Below, piece after piece: positions 1 through 64,000 of a stretch of 64,000 nucleotides of DNA. How positions within the stretch are numbered: the stretch's first letter is position 1; each line of letters opens with the position of its first letter. A model generated the notes under the pieces. That model had not been told where the DNA came from. It searched no databases and worked only from the letters and a program-made list of their open reading frames with translations. The translations under genes and the position numbers were made by a program. The DNA comes from a virus. Taxonomy: Duplodnaviria; Caudoviricetes. The stretch lies in IMG/VR virus record IMGVR_UViG_3300026549_000034, positions 96,001 to 160,000 of that record. One strand, written 5' to 3'.

Positions 1-111
1 TTCCTGTAGATGTATATGAATATGCATACACAAAACAAGGATATTATATTATGCATATAATTCATGATAAAGAATTTTTTGAAATATTTGGATGAATAAT
101 TAAAAGAAAGA

Positions 112-1341
112 ATGAACAAAGAATCAAGATGTAGTTTTTGTGGAAGATCAAACGTACAAATTATTGAAAGTGAAATAGACGGTGTAAAATCATATATATG
201 TAAAGATTGTGCACAAATAGCATTAGGACTATTCAATCAAGTAGAACATAAAATAGAAAACGATGAAAACTATCAGTCTGAACATGAACTAAGACATATA
301 TTTGATAGCACTGTTCCAAAACCTCGAGAAATAAAAGAATATTTAGATCAATATATAATAGGACAAGATCGAGTAAAGGAAAGAATTGCCGTTGCAGTAT
401 ATAATCATTTTAAAAGAATCAATAATGCTAATTCAGATATAGAAATTGATAAAAGTAATATTTTAATTTGTGGACCGACAGGAAGTGGAAAATCACTTAT
501 AGCCCGTACAATCGCTAAAATGCTTAATGTACCATTTGCTATAGCAGATGCAACGGTTTTGACAGAATCAGGATATGTTGGTGAAGATGTAGAATCAGTA
601 TTAGTAAGATTATATCAAGCTGCTGATTATGATGTTGAACGTACAGAACGAGGCATAGTATTTATTGATGAAATTGATAAGATTGCCAGAAAGAATGGTA
701 ATCCAAGTATAACTCGTGATGTAAGTGGTGAAGGTGTACAACAAGGACTTTTGAAATTACTTGAAGATAGTATTGTAAATATTCCTCCTAAAGGCGGAAG
801 AAAACATCCTGATCAGCCATTAGTTTCTATTAATACAAAGAATATATTGTTTATATGTGCAGGTGCTTTTATAGGTTTGGAAGAAATAATTAAACGTCGT
901 TGTCACAAAAGTACAATTGGATTTAATTCAAAGAATGATGATAAAACAAAAAAAGATAAAGATTATATGAATAATCTTAATGCATTAGACTTAAAGACGT
1001 TTGGATTAATTCCTGAAATTCTTGGGCGTCTTCCAGTAATTACATATACAGATGAATTGGACAAGACTGCACTAAAGAGAATATTGACAGAACCAAAAAA
1101 TGCTCTCGTAAAACAATATCAAGAATTATTTAAAATGGATGGTATTAAATTAGAATTTAAGGAATCTGCTCTTGACTATATTGTTGAACATACAATAGAA
1201 AATAAACTTGGTGCACGTGGACTTAGGGGTACAATGGAAACAGTAATGAATAAAGCAATGTTTAATCTACCAAGTGAAAATAGACAAAGTGACATATTGA
1301 TTATTGATAAAAAATATGTAAAGAAATATTTAAAAAATTAA
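112..1341 (+). CDS. clpX: ATP-dependent Clp protease ATP-binding subunit ClpX
   Basis: C4 zinc finger (CSFC...CKDC), Walker [13 protein letters not shown] pore loop, Walker B FIDEIDK, GGRKHP loop, IGF ClpP-docking loop, GARGLR sensor II. Confidence 0.96.
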
Positions 1342-1367
1342 AAGGAAGAACTTAAGTTCTTCCTTTT
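1340..1367. terminator. Bidirectional intrinsic terminator (perfect 28-bp palindrome, CTTAAG centre)
   Basis: AAAAGGAAGAACTTAAGTTCTTCCTTTT between convergent genes, with A and T tails. Confidence 0.85.
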
Positions 1368-1390
1368 TTTAATTTTATTTAGTTTTTTAA

Positions 1391-2431
1391 TTATTCTCCA
1401 CGTGAGTTATCATCTTCAACATCTTCTTCATCGTTTATTCTCTTGTCAACTTCATTAGATATGTCATTATTCATATTCATTTTTACTCCTTCATCCTTTT
1501 CATCATCCTTTTTCTTTTCATCATCTTTATCTTCATGTTTACGAGGCTTTCTTTCACCAGTAATCTTGAATACTGCAGGATCATCTGTTTCTTCTGCACC
1601 AAAGATATCAAGAATGTTGTGAAGTAATGTATCTACATCTTTAGGTAGTTTAACAATTGATTCTTTATCCCAATCTTGCACCCATATAGCATCATCACCA
1701 GAACCGAATATATGCATTAATGAACGTACATTTTCAATAGTTCCAATATTATGAGGCAATTTCTTAGAATGTTTCCAACGTAATGCAATTGCTTCGGTAC
1801 CATTCTTAAATTTAATACCAGCAAAATAATATTCATCAGGAAGATCCATTTGTTTTGATACTAATTCATCAAGTTGTTTAGCGGCTTTTACTTTATCACC
1901 ATCATTAAGTAAATCCATTATTTCTTTTACTTGAGTATCTTCCATTTCTTCTTCATCATTAGAATCTTCTTTCAATATTACTTGATTAATTTCAATTTCA
2001 TTAATGTTTGATTCTTTCATTTCACAAGGACATGGACAATTATCTACATATGAACCGTCACCAGTTGCAGCTTTAATGTCAGCAGGTCCAAAATAAACAA
2101 TATAGTATCCTCCAAGATTTATGTCTGTTCTTTTTGTAAGACCTTGTGATGTCAAATAATAAGATAATGTTGAACAATCATAAGTTGAATCATAATACAA
2201 AGGAAGATACAATAAATCATCAATTGCCTTTTTAGATGTAAATCTAGAACTTGTTAACTTAATTGAGAAACCATCTTCAGCAACAGATGCAACTATACTT
2301 AATCTTACACAAAATAAATTATTGATATTTGTCAATATATTCTGTACTGGTGTATAATGATTTGTTACACCCAATGCATTTCCAGGATTTTTTTCTGCAA
2401 ATGTTTCAGTTATTTCAGTAAATTTTTTCAT
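1391..2431 (-). CDS. Hypothetical protein, acidic C-terminus, possible head-associated protein
   Basis: 346-aa ORF; leader MKKFTEITE; TATTTTTAAATA motif upstream (2462-2473). Confidence 0.6.
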   Translation of the reverse strand: MKKFTEITETFAEKNPGNALGVTNHYTPVQNILTNINNLFCVRLSIVASVAEDGFSIKLTSSRFTSKKAIDDLLYLPLYYDSTYDCSTLSYYLTSQGLTKRTDINLGGYYIVYFGPADIKAATGDGSYVDNCPCPCEMKESNINEIEINQVILKEDSNDEEEMEDTQVKEIMDLLNDGDKVKAAKQLDELVSKQMDLPDEYYFAGIKFKNGTEAIALRWKHSKKLPHNIGTIENVRSLMHIFGSGDDAIWVQDWDKESIVKLPKDVDTLLHNILDIFGAEETDDPAVFKITGERKPRKHEDKDDEKKKDDEKDEGVKMNMNNDISNEVDKRINDEEDVEDDNSRGE

Positions 2432-2585
2432 AATAGTTTTCTATTTTATTATATATATTACTATTTAAAAATAAATTTAATTTGTGAACGGATAATAAAA
2501 AGTTTATTTTATATGAAACTTTAACATCAAAAAATACTATAATTAAAATACAAACTATTAATTAACATTTTAAAAAAGAAAAATC

Positions 2586-3023
2586 ATGAATAATAGCAAT
2601 TTTTTGTCAAAAGAGTTAGTTAACACATTTGCATATACTACAGCAACTAAGAATAGAGATGCATATACAAATGTATGTATTAATGGTCGTAATTATATTA
2701 AGTTAGGTACACTCCAAGCTGTAACGATTGTAGGTAACTTGTATAAAGTAAACAATAATGGTAATATTGAATATGTATTACTTGCTGGTATGTCAAAGCA
2801 GCATCCATGTGATTCTAAGGTAAACAAGGAAATGGGATATGAACTTGCCAATGAAAACGCAAATACAAATCCATTCTTAATTATGAAAGTATCAAGGAAT
2901 TTTGCTAAGACTGCATTTGTTAATATGATGGCAAACTATATTGATAGCATGAAATTGGAATTTGTAAAGACAACGCAGGAAATATTAGCAGAAGGTATTG
3001 ATAAAGAAATATATGACAGATAA
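2586..3023 (+). CDS. Hypothetical protein
   Basis: 145-aa ORF, first of a co-directional run. Confidence 0.7.
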   Translation: MNNSNFLSKELVNTFAYTTATKNRDAYTNVCINGRNYIKLGTLQAVTIVGNLYKVNNNGNIEYVLLAGMSKQHPCDSKVNKEMGYELANENANTNPFLIMKVSRNFAKTAFVNMMANYIDSMKLEFVKTTQEILAEGIDKEIYDR

Positions 3024-3029
3024 TTTTTT

Positions 3030-3644
3030 ATGGATAATCAACAAAACATAAACAACAAGTTTGGTTATTGTGAAATGTATGAATGGGCAAAAATACCAAA
3101 AATACCGTCATTATTTGGTAGGATTGTTCAATTTGATAAAACATATACCCATACAATAAAATTAGCTGAAAATACTGAAAATATAGTAGGCATTACAACA
3201 ATTAATTCAACTATTGATTCTGATAGTTATCCATATTGGCCTAATATGTTTTTATATAATGAATATGGAGACATTTACATAACTAATGCTAATGTTGCTT
3301 TAGCTAAGACAGAATATGATGATGTTAATGAAATATCATATATCAAGACATATAAGCAAGAAACATATGATCCAATAGTAAATGAAAATTATGATAGCAA
3401 TAAACAGTATATACCTCGCCAAAATCGAAAAGAATGGATTCGCGTATGTCTATTAGGAAAATGTATTGTTGAAGATGACGGTAATTGTAAAGCTGGTGAA
3501 TATTGTACTTTATATTCTGGTAATGATGAATCTAAGTTTGGAACAGTAGTACCTGCAAAGAAATCTGATAAATTCAAACTTTATGTTCAATATAGAGTTT
3601 CAGAAAAAACAATATTAGTATTTAATAAGCCATATTATGAATAA
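3030..3644 (+). CDS. Stand-alone peptidase G2 / intramolecular chaperone (IMC)-like domain protein
   Basis: GYCEMYEW near the N-terminus and YIPRQNRKEWIRVCLLGKCIVEDDGNCKAGEYC match the phi29 gp12-type IMC pattern. Confidence 0.7.
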   Translation: MDNQQNINNKFGYCEMYEWAKIPKIPSLFGRIVQFDKTYTHTIKLAENTENIVGITTINSTIDSDSYPYWPNMFLYNEYGDIYITNANVALAKTEYDDVNEISYIKTYKQETYDPIVNENYDSNKQYIPRQNRKEWIRVCLLGKCIVEDDGNCKAGEYCTLYSGNDESKFGTVVPAKKSDKFKLYVQYRVSEKTILVFNKPYYE

Positions 3645-3646
3645 TT

Positions 3647-4633
3647 ATGAATAAGAAAGTAGTAAGTATAATAACAACATTCTATAATGCTGAAACATAT
3701 ATTGATCAGGCATTGTTAAGCGTAGTAAATCAGGAAATTAATGATACATTTGAAATAGAATATATATTAATTAATGATTGTTCTACAGATAATTCATTAA
3801 AAATTGCCACCGAAATAAAAAATAACTATGAGTCTCGAAAGGGGTTGACAATAAAAATATTTACACCAGAAAGTAATCTTGGTTGTGGTGGTGCCAGAAA
3901 GTTTGGTATAAGTAAGGCAACAGGTGATTATTTTATGTTTTTAGATGCCGATGATTACTATATAAATTTTGATTTTGTAAAACGTGCAATAAAAGATATA
4001 GAAGAAAATGATGCAGATATAGTAGAATATGGAGTTCTATTCAATACAAATAATGGGCAATCTCAAAACATGGTCGTACAATCTAAAAAGGAGTATTGTA
4101 ATGGCTCATTAGGAGTATTTATGATATTCCACAATAATACTATAAAATTTAATGTATGGTCAAAAATATATACAAGGGCTATTATAGATTCATATCCGTA
4201 TGATGACAGTAGAGAATATGAGGACATTCGTACAATTCCAATGTGGGTATATAATGCTAAAAAAATAGTTGTAATGCCTACAGTTGAAATCAATTATAGA
4301 GCAGCTGCAAATTCTATTATTCGTGAAGATGGCATAAAATCAAGAATAGGTACAATTACTGCAATGACTGAAATGTGCGAACATTTTAAGAATGACAAAA
4401 ACATTGTTAAAGCATTATATAAGCGTGCAATGATTGACTTAAGTGCAGTTCTTCTTAATAATAGTTCAAAAGATGAATCATTCAATATTATGTCAAGATT
4501 AAATACTAAATTATTGTCATATATATATCCCGATACATATAAAGACATAACATATAATATCGAAGATGATCATATTGAAGATGATCATATTGAAGATGAA
4601 GAAAATAACTTAGAGGTTAAAAATATAACTTAA
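3647..4633 (+). CDS. Glycosyltransferase family 2
   Basis: SIITTFYNAE, INDCSTD, NLGCGGAR, FLDADD (DxD), YEDI motifs; 15-nt tandem repeat (EDDHI x2) near the 3' end. Confidence 0.9.
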   Translation: MNKKVVSIITTFYNAETYIDQALLSVVNQEINDTFEIEYILINDCSTDNSLKIATEIKNNYESRKGLTIKIFTPESNLGCGGARKFGISKATGDYFMFLDADDYYINFDFVKRAIKDIEENDADIVEYGVLFNTNNGQSQNMVVQSKKEYCNGSLGVFMIFHNNTIKFNVWSKIYTRAIIDSYPYDDSREYEDIRTIPMWVYNAKKIVVMPTVEINYRAAANSIIREDGIKSRIGTITAMTEMCEHFKNDKNIVKALYKRAMIDLSAVLLNNSSKDESFNIMSRLNTKLLSYIYPDTYKDITYNIEDDHIEDDHIEDEENNLEVKNIT

Positions 4634-4675
4634 TATTAACAATTTTAAATTATACAATAACATAAATTATTAAAA

Positions 4676-5197
4676 ATGAAAAATAATACAATAAGATTTA
4701 CAAAGATAAGAGATGTTAAATCACCAACAAGAAATGAAGGTGATGCTGGTAGTGATTTTTATGTCCCAGAATATTCTGAAGAATTCATTGAAGTATTAAA
4801 AGAGAAAAATAAGAAAAATACTATCAATTTATTAAAAGATGAACAGGCGTTAGAAATAGCTCCTCATTCTCAAATACTCATCCCTGCAGGTATTAAGGTT
4901 GATATATTAGACAAAACAACATATATTGATTTTGAGAATAAGTCAGGTATAGCAACAAATAATGAACTTTTAGTAGGTGCACAAGTTATTGATTCAATAT
5001 ATCAAGGTGAAGTTCATATTAATGTTCATAATGTATCTAATAAATGGCAAAAAATAAAATTTGGTCAAAAACTTATTCAAGGAATTCAAAAAGAATATAG
5101 AAGTACTCAATGGGTTGAAATTTCTAATGAAGAATATGACAATATAGAGACATCAATTCGTGGTGAAGGTGGATTTGGATCAACAGGTCTAGTATAA
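4676..5197 (+). CDS. dut: dUTP diphosphatase (trimeric)
   Basis: AGSDF, NKSG, VIDSIYQGE, QKLIQ and C-terminal RGEGGFGSTG motifs. Confidence 0.92.
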   Translation: MKNNTIRFTKIRDVKSPTRNEGDAGSDFYVPEYSEEFIEVLKEKNKKNTINLLKDEQALEIAPHSQILIPAGIKVDILDKTTYIDFENKSGIATNNELLVGAQVIDSIYQGEVHINVHNVSNKWQKIKFGQKLIQGIQKEYRSTQWVEISNEEYDNIETSIRGEGGFGSTGLV

Positions 5198-5218
5198 AAT
5201 AAATTATATAGATAAAAA

Positions 5219-5575
5219 ATGAAGAGAAAACTTATATATGTTAGTCTTCCTATTGCTGGAGTGGAAGATACAGTATATAGAAGAAATGAAGAAGCAAAAA
5301 CAATACTTTTACAGTTAGGGTATGATATTGTTTCTCCAATAGACACTAATGGTATTAATAATGAAGATCTAAAAACACATACACAATTAGAAAAAACAGC
5401 ATATTACATGGGTAAAGATATTGAACATGTTATATTATGTGATGGAATATGTATGTGTTATGGGTGGGAAAATTCAAAAGGATGTAAAGTTGAAAAATAT
5501 ACTGCAGAAGTATATGATAAAGAAATATTATATCTAAGTGATTTGATTGAAAACTATTACAAAGGAGAAGCTTAA
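5219..5575 (+). CDS. DUF4406-like protein (nucleoside deoxyribosyltransferase-like fold)
   Basis: IYVSLPIAG ... YMGKDI ... CDGI ... GWENSKGCKVE pattern. Confidence 0.75.
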   Translation: MKRKLIYVSLPIAGVEDTVYRRNEEAKTILLQLGYDIVSPIDTNGINNEDLKTHTQLEKTAYYMGKDIEHVILCDGICMCYGWENSKGCKVEKYTAEVYDKEILYLSDLIENYYKGEA

Positions 5576-5586
5576 GCTTCTCCTTT
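5561..5586. terminator. Bidirectional terminator (perfect 26-bp palindrome, CTTAAG centre)
   Basis: AAAGGAGAAGCTTAAGCTTCTCCTTT between convergent genes. Confidence 0.85.
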
Positions 5587-5594
5587 TTTATGTA

Positions 5595-6047
5595 TTAATA
5601 TTTAATATTGTATAAGTTTAAATAGTTATCATATGCAACATAATATTGCTTATAATTTGCATATTTCTTATGACACCAAACAATATAAGAATGCAAAAAA
5701 TTAAGTGTAATACCATTTTCTGATAAACGTTTATCAATTTCATTACCAAATACTTTAATTGCATCATCCCATTCCATAAACACCGCAGCTAACCATCTTC
5801 TAACTAGTTTATTGTTGTCTTTTATGCTATTTACAAGTCTAGTTGGATTTGAACCTTTTTTTCTATATTGTTCCATTTTTTGTTTATCTTGATATTCTAT
5901 TGTAGGTGTTTTTGAAAATTTCAATTCATAAAATTTGGATTTTATGGTATTTTCATAATCTTCATAAGGAATAAGCTTTGGACTTTTCGACAAATCAATA
6001 TCTTTAATATTTAATTTTTCTATGAGGATGTCCTTTAAATTTTTCAT
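5595..6047 (-). CDS. Hypothetical protein with EKLNIK leader (putative internal head protein)
   Basis: Start re-called to ATG 6047 (MKNLKDILIEKLNIKDI), matching the shared leader family; the longer ORF overlaps the divergent gene and its promoter. Confidence 0.7.
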   Translation of the reverse strand: MKNLKDILIEKLNIKDIDLSKSPKLIPYEDYENTIKSKFYELKFSKTPTIEYQDKQKMEQYRKKGSNPTRLVNSIKDNNKLVRRWLAAVFMEWDDAIKVFGNEIDKRLSENGITLNFLHSYIVWCHKKYANYKQYYVAYDNYLNLYNIKY

Positions 6048-6054
6048 ATATAAT

Positions 6055-6083
6055 TTGAATTTTATTTCTACAGTTACTATATT
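6055..6083 (+). promoter_or_regulatory. Class A promoter candidate TTGAAT-N17-TATATT
   Basis: Exact 17-bp spacing; motif recurs upstream of several + strand genes. Confidence 0.65.
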
Positions 6084-6109
6084 ACTATATATTAAAAATA
6101 AAAAAATAT

Positions 6110-6373
6110 ATGAGTAAGAAAATTCTTTCACCGGAACAGGAAATGCTTAACAAGGTACAAGGCCTTTATGAAAAGCAAAGAAACAAAAAATTCAATTATA
6201 ATATTGAAGATTTTGAAATGAAAGACAACAAGTGGAAACATAAGACTTGGAACACTTGGTTGATTGGTGGTAATAGTTACAAAGAAACTATAAAAGTAAT
6301 TCAAAGGTATATTAATGAATGCAATAAGCCGTTAGAAGAAAGAAATTTGTCATTTATTCATTTAGCACATTAA
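6110..6373 (+). CDS. Hypothetical protein
   Basis: 87-aa ORF downstream of a class A promoter. Confidence 0.7.
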   Translation: MSKKILSPEQEMLNKVQGLYEKQRNKKFNYNIEDFEMKDNKWKHKTWNTWLIGGNSYKETIKVIQRYINECNKPLEERNLSFIHLAH

Positions 6374-6380
6374 AAAATCT

Positions 6381-6779
6381 ATGATTACTGTTAAAGAACT
6401 TAGAAACATGCTTTTGAGTTGCCCTGAGGATTGGAATATAGAATTTCGTAAGTGGGAACATGGAAATCCAGAAGATTTTATGAAAAGGAATCATTATCCT
6501 ATGCCTAATTTGGTTAGCATCCAAATAAAAGAGGTTGTAACCAAGGCAAATAATGATCACGAATGGATTAATCATACATTTATTGTTGAAGATGATTTTG
6601 AAGATAACTTCATAATGAATAGGGATGAAATGATTGAATTTTTCTGTGGAGGTTTGGCTGATTATGAATTGATTTCATTTGAATTGAAGACAGAAGAAGG
6701 TAATATTCCCTTAACTATTGAAGTTGGTGACAAGGGTTATAGTGATAAAATAATGATGATTAACTTAGAAGAAAATTAA
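6381..6779 (+). CDS. Hypothetical protein
   Basis: 132-aa acidic ORF. Confidence 0.7.
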   Translation: MITVKELRNMLLSCPEDWNIEFRKWEHGNPEDFMKRNHYPMPNLVSIQIKEVVTKANNDHEWINHTFIVEDDFEDNFIMNRDEMIEFFCGGLADYELISFELKTEEGNIPLTIEVGDKGYSDKIMMINLEEN

Positions 6780-6890
6780 AAATTATGTGAATTTTATTTA
6801 AATATTTCAACATTAATATTCAATTTTAATATCAACAAACTTATAAAAACAAATATATTTTTTAATTACAAACTTTAAATTTTTTAAATT

Positions 6891-7961
6891 ATGAAGAAAA
6901 TTTTTGTTATGATGATGGCTCTTGTAATGAGCCTTGGTATGAACGCACAGATCGCAACAGAGAATGCAAAGGTGCTTGATAATACTTTTGTTACTGTTAA
7001 TGGCGGTGTTGCAACTCCTCTTGATTTTAATTCAGTATTTCCATTGAATGCATCTGCAGGTCTTGCTGTTGGTAAGATGTTTACTCCTGTATGGGGTGCA
7101 GAAGTTGAAGGAACTGCTTGGTTTGGCAGCCATTTCTTTGGTGATGCAAATTCTCGTTTTGATTGGTATGGAACTGGTCATAATGTAGTTCGTGGTACTT
7201 ATGTAGGAGTAAATGGTCTTGTTAATTTGACTAATTTGTTTGCTGGATATAAGGGTACTCCACGTACATTTGAAGTAAGTACAGTTCTTGGTACAGGATG
7301 GGCTCATACATTTGCAGCAAATGCAGATGATGCTACAAGTAATGATCTTGCAGTAAAGACAGGTCTTGATTTTGCATTTAATCTTGGTAAGACAAAGGCT
7401 CATACAGTCAGTGTACGTCCTGCAGTACTTTGGAACGTTACAGCTAAGGAACTTCCTCGTACAATGGGTGCACAATTTGATAAGCGTGGTGCTCAGCTTT
7501 ATCTTGGGGTAGCATATACATATCATTTCAAGACAAGTAATAAGACACATCACTTTAAGACATATGATGTAGGTGCTATGATGGATGAAATCAATATGCT
7601 TAAGGAGGATCTTGCTAAGAAGCCTAAGCAGGTAGTTGTAGAAAAGGTAGTTGAAAAGGTTGTAGAAAAGGAAGTTGCAACAGATACTAATGTTACAGTA
7701 TATTTTACTAAGGGTTCTGCAAAACTTTCAGATAATGCAAAGGCTGCTCTTGATAAGCTTGGACAAAATGCAGTTGTAGATGTAAAGGGCTATGCAGATG
7801 AAGTAGGTCCTGAAAAGTTTAATCAGACTCTTTCAGAGAAGCGTGCAAAGACAGTAGCAGATTATCTTGAAAGCCGTGGTCTTAAGGTTAATACAACAAC
7901 TGGCTATGGTGAAACAGGAGATGTAGTAGCAAGAGTAGTTGTAGTAAGCTCTGCAAAGTAA
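6891..7961 (+). CDS. ompA: OmpA family outer membrane protein (Bacteroidales-type)
   Basis: Signal peptide MKKIFVMMMALVMSLGMNA-Q, beta-barrel region ending LGVAYTYHF, VVEKVVEK linker, OmpA C-terminal domain GYADEVG...NQTLSEKRAKTVADYL. Confidence 0.88.
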   Translation: MKKIFVMMMALVMSLGMNAQIATENAKVLDNTFVTVNGGVATPLDFNSVFPLNASAGLAVGKMFTPVWGAEVEGTAWFGSHFFGDANSRFDWYGTGHNVVRGTYVGVNGLVNLTNLFAGYKGTPRTFEVSTVLGTGWAHTFAANADDATSNDLAVKTGLDFAFNLGKTKAHTVSVRPAVLWNVTAKELPRTMGAQFDKRGAQLYLGVAYTYHFKTSNKTHHFKTYDVGAMMDEINMLKEDLAKKPKQVVVEKVVEKVVEKEVATDTNVTVYFTKGSAKLSDNAKAALDKLGQNAVVDVKGYADEVGPEKFNQTLSEKRAKTVADYLESRGLKVNTTTGYGETGDVVARVVVVSSAK

Positions 7962-7993
7962 AAAGTAGAATATATATTTTACTATAAAAAATG

Positions 7994-8019
7994 AAAGAAC
8001 TGACACATGTCAGTTCTTT
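7994..8019 (+). terminator. Intrinsic terminator hairpin
   Basis: AAAGAACTGACA-CA-TGTCAGTTCTTT followed by T. Confidence 0.75.
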
Positions 8020-8057
8020 TTGTTGTTATATATGCATGAAAAATAAAATATAAGATA

Positions 8058-8069
8058 TATTTTTAATTA
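8058..8069 (+). promoter_or_regulatory. Class B (late-type) promoter candidate TATTTTTAATTA
   Basis: Same 12-mer lies about 20-45 nt upstream of many structural and leader-bearing genes. Confidence 0.55.
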
Positions 8070-8107
8070 TATATAAATGATTTATCATATAAGATTTAAT
8101 ATATAAC

Positions 8108-11100
8108 ATGGCAGATTATAGTAATTTAATATCAGCACTTAATGATAAAGGTGTAAATGTAAATGTTAGAAATAGTAAAATACATACCCCATCAGATCAA
8201 GACGGCAAACAAGAAGAATTAAAGGTTGAATATGATTTGATGGATTTAATCTGTGGTATTGCTGGTGCAGCATTATTTGGTAAAACTAATATGAATGATG
8301 CTACCAAATTAAGTAGTTTAATAAGTGGTGATATGTCCCAAAAATCATTATATTCTCATGTTAAACAAATTAGAAATATTTTAGAAGGTACTGAAAGTAA
8401 ACCACTGTATGTTAGATTAAATGATAAAATTACAAATACAGACAAAAGTATAAATATTAGTGGTAATATGTCTGAAAAAATATTATTTGAATATGTTCAA
8501 AAAATTCATAATATTTTAGAAGGTGCTACTGAAAGAAAACCATTATATGTTAAACTTAGTGATAAAACGATAGGAGGTTCAGTACAAAATATTTCATTTA
8601 GTGGATCTGGTAATATTGCTGATACTTTTGCTTCATTAATAGATAAATTAAAAAAAGGTGAAGGAATTAATACAGGAATTGTAAAATATTTTGAAAAATC
8701 ATTAAAACATGGTGGTGATTTATATAATATCTTTGAAAACTTAGGTAAAATAGGAAATAATAATAAATATAAAGAAATACAAGAATATGTATATAATTTA
8801 AATTCTATAATTGAATCATTAATTAAATTGACAGATATAGGATTAATAGCAAGATTAAGAATAAGAATAAATTTAAACTTTATTAAAAACTATATTAATA
8901 ATGATTTATTAGAAATAATAAAAGATATTGATAATAACTTTAAAAATTTAGATTCACATAAAATACAAGGTTTAAATAATGTAAGTGAATTATTTGATAT
9001 TGTTTCTACATTAGGACAACTTGATATAACTGATAGAATAAAAATGTATCGTAACTTAAAATTTATTAAACACTTTTTATTTAAAGATATATTAAGCATA
9101 TTTGAAGGAATTAATAATACATTTGATAATGATATTACAGAAACAAGTGTAGAAACAATAAATGGTTTATTTGGTAGTATAATTAACAATGTATCTATTA
9201 AAAAGGAATTAATTGATAATGCAGAAAATTCTGTTAATTCTATAGGAATTTTACTTGCTGGCAATGATAAGAAATTTGATGAAACTAATTTAGAAGGAAT
9301 AATAGGTATTGCAAATATAGTTAATAGACTAAATCCAATATTTGAAAAATCGGCATTAAGTTTAGATAATATAAAATCATATTTTGATGAATTACAAACA
9401 ATAATAAATGGTATTATACAAGATAATGTTACAACAAGTATAAAATTATTATATGATGAAGTAGATACATTATCTAATGCATTATCTGGTTTTAGCACAA
9501 TAGATTCAAAAGCATTTAATAAAACTATATCTGAAATAATTAAAACACTTACTAAATTAAACGAGAAATTAAAGGGAGAAAATTATTTTGATTCATTATT
9601 AACAAAACTTAGTATAACAAAAGATACTGCTGATGATTTAAATAACACAATAGAAATATTAAATGGAATATCTACAATATCATTTGAATCTGATAAGTTA
9701 ATTAAATTCTTTGAGGATCTAAAAAAAATTGAAACCATATTAAGTAAATTTGCAGCCAATAGAAAAATAACATCATTAGGAATTGAATCATTAAATAGTT
9801 TATCTGAAAAATTAACTGTTTTAATAGAATCATTTAATAAAATTAAACCTGAAACAATTAAACAAATTACTAAGTTAGTACAGGAAGTAGAAAAATTCTT
9901 ACTTATATCAGCAGGTTTACTTATTATAGTTGGATTAATAGGACATAATCTTAGTTTTGAAGATATACTTAAATATATTGGCGTAACTACATTATTGTTG
10001 ATAGTTATTGGTGGATTTATAACTTTATTAAATATTATTCCACTAAAAGCAATAAAAAGAGCATATAAAATATTAAATAGTATTTCATCTCTTATTAAGC
10101 AAACAGCTATAGCATTTGGTATAATTGCATTGGTGTCTAAATTAACTAAGCCTCAAGATATAATTTGGTTTGAAATATTATTTAGCACATTATTGTTTGT
10201 GATTGGTGAAATAACACTTAATTTAAAACAATTTAAGTATGCTAAAGAAGAAAAAACCGTTAGTGATTTTTCATCATTAATACTTTCATTAAGTGCTGCA
10301 TTAGCGTTAGGGGCATTAGTATCTAAATTTATACATATTGATGAAATTTTAACATTTGGTGCTTTACTTGCTGGTTTAATTGTTGCCGTTTCAATTCCAC
10401 TATTATTACTTTCTGTTAGTGGCGGTACAATGATTGAAGGTGCACATGATTTAGGACTACTTATATTAGAATGTACTGTGGGACTTCTTATTGGTGCATT
10501 ATTTATAAATAACCCTGATATTAAAAAAGGTGTTGATGAATTTATATGGACATATTTAGGTTTTGTTAGCGGTATTTTATTGGCAGTTGGAATAGCATCC
10601 AGAATTGCAGGTAACGGTGGGTTGGAAGGAATAAAAGGATTATCAAAAGTCATATTATTTGCAACTGGTGCTATGCTTATAGGTGCTTTTTTATTCAGTG
10701 ATGAAAAAATAAAAGAGGACATAATACAATTTGCTCTAACATTAGGATTATTTATTGGACTTGTAAGTATTGCAGTAGGATTCGGTATTAAATTAATGGG
10801 TGAAAATCCAATGAAGACTATTATTGCGTTAAATGTATTAATAGTAACTATAGCAGGTATGATGACATTTGCCGCTTATGTCATTAAAGATATAGATAAA
10901 TCACTATTATGGAATTTTATAGGACAAGTATTTACACTTATACTTGGTATGTCTGGTATTGTACTATTACTTAGTAAAATAGACAATGAAAAATTAAAAG
11001 CTGGTATTATTGCAATATCAATTATAGGACTTATTGTAATGGGATTTGGATTAGTATTTAGTATATTATATAAAACTTTATCTGATTCACAAGTTAATCA

Positions 11101-14047
11101 AAATGTTATATGGAATTTTATAGCGCAAACATTTATACTTATACTTGGTATGGCTGGTATTGTACGATTACTTGGTGAAATAAACAATAAAAAATTAATT
11201 ACTGGTACTATTACATTATCAATTATAGGACTTATTATAATGGGATTAGGATTAGTATTTAATATTTTATATAAAACTTTATCTGATTCACAAGTTAATC
11301 AAAATGTTATATGGAATTTTGTATTTCAGTCATTAGTATTAGTTGGTGGTATTGGTGTTATAATGCTTTTATTAGGTAAAATGCCAATAGCATCAATATT
11401 AAAGGGTATTTTAGCAATTTCATTAATTGGTTTAATAATTTTAGGATTAGGCTATGTATTTGGATATATTGGTGATAAACTATTAAAATATGATAATGTA
11501 GTAGGCAAAATGTGGGCAGTAACAATGTCAATGCTTGGTATTGTTGCAGTATATTTGATAGCAACAGCAGCAATTGGTGCTTTGCTATTTGGTCCACAAG
11601 CTTTATTCGTAGGATTAGGAATATTAGCTATAGGATTAACTGCACTTATTGTGTGGGGTATGGCATATGCATTCAGTACAGTAATGGAAGTTGAACGTGA
11701 ATATAATATTTCTAGTAATAATAATAAAGTTAAAACCGCTATTGGTGGAATGTTTAGTGTTATTGAATATGCATTAGGTAAAGTAATTAATATGAATACC
11801 AGAATGAATATTTTTGGTGATGTTGATACTAATACATTTGGTGGTAAATTAGCTGCAGGATTTGAATCATATTTAGGAATGTTATTTGCAATTCCTAAAT
11901 TAATAATTGTTGGTTTGACTGTATTTATATTATGGGCTACGGCGCATGCAATGAAAAGTATTAATGAAGTATTACCAGATGAATCCGCAATGACTGCATT
12001 AAACGGTAAAGTAGATTTATTGTTCCAAGTAATTGAACATGCGGTACAAAAGATAATTAATTTGAATACTAGAAAAAAAATATTTGGTGATGTTGATACT
12101 AATACATTTAGTGGTAAATTAGCTGCAGGATTTGAATCATATTTAGGAATGTTATTTGCAATTCCAAATTTAATGATTATTGGATTATCAGTATTTATAT
12201 TATGGGCTACAGCACATGCAATGAAAAGTATTAATGAAGTATTACCAGATGAATCCGCAATGACTGCATTAAACGGTAAAGTAGATTTATTGTTCCAAGT
12301 AATTGAACATGCAGTACAAAAGATAATTAACTTAAATACTAGAAAAAAAATATTTGGTAATGTTGATACTAATACATTTGGTGGTAAATTAGCTGCAGGA
12401 TTTGAATCAATTGTTGGTATATTATTTACTGTTCCAAATTTAATGATTATTGGATTATCTGTATTTACATTATGGGGTACAGTTACGGCATTAAAAAATA
12501 TTACAGAAATAATACCAGATAAAACAGCATTAAATGGTCTTATTACAAAGGTTGATCTATTATTCCAAATAATTGAATATGCAGTACAAAAGATAATTAA
12601 TTTGAATACAAAAAATAATTCTAATTCATTAATTGGTAAAGCATTAAATTTTGTAGGATTAGGAAAACTTAAAAGTGGTGCTGATGCATTAGCTAATGCT
12701 GGTATAGTTGGCGTTGCAATTTTATCATTAAAAGGCATGGTTGACGGAATAAAGGAACTTAATGAAAAACTTCCAGATGCAAAAACAATGTTAAATATTA
12801 GACTTAAAATTAGTTTTTTATGTCAATCTATTATTGAAATTGTAAAGACTATAGCAAATATTAATAATTCATCAAATATCCCATTACTTGATAAATTACC
12901 TATCATAGGTCCAGTATTAAATAGAATATTACCAAAAAAGGAAGATGCAATATCTACAGCATTATATACACTAAATAATGTTGCAAATAATTTTGTAGAA
13001 CTTTCAAATAAATTATTAGATAAACCTCAATTAACTAATTTAAAGACAAAAATAATTGATTCATTAACATTATTTAATGATAGAGAAATTAAAGATGCAT
13101 TTGAAACAGATATATCTAAACGTAAAATATCAAATACAAAATATTTATTTAGCACAACATCAAAAATGCTTTTAGATATTTGTAAAGTATATAATAAACT
13201 ACCAAAAAATATTAATGAATTAAATCAAAATATATCTTCATTAATAGGTACATATTTAGGTCTTATTGAAACAATTATTACAAATATTATTCCGCAATCA
13301 GATGATATTAAAAGTGTATTTGATGAAGATGGTGTATTAGAACTTACATATAATTTCTTAAGGAAATCTGTAAAGCTAATAGATGAGTATGATGATCAAG
13401 ATAAGTATAATATTTTTGCAGATGGTATTGCTAAGATATATATAGAAACAATTGGTAAGATAACTAAAAATGACGAATTTTATAGACATACAGAAACATT
13501 AAAGACATACGTAGAAACAATTAATTCAATAGATATATCAAAGGTAGACAAGTTGACAAATCTTACTGATTCATTAAATGAATTTGGAAATAGATTTGAA
13601 GATATGGGATCATTTGTAAGAGCTATATCTGTAGATTTGACTACTGTATTGAATCATTTAGCTGATAAAATGACAGAAGCTAAAGAAACAATTAAGAATG
13701 CAGATAAGTTAAATGAAAATCGTAAGAAATCAATTAATGAATCTGTAAAAACAATAACTGAACTTATGAAACAAAAACTTGTTGTAAATATTGAAAATAC
13801 TTCTAATAATAGCACTGGAGAAACACCTACACCAGGTCCATCTACAGTAACAACTACTGGTACTACACCAACAACTACAACAACGTCAAAAGAAAATATA
13901 CCTGCAGGTGATGTAACTGGTAATGATAGCAAACAAACTATAGTACAACCATTTAGAGGATTAGGTATTAACAATAGTACTATAGAAATGTTATTGAATT
14001 CAGTAATAGAAGGAAATGCAGTAAAGGTAAAAATTATTAATAACTAA
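8108..14047 (+). CDS. Tape-measure-like protein with many hydrophobic helices and tandem repeats
   Basis: 1979 aa, helical, long multi-TM-like central region, 67-aa and 90-aa repeats, adjacent to tail genes. Confidence 0.65.
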   Translation: MADYSNLISALNDKGVNVNVRNSKIHTPSDQDGKQEELKVEYDLMDLICGIAGAALFGKTNMNDATKLSSLISGDMSQKSLYSHVKQIRNILEGTESKPLYVRLNDKITNTDKSINISGNMSEKILFEYVQKIHNILEGATERKPLYVKLSDKTIGGSVQNISFSGSGNIADTFASLIDKLKKGEGINTGIVKYFEKSLKHGGDLYNIFENLGKIGNNNKYKEIQEYVYNLNSIIESLIKLTDIGLIARLRIRINLNFIKNYINNDLLEIIKDIDNNFKNLDSHKIQGLNNVSELFDIVSTLGQLDITDRIKMYRNLKFIKHFLFKDILSIFEGINNTFDNDITETSVETINGLFGSIINNVSIKKELIDNAENSVNSIGILLAGNDKKFDETNLEGIIGIANIVNRLNPIFEKSALSLDNIKSYFDELQTIINGIIQDNVTTSIKLLYDEVDTLSNALSGFSTIDSKAFNKTISEIIKTLTKLNEKLKGENYFDSLLTKLSITKDTADDLNNTIEILNGISTISFESDKLIKFFEDLKKIETILSKFAANRKITSLGIESLNSLSEKLTVLIESFNKIKPETIKQITKLVQEVEKFLLISAGLLIIVGLIGHNLSFEDILKYIGVTTLLLIVIGGFITLLNIIPLKAIKRAYKILNSISSLIKQTAIAFGIIALVSKLTKPQDIIWFEILFSTLLFVIGEITLNLKQFKYAKEEKTVSDFSSLILSLSAALALGALVSKFIHIDEILTFGALLAGLIVAVSIPLLLLSVSGGTMIEGAHDLGLLILECTVGLLIGALFINNPDIKKGVDEFIWTYLGFVSGILLAVGIASRIAGNGGLEGIKGLSKVILFATGAMLIGAFLFSDEKIKEDIIQFALTLGLFIGLVSIAVGFGIKLMGENPMKTIIALNVLIVTIAGMMTFAAYVIKDIDKSLLWNFIGQVFTLILGMSGIVLLLSKIDNEKLKAGIIAISIIGLIVMGFGLVFSILYKTLSDSQVNQNVIWNFIAQTFILILGMAGIVRLLGEINNKKLITGTITLSIIGLIIMGLGLVFNILYKTLSDSQVNQNVIWNFVFQSLVLVGGIGVIMLLLGKMPIASILKGILAISLIGLIILGLGYVFGYIGDKLLKYDNVVGKMWAVTMSMLGIVAVYLIATAAIGALLFGPQALFVGLGILAIGLTALIVWGMAYAFSTVMEVEREYNISSNNNKVKTAIGGMFSVIEYALGKVINMNTRMNIFGDVDTNTFGGKLAAGFESYLGMLFAIPKLIIVGLTVFILWATAHAMKSINEVLPDESAMTALNGKVDLLFQVIEHAVQKIINLNTRKKIFGDVDTNTFSGKLAAGFESYLGMLFAIPNLMIIGLSVFILWATAHAMKSINEVLPDESAMTALNGKVDLLFQVIEHAVQKIINLNTRKKIFGNVDTNTFGGKLAAGFESIVGILFTVPNLMIIGLSVFTLWGTVTALKNITEIIPDKTALNGLITKVDLLFQIIEYAVQKIINLNTKNNSNSLIGKALNFVGLGKLKSGADALANAGIVGVAILSLKGMVDGIKELNEKLPDAKTMLNIRLKISFLCQSIIEIVKTIANINNSSNIPLLDKLPIIGPVLNRILPKKEDAISTALYTLNNVANNFVELSNKLLDKPQLTNLKTKIIDSLTLFNDREIKDAFETDISKRKISNTKYLFSTTSKMLLDICKVYNKLPKNINELNQNISSLIGTYLGLIETIITNIIPQSDDIKSVFDEDGVLELTYNFLRKSVKLIDEYDDQDKYNIFADGIAKIYIETIGKITKNDEFYRHTETLKTYVETINSIDISKVDKLTNLTDSLNEFGNRFEDMGSFVRAISVDLTTVLNHLADKMTEAKETIKNADKLNENRKKSINESVKTITELMKQKLVVNIENTSNNSTGETPTPGPSTVTTTGTTPTTTTTSKENIPAGDVTGNDSKQTIVQPFRGLGINNSTIEMLLNSVIEGNAVKVKIINN
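10905..11400 (+). repeat. 201-nt (67-aa) intragenic tandem repeat
   Basis: GGAATT anchor (WNF) at 10911, 11112 and 11313. Confidence 0.85.
11811..12620 (+). repeat. 270-nt (90-aa) intragenic tandem repeat, 3 copies
   Basis: FG(D/N)VDTNTF unit starts near 11813, 12083 and 12353; copies are near-identical in DNA. Confidence 0.92.
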
Positions 14048-14097
14048 TGACTAAATTCATTATTAATTATAATTATTATATATAAAGGATTTTTTAT

Positions 14098-14283
14098 ATG
14101 AAACATTACAATATATATTATAGAAATAGCAAAATAAACAACTATCCTATATCTGAAAAGGAATTAAAGGATAATATTATAAACAATACTGATAAGTTCA
14201 TATATAAAAAGGATATTATAACTAACAAAATAAATAAAATAAATAAAAATGACATTCATATTGTTGAGTGTATAGTTGTATAA
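14098..14283 (+). CDS. Small hypothetical protein
   Basis: 61-aa ORF tightly packed between tail genes. Confidence 0.6.
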   Translation: MKHYNIYYRNSKINNYPISEKELKDNIINNTDKFIYKKDIITNKINKINKNDIHIVECIVV

Positions 14284-14286
14284 GTT

Positions 14287-14892
14287 ATGTTGGGATTGAA
14301 AGGCAGAAGAGATGGATTTAGATTGTTACTTCCTAAAGAATTCTTATATAAAGACATAGAAGCAAAATATTCTGAAATCTTAAAACAGAAAAAAGGATAT
14401 TTTCGAAAGCCTATTGATTTTATTAATGAAAGTATACAACGTGTTCAAGTTCTTGGTTTTACTAATGCTTTTATAGAACAACAGCAACAACGTACAGGAA
14501 CACCGACAATAAAAATGAATAGAACTGAAGAAAATGCATTTCCATATCCTGCTTCTGAAAATGTATATAGATCTCCAGTTTCGGCAGCTTCTTTAATGGA
14601 TAAGACATTAAACATTGAATTTAGACATTCATTAGGATATCTTAACTATTTTATGCTATTTGAAAATTTCTGGTATATATATTCTAGGGACATGAAATAC
14701 TCAGATATATGTCATCAATTTTATGTAGACATTTTTAATGAGATTGGTGAAGTATATTGTAAAATAGAATTGGTTGATCCAATTATAAGTGGTATGGATA
14801 TGTTAGACTTAGACTTTACTCAACCAGTTGCACAATCAAGCTCATTTAAAATGGAGTTTAAATATAGCGATTTTAATTTTAAATTTATATAA
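14287..14892 (+). CDS. Tail tube-fold protein (T4 gp3/gp19-like)
   Basis: C-terminal pattern VDIFNE...KIEL..PII..MD.LDLDF....SFKMEFKYSDF typical of tube/terminator proteins; structural context. Confidence 0.55.
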   Translation: MLGLKGRRDGFRLLLPKEFLYKDIEAKYSEILKQKKGYFRKPIDFINESIQRVQVLGFTNAFIEQQQQRTGTPTIKMNRTEENAFPYPASENVYRSPVSAASLMDKTLNIEFRHSLGYLNYFMLFENFWYIYSRDMKYSDICHQFYVDIFNEIGEVYCKIELVDPIISGMDMLDLDFTQPVAQSSSFKMEFKYSDFNFKFI

Positions 14893-14904
14893 TTATTAGA
14901 AAAT

Positions 14905-17190
14905 ATGGCAACATTATATAATGCGGTTTCAAGAAATGGTGATAACAAAACAGAAAAATTATTATTGACATTCTCTGATCTTGTATATATTCATGATGCT
15001 GGTGGATATGATTTAGCAAATGATTGTATAGATGCAGATGCAACTAATATGCCAAATTTTACGCATCATAATAAATATTCATATATTTATACGGGCAGTC
15101 ATAATTATTTGTCAACCACAACAAATATTGCTAGTGATGACCCATATGTAACTATAGAAAACAATACATCGAACAAGAAAATAACTAGATTACGTCGAAC
15201 ATTACCTTATGTAAAAGATCTTTCTACATTTGATAATGGTACTAATCAAATGTTTTATTTTAAAGATAAATATTATACTCCTTATGTTATTCATATAGGA
15301 TTAGAACCACATAGTAATTGTATATCATCTCAGTATCAAGCTTATTATCCAAATAATCGCAGTGCATATTGGACAGGATCAAGTTATACATATACATACT
15401 TACCAAATATTTCATTATATAGTGATATGTATTGCGGTTTATTTAAAGCTACTGATTCTGCCAATGATCCAACTAATGATCTAACGCAATATTCACCGGC
15501 ATCACATATAATAGGAAATGCTAAGTCAACATCTCCATTTTCATACGCTTATTATTTAGGATCATATTTTTATAGATATGTATGGAGAGGTCGTGAAGAA
15601 AATGACGCAAATATTAATACTCATTATAGTGATCCTTTACAACAATGTGTACGACCAGATTGGAATATATTTTCTCGTAATCCTGCAGTTATTAGATTAA
15701 ATAATGGTTTAGCTAATGGTATAAATATTGCGTCAGCTATATCATACATAGATTTAGTAGTTGAATTTAATGCAAATTATGTTAATAATATATTAGGCAC
15801 AAATCTTAATAAATATGTAATAGCAAGGCATACTAATGATACTTATGGTGATGCTAGTGGCGTAGCAAATAAATTTTATTTTAGATTTGGTAGATATACT
15901 AGTAATACTACTTTTGGAGAAAGATATTGGGGTTCAACTGATGATATGGATTGGGGCATATATAATACACAATCACATGCTGTAGAAAGCGCTGTACATA
16001 ATACTAATGCATTTGACTTTGGAAAAGATGATTCAAATATATCAATATTAACAAGATTTGCTGATTTATTAAATTATAATTGTACTACTTATTTTAATAA
16101 TTTAGGAAATGACTTTATAGATGCTAATCAATATGTGTCAAATACTAAATTAGTAATTAAATCTGATTATAGTCCAAATTTTAATGCAACCATTAAAGCA
16201 TTACATATACATGTTGTAAACAATACATCATATATTAATTCATATAATTCATGTTCTATTATAGAAAATCAATATCAATATTGGTATGCAAGAATTGGTA
16301 CGGCATTTAGAAAAAATATGATAAATATATATGTAAATAACGGTTTAATTAATCAGGATACACCATGGGGATGGGATAGTTCTCTTGCTGCAAAAAATGC
16401 ATGTACACCTATACATATATATAGTGGTCCAATAAATGAAAATGGTGGAAATAAACCAATGTATGGAGAAGATGGTGAATCATCAAATAGAAAATATATG
16501 TATTTTAATGGTAATGCTATTATTGAAGATTGTATACCTCTAGACTATTTACAAAGCTCTGTCACAAGCTCTGTCACCCAATATATAGATACTGGCATTC
16601 TCCCAAATAAAAACACCCACATATATATAGAATTTACACCAACAACAATACCTTCACAAGATCCAACCGATCAAAATTCATATAATGTGTATTTTTGTGG
16701 TGCCGCTATGCGTAATAATGTACGTTGGAATATAGGTTTTAACAAAGTAGGCGGTAATTCAAAAATATTTGCTCAATATAATGGAAATAAGGATGAAATA
16801 CCTATCACTTTAATAACAGGTACAAAATATTGGGCAGAATTATATAATGCAAATGATTTTATAACACTTAAATGTGGCACAGATGGTTCAACATTCGGTG
16901 AAATTCAAATTTCACCCGCAGATGATGTATCCACAACCCTTACGCGAACAATTCGTTTATTTGGTTCAAACGCTAGTTCAAACGCTTCAACTAATAATTT
17001 AATATCAAAATGGTCAGGCAAAATACATTGTTGTAAAATATGGAATGGTGATAAGACTGATGCTAATTTATTAATGGATTTAATACCTGTTTCATATAAT
17101 GATACTTATACCAAATGTATGTATGATAGAATATCTAAAAGACTTTTGTATAATAATGGTACTGGGTCATTTACAGGTGGAAATTTTTAA
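14905..17190 (+). CDS. Putative tail fibre / receptor-binding protein with C-terminal LamG-like module
   Basis: 761 aa, N/Y/T-rich; C-terminal YIDTGI...GKIHCCKIWNG...DLIPV...MYDRIS...NGTGSF module typical of gut-phage tail proteins. Confidence 0.55.
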   Translation: MATLYNAVSRNGDNKTEKLLLTFSDLVYIHDAGGYDLANDCIDADATNMPNFTHHNKYSYIYTGSHNYLSTTTNIASDDPYVTIENNTSNKKITRLRRTLPYVKDLSTFDNGTNQMFYFKDKYYTPYVIHIGLEPHSNCISSQYQAYYPNNRSAYWTGSSYTYTYLPNISLYSDMYCGLFKATDSANDPTNDLTQYSPASHIIGNAKSTSPFSYAYYLGSYFYRYVWRGREENDANINTHYSDPLQQCVRPDWNIFSRNPAVIRLNNGLANGINIASAISYIDLVVEFNANYVNNILGTNLNKYVIARHTNDTYGDASGVANKFYFRFGRYTSNTTFGERYWGSTDDMDWGIYNTQSHAVESAVHNTNAFDFGKDDSNISILTRFADLLNYNCTTYFNNLGNDFIDANQYVSNTKLVIKSDYSPNFNATIKALHIHVVNNTSYINSYNSCSIIENQYQYWYARIGTAFRKNMINIYVNNGLINQDTPWGWDSSLAAKNACTPIHIYSGPINENGGNKPMYGEDGESSNRKYMYFNGNAIIEDCIPLDYLQSSVTSSVTQYIDTGILPNKNTHIYIEFTPTTIPSQDPTDQNSYNVYFCGAAMRNNVRWNIGFNKVGGNSKIFAQYNGNKDEIPITLITGTKYWAELYNANDFITLKCGTDGSTFGEIQISPADDVSTTLTRTIRLFGSNASSNASTNNLISKWSGKIHCCKIWNGDKTDANLLMDLIPVSYNDTYTKCMYDRISKRLLYNNGTGSFTGGNF

Positions 17191-17232
17191 ATAAGATTTT
17201 TTCATATATTATTAAAATTTTGTTCATAGTTT

Positions 17233-17261
17233 TTGAATTTTTTGTTTTTTTATACTATATT
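17233..17261 (+). promoter_or_regulatory. Class A promoter candidate TTGAAT-N17-TATATT
   Basis: Exact motif and spacing. Confidence 0.65.
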
Positions 17262-17290
17262 TATTTAGTAAATTAAAAAATTCAAAAATT

Positions 17291-17530
17291 ATGAACAAAA
17301 GTATTTTAAAAGGAATTGTTATCTACAGTTTGGTAATTTTCTTTATGATGTCCGTTTTAGTAGCAGACATAACAATTGTTCCTATGATCATTACATTGAT
17401 TCTTATTGGAATGTCTTTTAATACCATTTCCAATATGAGTTCTGAAGAAGTTTACAAAGCAACGGGCATTACATTTCTTCAGAATAAGTTCAAGAATAAT
17501 GCATTAATCCAAAGTTTGACAGAAGAATAA
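17291..17530 (+). CDS. Small membrane protein
   Basis: 79 aa, two hydrophobic segments. Confidence 0.7.
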   Translation: MNKSILKGIVIYSLVIFFMMSVLVADITIVPMIITLILIGMSFNTISNMSSEEVYKATGITFLQNKFKNNALIQSLTEE

Positions 17531-17539
17531 TTTAAAAAT

Positions 17540-17917
17540 ATGAAACGTAAAGAAGCATTCCTAAGAAAGGGAGAAAAGATATTTAGTTATAACTTCGGTA
17601 CCACTTATAATAGGGCTAATACTAATCGCTGGTATTCTGATCATACACTCGAACAAATGACTTATCTATGGGATCATAATTATATTGAATGGTCAAAACC
17701 AATGGTCAATCTTGGAGAATGTCCTGATCATAAGTTTATTCAATTCACTAAATCTGGTGCACGATGGAGAGAATGGTATGAAATGTCACATTGGGATTGG
17801 ATTAAGTATCATGTTCTCGGATATATGTTTTGGCTTTATAGAGTATATTATCCTATTCATAAGCATATTTTTAGAAAACCTTATCCTTGGGAGGGATATG
17901 AAGGTTATATAGAATAA
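17540..17917 (+). CDS. Hypothetical Trp/Tyr-rich protein
   Basis: 125-aa ORF. Confidence 0.7.
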   Translation: MKRKEAFLRKGEKIFSYNFGTTYNRANTNRWYSDHTLEQMTYLWDHNYIEWSKPMVNLGECPDHKFIQFTKSGARWREWYEMSHWDWIKYHVLGYMFWLYRVYYPIHKHIFRKPYPWEGYEGYIE

Positions 17918-18096
17918 TTATATGCATAATATATATAGAAATATGTCATCTGATAATATTCTGTTAATCCAGATTCATCTATAATTGTTATTTAATATAA
18001 TTTTATATAATTTGACATATCATCACATAGAATGTAGTTATGTGTGAATTTTTATTTTTGAAATTTTTGCAGTAATTTTACTATTTTATATTTGTA

Positions 18097-18255
18097 ATGA
18101 ATGACAATGATATTAAAGATTTACTGATAACTTATAGATCTATTTCTCAATTAATGATAGAACATAAGTTAACAAAAGATAATTCGTTTATGAGAGTAAA
18201 GAATTTTCTTGCAAATATGATATGTGATAACTTAAAAGATGGTCAACAAATTTAA
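18097..18255 (+). CDS. Small hypothetical protein (52 aa, not in ORF track)
   Basis: MNDNDIKDLLITYRSISQLMIEHK...DGQQI*, behind a promoter-like motif at 18058. Confidence 0.55.
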   Translation: MNDNDIKDLLITYRSISQLMIEHKLTKDNSFMRVKNFLANMICDNLKDGQQI

Positions 18256-18267
18256 TATTTTATAATT

Positions 18268-19440
18268 ATGATACTTAATACAAAGGGATATGCTTATAAT
18301 GATGTGACTATTGTTCCTGCAAAAATTTCAGATATTACTTCTAGAAGTGAGTGCAATCCATATATCAAAAATACAGAATTGCCAATATTTACTGCGCCAA
18401 TGGCAAGTGTTGTTGATGATAGTAATTATAATATTTTTCTACAAAACAAAATAACACCAATTATTCCAAGAAATATTGACATAAAAACTCGTATTTTGTT
18501 GATGAATAAAGAAATATGGGTTGCATTGTCATTAAGGGAATTTAAAGATTTGTTCATTAATAATTATAAAGATAGAATTGATGAATGTTGTAATCATTAT
18601 CATATATGTGTTGATATTGCTAATGGTCATATGAAGTCTTTGTATGATAAATGCCTTGTTGCAAAAATACATGCAAGTTATAACAAGTATGAATTGACTA
18701 TAATGACTGGCAATATTGCTAATCCAGAAACATATAAATGGATTTGCAACCTTAATGATACTAGTGATATTAAAGTTATAGATTATATACGATGTGGAAT
18801 TGGTTCTGGTGCTGGTTGTATTACTTCATCAAATACATCTATTCATTATCCTATGGCTTCATTGATTGATGAATGCTATCAAATCTATAAACATTATAAA
18901 AACTATACATCTAAAGATATATGTCCAGAAATTATAGCTGATGGTGGTATTAGAAATTATTCTGATGTCATTAAGGCATTGGCTCTCGGTGCTAATTATG
19001 TTATGATTGGCGGTCTTTTTTCACAATGTATTGAATCTGCCGGAGATAAATATAGTATGAATCAACTTAATAAAATAGATATGAGATTCAATTATAATGC
19101 ATGGGTAGAAGATTCATTACGAATAAATGAAAATGGTGAATGGTTTGGACATATTAAAGAATTGAAAGATGAAAAATATATTGGTCAATTACATGTAAAG
19201 TTCTTTGGTATGGCTTCAGCAGATGGTCAAAAATCTATATCTGGCCGGAAGACAAAGACTGCGGAAGGCATTACAAAAATGTTGCCAGTAAAATATAAGT
19301 TATCTTCATGGATAGAAAATATGACAAGCTATCTTCGTTCTGCAATGTCATATACAAATTGCAAAACGCTTAATGATTTTATTGGAAAACAAACATTAAT
19401 TCCAAATAGTATTTCAGAAATACAATCAGTGAACAAGTAA
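18268..19440 (+). CDS. guaC: GMP reductase / IMP dehydrogenase family protein (no CBS domains)
   Basis: DIANGH, GIGSGAGCIT catalytic Cys loop, ADGGIRNYSDVIKALALGA, FFGMAS, AEG; no IMPDH flap RY dyad seen. Confidence 0.8.
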   Translation: MILNTKGYAYNDVTIVPAKISDITSRSECNPYIKNTELPIFTAPMASVVDDSNYNIFLQNKITPIIPRNIDIKTRILLMNKEIWVALSLREFKDLFINNYKDRIDECCNHYHICVDIANGHMKSLYDKCLVAKIHASYNKYELTIMTGNIANPETYKWICNLNDTSDIKVIDYIRCGIGSGAGCITSSNTSIHYPMASLIDECYQIYKHYKNYTSKDICPEIIADGGIRNYSDVIKALALGANYVMIGGLFSQCIESAGDKYSMNQLNKIDMRFNYNAWVEDSLRINENGEWFGHIKELKDEKYIGQLHVKFFGMASADGQKSISGRKTKTAEGITKMLPVKYKLSSWIENMTSYLRSAMSYTNCKTLNDFIGKQTLIPNSISEIQSVNK

Positions 19441-19443
19441 ACA

Positions 19444-19725
19444 TTATAGACAAAGTAATATACCAATTATTACACCGATAATATTTGATTTTACATCATT
19501 AATATCAAACTTACCATCACGAATATAGCTATCAATTAATAGTTCTTTAACTACTATGCCAATAAACAATGTTATACAACAACTAAGTAGTAAATTATTG
19601 CTAATGTTAAAGCATAATATATATAATATGGTTGATATATATGCATGTAAAACAGAATCTAATTTGATATGTTCTATATAGTTAGTATATAAATTATTGA
19701 TAAAATTTTTTAATGTTTGCTTCAT
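19444..19725 (-). CDS. Small membrane protein (VanZ-like)
   Basis: D..LH...; KE..D; D...N..G pattern with three hydrophobic segments. Confidence 0.6.
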   Translation of the reverse strand: MKQTLKNFINNLYTNYIEHIKLDSVLHAYISTILYILCFNISNNLLLSCCITLFIGIVVKELLIDSYIRDGKFDINDVKSNIIGVIIGILLCL

Positions 19726-19788
19726 ATTAAATAAATAAAATATTTTTACTATTTAATATTTAATAATAACTATTTAATTTTAATAATT

Positions 19789-19968
19789 ATGAACAGAGTT
19801 ATAGAAATTTTGATGAAACGTGATGGTATAGATGAAGAATATGCAGAAAAGCTTGTTAAAGAAACACGTGATGAGATTATGTGCAGTGATATTATGATGG
19901 CTGATGATATCATAATGGACTATCTTGGCTTGGAACCTGATTATTTGGAAGATATATTATATTTTTAA
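19789..19968 (+). CDS. Small hypothetical protein (59 aa, not in ORF track)
   Basis: MNRVIEILMKRDGIDEEYAEKLV...YLGLEPDYLEDILYF*. Confidence 0.7.
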   Translation: MNRVIEILMKRDGIDEEYAEKLVKETRDEIMCSDIMMADDIIMDYLGLEPDYLEDILYF

Positions 19969-19980
19969 GTTGTAAAAATT

Positions 19981-20196
19981 ATGAATGTTGGTTGTCAATT
20001 TCTTATTTTAGCATTTTTGATCATAATGATTGTATATGGAGGTATTATTTGGTGTATACAATTATTATGGAATTGGCTTGCACCGTTGTTTTGGATGAAT
20101 GCACCAGAATTGACATATCTAGAAACTGCAGGATGTGTCTTACTTATAGCAATAATTAGTGGTTTAATATTTAACAAAAACAATAATAAAGACTAA
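19981..20196 (+). CDS. Small membrane protein
   Basis: 71 aa, two TM segments, LWNWLAPLF motif. Confidence 0.7.
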   Translation: MNVGCQFLILAFLIIMIVYGGIIWCIQLLWNWLAPLFWMNAPELTYLETAGCVLLIAIISGLIFNKNNNKD

Positions 20197-20201
20197 ATAT
20201 A

Positions 20202-20546
20202 ATGAAAGTTACTAAAGAAAACATAAATAGTATTCAATATATACCAGGGTGCAAAACATCAAATGATTTAGATGAAGCAAAAAATATATTGGAAAGTCTT
20301 TTGATAGATGTTGAAGGAATAAATCAAATTCTAGAAGATACTGGTTTACAACATAAGCAAATATATATTAATTATATTGATGAACATAGCGAATATTCAC
20401 CAGAACGTACTGATCCATGTCCTGACTATTACGGTATGTTTTTACTAGTATTTAAAAATAATGAATACAAAACTGTAGGATGTGAAATGACTATTGATGA
20501 GCTAGATACCGTTATATGTGCATTATATAATTTTATTGAATATTAA
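20202..20546 (+). CDS. Hypothetical protein
   Basis: 114-aa ORF. Confidence 0.7.
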   Translation: MKVTKENINSIQYIPGCKTSNDLDEAKNILESLLIDVEGINQILEDTGLQHKQIYINYIDEHSEYSPERTDPCPDYYGMFLLVFKNNEYKTVGCEMTIDELDTVICALYNFIEY

Positions 20547-20664
20547 CTTGTCAAATGGTGTTAAAATGTGTTATCTTCGGTGTTTCTTTTTACATCTGTT
20601 AAACTTAAATATTGCTGATAATAATTTATATAAAATATACAAAATCATTCATTAGATGTAAGAT

Positions 20665-21285
20665 ATGATGAATACAAAAACATATTATAAGATAACATTT
20701 TTAGATGATATCTATTATAAAAACATAAAGAATATATACATAGATACTAGTACATATTCATACAAAGAAATAATTGAAGACATCATAGGAATTATAAAAG
20801 AACATAAGAATTCACCAATACAGGATTTTTATCTATTCAACAAATGTATATATGATGACTTTTGTTTGAAATTTACTGATAAATATAATATTTTATTTAG
20901 TTTAGACAATGATGAAGAGATTAAGCAAAGAATCATTATAGAATTTGCAAGTGTATCTAAATCAGTAAATATGTATGTATATGACAACAAAAGACAACAA
21001 GTATTACGATATTATAAAGAGTATGTATTGAAAAAAGTTACTGGTAATTGTATAAATAGATTTGTTGAATTGGTCATATTGCCAAAGATTCATAAGATAC
21101 AATGTTTCATAAATAGTATAAATTATGATAGTATATATAGAAATTGTGATAATGACTATTTTTCATCTTTAGTATATGAAAATGACTTCACACATATATC
21201 TATTATAAGAGATGAAGCAAAACGAATATATGAATTATGTAATAAACAACTTGAATTAATGTCAGAAAAATATTCTAAATTATGA
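20665..21285 (+). CDS. Hypothetical protein
   Basis: 206-aa ORF, ATGA overlap with the Nudix gene. Confidence 0.7.
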   Translation: MMNTKTYYKITFLDDIYYKNIKNIYIDTSTYSYKEIIEDIIGIIKEHKNSPIQDFYLFNKCIYDDFCLKFTDKYNILFSLDNDEEIKQRIIIEFASVSKSVNMYVYDNKRQQVLRYYKEYVLKKVTGNCINRFVELVILPKIHKIQCFINSINYDSIYRNCDNDYFSSLVYENDFTHISIIRDEAKRIYELCNKQLELMSEKYSKL

Positions 21286-21977
21286 TTTTTACAGGTCCTA
21301 ACAAAGAGAATTTAAAAAAGTACGGGCAAAACTTTCCGTATAAAGCATGGCTACCAGTAAATGTTATTGATAGTACAAGTAATGAAAATGATTATGTTCA
21401 TTATACTTGTAATGGTAAGCCTAAAACTGTATTTAGTGGACGATTCTGTGCAGTATCAGGATTTATTTATGCTATTGTAAATGGTAAGTATTCTATTCTT
21501 ACTAATCTTCGTGGCCCAGGTGCTCCAGATTATCAAGGGTGTTGGAATGCTCCTTGTGGATTCCTTGAAAGATATGAAAATTCAAAGGAAGGTATTGCAC
21601 GAGAAATTCTTGAGGAATGCGGTTTTCGGATAGATTTGGATGATTTGAAAGTAATTCATGTAGAAACTGAACCAGAAGAATGCAATAACGGTAATGTAAC
21701 AATTCGTCATCGTGCATTTCTTGGTAAGATCATTCCTCATTATGTAGAAAGAGATGGTCTTGGTGGAGAGGAAAATGAAGTAGACAATATTAAATGGATT
21801 CCTATAGATGAAATAGATAATTATAAGTGGGCATTCAATCATCACAAGACTGTTGAACTTTATGCACCTAAGAAGTGGAAACGTAAGATTATAGAATTTT
21901 GGTATAAGTGGTTTATGTCTTACAATAAAACATACACCAGCACTGATGACATAATAGATGAAGACATGAAATTCTAA
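21282..21977 (+). CDS. Nudix hydrolase
   Basis: Nudix box PCGFLERYENSKEGIAREILEECG; WAFNH. Confidence 0.9.
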   Translation: MIFTGPNKENLKKYGQNFPYKAWLPVNVIDSTSNENDYVHYTCNGKPKTVFSGRFCAVSGFIYAIVNGKYSILTNLRGPGAPDYQGCWNAPCGFLERYENSKEGIAREILEECGFRIDLDDLKVIHVETEPEECNNGNVTIRHRAFLGKIIPHYVERDGLGGEENEVDNIKWIPIDEIDNYKWAFNHHKTVELYAPKKWKRKIIEFWYKWFMSYNKTYTSTDDIIDEDMKF

Positions 21978-22003
21978 ATATTAAAATTTATAGTTTTTTA
22001 TTT

Positions 22004-22363
22004 ATGAAAATATACACATTAGATTATCTTATCAATAATGAATTGACTGATGAAGATCTGCATTATTTGTTTGATTGTAATAGTCTTAAATATTCATTGG
22101 TCATTGCAATGATTAGATTTGCTGGTTATACACAACTTTCTGATAATGACATTGCCGAACAAATAACTAAAGACAATAAATGGATTTATAATTTTAAATG
22201 GACAAAAGGACAGTTTAAGTCATTTGAAAATAAATTAGTTTTAGCAATAAAAAACATTTTTATTTATAATAATAATGATGCAAAAGTGTACGCCGAAAAT
22301 TGGATGATACAACATGCTCTTTCAATAAAAATATCTAACAACAAGACTAGAAAAAACAATTGA
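22004..22363 (+). CDS. Hypothetical protein
   Basis: 119-aa ORF. Confidence 0.65.
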   Translation: MKIYTLDYLINNELTDEDLHYLFDCNSLKYSLVIAMIRFAGYTQLSDNDIAEQITKDNKWIYNFKWTKGQFKSFENKLVLAIKNIFIYNNNDAKVYAENWMIQHALSIKISNNKTRKNN

Positions 22364-22382
22364 TTATATAATATTTAAAACG

Positions 22383-22414
22383 AAATGGACTGAATCTTAA
22401 GATTCAGTCCATTT
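22383..22414. terminator. Bidirectional terminator (perfect 32-bp palindrome, CTTAAG centre)
   Basis: AAATGGACTGAATCTTAAGATTCAGTCCATTT between convergent genes. Confidence 0.85.
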
Positions 22415-22463
22415 TTATTTAAATTAAAACTATGTGAAAATATGTTTATGTTAATATATGTGG

Positions 22464-23867
22464 TTATTCTTCATCTTTCTTATCTTCGTCATCTTTGCAA
22501 TCTTCATCATCTTTACAGTCTTTACAATCCTTTTTGCATTCACATTCTTTCTTTCCACATTTAGGACAAACTTCTTCCTTCTTTTCTTCAGCCTTTTCTA
22601 ATAAAGACAAATCTTTTGCAATCTTATTTAATAATGTAATCTTCAATGGATCATTCTTGTATTTTTCAGCTAACATAGCAATCTTTTTCTTACGAATGTC
22701 ATATTGTGCTTCTTTATTTGCTTCAAGTTGTTCACGAATTTCATTTTCTTCTGAATTAGCTTTCTTGCAATCTTCACTTATTCTTTCTTCATACATTGCT
22801 TTCAAATCAATACCTGTTAACTTAATTACATTATTTAAAGCTTCTACAACATAATCATAATTATAACTTCCTGTGCCTTGTTTAATATTTCTAAATACTG
22901 TCAAGTTAACGTTATCTTTAGCTTCAACTAATGCGCAAATTGTTCCATTACTTGTATTAATAACTTTTACATTATCCAAAGCAACTATATTGTCCATAGC
23001 TTCAAAAACCTTAGCAACATTACTTGTCAAATTCATAAATGTAAGCTTTTCATTCATAGTCATAATCTTTGAAATTGTATTAGCATATTCTTGGAATTTA
23101 ACTACATCATCAAAATGTTCTTTAATTTCTTGTCCAAAACCTGTTTTAACAAAATCAAGACCGTTTTCATTTAATGTTAAACGTACTTTGTCTCCATGAG
23201 CACCTTTCATTTCAACAAAGATATTATCACCATCCTTAGAGAAATGTTCAAGTAATGCATTTATTTCTAAGAACTTCTTGTCATCACAAATACTTTCAGA
23301 AACTTTTCCTTCAGCAATCTTATATGTTTTACCAAGAACATAGATAAATTGTTCTTTATTTTCATTCATATAGATATAACTTACAGGATTAGTTACGCTA
23401 TAATTAGGAGCTTGTGTTTCTGTAATGTTTTGCTTATAAACTTCTTTGCATACTTGACGGAATTCAGGAATGTATTGAATATTCTTTAATACACCTGCTT
23501 TGATATAGCTAACTACATCATTTTCATTCATTTCAAGTAACTTAGTAACTTGTTCAACACCAAGTTTGTTAATGTAATTATATACACTGTTATTGTTACT
23601 TATTGACTCACATGCAGAAGCAAGTTTCCATGAGATATTGTTTTCATTAATATATTCTTTTACAGATTCCACTATATTGTTCAAACCTGTATCAAAGGTA
23701 CATTTTGAAGCCTCAAGTAAGAAGCCGTTAACTATACCACATGTAGGAGCATTGCTATACACATAAGCTCTATAACCTTTTAATATTTCCTTACCTGCTT
23801 CAGTTACTGCTTCAGTACCATTGATCTTTTCAGCAAAGTTAAGGTTCTTCAATAATTTAATGCTCAT
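22464..23867 (-). CDS. Hypothetical head/scaffold-like protein with Cys/acidic C-terminal tail
   Basis: 467 aa; many (I/L/M)NE sites; tail CPKCGKKECECKKDCKDCKDDEDCKDDEDKKDEE. Confidence 0.6.
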   Translation of the reverse strand: MSIKLLKNLNFAEKINGTEAVTEAGKEILKGYRAYVYSNAPTCGIVNGFLLEASKCTFDTGLNNIVESVKEYINENNISWKLASACESISNNNSVYNYINKLGVEQVTKLLEMNENDVVSYIKAGVLKNIQYIPEFRQVCKEVYKQNITETQAPNYSVTNPVSYIYMNENKEQFIYVLGKTYKIAEGKVSESICDDKKFLEINALLEHFSKDGDNIFVEMKGAHGDKVRLTLNENGLDFVKTGFGQEIKEHFDDVVKFQEYANTISKIMTMNEKLTFMNLTSNVAKVFEAMDNIVALDNVKVINTSNGTICALVEAKDNVNLTVFRNIKQGTGSYNYDYVVEALNNVIKLTGIDLKAMYEERISEDCKKANSEENEIREQLEANKEAQYDIRKKKIAMLAEKYKNDPLKITLLNKIAKDLSLLEKAEEKKEEVCPKCGKKECECKKDCKDCKDDEDCKDDEDKKDEE

Positions 23868-23954
23868 AATTTAATATATATTTGTTATATTTATAAAATT
23901 CTTTTTAATTATTTGTATTTAATTATATATAATAATAAATTTTATTTTTTATAA

Positions 23955-24245
23955 TTATAATCTCCATCCCATTGATGTTCCTACAGCCCCCATAACAAGT
24001 TTTGATGTCAATAATGAGCCAAAACTTCCTTTTACATCTACACCTAATGCTTTACAAACGGCTTGCATAAGTTTGGGACCTACAGTTGTTCCTAATAACC
24101 CACCTGTAACTGCACCAAGTATACCTTCATCAATAGGTACATTATTTTCTTTTGCTTCTTGAAGTTTTTGAATCATTTCATCATATAATAGTGATTCATT
24201 TACTTGTTGTTCTTCATTATTTATTATTTCTTCTATTGTTTTCAT
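23955..24245 (-). CDS. Small protein: acidic N-half plus glycine-zipper hydrophobic C-half
   Basis: MKTIEEIINNEE...IDE-GILGAVTGGLLGTTVG...GSFGSLL...MGAVGTSMG. Confidence 0.7.
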   Translation of the reverse strand: MKTIEEIINNEEQQVNESLLYDEMIQKLQEAKENNVPIDEGILGAVTGGLLGTTVGPKLMQAVCKALGVDVKGSFGSLLTSKLVMGAVGTSMGWRL

Positions 24246-24652
24246 TTTTGAATCATAAAATATAATGTATTTGGCTTTTGATTTTTAGTATCTACAAATA
24301 TTTCAATATAATCATTTTCATATATTGCTGCAACTGCTGTACTTCCTGGAGTATCTTTTGTTTTATATGTTGCCGATATATAATTTTCTTCGGTTAAATT
24401 TAATTTATTTCTATGTTCTCTAATAAGTTCCTTAATTTCATCATTATTACCATCAGTATTATCAATTAATACATATACTTTTTTATTTGGTTTGAAATAT
24501 TGTGAAATAAAAGATCTTATATCGGAATTAAATGTATTAGGACTCCAGTTTTTAAATTCAGTATAATCGTTTAATATCTTAATATCTTTATAATTAAAAA
24601 TATTATCTATATTAATATTTTTTATGTTTAATTTTTCTAAAATAGATATCAT
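24242..24652 (-). CDS. EKLNIK-leader protein, paralog of 24880-25296
   Basis: MISILEKLNIKNI; shares DYTEFK.WSPNTFN.DIR.FI..YFKPNKKVYVLI with its paralog. Confidence 0.75.
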   Translation of the reverse strand: MISILEKLNIKNINIDNIFNYKDIKILNDYTEFKNWSPNTFNSDIRSFISQYFKPNKKVYVLIDNTDGNNDEIKELIREHRNKLNLTEENYISATYKTKDTPGSTAVAAIYENDYIEIFVDTKNQKPNTLYFMIQK

Positions 24653-24653
24653 G

Positions 24654-24806
24654 TTATATTTCTATAATATTATCTTTTTCATTATATGTAAGTTGATCTT
24701 CAAATATATCAGATACATACCCATAATTTTTTACTTTACATACATTTATATCGCCATGTAAACGTTTTTGCTTTTTTAATGCCTCTATAAATTTTGTTAT
24801 TTTCAT
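24654..24806 (-). CDS. Small hypothetical protein (50 aa, not in ORF track)
   Basis: MKITKFIEALKKQKRLHGDINVC...NIIEI*, fills the gap between genes. Confidence 0.55.
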   Translation of the reverse strand: MKITKFIEALKKQKRLHGDINVCKVKNYGYVSDIFEDQLTYNEKDNIIEI

Positions 24807-24813
24807 AATTTAA

Positions 24814-24890
24814 TTAGTATTTGTCTTTACGTCTATCTGCTTGAAGTTTCTTTTGTGTTTATTATTTCTTCTATTGTTTTCATTTTTGAA
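24814..24890 (-). pseudogene. Recombination scar: duplicated 5' end of the 96-aa gene joined to a diverged 3' end of the AAA ATPase gene
   Basis: 24858-24890 is identical to 24220-24252 (33 bp); 24814-24849 encodes KLQADRRKDKY* versus RLQADRRKNKY* at the end of 27245-28783. Confidence 0.8.
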
Positions 24891-25296
24891 ATAAATAATA
24901 TATTGTGTTTTTTAGTTTCCCATAATCTATAGGAGATATAAATATTTCTGTATTACCATCATCATATACCAATGAAACTGCCGTACTTGCAGGTGATTTT
25001 ATACTGTTACGTTTAGCATTTAATACATCATACTCAGAATATCCCAATATACGTCTATGATTACCAATTAAATGATTATTTTTGTCATCATTATCATTAA
25101 TTATTAATACATATACTTTCTTATTAGGCTTAAAATATTTTTTAATAAAAGCTCTAATATCTATATTAAATGTATTAGGACTCCAATCTTTAAATTCGGT
25201 ATAGTCTTTTAATGTTTTTGTATTATCATTATTAAAAATTGGATCTTTATCTATTTGAATATTCTGAATATTTAATTTTTCAAAAATTGATTTCAT
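24880..25296 (-). CDS. EKLNIK-leader protein, paralog of 24242-24652
   Basis: Start re-called to MKSIFEKLNIQNI at 25296. Confidence 0.75.
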   Translation of the reverse strand: MKSIFEKLNIQNIQIDKDPIFNNDNTKTLKDYTEFKDWSPNTFNIDIRAFIKKYFKPNKKVYVLIINDNDDKNNHLIGNHRRILGYSEYDVLNAKRNSIKSPASTAVSLVYDDGNTEIFISPIDYGKLKNTIYYLFQK

Positions 25297-25325
25297 TTTA
25301 TGCATATTTAATATATTAATCTCCA

Positions 25326-26129
25326 TTAATCACCATTATATCTTGGATTTCCATATTGATCCGTTTGACCATATCCCATTGTCCAAGAAAGTTTTTCATC
25401 ATCACTTAGGCTATTCCACCATTTTTTCCATTCTTCTTCTGCCTTTTTACGTTTTTCCTCTTCTTCTTGATGTTTTTTAATGGCTTCTTTTTCTTTTCTA
25501 TCAGCTTCATCAGCCCATTCTTTAAGGTGTTTTACATCTTTAAGATCTTTAATTTTTTCTTCTCTTTCTTTATTAAAAATATTATTATTTACTTTTATTT
25601 CTAATACAGTATTATCATATTCCTTTTCTGAAGATTCATCCATGGTAACCGAAATCTTACCTTTCATGTATGGCTTTAACATAGTTAACCAATTATTCCA
25701 ATCTTCATTATACTTATAATAATTATATTCAACATATTTATCAGAATACCAAGCACCTGCATATGTATATTCTTGTATTTCTGGTATTACTGTCCAATTT
25801 TTAGTATTTTCTTTTGTTGGGAAATCTTTATATGTTATGCGATCTGCTGGTAATGGAAGTCGAATCATTTGTGCATATGACTTTAAAAATTTTATAACTT
25901 TTACTCCGTTTTCTTTTTGACTTTCTTCAGTTCTTTCTGCACCAAAATATATTTTCTTTATATTGGCTTTTGTTATTTTATAATTTTTGTTTTTTGCACC
26001 TTCATTATATATATCAAAAGTATATGGTAAATCTATTTGAAATTTACCTTCATTAACAGCATTACCAATAATATCCTTAGAATAAGATATTAGTTCATTT
26101 TCATTTATATAATCTTTTAAGTTCTTCAT
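25326..26129 (-). CDS. Hypothetical protein with leader and C-terminal coiled coil
   Basis: MKNLKDYINE leader; charged helix near the C-terminus. Confidence 0.7.
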   Translation of the reverse strand: MKNLKDYINENELISYSKDIIGNAVNEGKFQIDLPYTFDIYNEGAKNKNYKITKANIKKIYFGAERTEESQKENGVKVIKFLKSYAQMIRLPLPADRITYKDFPTKENTKNWTVIPEIQEYTYAGAWYSDKYVEYNYYKYNEDWNNWLTMLKPYMKGKISVTMDESSEKEYDNTVLEIKVNNNIFNKEREEKIKDLKDVKHLKEWADEADRKEKEAIKKHQEEEEKRKKAEEEWKKWWNSLSDDEKLSWTMGYGQTDQYGNPRYNGD

Positions 26130-26148
26130 ATATTTTAACTTTTATAAT

Positions 26149-26760
26149 TTATTCTTTATACCAGCTTGGAATATTTTTTAATGAAGTACAACCTTTAAAT
26201 GTATTAAACATATCAGTAACTTTAGATACATTCCAATTACTTAAATCTGCATTAAAATCATAACATTCATAAAACATATTATCAATTCTTTTTATATTAG
26301 ATACATCCCAATTGCTTAGATCAGAATTAAAATCATAACAAAATGCAAACATAGAACTTGTAATTGTAACACTTGATACATCCCAATTACTTAAATCAGA
26401 TTCAAATTTATTACAATCATAAAACATATGATGCATATCAGTAACTTTAGATACATCCCATTTACTTAGATCAGATGAAAAATTCTTACAATATAGAAAT
26501 ATACCATTCATATCAGTAACATTACTTACATTCCATCTTGATATGTCTATATTATGAGGATCTAACTTATTAAATAGTAATGACATATCGGTTATTTCAC
26601 TAACATCAATATCATTTAAATCTGCATCCTTATCCCTTTCTAATCTGGCTTCAACTATGTTTCTTAGATCATTTTTACTTTTAGGTTTACATGTATAATG
26701 ATCTATATTAATGTCTTTTATATTAAGCTTTTCTAATATGTAGTTATTTAGGTTCTTCAT
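26149..26760 (-). CDS. DUF285/BspA-like 25-aa repeat protein (5 repeats) with EKLNIK leader
   Basis: Repeats of LS.W(D/N)VS.V..M..MF..C..FN.D; leader MKNLNNYILEKLNIKDI. Confidence 0.88.
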   Translation of the reverse strand: MKNLNNYILEKLNIKDINIDHYTCKPKSKNDLRNIVEARLERDKDADLNDIDVSEITDMSLLFNKLDPHNIDISRWNVSNVTDMNGIFLYCKNFSSDLSKWDVSKVTDMHHMFYDCNKFESDLSNWDVSSVTITSSMFAFCYDFNSDLSNWDVSNIKRIDNMFYECYDFNADLSNWNVSKVTDMFNTFKGCTSLKNIPSWYKE

Positions 26761-26783
26761 ATATTTTGTTTTTTTATGATTTA

Positions 26784-27239
26784 TTATTTGTACCAGCTTG
26801 GTTTATTTTTTAAAGAAGTACATCTAAAAAACATATCTTTCATATTTATAACATTAGATACATCCCAATTATTTAAATCACAATTAAAATATTTACAAGA
26901 ATCAAACATATAGCTCATATAAGTGCATTTTGATACATTCCAATTACTTAAATCAGAATTAAAATTTTTACAATATACAAACATATTACTCATATTTGTA
27001 ACATTTGAAACGTCCCATTCAGATATATCAATATTATGTGGATCTAATCCGGCAAATAAACTGGCCATATTTGTTATTTGGCTAACATCAATATCATTTA
27101 AATCAGCATTTTTATCTTCTTTTAAACGTTTTTCCAATATCTGTCTAAGTTCTTCTTTTGTCTTAGGAAAATATTTATATTGATTTCTTATATCTTTTAC
27201 GTTGAGCTTCTCAAATATGTAGTTATTTAAGTTCTTCAT
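26784..27239 (-). CDS. DUF285/BspA-like repeat protein (3 repeats) with EKLNVK leader
   Basis: Same repeats and N-cap; MKNLNNYIFEKLNVKDI. Confidence 0.88.
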   Translation of the reverse strand: MKNLNNYIFEKLNVKDIRNQYKYFPKTKEELRQILEKRLKEDKNADLNDIDVSQITNMASLFAGLDPHNIDISEWDVSNVTNMSNMFVYCKNFNSDLSNWNVSKCTYMSYMFDSCKYFNCDLNNWDVSNVINMKDMFFRCTSLKNKPSWYK

Positions 27240-27244
27240 ATATC

Positions 27245-28783
27245 TTAATATTTGTTTTTTCTTCTGTCAGCCTGTAATCTCATTTGTTCTTTTATCATTT
27301 CCTTTGTTAGCATATCATCTTCATCTTTCATTGATTCAAATAATGTTGCACAAATTAAGAAAGTACGAATAGAAACTTCCATTTCATTGTCTTCTTCATT
27401 AAGTTGTATAAGATATCCTAATGCTTTACGTTTTGATTCTTTTGAAAGTTTGTCAGAACTTAATGTAGGCATAAGATTTGTTATTATCTTAAGTACATCT
27501 TCAGTACTAAAATGTATGTCCTGTATATATGATCTACCACGTAATGCAGTATCTAATGATCCAGCATTATAGTTTGTTATGATTATTACTGATCCATTAT
27601 AATAGAAACGTTTAGGAAGTTCATTGCCATTTTCATCAGTAATTTTTCCAGATACGCCATAAGTAACTAAACGTCCCTTCTCATCTTCCGTACTATCAAG
27701 AGCTCCTTTTAATATATTTATACAATCTTCTGGGGCTTTAGGACCAACCAATGAATCTGCATCATCAATAACAATTATGTCTCCTTTGTCTTTGTAATTA
27801 TATAATGAAAGATATAATACTCTTGGTGTACATTTACCTTTTATTGTATAAAGATTCTTTTCTTCTTCATACCCATTTTCCTTTAATAGTTTCTTTACTC
27901 TAAATGTCTTTCCTACACCAGGAGCACCGCAAAGTATAACAGATGGATTGATTCCCTTAATAACCATCTTCACATATCCTTCCATTTTCTTAAACACCAT
28001 TTCAGGATCATTTATTGTTTCTTTGAATTTGGTTTCTGATTGTTGTTCTTCTGGTGATTTTTTTATTGTTATATTATTTCCTTTATCAACTTTAAGTTTT
28101 ATTTCATCAACAGTTTTTGCACCGCCCTGTATAGCCTTTATAATTTCTCTAAATTCATCTGCTATATCTCTATACTGTAATGCAGCTTGAGGTGAATCAT
28201 TTTTTCTTTTTTCTGCATCCAACCAAGCTCTACGTTTTGCTGTTACATATTCATCAACTTCTGGTGAATATTTTTCATTTATAACTGTATATTTTAATGC
28301 ACCAATATAGAATGATTCATTTGCATTCTTATTGAATATAGATCTTCCTAATTTCTTGGCCTCAGCATCTGTCAAATCATATTGTTTATTGTTTACTACT
28401 GTCCAAATAATAGGAAGAAAATATACTATTGATGAATCTAATGTTTGTATAGTTAAGTTAGATTTTGCTTTACCAGTAAATGCTAAATCCATATCTTTGA
28501 AAAAATCAATAGAATATGGATTCATTGATTCTGAAGACTTTATCCAGTTTATTTGAAACATTTGAACATTTTCTTTTGAATTAATGACAATATACTGTTT
28601 AGATATGAATTCATTATCTTTTGAAAATGTTTCAACATATCCTACTAATGGAACAATATTCTTAATATGTTTCTTTAATAAATCAGATATTTTATCAACA
28701 TAACTATCAAAGTTCTTATTACTAATTGATTCATTAAGAACATTTTGTCTTCTTTTAATAAAATCTAAATAACTATTTTTCAT
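27245..28783 (-). CDS. AAA+ ATPase with large N-terminal domain
   Basis: Walker A GAPGVGKT, Walker B IIVIDDAD, IIITN sensor I, ALRGR arginine finger. Confidence 0.85.
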   Translation of the reverse strand: MKNSYLDFIKRRQNVLNESISNKNFDSYVDKISDLLKKHIKNIVPLVGYVETFSKDNEFISKQYIVINSKENVQMFQINWIKSSESMNPYSIDFFKDMDLAFTGKAKSNLTIQTLDSSIVYFLPIIWTVVNNKQYDLTDAEAKKLGRSIFNKNANESFYIGALKYTVINEKYSPEVDEYVTAKRRAWLDAEKRKNDSPQAALQYRDIADEFREIIKAIQGGAKTVDEIKLKVDKGNNITIKKSPEEQQSETKFKETINDPEMVFKKMEGYVKMVIKGINPSVILCGAPGVGKTFRVKKLLKENGYEEEKNLYTIKGKCTPRVLYLSLYNYKDKGDIIVIDDADSLVGPKAPEDCINILKGALDSTEDEKGRLVTYGVSGKITDENGNELPKRFYYNGSVIIITNYNAGSLDTALRGRSYIQDIHFSTEDVLKIITNLMPTLSSDKLSKESKRKALGYLIQLNEEDNEMEVSIRTFLICATLFESMKDEDDMLTKEMIKEQMRLQADRRKNKY

Positions 28784-28802
28784 ATAAAATATTAAATATG
28801 TA

Positions 28803-28814
28803 TAATTAAAAATA
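28803..28814 (-). promoter_or_regulatory. Class B promoter candidate TATTTTTAATTA
   Basis: Upstream of the AAA/leader-protein operon. Confidence 0.55.
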
Positions 28815-28835
28815 TAACTTTTTAATGTATGATTT

Positions 28836-30557
28836 TTAGATAAAGTATATATTTATTGGTTGTACTATTATAGAATCTTGTTTTGAATTTTCTTTGTCTG
28901 TATAATACTTAAAACCACCACATAATCTTGGAAGTTGATATATACTATCTAAAGATATATTGCCAAATACATCAAGACCAGGTGTATTGTTTTTATTATA
29001 TTTATTGATTACATAACTTGTCTTGTCATCAAAATCAATGTCATCATAATATTTTTTATATTCACCTTCTATATATGCATTCTCATTATAGTCAGATATA
29101 ATATTAAGATCAATTGATTCAATGATTTTATCAATATCAGCTTCTATTATTTTGTTCAATAGTTCAGATTTAGATATGAACTTGACGTCATATGAAAGAT
29201 TAATAAAATAATTTCTTAATGTATCATTTATTATTTGTGATGCAATTTGTTTATTATATTTACTATTAATCTTTACATAACAAATAATAGCGTATTTTAC
29301 AAAAATAGGTTTAATAAATTCAATTTGGAATCCTGCTAATGTCTTATTTGAATTACTTAATGTATCAATAATCATTTGTTGTTGATTTTGAGTAAGTAGC
29401 AAATCATCATTTGTTAGTTTGAAATATTTGTCACTATCATTTTTATATTGTTCAGTAATATTATTAAGACATATAATATAAATCTTATTATATTTTAGAG
29501 ATGCTATACAATTGTTATATCCTACAAATGAAAATCTCTTTAAGAACAATTTCATATTATCAACTGATGAATATATTAATGATCTTGAATTACTACCAAC
29601 CATTGTTCTTATGAAATCAATACTGTCAGAATTTCTACCGCCACTTATAGTATTATTTATTGTCAATGAAATAAAATCATTTGCATTAACGGTATTTCCT
29701 ACGGTATCTGTAAGTGTACCATAAAATTCAAATTCGGCATTTTCAATATCATATATATTTCCGTCAGTTCCTTGATGACGTAAATATTTGATTTCAATTA
29801 CTTGACCTTCATTAAGTTTTTTACCGTAAGTACCATTTCCAAATGTTATGTCAAATTCATTGTCAAATCCAATACTAAACATATATTCTTTACTGTCATT
29901 ACTCATATCATACAGACAAGAAACTTCAGAATATTCTTCACCGTCAACAGTTACTGTAATACATTCTCTATCAAATAATCCTATTGTAGTAATATGAATT
30001 GATTCTAATACATTACCTTTAGCAATATATCTTGCTGTTGTAAAAGTTCCCTGTTTTATCTTAAATTGATATTCTATTAATGGGTTTGTTACAGAAAAAA
30101 TATAATAATTTGTAGGTATCATTATAGAATATATAATACCTGTTGTTTTATTTATAACTTGTGTATTGTTTGGTATATATAGATTGTTTATACTTTCATT
30201 TACAGTTATTTTATTAGATGTTTTACTTGTACCGGAATTTATGTTATTGTTTACTTTTAGTTTTGCTACCAATACACCGCCTGCAGCATTTCCATAATTA
30301 GGTTCAAATCCAGATATCTTTGCTAACGAATATATTGATTTCTTTCTTGTTGCAGTATATATGTTTTGTTCCGTCAATGCATCTTCTATATAAAACATAA
30401 TATTTTGCATTACGCCTTTTATTCCATCAAATATTACACCGAATATTTGAGAACTAGAATATTGCATTCCTAAACTATTGAATACTTTTGACAAATATGT
30501 TCTTACAGTTGAATCAAAATTGTCAAATGTTGTTTCCATTACTTTGAATAGTTTCAT
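28836..30557 (-). CDS. Baseplate wedge subunit (T4 gp6-like)
   Basis: EQNIYTATRKKSIYSLAKISGF, FGNGTYGKKL, SGGRNSDSIDFIR motifs of the gp6/baseplate-J family. Confidence 0.8.
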   Translation of the reverse strand: MKLFKVMETTFDNFDSTVRTYLSKVFNSLGMQYSSSQIFGVIFDGIKGVMQNIMFYIEDALTEQNIYTATRKKSIYSLAKISGFEPNYGNAAGGVLVAKLKVNNNINSGTSKTSNKITVNESINNLYIPNNTQVINKTTGIIYSIMIPTNYYIFSVTNPLIEYQFKIKQGTFTTARYIAKGNVLESIHITTIGLFDRECITVTVDGEEYSEVSCLYDMSNDSKEYMFSIGFDNEFDITFGNGTYGKKLNEGQVIEIKYLRHQGTDGNIYDIENAEFEFYGTLTDTVGNTVNANDFISLTINNTISGGRNSDSIDFIRTMVGSNSRSLIYSSVDNMKLFLKRFSFVGYNNCIASLKYNKIYIICLNNITEQYKNDSDKYFKLTNDDLLLTQNQQQMIIDTLSNSNKTLAGFQIEFIKPIFVKYAIICYVKINSKYNKQIASQIINDTLRNYFINLSYDVKFISKSELLNKIIEADIDKIIESIDLNIISDYNENAYIEGEYKKYYDDIDFDDKTSYVINKYNKNNTPGLDVFGNISLDSIYQLPRLCGGFKYYTDKENSKQDSIIVQPINIYFI

Positions 30558-30575
30558 AATTATTAAAATTAAATT

Positions 30576-30917
30576 CTATTTAAATTGATATACTCTTCGC
30601 TGATGTTCTTCTCCATTGTCTATATCTATAGATACTACATAAATTGTTCTATATTCACCGTTTACAAGATCTACATTTATAGATATGTTAAGTTGTCTTG
30701 CAAAATATGTATAATTAATTATCTTTTCTGATATATATTTCTTAAGTTCATTAGGTGAAGGGGTCATTTGCCATAAAAATTGTTCAAAATTAGTACCATA
30801 CTGAGGATTGCCAATTAGCTCAGTATTTTCAGTATTAAACAATAAGTCAATTTCTTGTATTGCACAATCTAATACAGTATTTAATACTATTCTTGAATCT
30901 AATGCTAAATCTATCAT
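30576..30917 (-). CDS. Baseplate wedge protein (T4 gp25-like)
   Basis: QEIDLLFNT...ELIGNPQYGTNFEQFLW; adjacent to the gp6-like gene; ends in TAG. Confidence 0.78.
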   Translation of the reverse strand: MIDLALDSRIVLNTVLDCAIQEIDLLFNTENTELIGNPQYGTNFEQFLWQMTPSPNELKKYISEKIINYTYFARQLNISINVDLVNGEYRTIYVVSIDIDNGEEHQRRVYQFK

Positions 30918-30936
30918 ATATTATAAATAATAAATT

Positions 30937-33246
30937 TTATACTATTGTCCAGTTTCCATAAGTAATATATTCTTCATCTTGGTTGAATATGTTGTATGTT
31001 CCTGAAGTTTCTTTAAGTTTAATTGCATTTATATTAAATATGACATAGTTAGATTTTCTTCCTATTTCTTGCAGTATTTCATTTTCAATTGTCATTATGA
31101 ATAGATCTACTTTAGAAATATATTCACCTAAATCTATAGCAATATTTTGAACTTGGTTTTCTTTTATTTTGACATTTTGTAATGTATCAACTTTAAAGAA
31201 AATTGGCTTATATATAATATTGCTGTTTGAAATAATAGAATTGTTCTTTTCCGACAATTCATTTTCTTTATTTGACTTTATAAAACAACTAATATTATTT
31301 ATAAAATTAATATTATCATTACTATTAGAAGTAAACCAATCTAATATATTTCTTTTTAAATCTTCTTTATTATCAACATTAACATCAGACAATATATCAT
31401 CTAATTGTTGTTCCTTTTGTTCATCATTTATTTTTAATGATATTTCTTTCATATTATCATTTGAAAATTTTTCTTTATTAATTTTTGTTAAGTCACTTAA
31501 TCTATATAATCCAGTATTGTTTGTCATATATTTGAATTTTTCTTTAGATATTATGACATTATTACTGGTTAATGTAACACCTATAAATTTATCTATAAAT
31601 GATACTCTACATACTATATTTTCTGGAAGTTGTTCCCATGCGGTAAATATAGTATTTATTGGATATGTAAATAGACCATTTTTTAAGTTAGCAAATGGGT
31701 TAAGTGTATTTTCATTGAATGTTCGGATAGGATCCATAATACTTACATTCTTACTAAAAATAATATGTTTGAATGTATTATCAGATGCCATTTCTATTCT
31801 AAATCCAAAGAAATCAATGTTTACTTTATTTTCTTCAATATATTCACTTAAAAATGATTCTAAACGTTTCTGCTTTAATATTTCAATATATTCATTTTTT
31901 GATAAGTTATTACGGGCATATCCCATATCTATAAGATATTGTATTGTTTCATCATCTATACTATTAAGACAATTTATCTCATCCAATTCTTCTTTATATT
32001 CTTGCAATAAATTAGTATTTTTATATATGTCTTTATGTATATGGTGATAGAAACAATATGCCTTTTCTAAAGCAGAATCTTTATATACTGATTCAAAATA
32101 TTCCTTTTCGGGATAATTTATTGCAACATCTAAAGATATTATATCATTACTACCAAAACAGCATGTAGCAGCTAATGAGAACTTATAGTCATCACCAAAA
32201 CAACATGTTCCAGGACTTAATGATGTGTCTTGCAAGTATATCTTATTAGTCTTATCAATATAGTCAAAAGGATATAATGTAAGATTTATAGGTGTAATCA
32301 AATAGTTGTTTTCAAGAATAAACTTATATTTAAAATATTTCTTTTTAAATATGTTCTTATCTTTGTCATATTCTTCAATAGCCCATGGCTGTGTAAACAA
32401 TGCGACAGGTACATATTGTTTTAACTTGCTATTTGATATTATATCTTTTTCATTAATGTCTACAACTTCATTATTAGAATTTACATAAATTATTGTATTT
32501 GATAAGAATGTATGATTATCTGCAAAACTATCATCTATTATACTTAAATTTTCTTCATAATAGGTTGTGTAGTCATATTTTATATCATTGTTATCAATAC
32601 TTATAATTGTTCTGTCAAATAATTCCGTTATTTTTGGAATATGTATTTCAATATATTCTGAATATATATTGTTCTTATATCTTATTTCTGAATTACTATT
32701 GTTTGAAAAATTATCATATAAATTGCATATATAATGAAAATGAATTCCATTAATATGATTTTCAACATGAACAATAAAATTATTTTTAGATTTTATATGA
32801 GGATGATATATCTTTATAGTATCACATTTTATAGTCTTTTCTTTAAATGTAATTTTATCATCTTCATCAACAATCTTATCATATATATTATATACAGACA
32901 ATCCATTACTGTATACAGGTGATCCATCAACAATATTTTCTATTCTTAAATCATCATCAGTTAATGTGTTGTTGAATATTTCATAAGAAAATGAATAGTA
33001 AAGTCCATTTTTGTTTGTTGGAAATAATAATGAAATAATATCATTTTTGTTCAGGTCTGTTTTATACTTTTCATAAAATGTTTTTTCTATAAAGTATATA
33101 TTATTGTCAAAAACAAGATTGTTCATTATATCAAAATTACGTAACATAACAAATTGTCCGCTATAATGATAAATTGGATTTTCTTCATAGCGAATTAATT
33201 CAGTATAATAAGTATAATTTCCAACGTTAATATATTGCTTTATCAT
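30937..33246 (-). CDS. Hypothetical structural-region protein
   Basis: 769-aa ORF co-directional with baseplate genes; class B motif at 33275-33286. Confidence 0.65.
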   Translation of the reverse strand: MIKQYINVGNYTYYTELIRYEENPIYHYSGQFVMLRNFDIMNNLVFDNNIYFIEKTFYEKYKTDLNKNDIISLLFPTNKNGLYYSFSYEIFNNTLTDDDLRIENIVDGSPVYSNGLSVYNIYDKIVDEDDKITFKEKTIKCDTIKIYHPHIKSKNNFIVHVENHINGIHFHYICNLYDNFSNNSNSEIRYKNNIYSEYIEIHIPKITELFDRTIISIDNNDIKYDYTTYYEENLSIIDDSFADNHTFLSNTIIYVNSNNEVVDINEKDIISNSKLKQYVPVALFTQPWAIEEYDKDKNIFKKKYFKYKFILENNYLITPINLTLYPFDYIDKTNKIYLQDTSLSPGTCCFGDDYKFSLAATCCFGSNDIISLDVAINYPEKEYFESVYKDSALEKAYCFYHHIHKDIYKNTNLLQEYKEELDEINCLNSIDDETIQYLIDMGYARNNLSKNEYIEILKQKRLESFLSEYIEENKVNIDFFGFRIEMASDNTFKHIIFSKNVSIMDPIRTFNENTLNPFANLKNGLFTYPINTIFTAWEQLPENIVCRVSFIDKFIGVTLTSNNVIISKEKFKYMTNNTGLYRLSDLTKINKEKFSNDNMKEISLKINDEQKEQQLDDILSDVNVDNKEDLKRNILDWFTSNSNDNINFINNISCFIKSNKENELSEKNNSIISNSNIIYKPIFFKVDTLQNVKIKENQVQNIAIDLGEYISKVDLFIMTIENEILQEIGRKSNYVIFNINAIKLKETSGTYNIFNQDEEYITYGNWTIV

Positions 33247-33378
33247 TTAATATAAATAACTTAATTTACAATTATAATTAAAAATATATTTTATACTATA
33301 TTTTCTTTGATTTAATTAATGGATAATTAAAATTTCTTATATTTTATACTATATTAAAAATACTAAAATTTATATAAT

Positions 33379-34197
33379 ATGAAGATAATAAGTAAATATA
33401 AAGATTTTTATGATTATATTGTACAGGATCATGATGCAGATCTTATATATGTTCGTAAAATAAATTGTATACATGATTATTTTGATGATCTGTTCAAAAA
33501 GAATAATGATATGTATATGCCATATTATAACAAATATTATGGGTACATTTATACTTCATATTCTTTAAGAAGTCAAAAAGATGGTGATGTAGCACTTGGC
33601 AATTATATATTTGGTATATATCCTTTTATATATTCACAACCTTATATAAATGTCAGATATAGTAGTGTTACAGAACATGAAGAACATATGATACTTATAC
33701 TTCCAAAATCCATTATAGATAATCTATTGAATGATGAAACAAAAACACAAGGCTATGATGAATTGAAATGTTTTATCATGAATGAATATAATAAAATTCA
33801 ATATAAGTCTGCTAAGTCATTTAAGATTAATATTGGAAATGGATTTGTTGATTTATTAAGAAAGTATGTTTGGAAAATAGATTGTAAGGAAATATTCTAT
33901 AAGCTTAATGCACCCGTATTTATAAAGTATTATTCTGAACTATTTGTAAATAGTTGTTATTGGGAAGAACTATATTCTGATAAAAATCAAAAGCATTATA
34001 TAACAAATATATCATTTCAAAAATTAGATAAGAATGTACTTAAGTATTGGTATGATGATCTAATGGATTTGAATACTTATATAAATATTGAGAATTTTCT
34101 ATGGAGTGTTAAGCAAGAACCAGAAGCAAATCCAGACAATAAGACAAAAATTGTTGCTCATGGATTTGATTTGAAGACGTCTTTTAGAAAAATGTAA
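33379..34197 (+). CDS. Conserved phage hypothetical protein
   Basis: MKIISKYKDFYDY ... DNKTKIVAHGFDLKTSFRK; class A-like promoter at 33327-33355. Confidence 0.7.
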   Translation: MKIISKYKDFYDYIVQDHDADLIYVRKINCIHDYFDDLFKKNNDMYMPYYNKYYGYIYTSYSLRSQKDGDVALGNYIFGIYPFIYSQPYINVRYSSVTEHEEHMILILPKSIIDNLLNDETKTQGYDELKCFIMNEYNKIQYKSAKSFKINIGNGFVDLLRKYVWKIDCKEIFYKLNAPVFIKYYSELFVNSCYWEELYSDKNQKHYITNISFQKLDKNVLKYWYDDLMDLNTYINIENFLWSVKQEPEANPDNKTKIVAHGFDLKTSFRKM

Positions 34198-34229
34198 TTA
34201 TTTTTAATTAAATAAATTATAAATATAAT

Positions 34230-34433
34230 ATGAAAACATTAAAGGATAGAATATTTGAAGAACGACAAATAAAATATAATGTTGCATTTGTTGGATGTAC
34301 AGATAGTGAAGGTATTCCAGTATCTTGTACAATTTTGGTTGATGCAAATAATCAAAAGGAAATTGAAAAATATTTTGAAAATGAACAAGACAATACATTT
34401 GTTCATGTAGAGGGAGGAAATATTGAATATTAA
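34230..34433 (+). CDS. Small acidic protein with leader-like N-terminus
   Basis: MKTLKDRIFEE; class B motif at 34199-34210. Confidence 0.65.
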   Translation: MKTLKDRIFEERQIKYNVAFVGCTDSEGIPVSCTILVDANNQKEIEKYFENEQDNTFVHVEGGNIEY

Positions 34434-34561
34434 ATTGAATATTAATTAAGAAATATTAAAAATTGTTAATATATAATAATATATAATAAGAAATCCCTAA
34501 ATTTTTTTAATAAAGTTTAGGGATTAACTATTTTAAAAAGGATATTAAAAATATAGTTATT

Positions 34562-35038
34562 ATGGAAAAGGCAATAGGTACCGTAACATTTAAAAAGTTT
34601 ACTGGTGAAAAGCTACCAGACATTTCTGAATATATAAAGAATTATATTCAGGAAAATAAAAACATAGAAATTATAATTGGAACAGATTCTCAAAACAAAG
34701 GACATAATACAACATATTCTACAGTTGTTGTATTGTATAATCCTGGACATGGTGGCCATTGTATATTTAAAAGATGGAAGACACCTAAGGAAAGAGTTCG
34801 TCAAGTTCGTTTATTAAAAGAGGTTGAAGAATCAATTAATCTTGCAAATGAATTGATGGAGCATGGATGTCCTAAACCAAAATATATAGATATTGATATT
34901 AACCCAAATCCTAAGTTTAAGTCAAATGAAGTATATCAAGCAGCTAAAGGGTGGGTTGAAGCAAGTGGATATGAAGTTAGATTTAAGACAATTGCACCAT
35001 TAGTAACATCTGTTGCGGATTGGTTGGTAAAATCATAA
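34562..35038 (+). CDS. RNase H-like YkuK/DUF458 family protein
   Basis: IIIGTDSQ, EVEESINLA, IDIDIN, ADW acidic RNase H-fold motifs. Confidence 0.8.
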   Translation: MEKAIGTVTFKKFTGEKLPDISEYIKNYIQENKNIEIIIGTDSQNKGHNTTYSTVVVLYNPGHGGHCIFKRWKTPKERVRQVRLLKEVEESINLANELMEHGCPKPKYIDIDINPNPKFKSNEVYQAAKGWVEASGYEVRFKTIAPLVTSVADWLVKS

Positions 35039-35045
35039 TATTAAA

Positions 35046-35075
35046 AAATGGTAAGAACTTAAGTTCTTACCATTT
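35046..35075. terminator. Bidirectional terminator (perfect 30-bp palindrome, CTTAAG centre)
   Basis: AAATGGTAAGAACTTAAGTTCTTACCATTT between convergent genes. Confidence 0.85.
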
Positions 35076-35099
35076 ATTGTTAAATTATATCTTCATTTA

Positions 35100-35798
35100 T
35101 CATTTTCCTTCAAAATACCATTTTGCTTCTGCTTTACGACGTGCAATCAATCCAGGATATTTTTTTCCTTGTATGTCTGATAAATGTGACCAAGTATTTC
35201 TTATTTGTGGATTATTTGGGTTTGCTATAATCATTTTACATATTTGTTTATTTAAGAATCCCATTCCAAAATTATAACAGCCAGATGCTATTGCGTCTTT
35301 TTGATTTTGATTTAGCTTTACTTTATTAGTATTTGCCCATTTATCTATTTTTGTAGAAGTAATTTTTGCATGTTCTAAGAAAAGATTTTCAAGTTCTTTT
35401 TGTGTCCATCTTTTCTTTACAGAATCCATAAATTTACCGTTAGGATGATATAAAAGCCCATATCCAAAAGTCAAATGTCCATTAGCATCTTTAAGATCAT
35501 ATCCATTTAGATCTTTATAAGTCATTGTATATCCAAATTTTTTGCCAGTTTCATATCTACAAATAAAGTCAATCATACCATCGCTAATTCCTACATTATT
35601 TGTATTATTTGTTTTTTGTAATATGATTGCCCATGACTTAGGACCTATTACACCATCAGGAGTAAGACCTTTTGATTTCTGCCATTCCTTTACCTTTTTA
35701 TCTGTGTTAGGACCAAAATCACCATCAGCTGTAATACCCAAATATTTTTGTAATACTTTTACATCTTCACCTTTGGATCCAAGTTTAATAGTGTTCAT
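35100..35798 (-). CDS. Endolysin: peptidoglycan-binding domain plus GH24-like lysozyme
   Basis: LGSKGEDVKVLQ...DGDFGPNT...DGVIGPKSW; lysozyme motifs YDLKDANGHLTFGYG, NQNQKDAIASGCYNFG, GLIARRKAE. Confidence 0.88.
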   Translation of the reverse strand: MNTIKLGSKGEDVKVLQKYLGITADGDFGPNTDKKVKEWQKSKGLTPDGVIGPKSWAIILQKTNNTNNVGISDGMIDFICRYETGKKFGYTMTYKDLNGYDLKDANGHLTFGYGLLYHPNGKFMDSVKKRWTQKELENLFLEHAKITSTKIDKWANTNKVKLNQNQKDAIASGCYNFGMGFLNKQICKMIIANPNNPQIRNTWSHLSDIQGKKYPGLIARRKAEAKWYFEGK

Positions 35799-35847
35799 AA
35801 TTATTGTAAAGTATTTTAATTAAAAATATTAATTTTATGAGAAACAA

Positions 35848-35875
35848 AAAGGAACATCATTAAAGATGTTCCTTT
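35848..35875 (-). terminator. Intrinsic terminator hairpin
   Basis: AAAGGAACATC-ATTAAA-GATGTTCCTTT downstream of the RimK-like gene. Confidence 0.7.
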
Positions 35876-35900
35876 ATTGTATAAAAAATAAAATATGTTA

Positions 35901-37610
35901 TTATTTAGTTTCATTTGCTTTCTTTTCAGCTTCTTCTTTAAATTTCCATGACAATTCATCATCTAATACATGCTTCTTTGCTGGATTAATAAGATATCCC
36001 ATTTTTGTCATGATGTCTCTATTAATAAGTATTTTTTGCTTTTTGTTTCTATTGTCAACTAAAGCAAATTCAGCATTTAATAATTTACGTGATCCTATTT
36101 GAATACATGGTATAAGAACTGTTTTTCTATTTTCAGTTACTTGACCGACAATTGCATTTGATTCACCATGTTTCTTGAAATAATATTTTTTGCCTTCAAT
36201 TACTGCTTCAATTAAAGTACCGTTTTCTTCTAATGAATCACATCCAATTGTACTTGCCTTAGCACCATTTCCTGTATCAAATTTTGCTTCAAGAGTAAAT
36301 TGCTGTTCATTTTCTGTTGTAAATGTAATGTCTTCAAGATAACCTATTGATTTTGGTTCTAATACTAATTCATTTATATCATTAATGTTGTCTAAAAGTA
36401 TCTTTACAAAGTTTTCTCCAATTACTTCAGATATACCGTCAGTACCTGGTGAACTATTATATTCTAATACAACATTATCACCAACTTCTGGATTACTTCC
36501 TGAAACTAACGGCATAATGTCTACAGCACACCATGGCATTCCAGATATTTTAGCAACCTTTAATGCAATTTCCTTTTGTTCTTCAGTCAGTTCAACCTTT
36601 TCTGCAGTTGCACCTAAAGATACATTACTTCTAAAATCACCAGATATCTTTACACGTTTCATAGCCGCAAGTATCTTTTGTTGTGTTCTCATAGTCAATA
36701 CATGTACACGAATATCACCGCCATCAGCTTCTTCCTTCTTTTGTACTAACAATTCAAGATCTTCATCTACTGCAAACATTGCTTGAAGTATAGCTAAAAT
36801 ACCTTTACCATTTGTCATAAATACACCAGTACCGCCATGTCCATCAAGTATTTTTACAACATATTCAAACTTTTCATCTGCTTTTAAATCTTTACCAATT
36901 TCTTTATTTACTCTCTTAAGTTTCTTTGATAATGATTCTTCACCATTCTTAATATCATTTTTAGATACTAAAGTAAAACGTGGTTGTGGAATTTCATATC
37001 TTTCAAGTAATACTGCAGATGTATACTTATTAGATGCCTTCTTTGCCGATTGAATTGGATTTATTACAAAGAATCCCCATGCTTGAAGTTCTTTGATAAG
37101 TTCCATACATTCTTCGGATTCTTGAACTCCAAGACGAGTAATTACAATAGTATCAATATTTGATTGTTCATTGACTTTATATTTTGTCTTATCATCACTA
37201 AATGAAATTTCTTTATCAGTAGCTTTATATGAAATTTCATCAGCAACAAATGTAAATATTTCTATATCTGTATTCTTTACAGCATCATTAAGATTTTTTA
37301 GAGTCTTATTTGTTTTTTCTTCTCTATCATTTGTAAAGAAAAGAATGTTCTTAAAGAAATAATTAGACTGTTCTATTTTGTCCTGAATACTATCTTTAGA
37401 TTCAGAATCTTCCATTTTCTTATTAACTTCATCAGATATGTCATTATCATTTTTCTCATCAGGTTTATCATCCTTAATATCTAATAAATTGTCTAATTTA
37501 GTTTCTTCCTTAGTTTCTTCTTCCTTAATAATATTTTGTCTTTTCTGTTTAAGAGTTTCCATTACTTCTGCAATAGTTTCAGGATCTCTATAGTCATATT
37601 GCTTTTTCAT
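35901..37610 (-). CDS. RimK-like ATP-grasp peptide ligase fused to a C-terminal retropepsin-like (RimB-type) protease
   Basis: NKY, VKILDGHGGTGV, DIRVHV, FRSNVSLG, AVDI, LEYNSSPG; C-terminal AKFDTGNGA...ILINR aspartyl-protease pattern. Confidence 0.85.
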   Translation of the reverse strand: MKKQYDYRDPETIAEVMETLKQKRQNIIKEEETKEETKLDNLLDIKDDKPDEKNDNDISDEVNKKMEDSESKDSIQDKIEQSNYFFKNILFFTNDREEKTNKTLKNLNDAVKNTDIEIFTFVADEISYKATDKEISFSDDKTKYKVNEQSNIDTIVITRLGVQESEECMELIKELQAWGFFVINPIQSAKKASNKYTSAVLLERYEIPQPRFTLVSKNDIKNGEESLSKKLKRVNKEIGKDLKADEKFEYVVKILDGHGGTGVFMTNGKGILAILQAMFAVDEDLELLVQKKEEADGGDIRVHVLTMRTQQKILAAMKRVKISGDFRSNVSLGATAEKVELTEEQKEIALKVAKISGMPWCAVDIMPLVSGSNPEVGDNVVLEYNSSPGTDGISEVIGENFVKILLDNINDINELVLEPKSIGYLEDITFTTENEQQFTLEAKFDTGNGAKASTIGCDSLEENGTLIEAVIEGKKYYFKKHGESNAIVGQVTENRKTVLIPCIQIGSRKLLNAEFALVDNRNKKQKILINRDIMTKMGYLINPAKKHVLDDELSWKFKEEAEKKANETK

Positions 37611-37636
37611 ATATTATATAAAAAATATTATAAATT

Positions 37637-38200
37637 TTAATATAAATTATCCATTATTGTTTTGGCATTGACATGGCCATCAGCCTTTTCATTATCTAAT
37701 TTTTTGGAACTATATGGATCTATATGATCATTACCTTGTAGTATCTTATATAAAAAATATGCTGAATCATATATCTTATCGCCTGGATGTTTACATTTAT
37801 TATCAAAGTTTGTTACCCATTCATCTTCATCTTGAATATTTATGTCTTTGTCATCCATTTTCAATATATTTTTCAATGCCCACTTAACTACATCAACTTC
37901 GTCATTTGATGAATATAATATAATTTTATCAGGTGTAAAGTCTTCATATTCATCATTAAACATGGATATCATTTTAACCATATCAAAGAATGATGCAACA
38001 TGAGGCAATTCATGATAATTATCTTTGTATACAAAATATTTTGCATCTGGTACTTCAAGCTCATTCCATGATCCATCCCAATTATCTTCTTCATTTACAG
38101 GGAATTTTGGTATTTCTACAGATATCTTATTTCTATTTTGTTTTACGCTTATATTTTTTACGTTTAATTTTTCGACAATATAGTTTGATAATTTTTTCAT
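37637..38200 (-). CDS. EKLNVK-leader hypothetical protein
   Basis: MKKLSNYIVEKLNVKNI; class B motif at 38229-38240. Confidence 0.72.
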   Translation of the reverse strand: MKKLSNYIVEKLNVKNISVKQNRNKISVEIPKFPVNEEDNWDGSWNELEVPDAKYFVYKDNYHELPHVASFFDMVKMISMFNDEYEDFTPDKIILYSSNDEVDVVKWALKNILKMDDKDINIQDEDEWVTNFDNKCKHPGDKIYDSAYFLYKILQGNDHIDPYSSKKLDNEKADGHVNAKTIMDNLY

Positions 38201-38244
38201 AAATAGTACTATATTATTTTAATACTTATAATTAAAAATAATAA

Positions 38245-39108
38245 ATGTCAGCTAATTTATTTGAAAAATGTGAACCAATTTCTGCTATTTTAGCACCTCA
38301 TGTACAGCAAATGATCATATCAGAATTAGAGGAATCATGTGATAATTTAGAATATCTGTGCATAGGTTCTGTAGGCAAGAAAAAGGATGAAGATTTTAAT
38401 GGTGATATTGATATTGCTATTAAATGCAAAGATATTGAAGAACTTAAAAGAATAATATATCACACTTTTGGACATTTGAATATAGTTATATCTGAAACAT
38501 TATATATTGTTTCTATAGAATATCCTTATATATATGATAATGAAGAAAAATATGTACAGTGTGATTTTATGGTGATGTGGTATACTGATTATACTGCATT
38601 CAGATATTTTTGTCCAAACTATAGAAATGACGAATCAAAGTATAAAGTAGGTGCAAAAATAATGTTAACAAGTATTATATTAAATCATTGTATAAAAGAA
38701 AAAAATAAAGATTTGTTATATGATGAAATAGCTAAGTTTGATTTTAGACCTACTGCATTATATCGATTTATATATAGTAATAGCAGAAAAGCATATAAAG
38801 AAGAATTTGTGACCGCTGACGTAAATAAAATTGTTGAAATGTGTTTTTATGATAATGATAGAAAACATTTTAATTCTGTTGAATCATTATGGGGTGCTAT
38901 TCATAGTGATAATTTTAAATATTCTGATGAAGTAAAACAAATTGAAATGGTATGGTTTGTATGTTGTTTTAGAAAAGGATGGACCTCTATTGTTCCTGAA
39001 GATTTTAAAATAGAATATTGGACAAATGATCAAATATGGTATAATATAAATCAACAAAAAGAAATAAATAAAATAAATGAATTTTTACAACAAGGTAAGG
39101 AAATATAA
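38245..39108 (+). CDS. Pol-beta superfamily nucleotidyltransferase
   Basis: IGSVG...GDIDI and a third Asp in VQCDF. Confidence 0.72.
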   Translation: MSANLFEKCEPISAILAPHVQQMIISELEESCDNLEYLCIGSVGKKKDEDFNGDIDIAIKCKDIEELKRIIYHTFGHLNIVISETLYIVSIEYPYIYDNEEKYVQCDFMVMWYTDYTAFRYFCPNYRNDESKYKVGAKIMLTSIILNHCIKEKNKDLLYDEIAKFDFRPTALYRFIYSNSRKAYKEEFVTADVNKIVEMCFYDNDRKHFNSVESLWGAIHSDNFKYSDEVKQIEMVWFVCCFRKGWTSIVPEDFKIEYWTNDQIWYNINQQKEINKINEFLQQGKEI

Positions 39109-39155
39109 ATATAAAAATTACTATATTAAAATAAATATATAAGATTAAAAAATAT

Positions 39156-39716
39156 ATGTATTTGCTAATTATTGAAGGTACTGATAATATAGGTAAAGAT
39201 ACTTTGAAAAATCAATTGATAGATCTATTTGATACTGTTACATTAATTCATTGTAGTTCACCAAAATCAAGAGGATTTAAGTCTTATGAACAAGATAAGA
39301 CATTCTTAACATATGCTGATAATATTGTAAATGGTGTATATGATGGAACGGAATGTATTATAATGAATAGATCACATTATGGAGAATATGTATATGGACA
39401 AATATATAGGCACAGAAATCCTATAGAAATTTCATCTATGATTAATGATTTTGATAAGCTAATAGATTCGAGAATTGATTTAAAAGTAAAATATATTCAA
39501 TTATTAAGTACATCATTAGAATTAAGAAAGAAATATGATGACAATAAATCATTATCATTAATGGATGAACAAAAAATGGAAATAGAAAATAAGCTTTTTA
39601 TGGATGTATACAATCAATCAAAATTTGATAAAAAGCTTATATATGTAAATGACGGTGACAATTTTAGACGTAAAGAAGATATTTATAAAGAAGCATTAGA
39701 TTTTATAAATTCTTAA
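39156..39716 (+). CDS. dNMP (thymidylate-like) kinase
   Basis: IEGTDNIGKDT P-loop, NRSHYGEYVY. Confidence 0.85.
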   Translation: MYLLIIEGTDNIGKDTLKNQLIDLFDTVTLIHCSSPKSRGFKSYEQDKTFLTYADNIVNGVYDGTECIIMNRSHYGEYVYGQIYRHRNPIEISSMINDFDKLIDSRIDLKVKYIQLLSTSLELRKKYDDNKSLSLMDEQKMEIENKLFMDVYNQSKFDKKLIYVNDGDNFRRKEDIYKEALDFINS

Positions 39717-39741
39717 AATTAGAAAAATATATAAAAGATAT

Positions 39742-40536
39742 ATGAATACAAAAGATATATTTAATATTTTTTTAGAAAAATATAATAATAGAGAATTTCG
39801 TACAATAGGTAATAATGTTCAGCAATCAATAACATTAGAAATTCAAAATGCCCATTTTGAAGTTGATAAACCATGGATTGTTAGAGAACCAAATTATGGC
39901 TATTATAAACGTGAAGAAAAATGGTATTATTCACAATCATTAAATGTTAATGATATTCCTGAAGGTGCACCAAAAATGTGGCAAGCTTGCGCAACACCAG
40001 ATGGATTTATAAATTCTAATTATGGGTGGTGTATATTTTCAAAAGAAAATGGTGATCAGTATAAAAACTGTAAACAACATTTAATTGAAGATCCACATAC
40101 TCGTGAAGCTATTATGATTTATAATCGTCCATCAATGCAACAAGAATATAATAAAAATGGAATGCATGATTTTATGTGTTGTCAGAATGTTCAATATTTT
40201 ATAAATGAATATGATGAATATAATGATATACTTGATTGCATAGTTAATTTTAGAAGTAATGATGCAGTATTTGGATTTAATAATGATGCACTTTGGGCAA
40301 ATCATATATTAGAAAAACTTGCTAATGAATTAAGACCTATTTGGAATAATAAATATGATAAAAATATAGCGGCGGGTCATATATATTGGAATGCCGGTTC
40401 ATTACATATTTATGAAAGACATTTTAAAATTTTAACAGATTTTAATACTAAACAAAATGTCTATAAATATTATGAAGATATTGAAAAACAAAATAACTTA
40501 TTTAGAAAAACCCAAGAATCAATAAATAATGGATAA
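39742..40536 (+). CDS. gp42: dCMP hydroxymethylase (T4 gp42-like)
   Basis: INSNYGW, IMIYNRPSM, DFMC catalytic Cys, RSNDAVFGFNND (cytosine-specifying Asp), WNAGSLHIYERHF closely follow T4 gp42. Confidence 0.92.
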   Translation: MNTKDIFNIFLEKYNNREFRTIGNNVQQSITLEIQNAHFEVDKPWIVREPNYGYYKREEKWYYSQSLNVNDIPEGAPKMWQACATPDGFINSNYGWCIFSKENGDQYKNCKQHLIEDPHTREAIMIYNRPSMQQEYNKNGMHDFMCCQNVQYFINEYDEYNDILDCIVNFRSNDAVFGFNNDALWANHILEKLANELRPIWNNKYDKNIAAGHIYWNAGSLHIYERHFKILTDFNTKQNVYKYYEDIEKQNNLFRKTQESINNG

Positions 40537-41119
40537 AATTCGAGACATAAAATATAAGTTATTAAAAGAACTAAAATGGGATCATATTAAAGAAACTGGA
40601 TATGATTGTAATAGTGGTACAAAATATGTAGAGGTTAAAAATGCATTATTTGAAGTAGATAAAGACAGGATATTCAATACAATTCCTCAACTTTCATATA
40701 TGAGTCCACAATGGTATATAGATAATTATGATCCTATATTAAATAAGAATGATCAATTAAATAAATGTATAAGTAAATTAGTAGAAAATACAAATTCAAG
40801 ACAAGCCGTTATTATAATGGGCGATACTAATGAATTTGATAATATAGATAATACTTTTATATGTACAATGTATATGCATATATTTCTAAATAAGATAAAA
40901 TATGATGTATATGAATTAGAATATATTGTACATATGAGATCTAATGATTGTATAGAATTTATTACTGATTTACAATGGCATAAGAAATTATATAATGATA
41001 TCTTAAATCAATTAAGAGAAAAAACTAAATTAATGATTATGCCAAAAAATATTATATGGAATGCAGACACTATACATTTATATGAACAATTTTTTGAACA
41101 AGCATTAAAAGAATCTTAA
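40529..41119 (+). CDS. Shortened, divergent gp42/thymidylate-synthase-fold paralog
   Basis: SRQAV, FICT, HMRSNDCIEFITD, WNADTIHLYE; lacks the internal segment leading to INSNYG. Confidence 0.8.
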   Translation: MDKIRDIKYKLLKELKWDHIKETGYDCNSGTKYVEVKNALFEVDKDRIFNTIPQLSYMSPQWYIDNYDPILNKNDQLNKCISKLVENTNSRQAVIIMGDTNEFDNIDNTFICTMYMHIFLNKIKYDVYELEYIVHMRSNDCIEFITDLQWHKKLYNDILNQLREKTKLMIMPKNIIWNADTIHLYEQFFEQALKES

Positions 41120-41125
41120 TTTTAT

Positions 41126-41815
41126 ATGAAAAAACTTATTTCAGCTTCTATTATGTGTGCTAAGAACTTATTGAACTTAGAACACGAAATTAAAGAACTA
41201 GAGAAAAACAATATTGATATGTTTCATCTAGATGCTATGGATGGACATTTTGTAAATAATATTACTTTTGGTCCAGACATATTGAACGCTATTCATAAAT
41301 GTGTTACAAAACCTTGTGATTATCATTTAATGATGGATGATCCTTTGACATTTATAGAACGTCTCGAGCTTTCGGCAGATGATATTGTTACAATACATGC
41401 AGAAATTGATCCAGAAAAATTTGATGCAACTATAAAATATTTGAATTCTTTAAAGAAAAGAGGAATTAAGATTGGGGTTGCGATTAATCCAAAAACATCA
41501 ATAGAAGGATTGTATGACTATTTGGAATATATAGACATGATATTAGTTATGCTTATTAATCCTGGATTTGCTGGTCAACCTATTATTGGTGGTATTATGC
41601 AAAAGCCGATATATGTTCGTCAATATTTAGATTCTATAGGGTATGAAAATATAATGATATCTGTTGATGGCGGTGTATCTAATGAACGTGCAGAAATATT
41701 AGCAAAAGGCGGTGTAAATGTATTTGTTGGCGGTACTTCTGGATTATTCAAAAGAAATCAAAATATTAAGACAAGTATTGAAAATTTACGAAAATCATTA
41801 AATACTTCTGATTGA
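41126..41815 (+). CDS. Ribulose-phosphate 3-epimerase family protein, allulose-6-phosphate 3-epimerase (AlsE)-like
   Basis: HLDAMDGHFV, DYHLM, VDGG; AlsE-type SIMC, PGFAGQP and GTSGLF. Confidence 0.88.
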   Translation: MKKLISASIMCAKNLLNLEHEIKELEKNNIDMFHLDAMDGHFVNNITFGPDILNAIHKCVTKPCDYHLMMDDPLTFIERLELSADDIVTIHAEIDPEKFDATIKYLNSLKKRGIKIGVAINPKTSIEGLYDYLEYIDMILVMLINPGFAGQPIIGGIMQKPIYVRQYLDSIGYENIMISVDGGVSNERAEILAKGGVNVFVGGTSGLFKRNQNIKTSIENLRKSLNTSD

Positions 41816-41866
41816 AATTTCTATTTTTAATTAAAGAATTAATTGTTTTTAATATAATAAATTAAT

Positions 41867-43531
41867 ATGAAAGTATTTATAGCAACATCTGGTATAGGTT
41901 CTAGACTTTTAGAACTAACAAAATACACAAATAAGTCAATGATTAAGATAGGTAAGAAGCCAGTTATATCTTATATTATTGATGAATATCCTGAAGATAC
42001 AGAATTTGTAATTACTTTGGGATATTTTGGTGATCATGTACGGCAATATCTTGAATTGGCATATCCAAACAAGAAAATAACATTTGTAACAGTTGATAAT
42101 TATGCAGGTCCAGGATCTTCACAAGTATATTCACAATTACAGGCAGAAAAATATCTTCAAGAGCCTTTTATATATCATGATTGTGATACTATAATTGAGA
42201 ATCTTCAGGATCAAATTCCAATGAAGTTCAATTATAATTTCTTAGTTGGATATGAGACAAATTCGGAATTATATGATGCATTTGATTATGATATTAATAC
42301 AAAGTCAAAATCAAAGAAGTACGAAGTATATGATTTGATTAAGACATATATGAAGCCAGATTCTTTAGTCGGTATGTTGGCTTTTGTCGGTATTTGTGGT
42401 ATATATGATTATAAGGAATTTTGGAAATATATGCACATGGCTTATGAAAATGAACAAGTCCCTTATGATTTCTTAGTATATCATAAATATGGTATGTTTA
42501 AAGATAATTTGAAAGCAATTAAGGTTACTAATTGGGTAGATACTGGAAATATAGCCGGTGTAAAGAATTATCGTAAGCAATGTAAAGATCAATTTTTTAT
42601 ATTAGATAAGAATGATCAGGCAATTTTCATAATCAATAATAAAGTAATTAAGTTCTTTGCAAAAGATGGCGTTGTTGATGATCTTTTGAAACATTATGAA
42701 ACAATTAAAGATTTTTGTCAACCTATAACTGAACATACTAAGAATTTTATATGTTATGATTATATAGATGCTGAGGATGCTATAGTAAAAATGAATCCTG
42801 TTCGTTTTGAAAATTTTTTATATTCATTAAAGAATAATAAATTTTGGTCTAAAGTAGAAAATATTGATGATAAATTGTTTTTTGAGTCTATGAAGAAATT
42901 CTATATAGACAAAAATATGCAACGGGTAAATCAATTTAAAGAATTCTATAAAGTATCTGAAGATGAAGACATATATGTAAATGATATATTGATTCCTAAA
43001 GAATATACTATTGAAAGAATGCTTAATGAAATGATGAATATGAGAGAATGGAAAGAATCTGTTCCTTGTATTTGGCATGGTGATTTTGTATTAGACAATA
43101 TTCTTTATAACCAAAAGGAAGATAAATATATTTTACTTGATTGGAGACCTAATTTTATAAACATTAAAGAATATGGAGATAGAAACTATGATTTTGGTAA
43201 AATGAATCATAATATTACTTTTAATTTCTATAGCGCATATAATGATCTCTATAATGTACAAATAAATGATAATAAGATTTACATTAATATGCTTTGTAAT
43301 AATTATGTATATGAATGTAAAGAAATATTAAAGAAATTTGTAAATGATAATTATAATGTAAGATTTGAATATATTGAAATGATAACTGGTGCATGTTGGG
43401 TAAGTATGTCTCCATTATATTTCTTAAATCCTATTTCTAAACTATTGTTCTATATGGGTAAGCTTACTTTATATATTAATTTGATGAAGCTTCAAAATAA
43501 AAAAATAAATACTATATATGATGAATTATAA
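41867..43531 (+). CDS. Sugar-phosphate nucleotidyltransferase fused to an APH/choline-kinase-like kinase
   Basis: N-terminal SGIGSRL...NKSMI, HDCD, WVDTG; C-terminal HGDFVLDNIL, LLDWR, YDFGK. Confidence 0.85.
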   Translation: MKVFIATSGIGSRLLELTKYTNKSMIKIGKKPVISYIIDEYPEDTEFVITLGYFGDHVRQYLELAYPNKKITFVTVDNYAGPGSSQVYSQLQAEKYLQEPFIYHDCDTIIENLQDQIPMKFNYNFLVGYETNSELYDAFDYDINTKSKSKKYEVYDLIKTYMKPDSLVGMLAFVGICGIYDYKEFWKYMHMAYENEQVPYDFLVYHKYGMFKDNLKAIKVTNWVDTGNIAGVKNYRKQCKDQFFILDKNDQAIFIINNKVIKFFAKDGVVDDLLKHYETIKDFCQPITEHTKNFICYDYIDAEDAIVKMNPVRFENFLYSLKNNKFWSKVENIDDKLFFESMKKFYIDKNMQRVNQFKEFYKVSEDEDIYVNDILIPKEYTIERMLNEMMNMREWKESVPCIWHGDFVLDNILYNQKEDKYILLDWRPNFINIKEYGDRNYDFGKMNHNITFNFYSAYNDLYNVQINDNKIYINMLCNNYVYECKEILKKFVNDNYNVRFEYIEMITGACWVSMSPLYFLNPISKLLFYMGKLTLYINLMKLQNKKINTIYDEL

Positions 43532-44477
43532 TGACATAAAAATAGCTGGTGTAACATGTGCTTTTAATGAATCACAAATGGTAAAATACGTTATGCCATA
43601 TTGGGAACGTATTAAGCCAGATAAATTAATTGTGTATGATAATATGTCAACTGATAATATGTGTGAACTATTAAGAAAATATCCGTATGTAGAAATAAGA
43701 AAATTTGATACTGGCGGTAAATTTAGTGATGAAACACATATTAAAATAAAGTCAGAAACAGCCAAAGAATTAGCAGATGCTGGTTATGATTGGATTTATA
43801 TAGGTGATTTTGATGAAATATTATATACAGAAAATGAAAACTTTAGAGAAGTATTATATGAAATTCAACAAATGGGCGGTAATGTATTTTGTAGAGATAT
43901 GGTATTACCGTTTGATACTACATTAGATGTTTCATTTGATACTAATAAATTACCTCATCAATGTGTACCGAATTATATTACATCTCATGATTGGTCTTCA
44001 TTTTGGGGTTTTTCTAAAGTAACATTAATACATAAGTCAGTACCAAATATACGTTTTAACAATGGGTGTCATCAGGCATATTTTCCGCAAAAAGGAAATG
44101 CTGATTTAGTTGTATTCGGATATCCTATTATTGGTATACATCTAAAATATATTGATTGGAATGTATTGGAAAAGAATTCACATGATAAGCATGATAGAAT
44201 ACAATGGAGAATTCCTGTAGCAAAATCAAAAGTTGATGTTCAATTTACAAAACATTTATATAGTAGATCATGTGGTATGAATAATATAAACAACATGATA
44301 TCTGCAATGAAGAAAAAATTTGATAAAGTAAATGTTAATGTAGATACAACAACTTGGGATAAGTTTAAAGAATATTATGATAATGAATATGATGTAACAA
44401 AAGTTAAATTTAAGCAATATTTAAATAGAACAAATTTTATAACTAAAGATTATTATGAGACAAATAGAAATTCGTAA
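43518..44477 (+). CDS. GT-A fold glycosyltransferase (GT2-like)
   Basis: TCAFNE, VYDNMSTD, WIYIGDFDE, GCH, HLKY. Confidence 0.8.
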   Translation: MMNYNDIKIAGVTCAFNESQMVKYVMPYWERIKPDKLIVYDNMSTDNMCELLRKYPYVEIRKFDTGGKFSDETHIKIKSETAKELADAGYDWIYIGDFDEILYTENENFREVLYEIQQMGGNVFCRDMVLPFDTTLDVSFDTNKLPHQCVPNYITSHDWSSFWGFSKVTLIHKSVPNIRFNNGCHQAYFPQKGNADLVVFGYPIIGIHLKYIDWNVLEKNSHDKHDRIQWRIPVAKSKVDVQFTKHLYSRSCGMNNINNMISAMKKKFDKVNVNVDTTTWDKFKEYYDNEYDVTKVKFKQYLNRTNFITKDYYETNRNS

Positions 44478-45804
44478 AGCAGAAAAGAACATTTTAATTG
44501 GTAAAATTGGAAAGTCAATTAAATTTAAACATTTGGATATTCGTATAGGCGGTGATGCTTGTATGATATTTTATTCATCAATAGCAAGAATGAATCCGGA
44601 GTATAATTTCTTTTGGATTGGTCCTAATCAAATGAATAAATTAAGTGATGAAGAATATGATTATATCTTCCCAAATCATAATGTATATTCAGCATATGAT
44701 TCTAATTATGAAGATCCGAATCATCATCCTTTTTATCCTATTATTAAGTATTTTAAGGACAATAACATTAAGATAGATTTTGCATTACTTATGTCAGGAA
44801 TGTGCTCTGGAATAAATGTACCTAACTTCTTAAGAAGTCCAAAGACAGGAGAATATGTAAAGATACTTAATGCATTCAAAAATTATTGCGGTCCTTATAT
44901 CTATACTCTTAATCAAACTGGAGTACCATTCTATCTTATTTCTGAAGATGCAAGATATATTACAACAAATGCTTCTGACTTATATAATCGAGAAAGAATA
45001 ATCTTCACACAGACTAATGGATATTTTGAACCAATAGAACATATTACTTCAGAAACTGATTGGACTAAGACTACAGAAAAAATTAAATGTATATATGGAT
45101 ATGTAGAAAGAATATTCATGATGGGTCTTGATAAAAATTGGAAAGAAAATATTGATATTGACAGAAAGTTAAATAGTAAAGGAAATAGATTAATTGTAAT
45201 ATCTAATGGTTGTGGTCAAAAGGACATAAATCGTGCAAATGGTGGTAAAAGTTCACGTCTTCCTGGATATAAGAAATATATTATAGACAATCTTAAGGGT
45301 ACAGAATTTGAGAATACTAAGATATATGGACAATGGGACGATAAGACTTATGAAAAATATCCCCAAATAATTGATAAACCATTAGTAGAACTTGATGATG
45401 AGGTGGCTGATGCAAGATATTCATTGGTATATTCTATTATGCCGGGCTTTGTAACCGTAAAAGCATGGGAAATGATTATCAAAGGTCTTATTCCATTTAT
45501 TCATCCAGACTATGATAAAGACAGATTATTAGGTCTTCCAGAATATTGTTATCTTAAAGATGAAAAGGATCTATTAAACAAAATGAGAGAATTGGATTCA
45601 GATAATGACAAATATCTTAAGCTATTAAATGATTGTTTTGCATGTATTTCAGAAGATGATCTTAATGGAAAACGAATGAATAACTTTATATTCAATAAGA
45701 TTTCTGAAGATCTTGGATTTGATTATGTAGAAAAGAATGGTTGTGAATCTATTTTTGATCATTTCTCTAAAGATGTATTTGATTTCAATAAGATTAAAAA
45801 GTAA
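44455..45804 (+). CDS. DNA beta-glycosyltransferase-like protein (T4 BGT fold)
   Basis: YLISEDAR (BGT YLFTDIR), KIYG, GFVTVKAWEM...FIHPDYD (BGT NFITLRVWET...LIDEEFD). Confidence 0.72.
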   Translation: MRQIEIRKAEKNILIGKIGKSIKFKHLDIRIGGDACMIFYSSIARMNPEYNFFWIGPNQMNKLSDEEYDYIFPNHNVYSAYDSNYEDPNHHPFYPIIKYFKDNNIKIDFALLMSGMCSGINVPNFLRSPKTGEYVKILNAFKNYCGPYIYTLNQTGVPFYLISEDARYITTNASDLYNRERIIFTQTNGYFEPIEHITSETDWTKTTEKIKCIYGYVERIFMMGLDKNWKENIDIDRKLNSKGNRLIVISNGCGQKDINRANGGKSSRLPGYKKYIIDNLKGTEFENTKIYGQWDDKTYEKYPQIIDKPLVELDDEVADARYSLVYSIMPGFVTVKAWEMIIKGLIPFIHPDYDKDRLLGLPEYCYLKDEKDLLNKMRELDSDNDKYLKLLNDCFACISEDDLNGKRMNNFIFNKISEDLGFDYVEKNGCESIFDHFSKDVFDFNKIKK

Positions 45805-45806
45805 GT

Positions 45807-46304
45807 ATGGATAAATGTATTGTTATAAGTGATGTAGACGGTTGCCTTACGGATGGCGGATTATACTATACTGAAGAAGGTAAAGTAATGAAACGTTTCG
45901 GTGCCGGTGATCATGAAGGTCTTAAATTATTGAAGAAAAATGGAATATCTGTAGAGTTCATTACTGCAGATAAAGTAGGATATCCTATTGTTGCTAAAAG
46001 AATGAAGGATATGTCTAATTCAACTATTCATATTTTTAATGAGATTGAAAGGTATGATTTTGTAAAGTCATTGAAAAACAAATATGAAACTGTTGTATTC
46101 TTTGGTGATGGGCCTGGCGACGCTTCATTAGCAAGTAAGATGGCATGTGATATATTTGTATGTCCTAATCAATCTCGACAGGAGGTAAAGCTTGTAGCTG
46201 ATTATATTACTGAAACAGATGGTGGACATGGCGCATTCTTAGACATGGCAATATGGGTATCTAAAAAAATAAATAAAGAAAATTATAAAGAATTATATGA
46301 CTAA
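45807..46304 (+). CDS. KdsC-like HAD sugar-phosphate phosphatase
   Basis: DVDGCLTDG, FITA, FGDGPGD, GGHGAF. Confidence 0.88.
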   Translation: MDKCIVISDVDGCLTDGGLYYTEEGKVMKRFGAGDHEGLKLLKKNGISVEFITADKVGYPIVAKRMKDMSNSTIHIFNEIERYDFVKSLKNKYETVVFFGDGPGDASLASKMACDIFVCPNQSRQEVKLVADYITETDGGHGAFLDMAIWVSKKINKENYKELYD

Positions 46305-47577
46305 TAATATAAAATGGGCAGCAATACAACCATTGACTGGTGGTCTATATTTAGGAACAGAAGAAGCTATAGGTCATCCAGCAGAATGGATATTGACATA
46401 TAAAGGATTAAATACAATTAAAAAGGATAAAGCCGATAATGTTACTGGTGTAGGTAATGAAGCATATCTATTAAACTATCTACATAAAGTTGATAGGGAA
46501 GTACCATATTATCAAATGAATAGAAAAATGTTTGATACTAATTTGGATGATATGAATCCGGAAATATTACTTAATGATGAACCTGCTAAGCCAAATTATG
46601 AAAATTTAGATTTAGTAGTTGCATTACCGGTATGTAGTGGATTATCTATGGTTACATCTGCTGGACAAGAAACAAAAGACGGTCGTAATTGTAATATGCT
46701 TTATTTAGCAAAATTGGCATTAACAACAATCAAACCAAAAATTTATATATTCGAAAACGCTCCTACTTTTATGGGTGAACGTGGTGATAGTTTACGAGTT
46801 AGTTTTGAAAAACTTGCTAAAGATAATGGTTATTTAATTGTATATTATAAGACAGATACACATAAACATTATAATTGTCAACGACGTCCAAGAACTTTTA
46901 TATTTTTTATAAGAAAGGATGTAACAAATAATCAATTGCCTGTATTAGATTTTGAAGACAAACCAATGTCTATTCAAGAATTTTTCGACAATATTCCTTA
47001 TGGTTTGACTAATCAAGAAGAATGTAAGCCACGTCCTCATAATTATATATTATTAGATTTCTTCAAAGAAAAATATGGAGAGGAATGGTTTAAGACATTA
47101 GACAATAAGTGCTTAATGAAATTGATAGTAACAGATAAACTATTTGATGAATTATTTGAATATTGTAAGACTTATACAAAAATATCTGAAGATGATATGA
47201 ATAAGTCTATAAAATATTTTAAGCATGTAAAAGATAAGACTGACAGGAAGTTAAATTGGTTTGGTTCAGATATAGTATTTTATAAAAAGGAATTACCGTC
47301 AGTACAATTTAGAAGTATTACAACAACGATGCATCCAAATTGTAAACGAGTATTGACTATAAGAGAAAATCTTGAATTAATGGGAATGCCACATGATTTT
47401 GATTGGTTTGGGGATGAATCTAATCTCCCTAAAATTGCACAAAATGTTCCTGTAAAAACAGCTAAATTTATAATGTCGCAAGCAGTCAATATATTAGAAA
47501 ATAATATCAATATATTTATGGATGGTAATGTTTTATACATAAATAACATTAATAACAAAATTCAGTTAGTGGCATAA
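46297..47577 (+). CDS. C5-cytosine DNA methyltransferase-like protein
   Basis: Atypical motif I QPLTGG, IV PVCSGLS, VI FENAP, VIII QRRPR, IX RVLTIRE...MGMP, X IAQNVP. Confidence 0.8.
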   Translation: MTNNIKWAAIQPLTGGLYLGTEEAIGHPAEWILTYKGLNTIKKDKADNVTGVGNEAYLLNYLHKVDREVPYYQMNRKMFDTNLDDMNPEILLNDEPAKPNYENLDLVVALPVCSGLSMVTSAGQETKDGRNCNMLYLAKLALTTIKPKIYIFENAPTFMGERGDSLRVSFEKLAKDNGYLIVYYKTDTHKHYNCQRRPRTFIFFIRKDVTNNQLPVLDFEDKPMSIQEFFDNIPYGLTNQEECKPRPHNYILLDFFKEKYGEEWFKTLDNKCLMKLIVTDKLFDELFEYCKTYTKISEDDMNKSIKYFKHVKDKTDRKLNWFGSDIVFYKKELPSVQFRSITTTMHPNCKRVLTIRENLELMGMPHDFDWFGDESNLPKIAQNVPVKTAKFIMSQAVNILENNINIFMDGNVLYINNINNKIQLVA

Positions 47578-47599
47578 AAACAATTATTCTTTTTATATG

Positions 47600-47626
47600 A
47601 AATGAGGATCTTAAAGATCCTCATTT
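47600..47626 (+). terminator. Intrinsic terminator closing the modification operon
   Basis: AAATGAGGATCTT-A-AAGATCCTCATTT followed by a T-rich run. Confidence 0.8.
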
Positions 47627-47662
47627 TTATTTTTAAATATAAGAATATGAAACAAAATATTA

Positions 47663-48730
47663 ATGAAAATTTTTCAAATATTATTAAATAAAACAAAAAA
47701 TAGTTCATATAGATATGCTGAAGAATTATATCTATCATTATCATCTATAGAAGATATTGATATTGACCAAAGTATAATAGTTGATAAAAGTGAATTTAAT
47801 CCAGATTTGATAGATATAATTAATTCTTATGATTACGTTTTTATTCATTCAATATCAAAAGATAAAGATTTATATAACATATTAATAAATTTTATTAAAC
47901 CTAAAAAGATATTATTTATTACTCATACTATATTAAAGCAATGGCATAATGATATTAATTTATCATATATTATTCCATTATTGCGAAATGTAAGTAAAAT
48001 AGTAATTAATCCACTTGCATTAGATATAATAAATGAAATTAAGGAAAAAATATCTGATGATCAGTTTAACAAAAAATATGTAGAACTTAAATATGTTTAT
48101 AATTTTTATTTGTTTAATACAATAAATAAAGATAATATCATATCAATGATATCAAATAAGGGAGTACGAACTAATTATGATTTATTCATTAATTTATTTA
48201 AAAACAAAGAAATATTAAATAGAGATTTTATTTGGAAATTATACGGTGTAACAAAGAACATTCAAACTTATTATATTAATGATTTATATATAAACAATAA
48301 AACACAAAAACCTTCATTAATAACTAATTTTGATACAACAGTTATTTCAAAAAATATGATAAATGTATATGGAGAAATAGACAGAAATACATATAAAGAA
48401 GTTATAGAAAAATCATTATTTACATGCAATTTTGATAATGAATCTTATATAAGTTATAATATAATAGATATAATAGGCAATGGATCTATTCCAATAATGT
48501 CAAAAACTGTAGCGCAAAACATAAGAATAAATCAAAAACAAACATTATATGATCTTAAATGCGGTATATTTATTAATGATACATTTGATGAACAAGCTAT
48601 AATAACTATAAATAAATTAGTACAAAGTCCTAATACATACATAAATACATTAAATAAGCATGTAAATATTTTTAAACAAATTTTCAATAATTCAGAAACA
48701 ATCAATAAATTATTACAAAATATAATATGA
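47663..48730 (+). CDS. Degenerate DNA alpha-glucosyltransferase-like (GT-B) protein
   Basis: INSYDYVFIHS, IKPKKILFITH, YNIIDIIGNGSIPIMSK align by eye with T4 AGT; key motifs are altered. Confidence 0.55.
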   Translation: MKIFQILLNKTKNSSYRYAEELYLSLSSIEDIDIDQSIIVDKSEFNPDLIDIINSYDYVFIHSISKDKDLYNILINFIKPKKILFITHTILKQWHNDINLSYIIPLLRNVSKIVINPLALDIINEIKEKISDDQFNKKYVELKYVYNFYLFNTINKDNIISMISNKGVRTNYDLFINLFKNKEILNRDFIWKLYGVTKNIQTYYINDLYINNKTQKPSLITNFDTTVISKNMINVYGEIDRNTYKEVIEKSLFTCNFDNESYISYNIIDIIGNGSIPIMSKTVAQNIRINQKQTLYDLKCGIFINDTFDEQAIITINKLVQSPNTYINTLNKHVNIFKQIFNNSETINKLLQNII

Positions 48731-49431
48731 AAAACATAAATAATTACATATCAGAGAAGCTCAATATAAAAAATATTAAAGTACATCAATATAAGTATTT
48801 TCCAAAGACAAAAGAAGAACTTAGAAAAATCTTAGAAAAAAGATTAGATGAAGACAATAATGCGGATTTGAATGATATTGATGTTAGTGAAATAACTGAT
48901 ATGTCATTACTATTTAATAAGTTAGATCCACATAATATAAATATATCTGGCTGGGATGTAGGTAATGTTACTGCAATGGGTGCAATGTTTAATGGATGTG
49001 ATAATTTTAATTCTGACTTAAGTAAATGGGACGTTAGTAAGGTTACTAATATGGATTCAATGTTTGCTGATTGTGGAGAATTTAATTCTGATCTAAGTGA
49101 ATGGGATGTATCTAAAGTTACAAATATGCAAGCTATGTTTACTAGATGTCATAAACTTGATACCGACTTAAATAAATGGGATGTATCTAATGTTACTGGA
49201 ATGGATTCAATATTTTATGGTTGTAATAACTTTAATTCTGACTTAAGCAATTGGAATGTATCTAATGTTACTGATATGTATAAAATGTTTTATGATTGTA
49301 ACAGCTTTAATTCTGATCTAAGTAAATGGGATGTAAGTAATGTTACTGATATGCGTAATATGTTTTTTGGATGTGATTCGCTAAAAAATAAACCAAGCTG
49401 GTACAAGAATAAAATAAAAATTAAAAAATAA
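48727..49431 (+). CDS. DUF285/BspA-like repeat protein (6 repeats) with EKLNIK leader
   Basis: MKNINNYISEKLNIKNI; 25-aa W(D/N)VS repeats. Confidence 0.88.
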   Translation: MKNINNYISEKLNIKNIKVHQYKYFPKTKEELRKILEKRLDEDNNADLNDIDVSEITDMSLLFNKLDPHNINISGWDVGNVTAMGAMFNGCDNFNSDLSKWDVSKVTNMDSMFADCGEFNSDLSEWDVSKVTNMQAMFTRCHKLDTDLNKWDVSNVTGMDSIFYGCNNFNSDLSNWNVSNVTDMYKMFYDCNSFNSDLSKWDVSNVTDMRNMFFGCDSLKNKPSWYKNKIKIKK

Positions 49432-49452
49432 TATATAATATATATAAATGAT

Positions 49453-50136
49453 ATGAAAAACCTAAAAGACGTCATTATAGAGAAGCTCAATATAAAAAAT
49501 ATTAAAATACAATATACTTGTCATCCAAAAACAAAAGTAGAACTTCAATTAATATTGAGAGAAAGACTATCAAAAGATAATAATGCTAATTTGAATGATA
49601 TTGATGTTAGTGATATAACCGATATGTCTAATTTATTTGAAAAATTAAATCCTCATAATATAGATATATCTGAATGGAATGTATCAAATGTTATCAATAT
49701 GAGTTATATGTTTTATGATTGTCAAAATTTTAACTGTGACTTAAGTAAATGGGACGTAAGTAATGTTACAAATATGATAAATATGTTTTATGATTGCAAA
49801 GAATTTAATTCTGACTTAAGCAAATGGAATGTAAGTAATGTTAAAAAAATGAATGGTACATTTGCTGGCTGTATAAAATTTAATTCTGATCTAAGCAATT
49901 GGGATGTTAGTAATGTTAATAATATGGGTGGACTATTTGCTAGATGCCAAAATTTTAATGCAGATCTAAGTAATTGGAATGTATCTAATGTTCAAAACAT
50001 GGTAAATATGTTTTATGAATGTGAAAAATTTAAAGGCAAAGGATTAGAAAAATGGAAACCAACCAAATTATTAATATATAAGAATATATTTTATAAGACT
50101 CAATTAGAAAAAAATCCTCCAAAATGGTATAAATAA
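49453..50136 (+). CDS. DUF285/BspA-like repeat protein (5 repeats plus a degenerate one) with EKLNIK leader
   Basis: MKNLKDVIIEKLNIKNI; 25-aa repeats. Confidence 0.88.
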   Translation: MKNLKDVIIEKLNIKNIKIQYTCHPKTKVELQLILRERLSKDNNANLNDIDVSDITDMSNLFEKLNPHNIDISEWNVSNVINMSYMFYDCQNFNCDLSKWDVSNVTNMINMFYDCKEFNSDLSKWNVSNVKKMNGTFAGCIKFNSDLSNWDVSNVNNMGGLFARCQNFNADLSNWNVSNVQNMVNMFYECEKFKGKGLEKWKPTKLLIYKNIFYKTQLEKNPPKWYK

Positions 50137-50177
50137 TAATTAAATATAAAGAATAGATTAAAGTAGTATTAATTAAC

Positions 50178-50209
50178 AAAGGGAATTTCTTTTGAAAGAA
50201 ATTCCCTTT
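50178..50209. terminator. Bidirectional terminator hairpin
   Basis: AAAGGGAATTTCTTT-TG-AAAGAAATTCCCTTT between convergent genes. Confidence 0.82.
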
Positions 50210-50242
50210 TATTATGTTATGTTTATGTTATGTAAATTTTAC

Positions 50243-52153
50243 TTATTGAATTGAAAAATCACTATCTGCTAATATATAGAATAATTTAGTATTATATTCT
50301 TTTGCCAATTCTTTCATTTCTGATTGAGAATCATTATTAGCAATAAATATAACCATACCAGCAATATCATTAATAAGTTTTTTGACTTTATTCTTATCAA
50401 CCGAAGATGCGGCATCTGTAATAATAATATTTATAAGGAATGTATTTGTTTCATTTTTTATGTAATCAAATATATCACTAAAATCGCATGTTCCACCATC
50501 TGCAGATGCCTTCTTACCATAAGGTATTTCCTTAATATTCATATCAAATGCGAATATCTTAAATACTACTTCATCTACAACAGCTTCTTTACTAAATTGT
50601 TTTTTAAGTGATTCACAAATAGTATAACATGCTTTAAATACATTATCTATAGAACCTCCCATTGATCCGGACTTATCAATATAGAATGCTGCATTAATAG
50701 TTAATTTATCATCTTTTATCTTTTTTCCAGGATTAATAATTGTTCCACTTGTTACAAAACCTGCACCTCTTTTAAATCTTGAATATGTTTTCTTATATTG
50801 ACGTTTCTTTTGGAATACTTTATTCTTCACATATTTATTTATAATTGAATTCATTTCAAGATTCCATGAAGCAGTTCCCTTTGAAATTTTTTGTGCTAAT
50901 CCATTCTTTTCAAGTTTAATTGATGATTTACATTTATTAATGAATTTACCAAAATCACCAGCAATTCTACTTTTATACTTTTCAATGATATTTTGTGCTT
51001 TTGTTTTAATTTGTTCTAAATCAGCATCACTTATTGTATCATTTGATGAATTTGAGTTTCCTTTACCACTACCTGAAGCATTGGTTTTGTTACCGTCATT
51101 TGCATTACTATCTGTATTAGTATCTACATTAGCCTTTTCAGCAGCCTTTTTTGCTTTATCTAATGCATCTTTAGCTTCCTTAGCAGCTTTTTCTTCACCA
51201 GATTTGTCATTAGCATCTTTAGCTTCTTGTGCTCTTTTAGCAGCATCTTTAGCTTCTTTAGCAGCATCTTTAGCTTCCTTAGCAGCATCATCTAATTTTC
51301 CATCATTATTAGCTTTATTTATATTATCGCTAATTTCTTTAGCTTTCTGCGCATTTTGTTTTGCACCTTCTGCTGTATTGTCATCAGCTGAATTACCACC
51401 ATTATTGCTATTATTGCTATTACTACTATTGCTTTGATTATTATCTTGACTGCCTTGACTATCTTGACTACCTTGACCACCTTGGCTACTTTGTGAATTT
51501 GATTCCTGGCCATCACCCTCTGAATCTTGTTCATCCATCATTTGCTTGAGTTTGTCCTTGTCTTTTTCTATTTCTTTTTTCTTTTCAAGTAATTTAAGAT
51601 ATAATGTATATTGAGTATCTGACTTTCTATCATAGTCAACATCATATTCTTTCTTTAAGTATTCAGGAAAAATACCATCTTCAAATCTTTCCTTTTTTCT
51701 GTAATAATAAAGATAGTCATTAATTACACAGTCAGATGCAATGTTTAAAAGCATATGATTATACTCATAACCGGCAGCTTTAATTTTTTCAGCTACACCA
51801 AAAGTATCCCATAGTTGATGAAGGCACTCATGATCATATACAAATTCCCATTTTCTTATACTTTTACCTATGATATCATTAGGAGCATTTAAGTATATTA
51901 ATTTATTTGGGTCTGTAAATGCAACATGTTTAGCTGCTTCTGGATTTTCATACGGATTCAAAAATCTAGTAAATTCAAGCATATCATAAAAGAACATATC
52001 ATCATTATTATCTGCAGTATCATCAATATACTCTATTAGTTTTACTCTAAAGTTTTCTTCATGATCATGTTCAGATACTTCTATTAAAGACTGTTTTGTT
52101 AATGCAAAATCTTTACTATTTAATAATGAACTTTTTATTTCCATACTTAACAA
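50243..52153 (-). CDS. Metallopeptidase-like (HExxH) plus VWA domain protein (DUF2201-like)
   Basis: HECLH...NIASDCVIN; low-complexity SQG/KEAKDAA linker; MIDAS DKSGS, GGT, IITD. Confidence 0.85.
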   Translation of the reverse strand: MLSMEIKSSLLNSKDFALTKQSLIEVSEHDHEENFRVKLIEYIDDTADNNDDMFFYDMLEFTRFLNPYENPEAAKHVAFTDPNKLIYLNAPNDIIGKSIRKWEFVYDHECLHQLWDTFGVAEKIKAAGYEYNHMLLNIASDCVINDYLYYYRKKERFEDGIFPEYLKKEYDVDYDRKSDTQYTLYLKLLEKKKEIEKDKDKLKQMMDEQDSEGDGQESNSQSSQGGQGSQDSQGSQDNNQSNSSNSNNSNNGGNSADDNTAEGAKQNAQKAKEISDNINKANNDGKLDDAAKEAKDAAKEAKDAAKRAQEAKDANDKSGEEKAAKEAKDALDKAKKAAEKANVDTNTDSNANDGNKTNASGSGKGNSNSSNDTISDADLEQIKTKAQNIIEKYKSRIAGDFGKFINKCKSSIKLEKNGLAQKISKGTASWNLEMNSIINKYVKNKVFQKKRQYKKTYSRFKRGAGFVTSGTIINPGKKIKDDKLTINAAFYIDKSGSMGGSIDNVFKACYTICESLKKQFSKEAVVDEVVFKIFAFDMNIKEIPYGKKASADGGTCDFSDIFDYIKNETNTFLINIIITDAASSVDKNKVKKLINDIAGMVIFIANNDSQSEMKELAKEYNTKLFYILADSDFSIQ

Positions 52154-52470
52154 TTAATAAATTTTTTCTTCTTTTCGAAAATCTTAGTATAATACCATGG
52201 CTTAACATTATCAACCTTCTTAGATATTGTTCTATATGATACAACATTATTATGCTTTAATATTTGTGAATCTTTATCATTTATAACAAATATTGTAGCA
52301 TTATTAATAGCATCAGTATATCCAGGAGTAAAATTAAAATCTAAATATTGATCAATTTCCCCATTGTTGTTTGTATATTCTCTTGATACTAATTGAGGTT
52401 CTACGCAAAATTGATAAAAATCATCATCATTATCAAAATATATAACATTTAAGTCATTATCTATTAACAT
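52147..52470 (-). CDS. Hypothetical protein
   Basis: 107-aa ORF between the MoxR and VWA genes. Confidence 0.65.
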   Translation of the reverse strand: MLIDNDLNVIYFDNDDDFYQFCVEPQLVSREYTNNNGEIDQYLDFNFTPGYTDAINNATIFVINDKDSQILKHNNVVSYRTISKKVDNVKPWYYTKIFEKKKKFINC

Positions 52471-52532
52471 TATTAATTATACTAAAATATATTTTGCTTT
52501 AATATTAAAATAGTAAACTAAATTTACAATGT

Positions 52533-53819
52533 TTAATCTTCGAATGGATCCTTATATCCTTCCTTCTTCCATTGTTCATCTTTAGTAAACTTATACTTAA
52601 TATTATCAGTCTCTAATTTACGGAGATATCTTTCTACCATTTCTGCATTAAGATCACCTAATTCACAGAATGTCTTTACTATATTTTCTTCTGAAATACC
52701 ATATCTTACAACTTTACCATTTTCTTCTTGGGCAATAAATCCGTTCTCTATACCAAATTTAATTCCATCCTTTATTTGTTGTGTAAGCATATCTGAATCT
52801 TTTTTGTTTCCTGAACGACCAGTGGTATTTTCATCTTTCTTTTCAGCAGAATTCATAAAGTCATAGCAAGCTTCTGCTAATTCATCAATTTCTTTTTCTT
52901 GTGTTCTAGAAAGATCATCTTTTACAAGACCTTGAATTTGTTCTTTCCAATCATCTGCATCAAATATATCATAGTCACCGTCTTCACGAAGGTTAAAGAT
53001 AGATTCAATCATGAAACTTTCTACATCACGAGGATTTTTGAATATAGATGCGTGATCTTTAAATGTGTCTAATAATTCTTTAGATAATTTGTCATCCCAT
53101 TTCTTATGTAAATGTGCAAAGGCAGCATCCCAATCGCCACTTTCCCAAGTAATGATACCGCCAAAACGAGAAAGCAGTGGTCCAGAAAGTTCATTAACTG
53201 CTCCATTTTCTGATTCAAAGTTACCAGCAGCACCAACAATAAAGTTTTCAAACTTATGACCGCATACTTCATTCTTAAGTACAATAGGCATAAGAGCATT
53301 CATTACGTCAGGAGCAGCTTGGTTCATTTCATCAAAGAACAATAAGAATTGTGTTTCAGGATTGTCATACATAACTTTTGCCCAAGCTGGCATAAGTGTA
53401 GCTACATAATCAGCACCCTTCTTTGATTTCTTAGCAACTGGAAGACCACCTAAGTCAGTAGCTTCAGCTTTATCAAGATATACTGTTATAACTGTACGTT
53501 TGCATTGATGAGCAAGCTGTGTAATAATAGATGTCTTACCCCAACCAGCTTCACCTTGAATAAAGAATGGCTTCTTTGACTTAAGACGCATTAAGATTCT
53601 TTTCTTGTTACGGGTTAATGTATTTTTGTCAATACCGTTAACTATATCATCTTCTGTAGGAGGTTCAACAGCCCATACACCGCCTGAGCCATTTTCTTCT
53701 TCATCCTGTCCCTTTACATCTTTCAATTCAGGAGCTTCTTCTTTATCAGACTTTTTTGTACGATATTCATTAATGATACCTTCATTAATTTCATTTACAA
53801 ATGTATTTAATGATTTCAT
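52533..53819 (-). CDS. MoxR-type AAA+ ATPase
   Basis: GEAGWGKT, DLGGLP, LFFDEMNQA, AAGN, PLLSRF; paired with a VWA protein. Confidence 0.88.
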   Translation of the reverse strand: MKSLNTFVNEINEGIINEYRTKKSDKEEAPELKDVKGQDEEENGSGGVWAVEPPTEDDIVNGIDKNTLTRNKKRILMRLKSKKPFFIQGEAGWGKTSIITQLAHQCKRTVITVYLDKAEATDLGGLPVAKKSKKGADYVATLMPAWAKVMYDNPETQFLLFFDEMNQAAPDVMNALMPIVLKNEVCGHKFENFIVGAAGNFESENGAVNELSGPLLSRFGGIITWESGDWDAAFAHLHKKWDDKLSKELLDTFKDHASIFKNPRDVESFMIESIFNLREDGDYDIFDADDWKEQIQGLVKDDLSRTQEKEIDELAEACYDFMNSAEKKDENTTGRSGNKKDSDMLTQQIKDGIKFGIENGFIAQEENGKVVRYGISEENIVKTFCELGDLNAEMVERYLRKLETDNIKYKFTKDEQWKKEGYKDPFED

Positions 53820-53979
53820 ATATATTATAAGTATTTTTATATTTTCTTTCTTCTATATATTTAAAAATAAAAATTTGGTTTTACTATAATTATAACAACA
53901 TATATTTTTTTAGAATAATTATTAAATTGAATTTCTATAAATTTTTATTCTATTTTAAATAAATTTATAAATATAAGAT

Positions 53980-54645
53980 ATGTTAAGTAAAATTGATAAA
54001 ATATACATTATATCATATACTAAAAATGATATATCACGACAACATATAAAAGAACAACTTAATTATCATGGAATAACTGACTTTGAATTTATATATACTT
54101 ATAATGTATCTGAAAATATTATAAACAACCCACATAATCTTAGTATTCAGCACCTAAGTGTATCTTTTACTCATTATGATATTATTAAGAAAAGTTATGA
54201 ATTAGGATTAGAAAGAATACTTATTTTTGAAGATGATGTACTTTTTCTACAAGACAAAAAGTTATTTAATGAAGTTTTGAATAAAGGTATAGAATCATCT
54301 GCGGACATATATATGTATGATTATAGTAAAAGAAATACAAATATAGAAAATGTATATGCTTTTATATTAACATCAGGATATATGCTAAATAGAAATGGTA
54401 TGAAGTTTATGATTGATAATTATGAAAATGACCCATTTATAATTGATGAATATTTTTATTATGATGAAACAAATAAATACTTTATAGATAATATATATTT
54501 TAATTTAAATAAAAATTCATTTACTTTATATATTCAGAATAGAAATACAACACTTAAATATGCTGATATACATTTATGTCATCAAGGACCTAATTATTAT
54601 GTAGAAAATGATAATATAAATGAAGACTTATATTTTAAATATTAA
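53980..54645 (+). CDS. Glycosyltransferase family 25-like
   Basis: KIYIIS...R, SFTHYDI, LIFEDDV, GYMLN motifs. Confidence 0.75.
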   Translation: MLSKIDKIYIISYTKNDISRQHIKEQLNYHGITDFEFIYTYNVSENIINNPHNLSIQHLSVSFTHYDIIKKSYELGLERILIFEDDVLFLQDKKLFNEVLNKGIESSADIYMYDYSKRNTNIENVYAFILTSGYMLNRNGMKFMIDNYENDPFIIDEYFYYDETNKYFIDNIYFNLNKNSFTLYIQNRNTTLKYADIHLCHQGPNYYVENDNINEDLYFKY

Positions 54646-54674
54646 TTGAATTTCTACAGATTTTTTACTATATT
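54646..54674 (+). promoter_or_regulatory. Class A promoter candidate TTGAAT-N17-TATATT
   Basis: Exact motif upstream of the topoisomerase gene. Confidence 0.65.
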
Positions 54675-54704
54675 TTATTACTATAGATAATTAATTGAAA
54701 TAAT

Positions 54705-56606
54705 ATGACAAAGAAAATTGAAGAAAAGTATACATCAATGTCAGAACGTCAACATATATTAAGTCGTTCTGGAATGTATATTGGTTCTATTAAAGAGGAG
54801 GAAAATCAAGTATTTATATATGATGCTGATGAAAATAAGATGATTATGAAGGATGTCATCTATTCACCAGCAATGCTTAAATTGTTTGATGAAATATTGT
54901 CAAACTCATGTGATGAATTCCGTCGCAAAGATAATATGGGATTGACAACTATATCTATACTAATAGATAGAACAACAAATGCAATTACTATTGAAGACAA
55001 CGGCGGTATTCCTATTGTAAAGCATAAGGAAGCAAAAGTATATGTTCCTGAATTTATTTTTGGACAACTTAGAACATCTTCAAACTATGATGATACTGAA
55101 GATAGAAATGTTATTGGAACAAATGGTCTTGGTTCAGTATTAAGTAATATCTTTTCAAAAAAGTTTATTGTAGAATCCGCGGACAAGAAAAACAAACTTC
55201 ATGTAGAATGGACGGATAATATGGAGCATAAATCTGAACCAGTAATCAGTAAATGTTCAGATCATTATACAAAAACTACATTCTATATTGATTTTGATAG
55301 GTTTGACCAAAAGACATTCGGTATTACTGATGATTTTGTATCTATACTTCATAAACGTTGTATAGATGCTGCAGCAGCTAATTTGGGATTAACTATTAAC
55401 TTTACTGAAAAAACAAAAGAAACAACAAATAAGAATAAATGGAAGTTTAAGAAGTTTGAAGAATACATGGAACTTTATTCAGACTACATTGATCTTTCAT
55501 GTATTATATCTTATAAGGATAATAAAAAACAAATTTGGATATGCCCGGACAGTGAAGTTGATGTGGCATTTGTAAATGGTGCGGAATGTTCAAAAGGTAC
55601 ACATATCAAAGCAGTAAGATATCCAGTAGGTCATGTCATTACTGAAATACTTAAAAAGAAACATAAGATAGATGTAACTAATAAAGCAATAGATACTAAA
55701 TATGGAGTGTTTGGAATATTTGATATAAGTAATCCAACATATAGTTCACAGACTAAAGAAGAACTTACAAATTCACAAGATAGCTTCTATAAGGATGGAT
55801 CGGAATTCAAATTGTCTGATGACTTTCTTAAGAAATGCCAGAAATCAGAAATTGTTGATCTGGTAATAGATTGGTATAAGAAAAAATGTGAAGCAGAAGA
55901 TCAAGCAAAAATCCGTAAACTTAATCGTGAAGCAAAGAAACTATTAAGATCTGACAAATTTATTAATTGTACATCAAAGAAAAATAGAGAAAAAGAACTC
56001 TGGGTCTATGAGGGAGACTCCGCCCACACAGGATTCAGAATGGCAAGAAATCCACAAACACAAGCAAGTTATAGAATGAGAGGAGTACCTTTAAATTGTA
56101 TTGGTATGACAGCAACGCAGGTAATGAAAAACCAAGTATTTAATGATATAGTAAATATTATTGGTCTACAATGGGGTCAATATAATAATGTAGATGATTT
56201 GAAATTTGGTAAGTTCATTATTACTTCTGATGCTGACTATGATGGTGATAAGATTGCAAGTCTATTACTTGTATTTGCTATGCATTTTCCTGAGCTGTTT
56301 GATCAAGGATTTATATATAGGGTTGTTACCCCAATTATAACAGCAACTAAAGGAAAAGACCATAGAGTTTATTATACCAGAGAAGAATATGAAAAAGATT
56401 CTAAAAAACTTAAAGGATATGTCATAAAGTATTTGAAAGGAGTAGGTACACAAACTAATGCAGATACTAAAGAAATGATGACAAATCCTAAACTTATTAA
56501 ATTTACTAAAGACAATATGGCTGAACTTATGATTAAGAAATGGTTTGGTAAGGGTGAAGCAAGTACAAGAAAGAGTATATTAAAAGATGATGTAGAAGCA
56601 GAATAA
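54705..56606 (+). CDS. Type II DNA topoisomerase, ATPase/TOPRIM subunit (T4 gp39+gp60-like)
   Basis: GMYIG, EILSNSCDE, DNGGIP, TSSNYDD, GTNGLG, EGDSA, DADYDG, KGVGT. Confidence 0.95.
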   Translation: MTKKIEEKYTSMSERQHILSRSGMYIGSIKEEENQVFIYDADENKMIMKDVIYSPAMLKLFDEILSNSCDEFRRKDNMGLTTISILIDRTTNAITIEDNGGIPIVKHKEAKVYVPEFIFGQLRTSSNYDDTEDRNVIGTNGLGSVLSNIFSKKFIVESADKKNKLHVEWTDNMEHKSEPVISKCSDHYTKTTFYIDFDRFDQKTFGITDDFVSILHKRCIDAAAANLGLTINFTEKTKETTNKNKWKFKKFEEYMELYSDYIDLSCIISYKDNKKQIWICPDSEVDVAFVNGAECSKGTHIKAVRYPVGHVITEILKKKHKIDVTNKAIDTKYGVFGIFDISNPTYSSQTKEELTNSQDSFYKDGSEFKLSDDFLKKCQKSEIVDLVIDWYKKKCEAEDQAKIRKLNREAKKLLRSDKFINCTSKKNREKELWVYEGDSAHTGFRMARNPQTQASYRMRGVPLNCIGMTATQVMKNQVFNDIVNIIGLQWGQYNNVDDLKFGKFIITSDADYDGDKIASLLLVFAMHFPELFDQGFIYRVVTPIITATKGKDHRVYYTREEYEKDSKKLKGYVIKYLKGVGTQTNADTKEMMTNPKLIKFTKDNMAELMIKKWFGKGEASTRKSILKDDVEAE

Positions 56607-56694
56607 TTAATTATAAAGGAGATATTTTTTATCTCTTTTATATTAAATTGCAAAAATAATATTATTATTAATTAAATAATATAATTATTAAATT

Positions 56695-56901
56695 ATGAGA
56701 TATATAGTTAAAAAGAATATATATACAAATGAAATTGAAGATTGTTGGGATTCATTAAAAAAATGTGCAGATGAAATTGGAGTAAAACCGCCAACAATTA
56801 AACAAGCAATTCGTACAAAAGGTAAATGTAAAAATTATTTTTTTGCATATAAAGAATTAGACAAAAAATATATTTTAGAATTATTAAAAAATGACAGATA
56901 A
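56695..56901 (+). CDS. Small NUMOD1-like helix-turn-helix protein
   Basis: WDSLKKCADEIGV...IKQAI...KCKNYFFAY. Confidence 0.6.
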   Translation: MRYIVKKNIYTNEIEDCWDSLKKCADEIGVKPPTIKQAIRTKGKCKNYFFAYKELDKKYILELLKNDR

Positions 56902-57020
56902 TGATGCTATAAATTGTTGGACTATACGAGATGTATTGAAACGAAATACTGCTAAACAAAACAATTTAAATTATTTGAAATTTTTTACTATATTAGAATT
57001 AGAAAATTGGTTAAAAACAT

Positions 57021-58421
57021 ATGAAGCAGAATCAAAACATTACGGAGAGAACAATATCTAATTTTTTGGATAAGGAATATAGAGGCTACTCGAATTACGT
57101 CATACAAAATCGAGCCTGCCCCTCATTGATTGACGGATTTAAGACGGGTGCAAGAAAGATTATGCATGCAGCTATGAAGGGTTCACTTAAAAATGGCGAG
57201 ACTAAGAAGGTTACTGCATTAGCTGGTGAGACTATGACGCATTCACTTTATCAGCATGGTGACGCAAGCCTCAATGGAACAATCATTACCTTATCACAAG
57301 AATTTGACTTCAATCTAAATCCTCTCTTTATTGATGGTCAAAATGGTTCTTTAAGATCTCAAGATGCAGCAAGTCCTCGTTATCTTTATGTACGTCATTC
57401 TAAATATACTCCTATTTGGAAGACTGACTATGATCTTTTGGAATTTGAAGAGGAAGAAGGAGAACAAGTAGAACCTAAGTATTATTTACCAATTATACCT
57501 GTATTACTTGCACAACGGCAAGAAGGGATGGCTCCGGGCTACAGATTCTCAAATATGTCGTATGATCCTGTAGACATTATAGATGCATGTATAACAGTTT
57601 TAAATTCAAAGAAGAAAGAAAATAAGCTTGATGGATTTGTGTTGCATCCTTATATTAAAGGGATTAAGAAAAAGAATTGGAAATATGAGACTGAAGAAAA
57701 TGAAGTATCTCATTGGGTAAACTATGGAGAATTTAAATGGGATGAGAAAAGAAAAGAAATAATTATAAAAGATCTTCCTTATGATATGGATTTTGATTCC
57801 TTTGAAAAGCTTTTAAATAAATTAGTTGAAAAGGAAGAAATTAAAGATTGGAAAAACTTATCTTCAGGTACGGACATTGAATATCATATTGATTGTAAAA
57901 GGGGCAAATGGGCAGCTACTTTAAAAGGTAAGTTAGTAAATAAGAAAATAGAGCAAAAACTTAAATTACGTAAAGTTGTACCTGATGATTTGCTTTGGGT
58001 TATTGATGAAAATAAGAAAGTAAAGCATTTTAGTACACCTTATGAATTAATAGAATATTTTGTAAACTTCAGATTGCTGAAATATAACGATAGAAAGAAA
58101 CGTTTAGTAAAGATTCTTGAAGAACGTCTTAAGAAGAATGATGATTTAGTTAAGTTTATTGAATTGGTTTGTAAAGGAAAACTTAAGATTAGAAATCGTT
58201 CTAAGAAAGAAATTAAAGTAGACATGGATAGTTACAAATTACCTATGGAGTTAATTAGCACACCAATGAGTAAAGTAACTATTGAAGAACGTGATGAATT
58301 ACTTAAGCAAAATGAAGCAATGAGAAAAGAGCTTGAATATATTAAGAAAACAACAGAAAAGCAAATGTATATTAATGATCTGAATGATCTTAGAAAAGAC
58401 TTAGAAAAGGATTTTAAATAA
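57021..58421 (+). CDS. Type II DNA topoisomerase, cleavage subunit (T4 gp52-like)
   Basis: RACPSLIDGFK, YQHGD, AASPRY catalytic Tyr, EPKYYLPIIP. Confidence 0.95.
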   Translation: MKQNQNITERTISNFLDKEYRGYSNYVIQNRACPSLIDGFKTGARKIMHAAMKGSLKNGETKKVTALAGETMTHSLYQHGDASLNGTIITLSQEFDFNLNPLFIDGQNGSLRSQDAASPRYLYVRHSKYTPIWKTDYDLLEFEEEEGEQVEPKYYLPIIPVLLAQRQEGMAPGYRFSNMSYDPVDIIDACITVLNSKKKENKLDGFVLHPYIKGIKKKNWKYETEENEVSHWVNYGEFKWDEKRKEIIIKDLPYDMDFDSFEKLLNKLVEKEEIKDWKNLSSGTDIEYHIDCKRGKWAATLKGKLVNKKIEQKLKLRKVVPDDLLWVIDENKKVKHFSTPYELIEYFVNFRLLKYNDRKKRLVKILEERLKKNDDLVKFIELVCKGKLKIRNRSKKEIKVDMDSYKLPMELISTPMSKVTIEERDELLKQNEAMRKELEYIKKTTEKQMYINDLNDLRKDLEKDFK

Positions 58422-58439
58422 AAAATAAATATATAAATT

Positions 58440-58736
58440 ATGAATAAACAAAATCAATTAGGAAATATAAGATTACATGTTTTTGAACCTAAAGATTCAA
58501 TAGAACAAAATGATTGGTATAAAGACATAACAACATTTAGTTATTCTAAGTGTTTTGAACATCCAGAATATATACAAATAGGTCATATTGTAGAGGATGA
58601 TATGGGTGGTCGTTTTAGAATATTGTCAATACATCATAAGTGGATGAAAGATGAAAATAATAATCCACAACCAGTTATTGAATTTACTGCTGAAAGATAT
58701 ATGAGACATGGAAAACAGAATCCATATATGATTTAA
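58440..58736 (+). CDS. Hypothetical protein
   Basis: 98-aa ORF. Confidence 0.65.
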   Translation: MNKQNQLGNIRLHVFEPKDSIEQNDWYKDITTFSYSKCFEHPEYIQIGHIVEDDMGGRFRILSIHHKWMKDENNNPQPVIEFTAERYMRHGKQNPYMI

Positions 58737-58772
58737 GTAAACGAATATAATCAACAAAAACAACATTACAAA

Positions 58773-59090
58773 ATGAAAACATTAGGTGAATTGAAAATTG
58801 GGGATGAATTTTATATTGTTCATTATGATGGTGGACATATATATGATATTGAAAAACATATAATTTCTATTGTTAATGAAACAAGGATAGGAGAGATAAT
58901 TAAGTTTTTTGATAGTAGAAATGATTTAATCAGTTTATCTATTGAAAGGGAAGATTACGGAAAGACTAACACATATGCATTTTATTGCGCATTAATAGCT
59001 TCAAATAAAGAGACAGTAAAATTACTTCTAGAAGATGATATGAAACTATTTATAAATAATGTTGAAAGATTAAACACAATTATAAAATAA
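58773..59090 (+). CDS. Hypothetical protein
   Basis: 105-aa ORF. Confidence 0.65.
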   Translation: MKTLGELKIGDEFYIVHYDGGHIYDIEKHIISIVNETRIGEIIKFFDSRNDLISLSIEREDYGKTNTYAFYCALIASNKETVKLLLEDDMKLFINNVERLNTIIK

Positions 59091-59094
59091 CTAT

Positions 59095-59553
59095 ATGACA
59101 ATATTTTTGACAGGAACTATAGCTGATACCGCTGATGATTTAGATGTTAAGCGTTTCAATAAGCAAATTTTGGAATGTCAATGGATAATAAATATGGCTG
59201 AAGGAAGAACAAAGCCGTCTAATCATCCAGCATATTTAATGTATAAAGATCATATTGAATGGGTGAAAAAATATCAAGAATGTTTCATTGCCTATAAAGA
59301 TAAAGATTACGGATTATACCAGTCAATATCTAAAACTGCTGAAAAAATACAGCCAAGTTTCATTTGCGAAGATCTTTATAACAATTTTAAAAGAAGACTA
59401 TATACAAAAGATCCAAATTATTATGAAAGATGGGCATATCTTGGAAATTCATATGCAAACTATTATTATGTAGATGGTAATTGGATTAAGTATGAAAATG
59501 GTAAAAAGGAAATAGATAATACATTTGGTAAATTAAAAAATGGAAGACAATAA
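59095..59553 (+). CDS. Pyrimidine-dimer DNA glycosylase/endonuclease V-like protein
   Basis: MTIF...LDVKRFNKQILECQWI...NHPAYLMY...RLYTKDPNYY. Confidence 0.65.
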   Translation: MTIFLTGTIADTADDLDVKRFNKQILECQWIINMAEGRTKPSNHPAYLMYKDHIEWVKKYQECFIAYKDKDYGLYQSISKTAEKIQPSFICEDLYNNFKRRLYTKDPNYYERWAYLGNSYANYYYVDGNWIKYENGKKEIDNTFGKLKNGRQ

Positions 59554-59884
59554 GAAATATCCACTACAACAATGTCAAGATGATACTATAACTACCGCAT
59601 TTAGAAGACTTCATGAACGATTGGTTGATGAAGTCATAGGTTTTTGTCGTGCTTATGATATATCAATTGATGAACTATATTTTAATGCAGATTCATTAGA
59701 AGATTCAATTAAACATGGAAGTTGGCAACCGTGTACTGATTCTTGTCTACAATTTAATAAGTTTACACAAGAATACAAAGATTGTGTAAACATGAAAAAT
59801 GAAGAATCTACACAAAAAATTACTAATTATAATGAATATAAAAGAATTATAAATGAACAAAAACCATTTTTAATAAGTATGTGA
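59540..59884 (+). CDS. Hypothetical protein
   Basis: 114-aa ORF. Confidence 0.65.
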   Translation: MEDNKKYPLQQCQDDTITTAFRRLHERLVDEVIGFCRAYDISIDELYFNADSLEDSIKHGSWQPCTDSCLQFNKFTQEYKDCVNMKNEESTQKITNYNEYKRIINEQKPFLISM

Positions 59885-59910
59885 TGCTTATAGAAAAAAT
59901 TATTAAATGA

Positions 59911-59939
59911 TTGTATTTTTTAGAAATTTATACTATATT
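59911..59939 (+). promoter_or_regulatory. Class A promoter candidate TTGTAT-N17-TATATT
   Basis: 17-bp spacing conserved. Confidence 0.6.
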
Positions 59940-59974
59940 TAATTTATAAGTTTAATAAGTAAATTAAATATTAT

Positions 59975-60799
59975 ATGAAATTTGGAAATGTAGTTTTGCT
60001 TTGCAAGAATTGGTATCAAACGCGTGATCATAACAATTTTGATACATTTTGGATGGATATGGCTCATGCTATTGATGCTGATGGTTGGTCGTGTATTTCT
60101 AAGAATGATGTTTATCTTTGGTGTCTGCATCGTCTTGATGAAATGAAAAATGATGAGAAACTGTATAATATAAGTAATCAACTTACATTATCATATATAT
60201 TTAATGAAGTTGAAAACATGATTCGTAGGGCTTTATGGTATGACAAAAAAGATTTGGATTATCGAGATGCATTGATTTGGGTATATCGGTCAATTATATC
60301 AAATATGGAAAAGTCATATTTTGATGAAGAACTATTACCGAATTCAAATGTACTTCCATTTAGTTTGCATGAAGCATGGGTTGATAATGAGAAATATTCA
60401 AAAAATCCGCAATGGCATCCTGCTCAAATGACTTGTGATTATCTTGAACATGTTAATAATATAATGGCTAATGGTAAAGCCCAAGATATTGATGAAAATC
60501 GCTTCAATCAAATAGAAGCATCTTTATATAAGAATTCATATAAGGATGTCCGCATTCCTATTGGGGAAGATAATTTGAATGACTGTATTGAATTGGAACT
60601 TTCCGCAAGCAATCTGCAAAAACATAATGCAAAAATTGATGGTGAAGACGTTTGGTTTGAAATAGGAGTATTTGACCATTGTAATGATTTGCAATATCCT
60701 AAAAATTTGAATAAGTCATATAAATGCAGATTAAAGAAAACATATGATGATTTCTTTGATGAATATAAATATGAATTGAAATCAGTTCAAGAAATCTAA
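59975..60799 (+). CDS. Hypothetical protein
   Basis: 274-aa ORF. Confidence 0.7.
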   Translation: MKFGNVVLLCKNWYQTRDHNNFDTFWMDMAHAIDADGWSCISKNDVYLWCLHRLDEMKNDEKLYNISNQLTLSYIFNEVENMIRRALWYDKKDLDYRDALIWVYRSIISNMEKSYFDEELLPNSNVLPFSLHEAWVDNEKYSKNPQWHPAQMTCDYLEHVNNIMANGKAQDIDENRFNQIEASLYKNSYKDVRIPIGEDNLNDCIELELSASNLQKHNAKIDGEDVWFEIGVFDHCNDLQYPKNLNKSYKCRLKKTYDDFFDEYKYELKSVQEI

Positions 60800-60806
60800 A
60801 TAATAT

Positions 60807-60835
60807 TTGAATTTCTGTTGTTTTTATACTATATT
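60807..60835 (+). promoter_or_regulatory. Class A promoter candidate TTGAAT-N17-TATATT
   Basis: Exact motif; the next ATG follows the -10 hexamer after only 5 nt. Confidence 0.65.
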
Positions 60836-60840
60836 AAATT

Positions 60841-61038
60841 ATGAAAACAAATATCAAAGTTAGAAATTTCTTAGACAAGCACCGTTTAAATATTACATTG
60901 GCTGCTCATACAGATACAATGTTATTTAGTGAACTAGAAAGACTATTTCAAGAGATGTATGACCTTGGACATTCAGATGGCTGGGCGGAAGGTTATTTAG
61001 ATGCTTTATCAGAAATGAACTATTATGAAAATCTTTAA
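60841..61038 (+). CDS. Small hypothetical protein
   Basis: 65 aa, YDLGHSDGWAEGYLD repeat-like motif. Confidence 0.6.
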   Translation: MKTNIKVRNFLDKHRLNITLAAHTDTMLFSELERLFQEMYDLGHSDGWAEGYLDALSEMNYYENL

Positions 61039-61053
61039 TAAATAAAAAATATT

Positions 61054-62385
61054 ATGTTTGAAATAGTAGGAAAGTATACAAAGGCAATTGTTTATAATGA
61101 TAATATAGAAGATGAAGCGGTTGCACAGATATATGGTATAGTCAATTGTAAAGCTTATGAAGGTCAGACAATACGAATCATGCCCGATACACACTGTGGA
61201 AAAGGGTCTGTCATAGGTTTCTGCTCAACCTTTGGAAAGTACATTGACCCAAGAACAGTTGGTGTAGATGTGGGCTGTGAAATCTCAATGCATCTTTATG
61301 ATAGACCTGTTCCTGCAGATAAGTATGCTGAGCTAAATCATAAGATTCTTAAAGAATGTGGTTGGGGATTCAATTTGTCTCCTAAGAAGATGTATGAAGA
61401 CAAGGAGCTTTATAAGTTTATGTCAACAGAGTTCAGAAAGGCAAAGTCAAGACATCCTGAGAGTTTTGCAGAACTTCCTGATACTGTTACTGAAAAGTGG
61501 GTTATGGATATGCTTAATCGTTTAGGAATGGATCCTAAGACATGGTATTATTCAATTAACAGCTTTGGTGGAGGTAATCATTATTGTGAATATGATGTTA
61601 ATGAAGAAAATAATCTTTACGGAATAACTGTTCATTGTGGTTCTCGAAACTTTGGTGTCAAGGTTTGTAAGTATTGGGAAAATAAGTCAAAAGGTGCAGC
61701 TCTTTCAAAATCAGAGGTGAAAGAATATACTGATTTATTTAAAAAGAAGTATATTGAAGAACATGGACGAAAGAACATGGAAGGCTTTAAGGATGCTCTT
61801 AAGAAATATCTTGATTCAAGGACAGAAGGACATATTGAAGGTTTCTTGACAGGTGATAATATGCTTGGATATTTCTGCGATATGTATACAGCAAGAACAT
61901 ATGCACGTTTCAACCATATTATTCTTCACCGTACTATTGACAAAATAGTTGCAAAGTATGGGTGTAAGGTAATTAAGGAGATTGTTTCTACGCATAATTA
62001 TATTGACTTTGATGAAGATATTCCTATTATTCGTAAGGGTGCTATCCGAGCTTATGAAGGCGAGGAAATGCTTGTTCCTTTCAATATGAGAGATGGCGTA
62101 GCTGTTTGCGAAGGACTTTCAAATTCTGAATGGTTGAATTCCTGTGCTCATGGTGCTGGTCGTAAGATGTCTCGTTCAAAGGCTAAAGAAAATGTTTCTA
62201 TGGAAGAGTTTAAGGAATCAATGAAGGATGTATATTCAACTACAGTTTGCAAGGGAACTATTGATGAGTCTCCTATGGCTTATAAGGACACTAATGAGAT
62301 TAAGGAATTGATTCAGGAAACTTGTAAGATTAAGTTCATGATGATACCTAAGATCAATATTAAAGCAGCAGATGGTGGAGATTGA
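61054..62385 (+). CDS. rtcB: RtcB RNA ligase
   Basis: MPDTH, GVDVGC, GGGNHY, HCGSR, HNY, RKGA, HGAGR, DESPMAYK. Confidence 0.95.
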   Translation: MFEIVGKYTKAIVYNDNIEDEAVAQIYGIVNCKAYEGQTIRIMPDTHCGKGSVIGFCSTFGKYIDPRTVGVDVGCEISMHLYDRPVPADKYAELNHKILKECGWGFNLSPKKMYEDKELYKFMSTEFRKAKSRHPESFAELPDTVTEKWVMDMLNRLGMDPKTWYYSINSFGGGNHYCEYDVNEENNLYGITVHCGSRNFGVKVCKYWENKSKGAALSKSEVKEYTDLFKKKYIEEHGRKNMEGFKDALKKYLDSRTEGHIEGFLTGDNMLGYFCDMYTARTYARFNHIILHRTIDKIVAKYGCKVIKEIVSTHNYIDFDEDIPIIRKGAIRAYEGEEMLVPFNMRDGVAVCEGLSNSEWLNSCAHGAGRKMSRSKAKENVSMEEFKESMKDVYSTTVCKGTIDESPMAYKDTNEIKELIQETCKIKFMMIPKINIKAADGGD

Positions 62386-62432
62386 TTTCTCCATCATTTG
62401 TTACTATTTTAAATAAAATTATAAATACTTAT

Positions 62433-63260
62433 ATGAAATCGCTTTCACAAATAATAAAAGAATCATTTAATAGTACTGACATAAATGAATTTGATTCATA
62501 TATTGTTGAGGGCTTAAATATTGATCCAATATCTAAAACGGTATCATTGACAGATACTCATAGTAATGGTGTTGACTTTTCATTATTAAATAATCCGGTC
62601 TATTCAAAATATAAAGAATATGATGTTATATCAATATTTAAGAGAACTAAGTTATATGATATAGATAATCAGCAAAGAGATGGAAATCCTTTTATATATG
62701 CATTAAAGAATAAATATGGATGGAAATTTAACATAACAAATGAAGAAATCTATAAGTACATTAAAAGATTTTTAACTATTTGTAAAAAAATAAATTCACA
62801 ATATGATACTATTATTGTTACACCATCAACAAGTGATATTAATGAAAAATTCATGAAAGTCATTTCCAATCAAATAAAGTCTAAAGACATATTAAATGAA
62901 TTTTTTGTTAAGTTATCTATTGAAGAAATTATTGATGATGATTTAATTGACAAAGAACAAATACAAAATGACTACCCAAATGAATTCAATAAAGTAATTG
63001 CCGAAATTCACCATAGTTTTAGAAGAATGAAAGGGACATCATTTGAAGCAAAAATAATGAATAAAAAATATTTAAAATATATAAAATACATAAGCACTGA
63101 GTATAATGAAGATATCAGATCAAAAATTGATAATAAAGATATATTGATTTTAGATGATACAATATCTTCAGGAGAAACAATTAGTCAATGTATTAATGGA
63201 GTATTATCAAATTTTGTTCCGAAATCAATTACAATTATAATATTATTATCAAAATTATAA
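62433..63260 (+). CDS. Phosphoribosyltransferase-domain protein (ComF-like) with leader-like N-terminus
   Basis: PRPP-binding loop ILILDDTISSGETI; start re-called to MKSLSQIIKE at 62433. Confidence 0.75.
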   Translation: MKSLSQIIKESFNSTDINEFDSYIVEGLNIDPISKTVSLTDTHSNGVDFSLLNNPVYSKYKEYDVISIFKRTKLYDIDNQQRDGNPFIYALKNKYGWKFNITNEEIYKYIKRFLTICKKINSQYDTIIVTPSTSDINEKFMKVISNQIKSKDILNEFFVKLSIEEIIDDDLIDKEQIQNDYPNEFNKVIAEIHHSFRRMKGTSFEAKIMNKKYLKYIKYISTEYNEDIRSKIDNKDILILDDTISSGETISQCINGVLSNFVPKSITIIILLSKL

Positions 63261-63314
63261 CATTATTATCAAAATTGTGAAAAGCATATCAAAGAAGTAA
63301 AATTTTAATATAGT

Positions 63315-63343
63315 TTGAATTTTTCTATATTTGTTTCTATATT
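63315..63343 (+). promoter_or_regulatory. Class A promoter candidate TTGAAT-N17-TATATT
   Basis: Exact motif and spacing. Confidence 0.65.
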
Positions 63344-63370
63344 ATATATGTAAACAATTAAAAATATATA

Positions 63371-63718
63371 ATGAAAAGACCATTTAATACATACACAACT
63401 ACTCACGGTCATACACTTCCTAAGTCTGCAATTATTCAGACAAGTCCTGAAATTTTAACATGGCTTAAGGAAAATTTTCATTTTGCTTGGACAAATGCTG
63501 GAAAAATGATTGATGAGACTAAACCATATATTGTAATTGGTATAAGTGCTTCACATCAAGGATATATTTATTTTCATATTTCTACTTGTGATGAACGTGA
63601 AATCTCTATGTATGATCCAAATATGATTAAAGACTTTACTGATGAGGAAGCATTCAAGAAGTATTTAAATTGGGCTCGTAAATTTCCTAAGAAACTTGTT
63701 AATATGAAATTTGATTAA
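63371..63718 (+). CDS. Hypothetical protein
   Basis: 115-aa ORF. Confidence 0.7.
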   Translation: MKRPFNTYTTTHGHTLPKSAIIQTSPEILTWLKENFHFAWTNAGKMIDETKPYIVIGISASHQGYIYFHISTCDEREISMYDPNMIKDFTDEEAFKKYLNWARKFPKKLVNMKFD

Positions 63719-63738
63719 ATGAAATTAAATTAATTATT

Positions 63739-63888
63739 ATGAATATATTAGATATTATAGAAGCAATGATTGAATGGAATCTCATTGATTGTTCACGTCT
63801 TTATGATACTGATTATGTAGCCGAAAGAGTTACTTCTTACATAAAGGCTAGAAATTTTGTTCATGAAAACTTTAAATGTTGTTTTTAA
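63739..63888 (+). CDS. Small hypothetical protein (49 aa, not in ORF track)
   Basis: MNILDIIEAMIEWNL...ENFKCCF*. Confidence 0.5.
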   Translation: MNILDIIEAMIEWNLIDCSRLYDTDYVAERVTSYIKARNFVHENFKCCF

Positions 63889-63902
63889 TACATAAATACA
63901 CT

Positions 63903-64000
63903 ATGAAACTTGAAAATGTTAAATTCGGTGATAAATTCATTACTCGCGATGGACGTATTGCTGTTGTCGTAGGTGAGCATAAAACAGTAAGGAAACATTG
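63903..64000 (+). CDS. Hypothetical protein, partial (runs off the window)
   Basis: MKLENVKFGDKFITRDGRIAVVVGEH... Confidence 0.55.
   Translation, partial: MKLENVKFGDKFITRDGRIAVVVGEHKTVRKH

Follow-up and report, generated by a model that had tools for sequence, protein, structure and literature searches.

As Mullaney and Black are said to have described in 1996, internal proteins of bacteriophage T4 bear a capsid targeting sequence (CTS) and undergo processing by gp21. The T4 CTS is present on IPI, IPII and IPIII (and on Alt) and is processed by the prohead protease gp21 (PMC9026906, PMC3012670); its residues 4 and 7 serve targeting, and residues 8 (Ile/Leu) and 10 (Glu) serve processing (PMC9026906). 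The heads of giant phages can hold about 50 protein species (PMC9026906, PMC7411985).

In this report, we describe a short N-terminal leader shared by otherwise unrelated proteins of an uncultured rumen T4-like jumbo phage (IMGVR_UViG_3300026549_000034). The window, that is, the whole stretch of DNA under study, spans 64,000 nt of a 193-kb contig, and all coordinates refer to it. On balance, comparison of the sequences inclines us to read the leader as a CTS-type tag that would be cut after Glu10, and we propose that the tagged proteins are packaged, cut and injected.

The leader and its distribution

The first-pass annotation had listed eight genes beginning with M-x(4-8)-EKLN[IV][KQ][ND]I, and translation bears this out at all eight starts: MKNLKDILIEKLNIKDI at 6047(-), MISILEKLNIKNI at 24652(-), MKSIFEKLNIQNI at 25296(-), MKNLNNYILEKLNIKDI at 26760(-), MKNLNNYIFEKLNVKDI at 27239(-), MKKLSNYIVEKLNVKNI at 38200(-), MKNINNYISEKLNIKNI at 48727(+) and MKNLKDVIIEKLNIKNI at 49453(+). 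Among the looser leaders that it had added, those at 26129, 34230, 53819 and 62433 are true MKxLxxxIxE sequences; at 2431 and 24245 the fit is a loose one. The tagged genes discussed here are as follows.

5595-6047, minus strand: long leader (MKNLKDILIE followed by KLNIKDI) on an all-alpha body (translation, AF2)
24242-24652, minus strand: shortened leader (MISILE followed by KLNIKNI); paralog of 24880-25296, in the run downstream of baseplate genes
24880-25296, minus strand: shortened leader (MKSIFE followed by KLNIQNI); paralog of 24242-24652, with an alternative upstream Met at 25326
25326-26129, minus strand: short leader only (MKNLKDYINE) on a 267-aa body (translation)
26149-26760, minus strand: long leader on a DUF285 (BspA-like LRR) body (PF03382, E=1.6e-51)
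26784-27239, minus strand: long leader on a DUF285 body (PF03382, E=1.2e-33)
34230-34433, plus strand: looser leader (MKTLKDRIFE) on a 67-aa protein, with a promoter-like motif 31 nt upstream
37637-38200, minus strand: long leader on a singleton body; a promoter-like motif of its own (translation)
48727-49431, plus strand: long leader on a DUF285 body (PF03382, E=1.1e-71)
49453-50136, plus strand: long leader on a DUF285 body (PF03382, E=1.7e-60)
52533-53819, minus strand: short leader (MKSLNTFVNE) on an AAA-type ATPase (phrog_1297 ATPase, E=1.3e-28)
62433-63260, plus strand: short leader (MKSLSQIIKE) on a 275-aa body (translation)

Scanning the genome and its relatives recovered 47 tagged genes among the 269 ORFs of the contig (~17%, or about one gene in six) and 37 in the relative G005. 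Within the contig, 24 genes carry the long leader and 23 its first ten residues alone (MKxLxxYIxE). The strict leader pattern occurs at 38 of the 269 gene starts and at 3 of 1,170 internal Met positions, an enrichment at gene starts that is far above chance, and a six-frame search for the EKLN motif returned 23 sites, 21 of which lie 5 to 10 residues past a start Met.

The ten-residue consensus is MK-x-L-x-x-Y-I-x-E. Glu stands at exactly position 10 in 42 of the 47 leaders, and at position 6 in the shortened leaders of the window genes 24242 and 24880. Information content peaks at positions 1, 2, 4, 7, 8 and 10, reaching 2.8, 2.5, 2.7 and 3.8 bits at positions 4, 7, 8 and 10, respectively, and amounts to 0.6-1.5 bits at positions 3, 5, 6 and 9. 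Since synonymous codons differ at the conserved positions, including 4, 7, 8 and 10, and the DNA upstream of the leaders shows no conservation, selection acts on the peptide. The eight proteins had also been said to lack a signal peptide, and none of the eight leaders, all amphipathic and charged, contains a hydrophobic core of at least 10 residues after a basic N-terminus; true lipoprotein-type signals are present in other window genes, such as the ORF at 6891.

Unrelated bodies behind a common leader

The tagged genes fall into 36 BLAST-unrelated body families, among them DUF285 repeats, NDK, a HAD hydrolase, an AAA ATPase, an RNA-ligase-like protein and many unknowns. Even the eight genes first listed represent four families (four DUF285 members, one paralog pair and two singletons), in agreement with the original description of their bodies as members of several unrelated families. 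The DUF285 proteins at 26149, 26784, 48727 and 49453 score 116-239 bits against a PF03382 gathering cut-off of 25, and at least 13 members are present in the contig by Pfam score; PHROGs gave no useful annotation for the non-DUF285 tagged bodies. The singleton at 37637-38200 has only 3 homologs among those found, and one that is 58% identical retains the long leader.

The body of 5595-6047 has 95 homologs in a representative library, 58 of them with a leader carrying Glu at position 10. Its homologs in other lineages bear a different leader, LYEKIMR...ALNE, which likewise ends in hydrophobic-x-Glu and is counted in favour of capsid targeting; a search of the genomic context of that leader returned neither IMG/VR relatives nor pattern matches. 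A weak Pfam match of the 5595-6047 body to SRA was rejected as spurious, the AF2 model being an all-alpha bundle for which Foldseek gave no fold match in the PDB.

AF2 assigned pLDDT values of 65-74 to residues 1-30 of this protein and of 94-98 to residues 51-150; for 48727-49431 the values were 94-98 in the body and 60-66 in residues 1-20, of which 4-11 form a short helix. Two unrelated bodies are accordingly predicted as confident folds, each preceded by a tail of low confidence that contains the short helix (residues 4-11). In two enzymes the tag precedes the domain, which begins at residue 19 in the case of NDK and at residue 22 in that of HAD. Flexible and added on, the tag is joined to folds that are unrelated to one another. 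The proposal of a modular tag that loads effectors was borne out as far as this add-on character is concerned, and was weakened by bodies that are not basic and by several ordinary-looking enzymes (NDK, HAD).

Correspondence with the T4 capsid targeting sequence

The conservation peaks of the leader at positions 4, 7, 8 and 10 are the same positions that have been mapped as functional in the T4 CTS. When a PSSM built from 42 of the phage's own leaders was applied to 1,580 T4 ATG starts, the top three were gp61.1, IPIII and IPII, at about +4 SD, so that the likeness to the T4 CTS noted at first reading holds quantitatively. The leader also resembles a CTS in lying at the extreme N-terminus, in its length of ~10 residues ending in Glu10 and in its occurrence on unrelated proteins in variable loci.

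T4 internal proteins as a class are small, basic and DNA-associated. No basic bias was found in the mature tagged bodies, whose median pI is 5.77 versus 5.76 for other proteins (Mann-Whitney p=0.87); the cargo is therefore CTS-like at most, and the tagged proteins are not homologs of the internal proteins. Besides this, the tagged NDK, HAD and RNA-ligase-like enzymes, which are not obvious head cargo, are counted against capsid targeting, as is the number of tagged genes, which at 17% of the total exceeds, to our knowledge, every documented CTS set about tenfold.

One tagged protein of 65 aa joins the leader to a capsid protein N-arm copy (E=2e-9 against the G005 capsid protein) and a basic tail. 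T4 gp61.1, a 54-aa hypothetical protein, likewise combines a CTS-like leader, a capsid N-arm copy and a basic tail, and its Glu10 aligns with Glu65 of gp23, the known gp21 cut site (E=6e-9). The likeness is one of design, since each protein copies the capsid protein of its own phage, and it provides a testable hypothesis for a conserved T4 gene. We know of no documentation of gp61.1 as a virion protein, a point counted against capsid targeting.

Protease and capsid genes in relatives

Two complete relatives, G003 (223 kb) and G005 (376 kb), each encode an S77 (gp21-type) prohead protease with conserved GELEHP and SSRG motifs and an N-terminal I-Y-E, like LIE-9 of the T4 enzyme, as well as a gp23-like capsid protein. 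The tagged genes of G005 include NDK and HAD orthologs. Leaderless paralogs in G003 begin exactly at the predicted mature N-terminus (M-A-LKITS), which is counted in favour of capsid targeting. In the phage's own contig, 68% complete, the S77 protease, capsid, portal and terminase genes of the head module were not found, and the missing protease and capsid genes weigh against the proposal. A MAFFT alignment of the G003 and G005 capsid proteins with T4 gp23 gave no unambiguous cut site; our guess is I-H-E or V-Y-E at residue 41/42.

The strict leader DNA pattern had zero matches in PAU, PTm1, CPt10 and Lak-B1, and tblastn with a 22-aa consensus leader had none in cultured phages; that no cultured relative with the tag was found is counted against capsid targeting. 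The exact sequence EKLNIK[ND]I had 67 matches in IMG/VR, none of them in an N-terminal leader context, so this exact dialect is lineage-specific, with the nearest records possibly lying outside the scan.

Promoter-like motif and variable gene slots

Each of the eight genes is located at, or downstream of, a promoter-like 10-mer, TTATTTTTA[AT][AT], which is probably the class B motif behind which most of them had been placed. The relevant sites and the neighbouring baseplate gene are listed below.

6091-6100, minus strand: promoter-like 10-mer, 53 nt upstream of 5595-6047
28805-28814, minus strand: promoter-like 10-mer TATTTTTAAT, heading a run of 27245-28783 and then five tagged genes from 27239 to 24242
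28836-30557, minus strand: baseplate wedge gene (gp6-like; phrog_219, E=5e-19), upstream of the tagged genes
38231-38240, minus strand: promoter-like 10-mer, 40 nt upstream of 37637-38200
47627-47636, plus strand: promoter-like 10-mer, heading the run 47663-48730, 48727-49431 and 49453-50136

The 10-mer precedes 33 of the 47 tagged genes versus 98 of the 222 others, which is counted in favour of capsid targeting. It also stands upstream of baseplate and endolysin-like genes in the contig, and in G005 the form TTATTTTTAT is found upstream of the protease and sheath genes, with close variants upstream of the capsid and portal genes. Because it also precedes the recombination genes gp47, UvsX and RNase H, the motif does not establish late timing, and this is counted on the other side. 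The baseplate wedge gene is syntenic in five related contigs, and in five relatives conserved genes on the baseplate side flank a variable slot.

The basic linker

The KLNIK extension, for which the first-pass annotation had suggested a possible role as a second signal, is optional: 23 tagged genes of the contig and all those of G005 do without it. Basic linkers of the EKLxINKxxK type are widespread among metagenomic phage proteins, and KLNIK represents the local form, which AF2 models with low confidence. Literature motif searches found no description of an EKLKINK-type leader. Four of the eight bodies belong by Pfam score to the DUF285 (BspA-like) family of 26-residue-repeat proteins (PF03382); bacterial members start with a signal peptide or directly at PKTKEEL, as those of Campylobacter do, whereas the phage proteins start with leader and linker.

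Proposed mechanism

During prohead assembly, hydrophobic residues 4 and 7 of the leader would dock the protein on the scaffolding core. The gp21-type (S77) prohead protease, making use of Ile/Leu at position 8, would next cleave behind Glu10, and the body would stay in the head; at least some bodies may exit with the DNA at infection. KLN[IV]K[ND]I would act as an optional, basic and flexible linker, which cleavage would leave as a Lys-rich N-terminus. This linker may originally have belonged to phage DUF285 genes and, by 5' module exchange, have reached 10 or more further bodies of this phage. The ~47 tagged genes, whose 36 families comprise DUF285 repeat binders and enzymes, would undergo turnover at hyperplastic slots, one of them downstream of the baseplate genes. 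The sequences suggest an unusually large set of virion-carried proteins.

Alternative explanations

An unlikely but serious alternative is that the leader serves docking to, or processing by, some machine of the phage that is not the prohead (a chaperone, an AAA ATPase hub, cytoplasmic assembly or timed degradation), its likeness to T4 being that of a generic amphipathic helix ending in Glu. The tagging of cytoplasm-type enzymes (NDK, HAD hydrolase, RNA-ligase-like protein, AAA ATPase), the missing basic bias and the very many tagged genes would suit such a machine, as would the widespread 20-residue long form, whose strong conservation past the supposed cut site is counted against capsid targeting. 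Against it stand the position-specific match to four mapped CTS residues with retrieval of IPII and IPIII, and the gp61.1 design with its Glu10 on the gp23 cut site and a tagged capsid N-arm copy here; no candidate alternative receptor was identified.

It is still less probable that the leader is a 5' cassette spread by recombination and retained mainly because, in a very AT-rich genome, it supplies good translation starts, the peptide itself doing little. The move of the long leader from DUF285 genes onto 10 or more other bodies, which is seen in this phage alone, speaks for such spread, as do fusion and duplication fossils and the fact that Lys2 is common in untagged genes as well. Yet the upstream DNA is not shared, many tagged genes begin directly after the preceding stop codon, and residues 4, 7, 8 and 10 are kept while synonymous codons are free. 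Moreover, 83% of genes, including large structural ones, do without the tag, and orthologs keep it in a relative that shows 51% identity in the baseplate wedge protein.

That the eight proteins are a diverged single family, sharing their N-terminus by whole-gene descent, is very improbable: four are DUF285 paralogs and two more a paralog pair, but the full set of 47 genes spans 36 BLAST-unrelated families with NDK, HAD, LRR, AAA and all-alpha bundle folds, and the tag lies outside the domains. An export signal or a radical-SAM maturase recognition peptide is disfavoured and scarcely credible, as the leader has no hydrophobic core or Cys lipobox and is unlike the Ser-rich MKxRxGFVSNSSS tag, and no PF04055 match was found in the 68%-complete contig, although all control genomes matched.

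Implications and comparison with known systems

Returning to capsid targeting, a bolder version of it can be put forward tentatively, as a possibility that we regard as doubtful. The two-part leader, a CTS plus the basic KLxIxKxxK linker, might be an undescribed addressing system, widespread in uncultured phages, by which the head is loaded with dozens of protein species (LRR binders, NDK, a phosphatase, an RNA-ligase-like enzyme and a capsid N-arm mimic). This cargo would make up a sizeable fraction of the proteome and be delivered with the DNA, the linker possibly serving as a DNA-tethering or ejection signal. If the tag does load the head, as in the main reading, this lineage would carry about ten times as many kinds of virion cargo as T4, including repeat-protein binders and metabolic enzymes, and the estimate of how much a phage brings into the cell ahead of any gene expression would need revision. 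Cargo could then be predicted in metagenomes by a simple sequence rule (Glu10, Ile8, Tyr7, Leu4).

Among known systems, the propeptide-bearing head and ejection proteins of giant phages (phiKZ gp175, 201phi2-1, SPN3US) offer a parallel in that dozens of head proteins are cut after Glu by a gp21-related protease. Those propeptides differ in being long and dissimilar, with no single shared 10-residue address, and their cleavage motif, S/A/G-x-E, differs from that of the leader. With the T4 CTS, the leader shares ten residues with MK, a hydrophobic residue at 4, an aromatic one at 7, Ile/Leu at 8 and Glu at 10; both are found on unrelated, fast-turning bodies, and the present phage belongs to a T4-related lineage in which the complete members have an S77 protease gene. 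The two differ in scale, a handful of tagged genes in T4 as against ~47 here, and in their cargo, since the bodies here are not basic and include enzymes and DUF285 proteins. They differ, finally, in that half of the tagged genes of this phage add a conserved basic linker past the Glu.

A common leader on unrelated proteins

The contig, a single IMG/VR record of 193,181 bp with 26.7% G+C, is estimated by CheckV to be 68% complete and is without terminal repeats; the window covers its bases 96,001-160,000. Among its genes are T4-type ones for replication and recombination (topoisomerase II subunits, UvsX, gp46/47 and dCMP hydroxymethylase) and a gp6-like baseplate wedge gene, whose closest cultured relatives, at about 25% identity, are found in Sphingomonas phage PAU, Tenacibaculum phages PTm1 and pT24 and the Lak megaphages. 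The first-pass annotation had described eight genes in the window that share an N-terminal leader on bodies of several unrelated families, and both points hold: translation gives the leader in all eight (starts at 6047, 24652, 25296, 26760, 27239 and 38200 on the minus strand, 48727 and 49453 on the plus strand), and their bodies comprise four DUF285 (BspA-like) proteins, one pair of paralogues and two singletons. Extended to the genome and its relatives, as had been proposed, the search found this long leader (M-x8-EKLN[IV]...) on 24 genes of the contig and the short leader, MK-x-[LI]-x-x-[YF]-[IL]-x-E alone, on 23 further genes, which diverge immediately past residue ten. A total of 47 of the 269 contig ORFs are thus tagged by one form or the other. 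The relative G005 has 37 tagged genes, including orthologues of the tagged nucleoside diphosphate kinase (NDK) and HAD hydrolase. A strict leader pattern occurs at 38 of the 269 gene starts, against 3 of 1,170 internal methionine positions. Once the leaders are trimmed, the tagged bodies fall into 36 families unrelated by BLAST; recognisable folds include at least 13 DUF285 proteins, NDK, HAD hydrolase and AAA ATPase, and one body is weakly RNA-ligase-like.

Function of the leader

Leader positions 1, 2, 4, 7, 8 and 10 have a high information content, positions 3, 5, 6 and 9 a low one. In the capsid targeting sequence (CTS) of the T4 internal protein IPIII, residues 4 and 7 are the main targeting determinants, while residues 8 and 10 matter for processing (review of Black's work, PMC9026906). 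A position-specific matrix of 42 leaders, all from this phage, was scored on the 1,580 ATG-started T4 ORFs of at least 40 codons, and its top three were gp61.1 (MKTFKEFIKE), IPIII and IPII (MKTYQEFIAE), about 4 standard deviations above the mean. We incline, if only slightly, towards reading the leader as a T4-type CTS; that most tagged proteins are injected effectors is clearly less probable. The inclination stays slight because of the scale (at 17% of genes, about tenfold beyond known CTS sets), the enzymatic cargo (proteins such as NDK are not obvious contents of a head) and bodies that do not exceed other proteins in basicity. It also counts against a CTS that the tag was not found in cultured phages, either with a strict DNA pattern in PAU, PTm1, CPt10 and Lak-B1 or by tblastn with a 22-aa consensus. 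The main rival, in which the leader would be a docking tag for another phage assembly, we consider rather unlikely.

Still more doubtful is a 5′ cassette spread by recombination, with little function in the peptide. It is disfavoured by codon usage, since codons at the conserved leader positions are about as variable as genome-wide (Leu as TTA, CTT or CTA, Tyr as TAT or TAC, Glu as GAA or GAG). The DNA 5′ of the tagged start codons is not common to these genes, many of which begin a few bases past the preceding stop, and codon variation and unshared upstream DNA therefore place selection on the leader peptide. Common descent of whole tagged genes was rejected, given the number of unrelated body families, as were an export signal and a radical-SAM client tag; no radical-SAM gene was found in the 68%-complete contig.

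By domain boundaries and structural models, the leader is an add-on outside the body fold. The first domain residue is 19 in NDK and 22 in the HAD hydrolase, and Campylobacter DUF285 proteins begin directly at PKTKEEL, the cap found after the leader in the phage proteins. AlphaFold2 was run on one DUF285 protein and on the 5595-6047 protein, which is unrelated to it. Both models have residues 4-11 as a short helix within a low-confidence tail (pLDDT 60-74), and the body behind this tail is confident (pLDDT 94-98).

The KLNIK extension and module exchange

The KLNIK extension is optional: 23 of the tagged genes here lack it, and so does every tagged gene of G005, which has no DUF285 genes. G003 has it on DUF285 genes only, as ERLKITSKSK. 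Metagenomic phage DUF285 homologues very often begin with MKxLNxYIxE and a variable basic linker (EKLKISS, ERLKINKDTK, EKLQIGSKTK), starts of this type are found in 58 of 95 homologues of the 5595-6047 body, and other IMG/VR contigs have them on arrays of unrelated small genes as well. The eight window genes therefore carry the local dialect of a two-part leader that is widespread. Transfer of the linker onto non-DUF285 bodies, of which at least ten bear it, is a special feature of this phage.

Traces of module exchange are seen in two genes of the contig and in G003:

Contig 163,479-164,390 (L084:3479-4390), minus strand: 303-aa protein with an N-terminal long leader and a second, internal remnant (...SLNEKLNINDIKI, ...KNSLNEKLNINDIKI) ahead of its DUF285 domain
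Contig 60,448-61,290 (L082:448-1290), minus strand: DUF285 gene whose leader has a tandem duplication, with INEKLNV twice

The 303-aa protein looks like the product of two tagged genes fused in frame, with an L-x-E site retained at the joint. Paralogues in G003 begin exactly at M-A-LKITS, with stop codons just upstream, and this start coincides with the predicted mature N-terminus. AlphaFold2 confidence for the linker is low, and a role of a Lys-rich mature N-terminus in aiding DNA association is a reasonable guess but no more than that.

The 29.5-kb contig IMGVR_UViG_3300031993_000442 (L140, L144, L149) is syntenic with 60-83 kb of the present one. Both have a tagged small-gene array beside a divergent pair of genes, of about 280 and about 1,200 aa; nearly all array genes there have the long form MKxLxxYIxEKLKINKDSK, while the array here is mostly of the short form. 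Homologues of the 5595-6047 protein from other lineages (P0159, P0166, P0175, P0179 and P0187) have its all-alpha body behind another N-terminal module, some 26 residues long (…LYEKIMRxVSKEVKxALNE). The end of this module is again hydrophobic-x-Glu, and it may represent a further dialect of the leader.

Gene slots and a promoter-like 10-mer

A 10-mer family (TATTTTTAAT, TTATTTTTAA, TTATTTTTAT; general form TTATTTTTA[AT][AT]) has 62 sites, of which 31 lie 15-80 nt 5′ of a start on the same strand (2.8 expected).

Window sites of the 10-mer: 6091-6100, 28805-28814, 33277-33286, 38231-38240, 47627-47636 and 53861-53870, plus others

Among the genes that it heads on the contig are those of the baseplate run, one that is endolysin-like and several of very large size; in G005 the TTATTTTTAT form stands upstream of the protease and sheath genes, and near variants upstream of the capsid and portal genes. 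That most tagged genes lie behind a class B motif, probably this 10-mer, as first proposed, is borne out in the window, where all eight are at or behind a 10-mer in a co-directional run; contig-wide this applies to 33 of 47 tagged genes versus 98 of 222 others. Because the 10-mer also precedes the gp47, UvsX and RNase H genes, it is no proof of late timing.

Behind the baseplate genes, with only a few bases between one gene and the next, come five tagged genes (24242-27239). The slot that they occupy lies between conserved flanking genes and has different contents in each of the relatives; it resembles the hyperplastic IP loci of T-even phages. Downstream of it, genes for proteins of 467 aa (22464-23867, minus strand) and 96 aa (23955-24245, minus strand) are syntenic and conserved in all five relatives; neither protein matches Pfam or PHROG, and both are probably structural.

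Head machinery in relatives

No homologues of gp21, gp23, portal, terminase or sheath proteins were found in the 68%-complete contig, and the whole module is therefore placed in the missing third. Five related contigs were retrieved via the baseplate gene, the complete ones being G003 (223 kb, with terminal repeats) and G005 (376 kb), each with genes for a Peptidase_S77 protein and for a capsid protein like gp23. Their proteases align to the T4 prohead protease gp21 over the GELxHP and SSRG motifs and have I-Y-E near the N-terminus at the place of T4 LIE-9. In G003, a tagged DUF285 array directly adjoins the protease gene, and a further tagged gene lies between the capsid and sheath genes. About 51 DUF285-like genes are present in G003, many arrayed beside the protease gene (L078, G003:203,119-223,118), and several have a common upstream element, CCGAAATTCAA.

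A capsid N-arm mimic and comparison with T4

Two small proteins share a three-part design:

Contig 41,028-41,225 (L081:1028-1225), outside the window, minus strand: tagged 65-aa protein with leader, capsid N-arm copy and basic tail
T4 (L086:18966-19130): gp61.1, of the same design

The middle of the 65-aa protein (FATPMNTxGMGNPxAP...GSGDIP) is 38% identical to residues 63-120, the N-terminal arm, of the relatives' capsid protein (E=2e-9), and the 65-aa protein has orthologues in the relatives L068 and L072. In both of these the mimic gene directly adjoins a gene for a RimK-like ATP-grasp ligase (PF08443, E=1.5e-24), conserved in the relatives, which here lies at window 35901-37610 (minus strand) and adjoins the tagged gene 37637-38200. 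In T4, gp61.1 residues 2-38 are 46% identical to gp23 residues 57-93 (E=6e-9), and the leader Glu10 falls on gp23 Glu65, the known gp21 cleavage site; by this alignment, T4 itself has a CTS-like leader that is homologous to the part of its capsid protein where cleavage takes place.

The proposed mechanism is the known one of the T4 CTS. What is new is the scale of tagging and the sorts of cargo, the leader's two-part form, which is widespread among uncultured phages and of which no description was found in the searchable literature, and the capsid N-arm mimic common to this phage and T4: gp61.1 is the same kind of protein, for which this lineage uses its own leader dialect.

Follow-up and report, generated by a model that had tools for sequence, protein, structure and literature searches.

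The 64,000-nucleotide stretch of DNA analyzed here (the window) comes from an uncultured giant phage and lies within an IMG/VR record of 193 kb that is approximately 68% complete. It probably carries a jumbo-phage cytosine hypermodification cassette. In this reading, which rests on sequence comparison, the hydroxymethylcytosine (hmC) route of T4 would be joined to phage-encoded sugar activation in the style of RB69 and HY126, with a sugar derived from a hexulose 6-phosphate. Cytosine is most likely replaced by hmC through the phage operon, and the added sugar is probably a rare six-carbon sugar, none such having been reported on DNA before. The first-pass annotation had proposed a cassette of this type with its own NDP-sugar branch, and the homology of ORF2, together with ORF5 and the BGT-like ORF7, supports it (Table 1).

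Table 1. Genes and terminator of the predicted cassette, with positions in the window
Feature	Length	Position	Strand	Assignment
ORF1	186 aa	39156..39716	+	thymidylate-kinase-like P-loop nucleotide kinase; predicted hm-dCMP to hm-dCDP
ORF2	264 aa	39742..40536	+	predicted T4 gp42-type dCMP hydroxymethylase
ORF3	196 aa	40529..41119	+	short thymidylate-synthase-fold paralog
ORF4	229 aa	41126..41815	+	RPE-family epimerase with AlsE-type features; predicted hexulose-6-phosphate 3-epimerase
ORF5	554 aa	41867..43531	+	N-terminal sugar-1-phosphate nucleotidyltransferase fused to C-terminal APH-type sugar kinase
ORF6	319 aa	43518..44477	+	GT-A glycosyltransferase, accessory gene
ORF7	449 aa	44455..45804	+	BGT-like GT-B; predicted DNA hmC glycosyltransferase
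ORF8	165 aa	45807..46304	+	KdsC/KDN-9-P-phosphatase-like HAD phosphatase
ORF9	426 aa	46297..47577	+	divergent C5-cytosine-methyltransferase-like protein
Hairpin		47599-47627	+	intrinsic-terminator-like; 13-bp stem, 3-nt loop, T-rich tail; closes operon
ORF10	355 aa	47663..48730	+	T4 AGT-like GT-B, outside the span first reported; activity uncertain

Operon layout and occurrence in relatives

The ORF listing places nine co-directional, densely packed plus-strand ORFs between 39156 and 47577, with intergenic gaps of at most 51 nt and four overlaps of 8–23 nt; the terminator-like hairpin starts 22 nt past the last stop codon. At first pass, these had been described as nine tight co-directional genes ending at a terminator and encoding, in order, a dNMP kinase, a gp42-like dCMP hydroxymethylase, a gp42 paralog, an epimerase, a nucleotidyltransferase–kinase fusion, a GT-A enzyme, a BGT-like transferase, a KdsC-like phosphatase, and a C5-MTase-like protein. 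The layout and family calls all checked out. While the nine-gene operon stood, the size given for the cassette did not, as the AGT-like ORF10 sits past the terminator. Two DUF285 surface-type genes lie downstream of the cluster, and a GT25 (LPS-type) gene is found close by, at 53980-54645.

The synteny search suggested earlier recovered the same nine genes in identical order in a relative (L004; 410 kb, 97% complete), and subsets of the cassette in more than 20 viral contigs. The nine-gene order is not due to chance. Across the clusters, the nucleotidyltransferase–kinase, the HAD phosphatase, and the GT-B are constant, and the committed sugar gene varies: it can be an epimerase alone, an epimerase plus a hexuloisomerase-like gene, or a mannose-6-phosphate-isomerase-type cupin. 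ORF3 and ORF6 are both present in L004 and absent from L003.

The predicted base and its putative glycosyltransferases

By sequence, ORF2 is predicted to be a true T4 gp42-type dCMP hydroxymethylase. It matches the T4 enzyme (PDB 1b49) at E 5e-56, with similarity to gp42 in the 55% class, and the motifs aligned with T4 are DFMC (the catalytic Cys, with Asp at −3), RSND (the Asp169 equivalent), and NND (Asp179). In the same alignment Cys148, Asp179, and the Asp169 equivalent are kept, and an Asp occupies the L143 position. A change of Asp169 to Asn is diagnostic of 5-hydroxy-dCMP synthases (PMC13326640); the 5hodCMP synthase of RB69, gp48, has RSQN at that site and 22% identity to ORF2. Because ORF2 keeps Asp169, the base would be hmC rather than the 5-hydroxycytosine of RB69. 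A MazG-type dCTPase was not found, which counts against the cassette reading as regards complete replacement of cytosine.

ORF1 has no match in Pfam or PHROG. Its call as a dNMP kinase is borne out by its P-loop (EGTDNIGKDT) and by the ORF1-family HMM, which matches the thymidylate-kinase-like "nucleotide kinase" gp45 of RB69 at E 1e-11; Thymidylate_kin/PPK2 occurs in a minority of members of the Atlas clusters nearest to ORF1. Before replication, ORF2 would make 5-hydroxymethyl-dCMP from dCMP, as homology and diagnostic residues suggest, and ORF1 would phosphorylate hm-dCMP, leading to incorporation of hmC by the phage polymerase. ORF3 has the thymidylate synthase fold by its matches to Pfam Thymidylat_synt (1e-6) and PDB 1b49 (5e-8), and lacks approximately 40 residues equivalent to T4 gp42 65–106. 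Short proteins of this fold, approximately 180–200 aa long, make up a small conserved family that includes ORF3 (E<1e-3, 85 representatives) and in which a Cys, an Arg, an Arg-Ser, and the equivalent of Asn177-to-Asp are invariant.

ORF7 has no Pfam match, and every one of its 350 homologs is unnamed. Its AlphaFold model (pLDDT 93.6) has a GT-B fold, and T4 BGT ranks first among its structural matches both in Foldseek and in VIA (Z 22.5, rmsd 3.9 Å over 315 residues; next family Z 17.8, 4.7 lower). Judged by this modeled fold, ORF7 is BGT-like. ORF10 (no Pfam match; AlphaFold pLDDT 84.2) aligns with T4 alpha-glucosyltransferase at Z 29.7, with an rmsd of 3.5 Å over 333 residues (next family Z 20.3). 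ORF6 matches Glyco_tranf_2_4 (4e-11) and has a DxD-like motif, DFDE; no homolog of it was found in cultured phages. After replication, ORF7 would attach the sugar to hmC in the DNA, at its hydroxymethyl group, and the optional ORF6, possibly with ORF10, may lengthen or diversify the glycan.

The sugar branch and the transferases might instead act on phage or host proteins or on cell-envelope polymers, with ORF1–ORF3, perhaps also ORF9, as the only part concerned with DNA. Envelope glycan synthesis typically uses GT-A, GT-B, and KdsC-like enzymes, and the neighboring GT25 and DUF285 genes would suit such a role. However, the two DNA glucosyltransferases of T4 are clearly ahead of other structures as matches to ORF7 and ORF10, translation is coupled along the operon, and in many phage lineages, including unrelated ones, ORF7-like genes have thymidylate-synthase homologs, nucleotide kinases, and genes resembling DNA methylases as neighbors. 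We regard a target other than DNA as the least probable of the readings considered.

ORF9 matches Pfam DNA_methylase at 1e-15, with only profile positions 38–321 aligning. Its family has PLxGG (not FxGxGG), the catalytic Cys, ENAP, QxRxR, RE, and QNVP as invariants. Of 21 related loci, 16 have an ORF9-like gene together with an ORF7-like one, which makes ORF9 a conserved companion of the BGT-like ORF7. Since neither the 193-kb record nor the relative at 97% completeness yielded a TET/JBP gene, and hmC would be made at the nucleotide level, this methylase-like protein would lack the role known for such methylases. The cassette model gives no role to ORF3 or ORF9 despite their conservation, and this counts against it.

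The probable sugar and its proposed activation

ORF4 is an RPE-family epimerase (Pfam Ribul_P_3_epim, 2e-48), as first annotated. Its top PDB match is AlsE (3ct7, 137.7 bits; best RPE, 127.3), its catalytic His/Asp/His/Asp residues align with those of AlsE, and its beta8 phosphate-binding loop, GTSGLF, is the same as in E. coli AlsE in length and sequence, without a gap. All five RPE structures require a one-residue gap at this loop, which is one residue longer in ORF4 and AlsE. The long loop also occurs in the epimerases of L003, L004, L009, and L036. The earlier observation that an arabinose-5-phosphate isomerase (API) is missing held: neither this nor any SIS gene was found in the 193-kb record or in L004. 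Two other lineages, L009 and L036, have an extra SIS gene in the same module, which matches 6-phospho-3-hexuloisomerase at 1e-33/1e-34 and KpsF/API at just 1e-4; as a control, RB69 gp55 scores 2e-32 to KpsF/API. By these profiles, the sister-cluster isomerase is hexuloisomerase-like, not KpsF/KdsD-like. The AlsE-type loop and this gene point to a sugar derived from hexulose 6-phosphate, whose identity we infer, and lend real support to the allulose/allose-type sugar guessed at first pass.

A pentose would need only a different role for ORF4. As an ordinary ribulose-5-phosphate/xylulose-5-phosphate epimerase, it would boost or divert the pentose-phosphate pool, with a host isomerase used if required, and hmC would receive an arabinose-, ribulose-, or xylulose-type sugar. 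Against the NCBIfam equivalog models, ORF4 scores too low for AlsE (177, cut-off 271) and for rpe (185, cut-off 213); its rpe score is as high as its AlsE-model score, and it passes only the general RPE subfamily model NF004076 (185.6, cut-off 165). AlsE and RPE are reportedly promiscuous for each other's substrates, a finding ascribed to Chan and colleagues in 2008. All characterized phage pathways with an AfhE-like enzyme yield UDP-arabinofuranose, and a pentose on cytosine is known from Shewanella phage Thanatos (PMC12838424). However, every cluster epimerase has the long AlsE-type loop, the sister-cluster isomerase is not API-like, and API was not found in L004. To our knowledge, general chemistry also leaves xylulose 5-phosphate unable to cyclize to an anomeric hydroxyl. 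We consider a pentose unlikely.

Both halves of ORF5 were recognized by Pfam, NTP_transferase at the N-terminus (other nucleotidyltransferase models also match) and Fructosamin_kin/APH at the C-terminus, with motifs GxGSRL and HGDxxxxN. The ORF5-family HMM matches the kinase domain of RB69 gp52 (E 2e-14), and the fusion has the architecture of AfhE, DLP3 gp82, and RB69 gp52:53. ORF8 carries DVDGCLTDG and matches TIGR01670 (2e-20; 73 bits, under the cut-off of 107) and NF058599 (1e-19); the ORF8-family profile did not match RB69 gp51.

In the hexulose route that we favor, ORF4 would divert host hexulose 6-phosphate, in the simplest case from fructose 6-phosphate to allulose 6-phosphate. The ORF5 kinase domain and ORF8 would give a sugar monophosphate with phosphate on the anomeric carbon, and the ORF5 nucleotidyltransferase domain an NDP-sugar; step order, sugar, and nucleotide are all our inferences. 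This branch would parallel the Afh route, in which Ara5P is converted through Ara-1,5-P2 and Ara-1-P to UDP-Araf (PMC13326640). While the NDP-sugar branch of the first-pass annotation stood, its phosphatase–kinase order did not, as the kinase acts before the phosphatase in the characterized Afh pathway. Even that order may not apply here, because ORF8 and the Afh phosphatase fall into separate HAD subfamilies. A ketose 6-phosphate substrate would need phosphorylation at C2, which counts against the hexulose route, and we know of no precedent for this reaction among APH-type sugar kinases.

A ketose 6-phosphate offers no aldose C1 that is easily phosphorylated, which favors a route in which ORF5 activates a sugar phosphate through its non-anomeric phosphate, as for CDP-ribitol or CDP-glycerol, and hmC would carry a sugar or sugar alcohol in phosphodiester linkage, not an O-glycoside. 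Nucleotidyltransferases of the ORF5 fold include alditol and ketose phosphate activators, and in a distant cluster (L015) the GT-B and the methylase-like gene flank one that is cytidylyltransferase-like; both observations fit this route. It would, however, make superfluous the sugar kinase and phosphatase that are conserved alongside the nucleotidyltransferase, and ORF7 is far closer to the Leloir enzyme BGT than to TagF-type phosphotransferases. We find such a linkage very unlikely.

Comparison with known systems

The predicted cassette combines elements of several systems. ORF4 shares catalytic residues and the beta8 loop with E. coli AlsE, but AlsE is catabolic and belongs to the allose operon, whereas ORF4 lies within a phage DNA-modification operon. 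T4 draws its UDP-glucose from the host and has no genes for sugar activation. Of its set (gp42, gp1, BGT, AGT), gp42 has a close homolog in ORF2, and BGT and AGT are the nearest solved structures to ORF7 and ORF10, respectively; however, these share just approximately 12% identity with them, and the nucleotide kinase here is thymidylate-kinase-like, in contrast to gp1.

With the Afh clusters of RB69, DLP3, and HY126, the cassette shares a thymidylate-kinase-like nucleotide kinase, a thymidylate-synthase homolog, a fused nucleotidyltransferase–kinase, a HAD phosphatase, a sugar-phosphate isomerase/epimerase, and one or more GT-B DNA glycosyltransferases. The differences lie in the predicted base (hmC with Asp169 kept, versus 5hoC with Asp169Asn), the committed sugar enzyme (AlsE-like epimerase versus arabinose-5-phosphate isomerase), the phosphatase (KdsC-type versus EcbF/BcbF type), and the GT-B (BGT-like versus GT4-like). 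The C5-methylase-like protein, the short thymidylate-synthase paralog, and the GT-A are extra here. The statement at first pass that RB69-type phages arabinosylate hmC was wrong, the acceptor being 5-hydroxycytosine (PMC13326640).

Metaviromic phage DNA-glycosylation clusters include C5-MT/TET/GT and ThyS/GT types, with GT-B enzymes preferentially beside thymidylate synthase homologs (PMC8256090; 10.1101/2023.12.21.572611). Like them, the present cassette has GT-A/GT-B enzymes, a 5hmC source, sugar epimerases, APH phosphotransferases, and methyltransferases. Unlike it, those tested take their sugar nucleotides from the E. coli pool or depend on NDP-sugar epimerases, and the methylase there feeds a TET oxygenase. 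The combination of phage thymidylate-synthase homolog, glycosyltransferase, and NDP-sugar genes is already known from RB69/DLP3 and metagenomic surveys. The kind is consequently not new, and the first-pass annotation needs correcting here: a survey has already covered clusters in which a thymidylate-synthase homolog occurs with glycosyltransferases and sugar genes (10.1101/2023.12.21.572611). For the phage, DNA modified in this way would be shielded from restriction and related nucleases.

Operon layout and the acceptor base

Clusters of this kind are already known, as a phage thymidylate-synthase homolog, DNA glycosyltransferases, and phage-encoded sugar activation occur together in RB69, DLP3, and HY126. 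In a metagenomic survey, GT-B genes were likewise reported as neighbours of genes for thymidylate synthases, epimerases, APH kinases, and methyltransferases (10.1101/2023.12.21.572611). What is new here, judged from homology and context, is the pairing of a T4-type hydroxymethylase with an activation module of the Afh type (the arabinosylation pathway genes of RB69, DLP3, and HY126), an AlsE-like entry into the sugar branch (with a hexuloisomerase-like one in relatives), a conserved methylase-like partner with a PLxGG motif, and a family of short thymidylate-synthase paralogs. Compared with RB69 arabinosylation, phage-encoded NDP-sugar synthesis of the RB69 type is here joined to the classical hmC route.

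The nine plus-strand ORFs lie at exactly the coordinates reported in the first-pass annotation, with gaps of at most 51 nt and four overlaps, and a hairpin with a 13-bp stem and a T tail lies 22 nt 3' of the last stop codon. Seven of its nine family calls were borne out by Pfam and NCBIfam; the two calls lacking a profile were upheld by other means, ORF1 through its P-loop and family profile and ORF7 through its structure. A synteny check was also positive, with the same nine genes carried by a 97%-complete relative. The window covers bases 96001–160000 of a 193-kb IMG/VR phage record (approximately 68% complete by CheckV). GC content is approximately 26%, and baseplate, lysozyme, clamp-loader-like, and topoisomerase genes flank the region. 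Because close relatives are contigs of 158–410 kb, we take this virus to be a jumbo phage.

Several other genes were seen around the operon (table). A co-directional gene ending 47 nt upstream of ORF1 shows the signature of a Pol-beta-type nucleotidyltransferase (GS...DIDIA). The Atlas clusters closest to this gene are viral and labelled “nucleotidyltransferase”, and it is not kept upstream of the cluster in two related loci (L003 and L004). On the opposite strand, 1.5 kb upstream, is a gene for a 569-aa protein whose ATP-grasp domain is of the RimK/glutathione-synthetase type (1.5e-24), and one ORF in the structural region is very long, at 1979 aa.

Coordinates of the operon and other features (window positions unless a record or locus is named)
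Feature	Position	Strand
Very long ORF in structural region	8108-14047	+
dUTPase-family gene	4676-5197	+
ATP-grasp protein gene	35901-37610	-
Pol-beta-type nucleotidyltransferase gene	38245-39108	+
Operon, ORF1-ORF9	39156-47577	+
ORF10, T4 AGT-like	47663-48730	+
Two DUF285 genes	48727-50136	+
GT25 gene (LPS type)	53980-54645	+
Topoisomerase II subunit genes	54705-58421	
dCMP deaminase gene, record containing the window	G000:C1:171934-172398	
Methylase-like copy, related locus L009	L009:1270-2535	
Methylase-like copy, related locus L009	L009:8728-9996	
Region with TET-associated-glycosyltransferase-family gene and APH-type kinase, related locus L010	L010:4155-5896	
Gene row, related locus L011	L011:5620-15169	

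That hmC is the acceptor base, as first proposed, agrees with the match of ORF2 to T4 gp42 (1b49; E 5e-56) and with its diagnostic residues. The DFMC and NND motifs of ORF2 align with DFMC and RND of T4 gp42, so that catalytic Cys148 and cytosine-specifying Asp179 (the Asp that replaces Asn177 of E. coli ThyA) are both present. As in T4, an Asp stands at −3 from the catalytic Cys, which puts an acidic side chain where ThyA has Leu143, a mark of a hydroxymethyl rather than a methyl product (PMC13326640). ORF2 might instead have been a 5-hydroxycytosine synthase of the RB69 gp48 type. The product in RB69, DLP3, and others is arabinosyl-5-hydroxycytosine and not arabosyl-hmC (PMC13326640, 2026). 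That base is made via a flavin-dependent thymidylate-synthase homolog marked by an Asp169-to-Asn change in E. coli ThyA numbering (PMC13326640). However, ORF2 and ORF3 both read RSND, with Asp169 kept, whereas the RB69 gp48 control reads RSQN and shares only 22% identity with ORF2, and this candidate was ruled out on the retained Asp169. On its residues, the gp42 alignment, and the RSND motif, ORF2 is identified at the sequence level as a hydroxymethylase, with hmC as the acceptor.

ORF1 has a thymidylate-kinase-type P-loop, and a profile built from ORF1 and five locus homologs matched RB69 gp45 (E 1e-11), the protein called “nucleotide kinase” in that phage's arabinosylation cluster. Neither the record nor the 97%-complete relative yielded a match to the MazG or MazG-like dCTPase families. 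The only other pyrimidine-pool genes found were a dUTPase-family gene and, elsewhere in the record, a dCMP deaminase. The dUTPase-family protein could be the functional dCTPase; the missing MazG match is no evidence that dCTP stays intact.

Predicted sugar activation and transfer

ORF5 combines an N-terminal nucleotidyltransferase (Pfam NTP_transferase at residues 7–40; motif GxGSRL) with a C-terminal APH-like kinase (Fructosamin_kin/APH at 381–465; HGDxxxxN), which is the architecture of AfhE, DLP3 gp82, and RB69 gp52:53. The ORF5 family HMM matched the RB69 gp52 kinase domain over HMM positions 256–524 (E 2e-14), and its N-terminal domain gave no match to RB69 gp53. RB69-type AfhE was reached from ORF5 by profile only, beyond the range of pairwise search, and a tblastn search with ORF5, made to find cultured phages, returned one uncultured marine virus as its sole match. 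In the Afh pathway, an isomerase makes arabinose-5-phosphate, a kinase converts this to the 1,5-bisphosphate, a HAD phosphatase strips the 5-phosphate, and a nucleotidyltransferase yields UDP-arabinofuranose (PMC13326640). The putative phosphatase here, ORF8, is KdsC/KDN-9-P-phosphatase-like and would belong to a subfamily other than that of the Afh phosphatase; it carries the motif DVDGCLTDG, scores 73.2 bits against TIGR01670 (cut-off 106.95), and its profile did not match RB69 gp51.

The first-pass annotation had remarked on an RPE-family epimerase in place of an arabinose-5-phosphate isomerase, and this stands: neither the record nor the 97%-complete relative gave any match to SIS, the family of the KpsF/KdsD isomerases, and ORF4 belongs to the RPE family. 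The scores of ORF4 lie below the equivalog cut-offs for both AlsE (NF007266; 177.1 bits, cut-off 271) and rpe (TIGR01163; 184.7, cut-off 212.6) and above that of subfamily NF004076 (185.6, cut-off 165). Its closest solved relative is E. coli AlsE (3ct7), whose beta8 phosphate-binding loop, GTSGLF, is identical and aligns gaplessly, whereas all five RPE structures compared need a one-residue gap. According to Chan et al. in 2008, the extra loop residue reportedly adapts AlsE to its longer substrate. The long loop also occurs in the epimerases of four related loci (L003, L004, L009, and L036). In the lineages of L009 and L036, the module runs phosphatase, SIS, epimerase, nucleotidyltransferase-kinase, GT-B, and methylase-like, and the 6-phospho-3-hexuloisomerase model matches their SIS proteins at 1e-33 to 1e-34. 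On KpsF/KdsD these proteins score only 1e-4, whereas the RB69 gp55 control reaches 2e-32 on KpsF. Because ORF4 has an AlsE-like loop and AlsE as its best relative, and sister clusters carry hexuloisomerase-like SIS proteins, we argue from sequence that its substrates would be hexulose 6-phosphates; the sugar made could be allulose, allose, or another. A single-sequence scan of viral contigs found no relatives of the epimerase, and an alignment-based scan found five loci only. In another related locus, L011, a mannose-6-phosphate-isomerase-type cupin takes the place of the sugar-phosphate enzyme. The design looks modular, with a variable sugar-phosphate enzyme apparently feeding a constant core of activation and transfer.

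For transfer, the proposed BGT-like enzyme holds up at the level of fold. The predicted model of ORF7 (pLDDT 93.6) has T4 beta-glucosyltransferase as its best PDB match by Foldseek and VIA-align (Z 22.5, rmsd 3.9 Å over 315 of 344 residues), and the next family, the GT4 enzymes, starts from Z 17.8. The GT-B fold is thus closest to BGT, though identity to BGT is approximately 12%, Pfam, PHROG, and NCBIfam scans placed ORF7 in no glycosyltransferase family, and GT63 membership is not seen at the sequence level. The ORF7 profile did not match RB69 gp46/47. On its modeled fold, ORF7 is predicted to be a candidate hmC-DNA sugar transferase. A tblastn search of the GT-A protein ORF6 against cultured phages returned nothing. 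L004 has ORF6 as well as ORF3, and L003 has neither. Directly past the terminator, ORF10 lacks a Pfam hit; T4 alpha-glucosyltransferase is by far the top match to its model (pLDDT 84; Z 29.7, with the next family at 20.3).

ORF10 is followed by a pair of DUF285 (BspA-like repeat) paralogs, the first of which overlaps the ORF10 stop codon. Further on, immediately before the topoisomerase II subunit genes, a GT25 gene (Pfam 3.8e-10) brings to four the number of glycosyltransferase classes within 11 kb of the operon.

Partner proteins and related clusters

ORF9 was compared with the C5-methyltransferase motifs IV (PC), VI (ENV), VIII (QxRxR), and X (GNxVP). Across 15 family members, the catalytic Cys, ENAP, QxRxR, RE, and QNVP are invariant; motif IV, which is PC in distant members, is PVC here, and motif X begins with Gln, not Gly. 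In ORF9 the catalytic residue is Cys113. Motif I is invariably PLxGG rather than FxGxGG, with Leu for the first Gly, and the Pfam model aligns to ORF9 only from profile position 38. Within the DNA fetched for the 21 viral loci found with an ORF7-like gene (identity down to 23–30%), ORF9-like genes occur in 16 loci and gp42-like genes in 11, the GT-B and methylase-like genes often being adjacent. The L035/L036 lineage, which was found via the epimerase, has GT-B, methylase-like, and gp42-like genes. TET/JBP genes were found neither in the record nor in the near-complete relative; therefore, the known methylase-TET-glycosyltransferase logic (PMC8256090) is not applicable, and a role for ORF9 as the methylase of that route was ruled out. 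Wherever hmC has replaced C, ORF9 would also have no free C5 positions. It is conceivable, though rather unlikely, that ORF9, with its altered cofactor motif and no TET partner, carries out covalent C6 attack on hmC in DNA, working with the BGT-like enzyme.

ORF3 belongs to a family of proteins of approximately 180–200 aa (85 representatives at E<1e-3) in which a Cys, an Arg, an Arg-Ser, and the cytosine-specifying Asp are invariant and a segment of approximately 40 residues of gp42, including the INSNYGW stretch, is missing. The gene of another member has a thymidylate-synthase homolog on one side and nucleotidyltransferase and HAD genes on the other. ORF3 could be taken for a decayed pseudogene, which was ruled out by the conserved family and its intact active-site residues. 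In that bold reading, which we consider rather unlikely, ORF3, with its folate site deleted, would perform the same kind of chemistry as ORF9, at the nucleotide level. The final base would then be other than a simple O-glycosyl-hmC, with ORF9 and ORF3 together swapping or installing the 5-methylene substituent and a C2-activated ketohexose (allulose-type) as the sugar.

Parts of the cluster recur in cultured phages. For example, Pseudoalteromonas phage vB_Psh_XG4 has the trio of gp42-like, ORF7-like, and ORF9-like genes. In Enterococcus Denvervirus phages, such as Planchet and 9183, an ORF7-like gene is accompanied by a kinase, a thymidylate-synthase homolog, and a nucleotidyltransferase-kinase, and in S-TIM5-group cyanophages an ORF9-like gene lies close to ThyA. 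The epimerase branch is absent from all three. Other arrangements were seen in related viral loci. L009 has two methylase-like copies (approximately 40% identical to ORF9), a GT10-like gene, and a separate nucleotidyltransferase. L010, whose ORF7 relative is 50% identical, adds to the nucleotidyltransferase-kinase and phosphatase a neighbouring gene of the TET-associated-glycosyltransferase family (PF20691) and a stand-alone APH-type kinase, with no epimerase in the fetched DNA. The more distant L011 has, in one row, the cupin, a nucleotidyltransferase-kinase, a 288-aa dUTPase-domain protein, a kinase, a phosphatase, GT-B, methylase-like, and gp42-like genes, and a dCMP deaminase.

Implications for phage DNA modification

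Sugar-decorated cytosines largely decide whether phages escape restriction enzymes, CRISPR nucleases, and modification-dependent (type IV) systems, and each new DNA sugar has also yielded enzymes for biotechnology, such as those for hmC labelling. The operon proteins are small and soluble-looking and would suit the platforms on which clusters of this kind have been reassembled in E. coli. Two conserved, phage-restricted families, those of the short thymidylate-synthase paralog and of the PLxGG methylase-like protein, have clear, mutable active-site residues. If true, the reading of C6 attack and a ketohexose would make both the enzymatic chemistry and the DNA base new. The cassette appears to be built for swapping its sugar gene, which may be a mannose-6-phosphate-isomerase-type cupin or an AlsE-like epimerase, the latter with or without a hexuloisomerase-like gene. 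With the committed sugar gene swappable, a series of hexose-type DNA modifications, unseen so far, is therefore predicted.

Follow-up and report, generated by a model that had tools for sequence, protein, structure and literature searches.

The window analysed here is a 64,000-nucleotide stretch (bases 96001-160000) of the 193-kb IMG/VR record IMGVR_UViG_3300026549_000034, which is estimated to be 68% complete. Its G+C content is about 26%, and phage hallmarks are present, among them a lysozyme that has a peptidoglycan-binding domain. Homologues of the epimerase described below that are 63-99% identical to it lie on contigs of 392-412 kb, and one such contig, a record of 410,106 bp, has an estimated completeness of 97%. 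The source is therefore an uncultured jumbo phage lineage.

The epimerase gene lies in a block of co-directional, tightly packed and often overlapping genes. The features of this block are listed below, with the basis of each assignment in brackets; L numbers denote loci used for comparison.

39156-39716 (+), conserved protein of 186 aa, encoded before the TS homologue in relatives; candidate P-loop (d)NMP kinase (a weak PPK2 match, on the L013 homologue only)
39742-40536 (+), gp42-like dCMP hydroxymethylase with a TS fold (profile matches, alignment)
40529-41119 (+), shortened TS-fold paralogue of 196 aa, overlapping the gp42-like gene (profile, alignment)
41126-41815 (+), sugar-phosphate 3-epimerase of the Rpe family (PF00834) with an AlsE-type long beta8 loop, 229 aa (motifs, profiles, trees)
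41147-41158 (+), S-I-M-C motif of the epimerase, residues 8-11 (M-C is restricted to long-loop members of the family)
41561-41581 (+), PGFAGQP of the epimerase, residues 146-152, in the beta7 phosphate-binding loop (a less specific marker)
41732-41749 (+), GTSGLF of the epimerase, residues 203-208, in the beta8 phosphate-binding loop (matches E. coli AlsE exactly and exceeds the Rpe loop by one residue)
41867-43531 (+), fusion of an N-terminal sugar-1-phosphate nucleotidyltransferase and a C-terminal APH-like kinase, or NT-kinase, 554 aa (architecture of AfhE and of RB69 gp53+gp52)
43518-44477 (+), GT2 (GT-A) glycosyltransferase, present in some relatives only (profile)
44455-45804 (+), probable GT-B glycosyltransferase of 449 aa, member of a four-gene core (sequence matches, synteny)
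45807-46304 (+), KdsC/YrbI-type HAD phosphatase of 165 aa, member of the same core (profile, synteny)
46297-47577 (+), C5-cytosine methyltransferase-like protein beside the module (profile), kept in the close relatives L005, L007, L013 and L014

Some other genes accompany the block. A RimK-type ATP-grasp protein of 569 aa is encoded upstream on the opposite strand (35901-37610, -) and has equally placed homologues in L005, L007 and L013. Just downstream of the modification genes lie two adjoining DUF285 / PARCEL-repeat proteins (48727-50136, +). Within the block, the shortened TS paralogue retains the Cys, the RSND motif and the Asp of the cytosine type. L005 has this gene as well, whereas L007, L013 and L014 yield only weak matches to it.

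The epimerase reading frame starts with ATG and has no internal stops. The PF00834 profile matches residues 5-204 with 164.6 bits (cut-off 21.1), covering profile positions 2-195 of 198. The active site is intact: H34, D36, H67 and D181 occupy the aligned His/Asp/His/Asp metal-ligand and catalytic positions, which are invariant in the phage clade and in the references in three alignments. The product is predicted to be active as a metal-dependent 3-epimerase of ketose phosphates, within the long-loop branch.

The TS homologue bears on the base that would carry a sugar. It is 42-48% identical to T4-type dCMP hydroxymethylases and has Asp both at the ThyA-169 position (RSND) and at the cytosine-specifying ThyA-177 position. 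Asn at ThyA-169 is a marker of 5-hydroxycytosine synthases (PMC13326640), and it is found in RB69 gp48 (RSQN). The two Asp residues point to 5-hydroxymethylcytosine as the most likely acceptor base.

Loop length and placement in the epimerase family

The first-pass annotation had read the motifs SIMC, PGFAGQP and GTSGLF as a sign of a hexulose-type (AlsE) rather than a pentulose-type (Rpe) enzyme, and it had named the corresponding motifs of both. All three are present in the translated reading frame. Comparison with the E. coli K-12 alsE, rpe and sgcE sequences also bears out the motifs it had named: AlsE (b4085) has SLMC, PGFAGQP and GTSGLF, and Rpe (b3386) has SILSADF, PGFGGQ and G-SAIF, where the hyphen marks a gap of one residue in the final loop. 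The same gap is seen in S. pyogenes Rpe (2fli) in a HMMER alignment.

Loop length can be followed across the whole family. A total of 267 epimerase relatives were collected and reduced to 159 sharing less than 62% mutual identity. The beta8 loop was called long when it reads G-T/S-S-x-hydrophobic-F and short when it reads G-S-x-hydrophobic-F; it is long in 85 of the 159 and short in the other 74. Of the long-loop proteins 78 carry the M-C dipeptide, which is absent from every one of the short-loop proteins. PGFAGQP was rejected as a discriminating motif, since eight short-loop proteins among the 159 share GFAG. Judged across these relatives, the motifs are subfamily characters carried by homology, and chance matches are excluded.

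Phylogenetic analysis gives a similar picture. In a FastTree phylogeny of the 159 sequences, 70 short-loop proteins including E. coli Rpe form one clade, and the phage epimerase falls in a separate long-loop clade. A second tree was made with IQ-TREE (LG+C20 PMSF, 72 rows) after the columns of all three motifs had been removed to avoid circularity. Here the phage epimerase again lies on the long-loop side, within groups at 97-100% ultrafast bootstrap; in the quick tree, a 19-member long-loop group has 99% SH-aLRT. The loop trait needs only two changes on the IQ-TREE tree, and a single change suffices in 26% of bootstrap trees. Support for the backbone between the long-loop and the short-loop groups is weak (81 SH-aLRT). 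Forcing the phage clade together with the short-loop proteins makes the tree 63 log-likelihood units worse and is rejected by the AU test (p 0.007). A phylogeny with Rpe and AlsE references had been named at the outset as the way to check the AlsE reading, and it places the protein outside the canonical Rpe clade; the clustering with Rpe that would have counted against that reading is not seen.

Another line of evidence comes from profiles built without the clade of the phage epimerase and without the E. coli references. The phage protein scores 262.6 bits on the long-loop profile and 228.5 bits on the short-loop, Rpe-type profile, 34 bits lower. As controls, the long-minus-short difference is +26 bits for E. 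coli AlsE and -38 bits for E. coli Rpe. Motifs, trees and hold-out profiles thus agree that the signatures are of the AlsE type rather than the Rpe type. These comparisons assign the epimerase to the long-loop (AlsE-type) branch of the Rpe family, of which it is a previously undescribed member.

Belonging to this branch does not make the protein an AlsE. E. coli AlsE (PDB 3ct7/3ctl) is the best match of solved structure, with 137.7 bits and about 34% identity, and it shares with the phage epimerase SxMC, PGFAGQP, GTSGLF, the longer beta8 loop and the metal-ligand positions. However, AlsE is encoded in an allose catabolic operon, whereas the context of the phage gene is viral and anabolic. The phage protein scores 177.1 bits on the AlsE equivalog NF007266, below the cut-off of 271, and in both trees it falls in a different long-loop clade. 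It also has a three-residue insertion after beta4 that is absent from the references. Like Rpe, the phage protein has G, L and N at the positions that in E. coli AlsE are taken by the S of TLSPF and the T and D of MTVDPGF. G-to-S, L-to-T and N-to-D are among the changes that mark the catabolic AlsE clade of PMC12216980, and the G, L and N of the phage protein map tentatively onto those positions. The protein thus lies outside the catabolic clade of AlsE orthologues (E. coli, Klebsiella, C. innocuum) and lacks its substitutions. On sequence grounds the phage epimerase is not an orthologue of AlsE, so that the AlsE identity first proposed holds for the type of signature and fails for orthology.

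Canonical Rpe (b3386; 2fli) shares the fold, the family and the catalytic residues with the phage protein, at about 33% identity. It differs in its shorter loop, in having SILSA for SxMC and in having mostly GFGGQ. The canonical Rpe equivalog TIGR01163 gives the phage protein 184.7 bits, under its cut-off of 212.6. Among these NCBIfam models only NF004076, a broad subfamily model called 'ribulose-phosphate 3-epimerase', is passed; therefore annotation pipelines would name the epimerase Rpe. A pentose-phosphate label was what the first-pass annotation had expected from automated methods, and close bacterial relatives do carry the name ribulose-phosphate 3-epimerase.

The type of loop is informative about the substrate. 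Chan and colleagues are said to have found in 2008 that the beta8 loop of E. coli AlsE is the structural determinant of its preference for hexulose-6-phosphates, and single-residue deletions in this loop reportedly switch the preference to ribulose-5-phosphate. In the same study AlsE and Rpe were reportedly promiscuous, each turning over the substrate of the other. The original statement that the epimerase would fix the identity of the sugar is thus too strong: allulose, allose, altrose or, with help from the host, arabinose are all possible.

Gene neighbourhoods in viruses and bacteria

The genes for the epimerase, the NT-kinase, the GT-B glycosyltransferase and the HAD phosphatase form a core that is syntenic in every complete related phage locus that was fetched (L005, L007, L011 and L014). 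The same four genes are syntenic in a distant phage, L017, whose proteins are 22-31% identical to those of the window. This conserved linkage argues that the epimerase is part of a sugar pathway and not a stray metabolic gene.

Viral contigs were scanned for the epimerase in two ways. The scan with a single protein gave no matches, and the alignment-based scan gave four loci.

The module of L017 (IMGVR_UViG_3300033463_000078, positions 7604-12327) has the order GT-B, KdsC-like HAD, SIS, long-loop epimerase, NT-kinase. The SIS protein, of 194 aa, is encoded between the HAD phosphatase and the epimerase. It matches the 6-phospho-3-hexuloisomerase model TIGR03127 with 146 bits (E 1e-42), just below the 160-bit cut-off, and it barely matches arabinose-5-phosphate isomerases (E about 4e-4). 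RB69 gp55 has the opposite pattern and is KpsF/KdsD-like. The L017 epimerase favours the long-loop hold-out profile by 22 bits. With a hexuloisomerase-like SIS protein beside a long-loop epimerase, the homologous module of L017 is, as far as profile matches tell, tied to hexulose-6-phosphate chemistry. The module is followed immediately by a family-B DNA polymerase gene.

Related genes also occur in other viral settings. The only homologue of the NT-kinase fusion in the phage database, at 35% identity, comes from Marine virus AG-345-E15 (MH319741.1; L019, positions 4707-16211). It is part of a sugar cluster with two SDR epimerase/dehydratases, a GHMP kinase, an APH-like kinase, a HAD domain protein and a 2OG-Fe(II) oxygenase, and with no Rpe-family gene. 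As a different cluster without the epimerase, it was rejected as a clue to the sugar of the window. The NT-kinase fusion looks like a reusable chassis.

A contig from a giant-virus MAG (L016, positions 10001-10669) encodes a canonical short-loop Rpe, with a long-minus-short difference of -39.5 bits, beside a PP2C phosphatase and a class II aminoacyl-tRNA synthetase. Viral Rpe-family genes are thus, by profile, of both the long-loop and the short-loop type.

In bacteria, the nearest relatives are 46-48% identical to the phage epimerase. In two glycan loci (L008, positions 8261-12303; L012, positions 5267-8543), long-loop epimerases adjoin an IspD-like cytidylyltransferase and a reductase of the ADH or SDR type, with genes for LicD or a CDP-alcohol phosphatidyltransferase also nearby. 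Sets of an IspD-like cytidylyltransferase and a reductase (TarI/TarJ-like) classically make CDP-ribitol from ribulose-5-phosphate. Given this neighbourhood, the clade of the phage epimerase and these relatives may handle pentuloses. Alternately, the two loci may encode a CDP-alditol route with an alditol other than ribitol, and a CDP-hexitol product is conceivable.

The nearest homologue from a species-representative genome (43% identity) is found in a member of the Bacteroidales whose genome also holds a canonical short-loop Rpe. The presence of both points to the long-loop protein being a second, specialised paralogue with a distinct role. The surroundings of the best hit among bacterial genomes (L020) gave no clue to function.

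The NT-kinase, HAD, GT-B and other cluster proteins of the phage had no tblastn matches in 83 bacterial loci around epimerase relatives, most of them AlsE-like. Within this sample of 83 loci, the linkage of the epimerase to the module is viral.

A proposed sugar pathway and its alternatives

A known system with which the module can be compared is the route to UDP-D-arabinofuranose in the phages RB69 (gp51-55), DLP3 (gp81-83) and HY126 (AfhE/AfhF), which is used for DNA glycosylation and leads to arabinosyl-5-hydroxycytosine DNA. In this route a SIS isomerase converts ribulose-5-phosphate to arabinose-5-phosphate, which a bifunctional enzyme phosphorylates with its kinase domain to the 1,5-bisphosphate. 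The 5-phosphate is then taken off by a HAD phosphatase, and the nucleotidyltransferase domain forms the UDP-sugar (PMC13326640).

The window likewise has an NT-kinase, a HAD phosphatase, DNA glycosyltransferases and a TS-fold enzyme in one cluster, with the fusion of nucleotidyltransferase and APH-like kinase encoded close to the HAD and glycosyltransferase genes. The fusion matches RB69 gp53 (nucleotidyltransferase, E 0.013) and gp52 (kinase, E 0.004), weakly but colinearly. The two systems differ in three respects. The arabinose route has a GmhB-like phosphatase and the window a KdsC-like one; the TS homologue has Asn169 there and Asp169, of the hydroxymethylase type, here; and a SIS arabinose-5-phosphate isomerase stands at the entry of the arabinose route, where the window has an Rpe-family epimerase. 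Neither SIS nor RpiB isomerases, which would open a route to arabinose or allose, were found in the 193-kb window record, in the 97%-complete 410-kb relative or in a third genome (G002), and the SIS protein of L017 is of the hexuloisomerase-like kind. By analogy, the pathway is a variant of the known phage DNA-glycosylation scheme in which an epimerase takes the place of the arabinose-5-phosphate isomerase.

On balance it is probable that the module makes an NDP-rare-hexose with which 5-hydroxymethylcytosine is glycosylated, and that conversion of fructose-6-phosphate to allulose-6-phosphate is its entry step. The process would start with host fructose-6-phosphate, which the epimerase would convert to D-allulose(psicose)-6-phosphate in a committed first step. 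The kinase domain would then phosphorylate the anomeric position, the HAD phosphatase would strip the terminal phosphate and the nucleotidyltransferase domain would yield the NDP-sugar, presumably in this order. The gp42-like neighbour would supply 5-hydroxymethylcytosine, onto which the GT-B enzyme, with the GT2 enzyme in some phages, would put the sugar. The sugar itself may be allulose, or allose or altrose if a host isomerase intervenes. If so, the phage probably decorates its own DNA with a home-made rare hexose.

The chemistry of the sugar phosphates is one reason to prefer a hexulose. In a pentulose-5-phosphate O5 is blocked, so no ring can form and there is no anomeric hydroxyl for the kinase unless the sugar is isomerised to an aldose. 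A hexulose-6-phosphate can close straight into a furanose ring. Since no SIS or RpiB isomerase was found in the window record or the 97%-complete relative, we infer that its enzyme set is self-sufficient only if the substrate is a hexulose.

An anabolic use of allulose-6-phosphate has a precedent, by analogy, in the angustmycin pathway of Streptomyces. AgmD, an AlsE homologue with 31% identity to AlsE, converts fructose-6-phosphate to allulose-6-phosphate, which is activated at its anomeric C2 and, once transferred, loses the phosphate at C6 (PMC8599513). By its published description, AgmD thus resembles the phage epimerase in being an AlsE homologue put to anabolic use. It differs in that a PRPP-synthetase-like pyrophosphokinase carries out the activation and the sugar is transferred to adenine, with no nucleotidyltransferase, glycosyltransferase or DNA involved.

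A stricter form of the hexose pathway is that the phage activates the ketohexose itself. Psicofuranose-6-phosphate would be phosphorylated at the anomeric O2 and dephosphorylated at C6, and the resulting NDP-D-psicofuranose would be used by the GT-B enzyme on 5-hydroxymethylcytosine. This form is doubtful, and we know of no precedent for a nucleotidyltransferase acting on a ketose-2-phosphate. If true, neither a nucleotide-activated 2-ketohexose donor nor a ketose on DNA would have an earlier example, as far as is known to us and as far as the literature search reached; that search gave no relevant paper on allulose, psicose or allose on phage DNA.

Another model is that the epimerase has Rpe activity and turns xylulose-5-phosphate into ribulose-5-phosphate, from which host KdsD would make arabinose-5-phosphate and the phage NT-kinase and HAD phosphatase UDP-arabinose, as in RB69, DLP3 and HY126. 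The module architecture fits such a route, Gram-negative hosts possess KdsD (arabinose-5-phosphate isomerase), and AlsE-type enzymes reportedly retain activity on ribulose-5-phosphate (Chan and colleagues again). The passed NF004076 cut-off and the TarI/TarJ-like neighbours of the bacterial relatives point the same way. The model is nonetheless unlikely, since the loop is long and AlsE-like, the AU test rejects a placement with Rpe and the TIGR01163 score is under its cut-off. Moreover, the partner isomerase in L017 is hexuloisomerase-like rather than like an arabinose-5-phosphate isomerase, and Asp169 puts the TS homologue with the hydroxymethylases and not with the 5-hydroxycytosine synthases that are linked to arabinosylation. 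A phage would also have little reason to duplicate a near-equilibrium housekeeping step and yet omit the committed isomerase.

The epimerase may instead act on some other ketose phosphate of similar or greater length (such as tagatose-6-phosphate/sorbose-6-phosphate, a 3-hexulose-6-phosphate or a heptulose-7-phosphate) or on a later intermediate, giving a sugar that is neither derived from allulose nor arabinose. The phage clade is indeed distinct from every characterised enzyme and has the insertion after beta4, L017 adds a 3-hexuloisomerase-like protein, and the logic of kinase, phosphatase and nucleotidyltransferase is also that of the heptose pathway. What makes this quite unlikely is that fructose-6-phosphate is the sole abundant hexulose-6-phosphate in the host, that the loop matches AlsE in both length and sequence, and that the characterised long-loop enzymes (E. 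coli AlsE and AgmD) all use fructose-6-phosphate/allulose-6-phosphate. A plain auxiliary metabolic gene, serving the pentose-phosphate pathway for nucleotide supply and functionally unlinked to its neighbours, is what a default annotation would suggest, and phages sometimes do carry pentose-phosphate genes. It is highly improbable here, given the tight, often overlapping co-directional packing and the synteny with NT-kinase, GT-B and HAD genes that persists down to 26% identity.

The rare-hexose pathway, if correct, has consequences for phage biology. Which restriction, CRISPR and glycosylase defences a phage escapes depends on the sugars on its DNA. To our knowledge, the sugars reported so far are glucose, arabinose and chains of galactose and glucose. 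The module predicts a further sugar, which uncultured jumbo phages would make for themselves from fructose-6-phosphate. The entry enzyme would be the swappable part that sets the sugar on a shared chassis of kinase, phosphatase and nucleotidyltransferase. The annotation 'ribulose-phosphate 3-epimerase' also conceals a sizeable long-loop branch whose roles, in bacteria as in viruses, would be specialised and anabolic.

Homologues of the window's GT-B glycosyltransferase (24-29% identical) are found in isolated phages, namely Pseudoalteromonas phage vB_Psh_XG4 and the Enterococcus phages 9183, Planchet and TJE4. They are possible experimental handles for acceptor specificity.

Follow-up and report, generated by a model that had tools for sequence, protein, structure and literature searches.

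The question raised by this locus is why a phage should carry a ketose-phosphate 3-epimerase between genes for a dCMP hydroxymethylase and for glycosyltransferases, and which sugar phosphate that epimerase acts upon. The original prediction was that the enzyme bears hexulose (AlsE) rather than pentulose (Rpe) signatures, and that it would convert fructose-6-phosphate (Fru6P) to psicose(allulose)-6-phosphate and so fix the identity of the sugar. The window, the whole stretch of 64,000 nucleotides that was analysed, belongs to a virus record (G000) of 193 kb, 27% G+C and 68% completeness, whose close relatives measure 392-412 kb. Nine closely spaced plus-strand genes form a conserved jumbo-phage operon here, with the epimerase gene in fourth place and a terminator-like hairpin at the end (Table 1). 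This hairpin is a consensus match only, two having been found against 1.7 expected by chance, and a promoter scan gave chance levels only.

Table 1. Genes of the operon, motifs of its epimerase and adjoining features, in window positions
Feature	Position	Strand	Evidence or remark
dNMP kinase, hmdCMP kinase candidate	39156..39716	+	profile with relatives matches HY126 cluster kinase, E 2.4e-10; conserved in cluster
T4 gp42-type dCMP hydroxymethylase	39742..40536	+	T4 gp42 structure, E 4.9e-56
Shortened second thymidylate-synthase-fold paralogue, accessory	40529..41119	+	absent from L004, L005, L116-L118
Long-loop (AlsE-like) ketose-phosphate 3-epimerase	41126..41815	+	229 aa; predicted Fru6P to psicose-6-P
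SIMC motif, beta-1	41147..41158	+	aa 8-11
PGFAGQP loop after beta-6	41561..41581	+	aa 146-152
GTSGLF phosphate-binding loop after beta-8	41732..41749	+	aa 203-208; Rpe loop one residue shorter
AfhE-like nucleotidyltransferase + sugar-phosphate anomeric kinase	41867..43531	+	PF00483 and kinase matches
GT2-family glycosyltransferase, accessory, possibly for a second sugar	43518..44477	+	PF13704; window and L001 group only
BGT-like GT-B transferase, candidate hmC glycosyltransferase	44455..45804	+	Foldseek
KdsC-like HAD phosphatase	45807..46304	+	TIGR01670, 73 bits, below cut-off
C5-methyltransferase-like protein	46297..47577	+	PF00145; co-occurs with GT-B family
Terminator-like hairpin closing the operon	47599..47627	+	13-bp stem, T run
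Divergent AGT-like ORF past the terminator, accessory	47663..48730	+	24% to 416-aa ORF of L004

The motifs claimed for the epimerase (SIMC, PGFAGQP and GTSGLF) are all present in the ORF, and those given for the E. coli enzymes agree with the K-12 sequences (NC_000913.3), which read SLMC, PGFAGQP and VGTSGLF in AlsE and SILSADF, PGFGGQ and AGSAIF in Rpe. The extra residue in the last phosphate-binding loop is also borne out by alignments, where a one-residue gap appears for Rpe chains 2fli, 7b1w, 1tqj and 1tqx and none for AlsE 3ct7. Work by Chan et al. in 2008 on the E. coli AlsE is said to have tied loop length to specificity through a loop deletion; AlsE and Rpe also accept each other's substrates. 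With AlsE (3ct7) the phage enzyme has in common the fold, the His/Asp/His/Asp metal site, S-x-M-C, PGFAGQP and the long GTSGLF loop, but AlsE serves allose catabolism whereas the phage enzyme lies in a biosynthetic operon; with Rpe (TIGR01163; 2fli) it shares the PF00834 family, the fold and the catalytic residues, but the three housekeeping-Rpe marks that we looked for in it (SIL[SA], PGFGGQ and the short beta-8 loop) are absent. Its metal and catalytic residues H34, D36, H67 and D181, corresponding to His34, Asp36, His67 and Asp176 of AlsE (PMC12216980), are intact and are invariant in 43 homologues, and the TIM-barrel model has a pLDDT of 93.5. The motif set is not a matter of chance, because the three marks co-segregate in 81 bacterial homologues (54 short-loop with no Cys and FGG, 19 long-loop with Cys and FAG, 8 incomplete or mixed); PGFAGQ and GGTSGL are kept in 35 of 35 near-full-length close homologues of the phage epimerase.

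As foreseen, automated annotation would file the gene under the pentose-phosphate pathway: it matches PF00834 above cut-off (164.6 bits) and passes the NCBIfam 'ribulose-phosphate 3-epimerase' model NF004076 (185.6 bits against a cut-off of 165), and it does not reach the cut-off of the AlsE model NF007266 (177.1 against 271). Nor does it reach that of the rpe equivalog TIGR01163 (184.7 against 212.6), on which it scores slightly above its AlsE-model value. The best PDB sequence match is AlsE 3ct7 (137.7 bits; best Rpe, 2fli, 127.3), and identity is 37% to E. coli AlsE and about 31% to E. coli Rpe. Foldseek with the epimerase model did not rank AlsE above Rpe (rank 8); this tool cannot separate the two.

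The phylogeny proposed in the original prediction, with Rpe and AlsE references, came out in part as expected. In a careful 36-row tree, from which the AU tests are taken, the union of phage enzymes and canonical Rpe as one group is rejected (p=0.005), but an exclusive grouping of the phage enzyme with enterobacterial AlsE, a long branch of unsure placement in this tree, is also rejected, at the borderline (p=0.048); the phage epimerase instead takes a well-supported position within a set of long-loop enzymes from gut Bacteroidales and Clostridia. A larger, 136-row tree was made in quick mode, and the AlsE of C. innocuum and AgmD are in neither. Of S52, Y134, T142 and D147, listed as residues of the AlsE clade (PMC12216980) and mapped here via E. 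coli AlsE, the epimerase has one of four (the Tyr), the other three sites holding G, L and N, which are the ancestral states. The 37% identity is itself no obstacle to an AlsE reaction, since functionally proven AlsE-type enzymes stand at 31% to E. coli AlsE (AgmD; PMC8599513) and 35% to Klebsiella AlsE (C. innocuum AlsE; PMC12216980). The departure from Rpe stands on the rejected grouping and the long loop, while the score below the NF007266 cut-off and the single AlsE-clade residue tell against full AlsE identity: on sequence criteria the phage enzyme is not a canonical Rpe and is AlsE-like, with membership of the AlsE family proper not demonstrated and an uncharacterised long-loop subgroup around it.

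The four bacteria with the nearest long-loop homologues hold another copy, which is canonical short-loop in G005, G006 and G008 and untyped in G007; since a canonical Rpe is retained wherever these genomes were typed, the long-loop enzyme is an added activity. The bacterial long-loop genes neighbour ribokinase-like kinases, GatD-like dehydrogenases with IspD-like transferases, or RpiB. In Bacteroidales and a Bacilli genome (L008:8261-10675, L191, L193, L201) an IspD-like gene, a GatD-like dehydrogenase and the long-loop epimerase lie by surface-polysaccharide genes, and such sets predict a CDP-allitol or CDP-altritol pathway. Gilliamella apicola, whose genome has seven PF00834 matches, combines RpiB, a long-loop epimerase, a transketolase-like protein, a canonical Rpe and a transaldolase-like protein in one operon (L256:644-6630). 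GenBank phage matches to the epimerase are distant (31-39%) and mostly short unannotated records resembling bacterial DNA, and a single-sequence scan of viral contigs with the epimerase gave no match, alignments being needed. A weak PF00834 match in G003 (E 0.02) was rejected as an epimerase, lying inside a nucleotidyltransferase-like ORF, as were weak SIS matches in G002 as an isomerase, lying inside a 3727-aa ORF.

The other genes of the operon indicate what the epimerase might supply. The hydroxymethylase is about 45% identical to Aeromonas phage dCMP hydroxymethylases and, by the residue criteria that separate dCMP hydroxymethylase from hydroxylase (D169N; PMC13326640), has L143D, N177D and the expected Cys146 in ThyA numbering and keeps D169 (the Asp of RSND). 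Because D169 is kept, the base would be hydroxymethylcytosine (hmC) and not RB69's hydroxy-C, which we rejected as the modified base. The product of the gene after the epimerase aligns over its full length with the HY126 nucleotidyltransferase-kinase (hhalign 97%, E 4.6e-11, 465 columns), XAN60479.1 being taken as AfhE by position and architecture. For the GT-B protein the top Foldseek match is T4 beta-glucosyltransferase (E 1e-7, TM about 0.4, from a low-confidence model of pLDDT 60), and its homologues lie within hydroxymethylase clusters of phages Planchet, 9183 and XG4. The KdsC-like HAD, which is fused to an HxlB-like isomerase in L015 and L016, would strip the 6-phosphate in the role of AfhF or GmhB.

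The C5-methyltransferase-like protein accompanies the GT-B family in most loci, marine ones included, although C5 of hmC is occupied. The 416-aa ORF of L004 that resembles the ORF past the terminator has a weak PF11440 match (E 0.004). Divergent from the operon and upstream of it, a RimK-like ATP-grasp protein with a C-terminal DTG (protease-like) domain (35901-37610, minus strand) is kept in L001, L004 and L005.

Taking together the sequence features, homologies and gene order observed here and the absence of an isomerase from a 97%-complete relative, we infer every substrate and product of the following pathway, in which a hexulose-6-phosphate 3-epimerase reaction probably feeds DNA glycosylation. 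The metal-dependent epimerase, working like AlsE in the biosynthetic direction, would form D-psicose(allulose)-6-phosphate from D-fructose-6-phosphate as the pathway entry; the AfhE-like kinase domain would place a phosphate onto the anomeric hydroxyl of the cyclic sugar-6-phosphate, the KdsC-like HAD would remove the 6-phosphate, and the nucleotidyltransferase domain would make an NDP-sugar. The BGT-like enzyme could then transfer the sugar onto the hmC provided by the gp42 homologue, and the glycosylated hmC might shield the phage DNA from host nucleases.

The core of this pathway (epimerase, nucleotidyltransferase/kinase, GT-B and HAD) recurs in at least eight other phage loci: L001, L004, L005, L006, L116, L117, L273 and, counted only as far as its contig reaches, L118. 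In most close relatives its operon includes the dNMP kinase, gp42 and the BGT-like enzyme; in L006 and L273 no gp42 adjoins the core. Several counts include the same phage from two collections (L001/L017/L098; L005/L097/L119; L103/L134). In 77 viral loci the same nucleotidyltransferase/kinase family has as its neighbour a GatZ/KbaZ-like protein (PF08013 is matched by 9 of 25 members, with a best E of 3e-5, and PDB 3txv at E 1e-4), and in 74 of these loci a mannose-6-phosphate-isomerase (PMI-II) cupin adjoins the kinase; GatZ and KbaZ are Fru6P 4-epimerases (PMC11907403). An HxlB (6-phospho-3-hexuloisomerase)-like SIS domain (88-119 bits, below cut-off) goes with a long-loop epimerase in L014-L016, L103, L121, L129, L131, L132 and L145, and KdsD is the isomerase partner in RB69 and HY126. 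The GatZ/KbaZ-like and HxlB-like partners of the kinase therefore both point to Fru6P. The survey suggests that the AfhE-type kinase/nucleotidyltransferase is a general module, that an adjacent epimerase and isomerase would tell which sugar a given module makes, and that such modules point to enzymes for rare NDP-sugars.

These related clusters differ among themselves. About 75 viral contigs (L012:7652-10480 and most of L020-L096; marine in the sole named record) have the PMI-II cupin, AfhE-like nucleotidyltransferase-kinase, GatZ/KbaZ-like 4-epimerase and AfhF-like HAD as a tight module, with no hydroxymethylase or BGT-like GT-B nearby, and are predicted to make an NDP-talose, -galactose or -tagatose donor for surface glycosylation. 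The HxlB-coupled loci, L019 among them, have a distinct long-loop epimerase lineage with a PGVLG motif in most, their SIS domain is sometimes HAD-fused, and L016 has a thymidylate-synthase-fold gene of non-gp42 type; such clusters predict allose or altrose, or a net C4 epimerisation via a 3-hexulose. Two cultured phages, Planchet of Enterococcus (L010:4275-10803) and XG4 of Pseudoalteromonas (L011:100-6580), have the hydroxymethylase, AfhE- and AfhF-like proteins and a GT-B of the same family, but their clusters lack an epimerase and their genomes a SIS gene; PLANC_62, annotated 'glycosyltransferase', is the nucleotidyltransferase/kinase. We take phage phiVPE25 to be related to Planchet. Glucose has been assumed as the DNA sugar of phiVPE25 (PMC4999554), and that of Planchet/XG4-type phages may be another. 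The related jumbo phages of L018 (2915-13437), L102 and L130 have a second, split activation module of separate nucleotidyltransferase, HAD and kinase, with an NDP-sugar epimerase in some and up to two GT-B copies; in L018 there is, besides, a nucleotidyltransferase/kinase of the window type without epimerase or isomerase, and in L018 and L272, where the cluster has neither, a fructosyl version could be made.

As to the substrate, ring chemistry has to be considered alongside these partners. Xylulose-5-phosphate (Xu5P) cannot cyclise, its O5 carrying the phosphate, whereas psicose-6-phosphate closes to a furanose. In the AfhE/AfhF route the kinase acts at the anomeric hydroxyl of a sugar phosphate in ring form, arabinose-5-phosphate in HY126 being converted to the 1,5-bisphosphate by the kinase, to the 1-phosphate by the HAD and to UDP-arabinose by the nucleotidyltransferase (PMC13326640). 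Conversion of Fru6P to psicose-6-phosphate is thus likely, because the kinase pairs with Fru6P enzymes elsewhere and Xu5P cannot form the needed ring, and we hold this to be probably the reaction of the epimerase. The hexulose specificity originally proposed is supported by the loop, the tree (as not Rpe), the related-virus partners and ring chemistry; membership of the AlsE family goes beyond the evidence.

The opposite reading, a pentulose epimerase turning ribulose-5-phosphate (Ru5P) into Xu5P to feed a xylose, lyxose or xylulose donor, gains from the slight lead of the rpe model over the AlsE model and from AlsE being promiscuous for Ru5P; the nearest bacterial context, IspD and a Zn-dehydrogenase, would also fit a pentitol route. 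The only characterised AfhE-family pathway also uses a pentose from Ru5P (PMC13326640). We nevertheless consider it improbable, given the long loop and the AU rejection of the Rpe grouping: hosts make Xu5P with their own Rpe, Xu5P is acyclic and, to judge from gene content, the pentulose is not rescued in the phage, no isomerase being encoded. It is scarcely credible that the gene is a metabolic auxiliary, raising flux through the pentose-phosphate pathway to supply nucleotides and unconnected to the adjoining operon, as the automated annotation would have it, since the motifs are of a non-housekeeping type and the nucleotidyltransferase/kinase, GT-B and HAD stand alongside in every phage locus with enough sequence, despite changed surroundings. 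It is unlikely, too, that the NDP-sugar has a non-DNA target (virion or host surface) or derives from another ketose phosphate (sedoheptulose-7-phosphate or hex-3-ulose-6-phosphate). The GatZ-coupled relatives in viral glycosylation islands without hydroxymethylase or BGT-like GT-B nearby, the loci without adjacent gp42 and the further GT2 and GT25 genes in the same genome as the cluster would suit another target, but here and in most close relatives the core shares its operon with the dNMP kinase, gp42 and BGT-like enzyme, and the one extra loop residue suits a six-carbon substrate.

If the substrate is Fru6P, the final sugar does not follow from the enzyme's identity, contrary to the original prediction, because related clusters usually have an isomerase that makes an aldose of the ketose phosphate, and the likely hosts have RpiB. 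With an isomerase accompanying the epimerase in those relatives, an aldose is probably what the family usually makes. The slightly preferred end point in this phage would run from psicose-2,6-bisphosphate through psicose-2-phosphate and NDP-psicofuranose to psicosyl-hmC; psicose, by direct ketose activation, is our tentative candidate, allose (or altrose) is nearly as likely, other outcomes together are less so, and a pentose has a small share. The window clade has no isomerase in its cluster. An arabinose-5-phosphate isomerase (SIS) was found neither in the 68%-complete record nor in the 97%-complete relative G001 (410 kb), and in G001 there is none of SIS, HxlB, RpiA, RpiB, PMI-II cupin or a xylose-isomerase-fold gene. 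Kinase residues R276, H454, N513 and H518, which 67-68 of 68 kinases coupled to GatZ retain, as do the HxlB-coupled kinases shown, are H, F, S and Y in the window clade, and the isomerase-free L018, L272 and L273 have some of the same changes; this is a hint and not a correlation, because the isomerase-free loci appear to be one lineage and the events are not independent. It is conceivable that the AfhE-type kinase phosphorylates C2 of psicofuranose-6-phosphate, giving NDP-psicose and psicosyl-hydroxymethylcytosine, which if true would mean a DNA coated with a ketose and, besides, a nucleotide sugar not previously described. CDP-fructofuranose biosynthesis in Campylobacter is said to be a precedent for ketose activation, which we do not use as evidence. 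In angustmycin biosynthesis allulose-6-phosphate is activated at its anomeric carbon (PMC8599513).

Alternatively, after the same epimerase reaction, RpiB or another isomerase of the host would give allose-6-phosphate (less likely altrose-6-phosphate), to be activated at C1 and placed onto hmC, a possible but somewhat less likely route. It would restore the usual family set of epimerase, isomerase (KdsD, PMI-II cupin with GatZ, or HxlB-like SIS), kinase/nucleotidyltransferase and HAD; E. coli RpiB is an allose-6-phosphate isomerase (PMC10576766), and RpiB is present in five of five Bacteroidales genomes tested. On the other side, the phage itself encodes every other step, sister lineages encode their own isomerase, the isomerase-free lineage has altered otherwise invariant kinase residues, and acceptance of psicose-6-phosphate by a Bacteroidales RpiB is putative, as is the host.

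The proposed psicose pathway may be set beside known systems. The Afh system of phages HY126, RB69 and DLP3 (PMC13326640) likewise has a self-made NDP-sugar, a homologous kinase/nucleotidyltransferase fusion and a HAD phosphatase, with a thymidylate-synthase-fold cytosine modifier, dNMP kinase and GT-B adjoining, but its entry enzyme is an arabinose-5-phosphate isomerase where ours is a 3-epimerase, its base is hydroxy-C where hmC is predicted here, its HAD is of AfhF type where ours is of KdsC type, and the GT-B of our phage shows no detectable relationship to the transferase of the HY126 cluster. T-even phages, which make glucosyl-hmC with gp42, gp1 and beta-glucosyltransferase, have the gp42-type hydroxymethylase and BGT-like transferase in common with it, but T4 takes UDP-glucose from its host whereas this phage would build its own donor. 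AgmD of angustmycin (psicofuranine) biosynthesis (PMC8599513), likened here by description, is an AlsE-like enzyme making allulose-6-phosphate biosynthetically for anomeric activation and joining to a nucleobase; that system uses a PRPP-synthetase homologue and a pyrophosphate donor to give an N-nucleoside antibiotic, where the phage would use kinase, HAD and nucleotidyltransferase to give an NDP-sugar for DNA. In the open literature, subscription papers being outside the scope of the search, we found no psicosyl, allosyl or fructosyl DNA and no allulose-6-phosphate epimerase in a phage. Glucose, arabinose, galactose and a few others make up the sugars known from phage DNA. The phage system would thus be a variant of self-supplied NDP-sugar cytosine hypermodification, in which the epimerase chemistry is known and the likely DNA product is new. 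If this is correct, what would have been filed as a 'pentose-phosphate auxiliary gene' becomes the step deciding the chemistry of an anti-restriction coat, and five or six genes would suffice to test the sugar in E. coli.

The cluster occurs in bovine and sheep gut metagenome runs, among them two rumen-type RNA runs of one sample that contain 86-92% of its words, the sole indication of expression; we take the virus for a giant phage of the cattle rumen. From the OmpA-like and PARCEL-repeat genes and the nearest bacterial epimerases we infer a Bacteroidales host. In the whole record CTAG (0.35), CATG (0.62) and GGCC (0.66) are rarer than expected; we set four-base palindrome counts aside as uninformative on DNA modification. 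A shared N-terminal leader resembling MKNLxxYIxEKLNIKNI is found at 48727-50136 and 26149-27239 of the window and in many more places of the record, and several of the genes bearing it carry PARCEL/DUF285 repeats.
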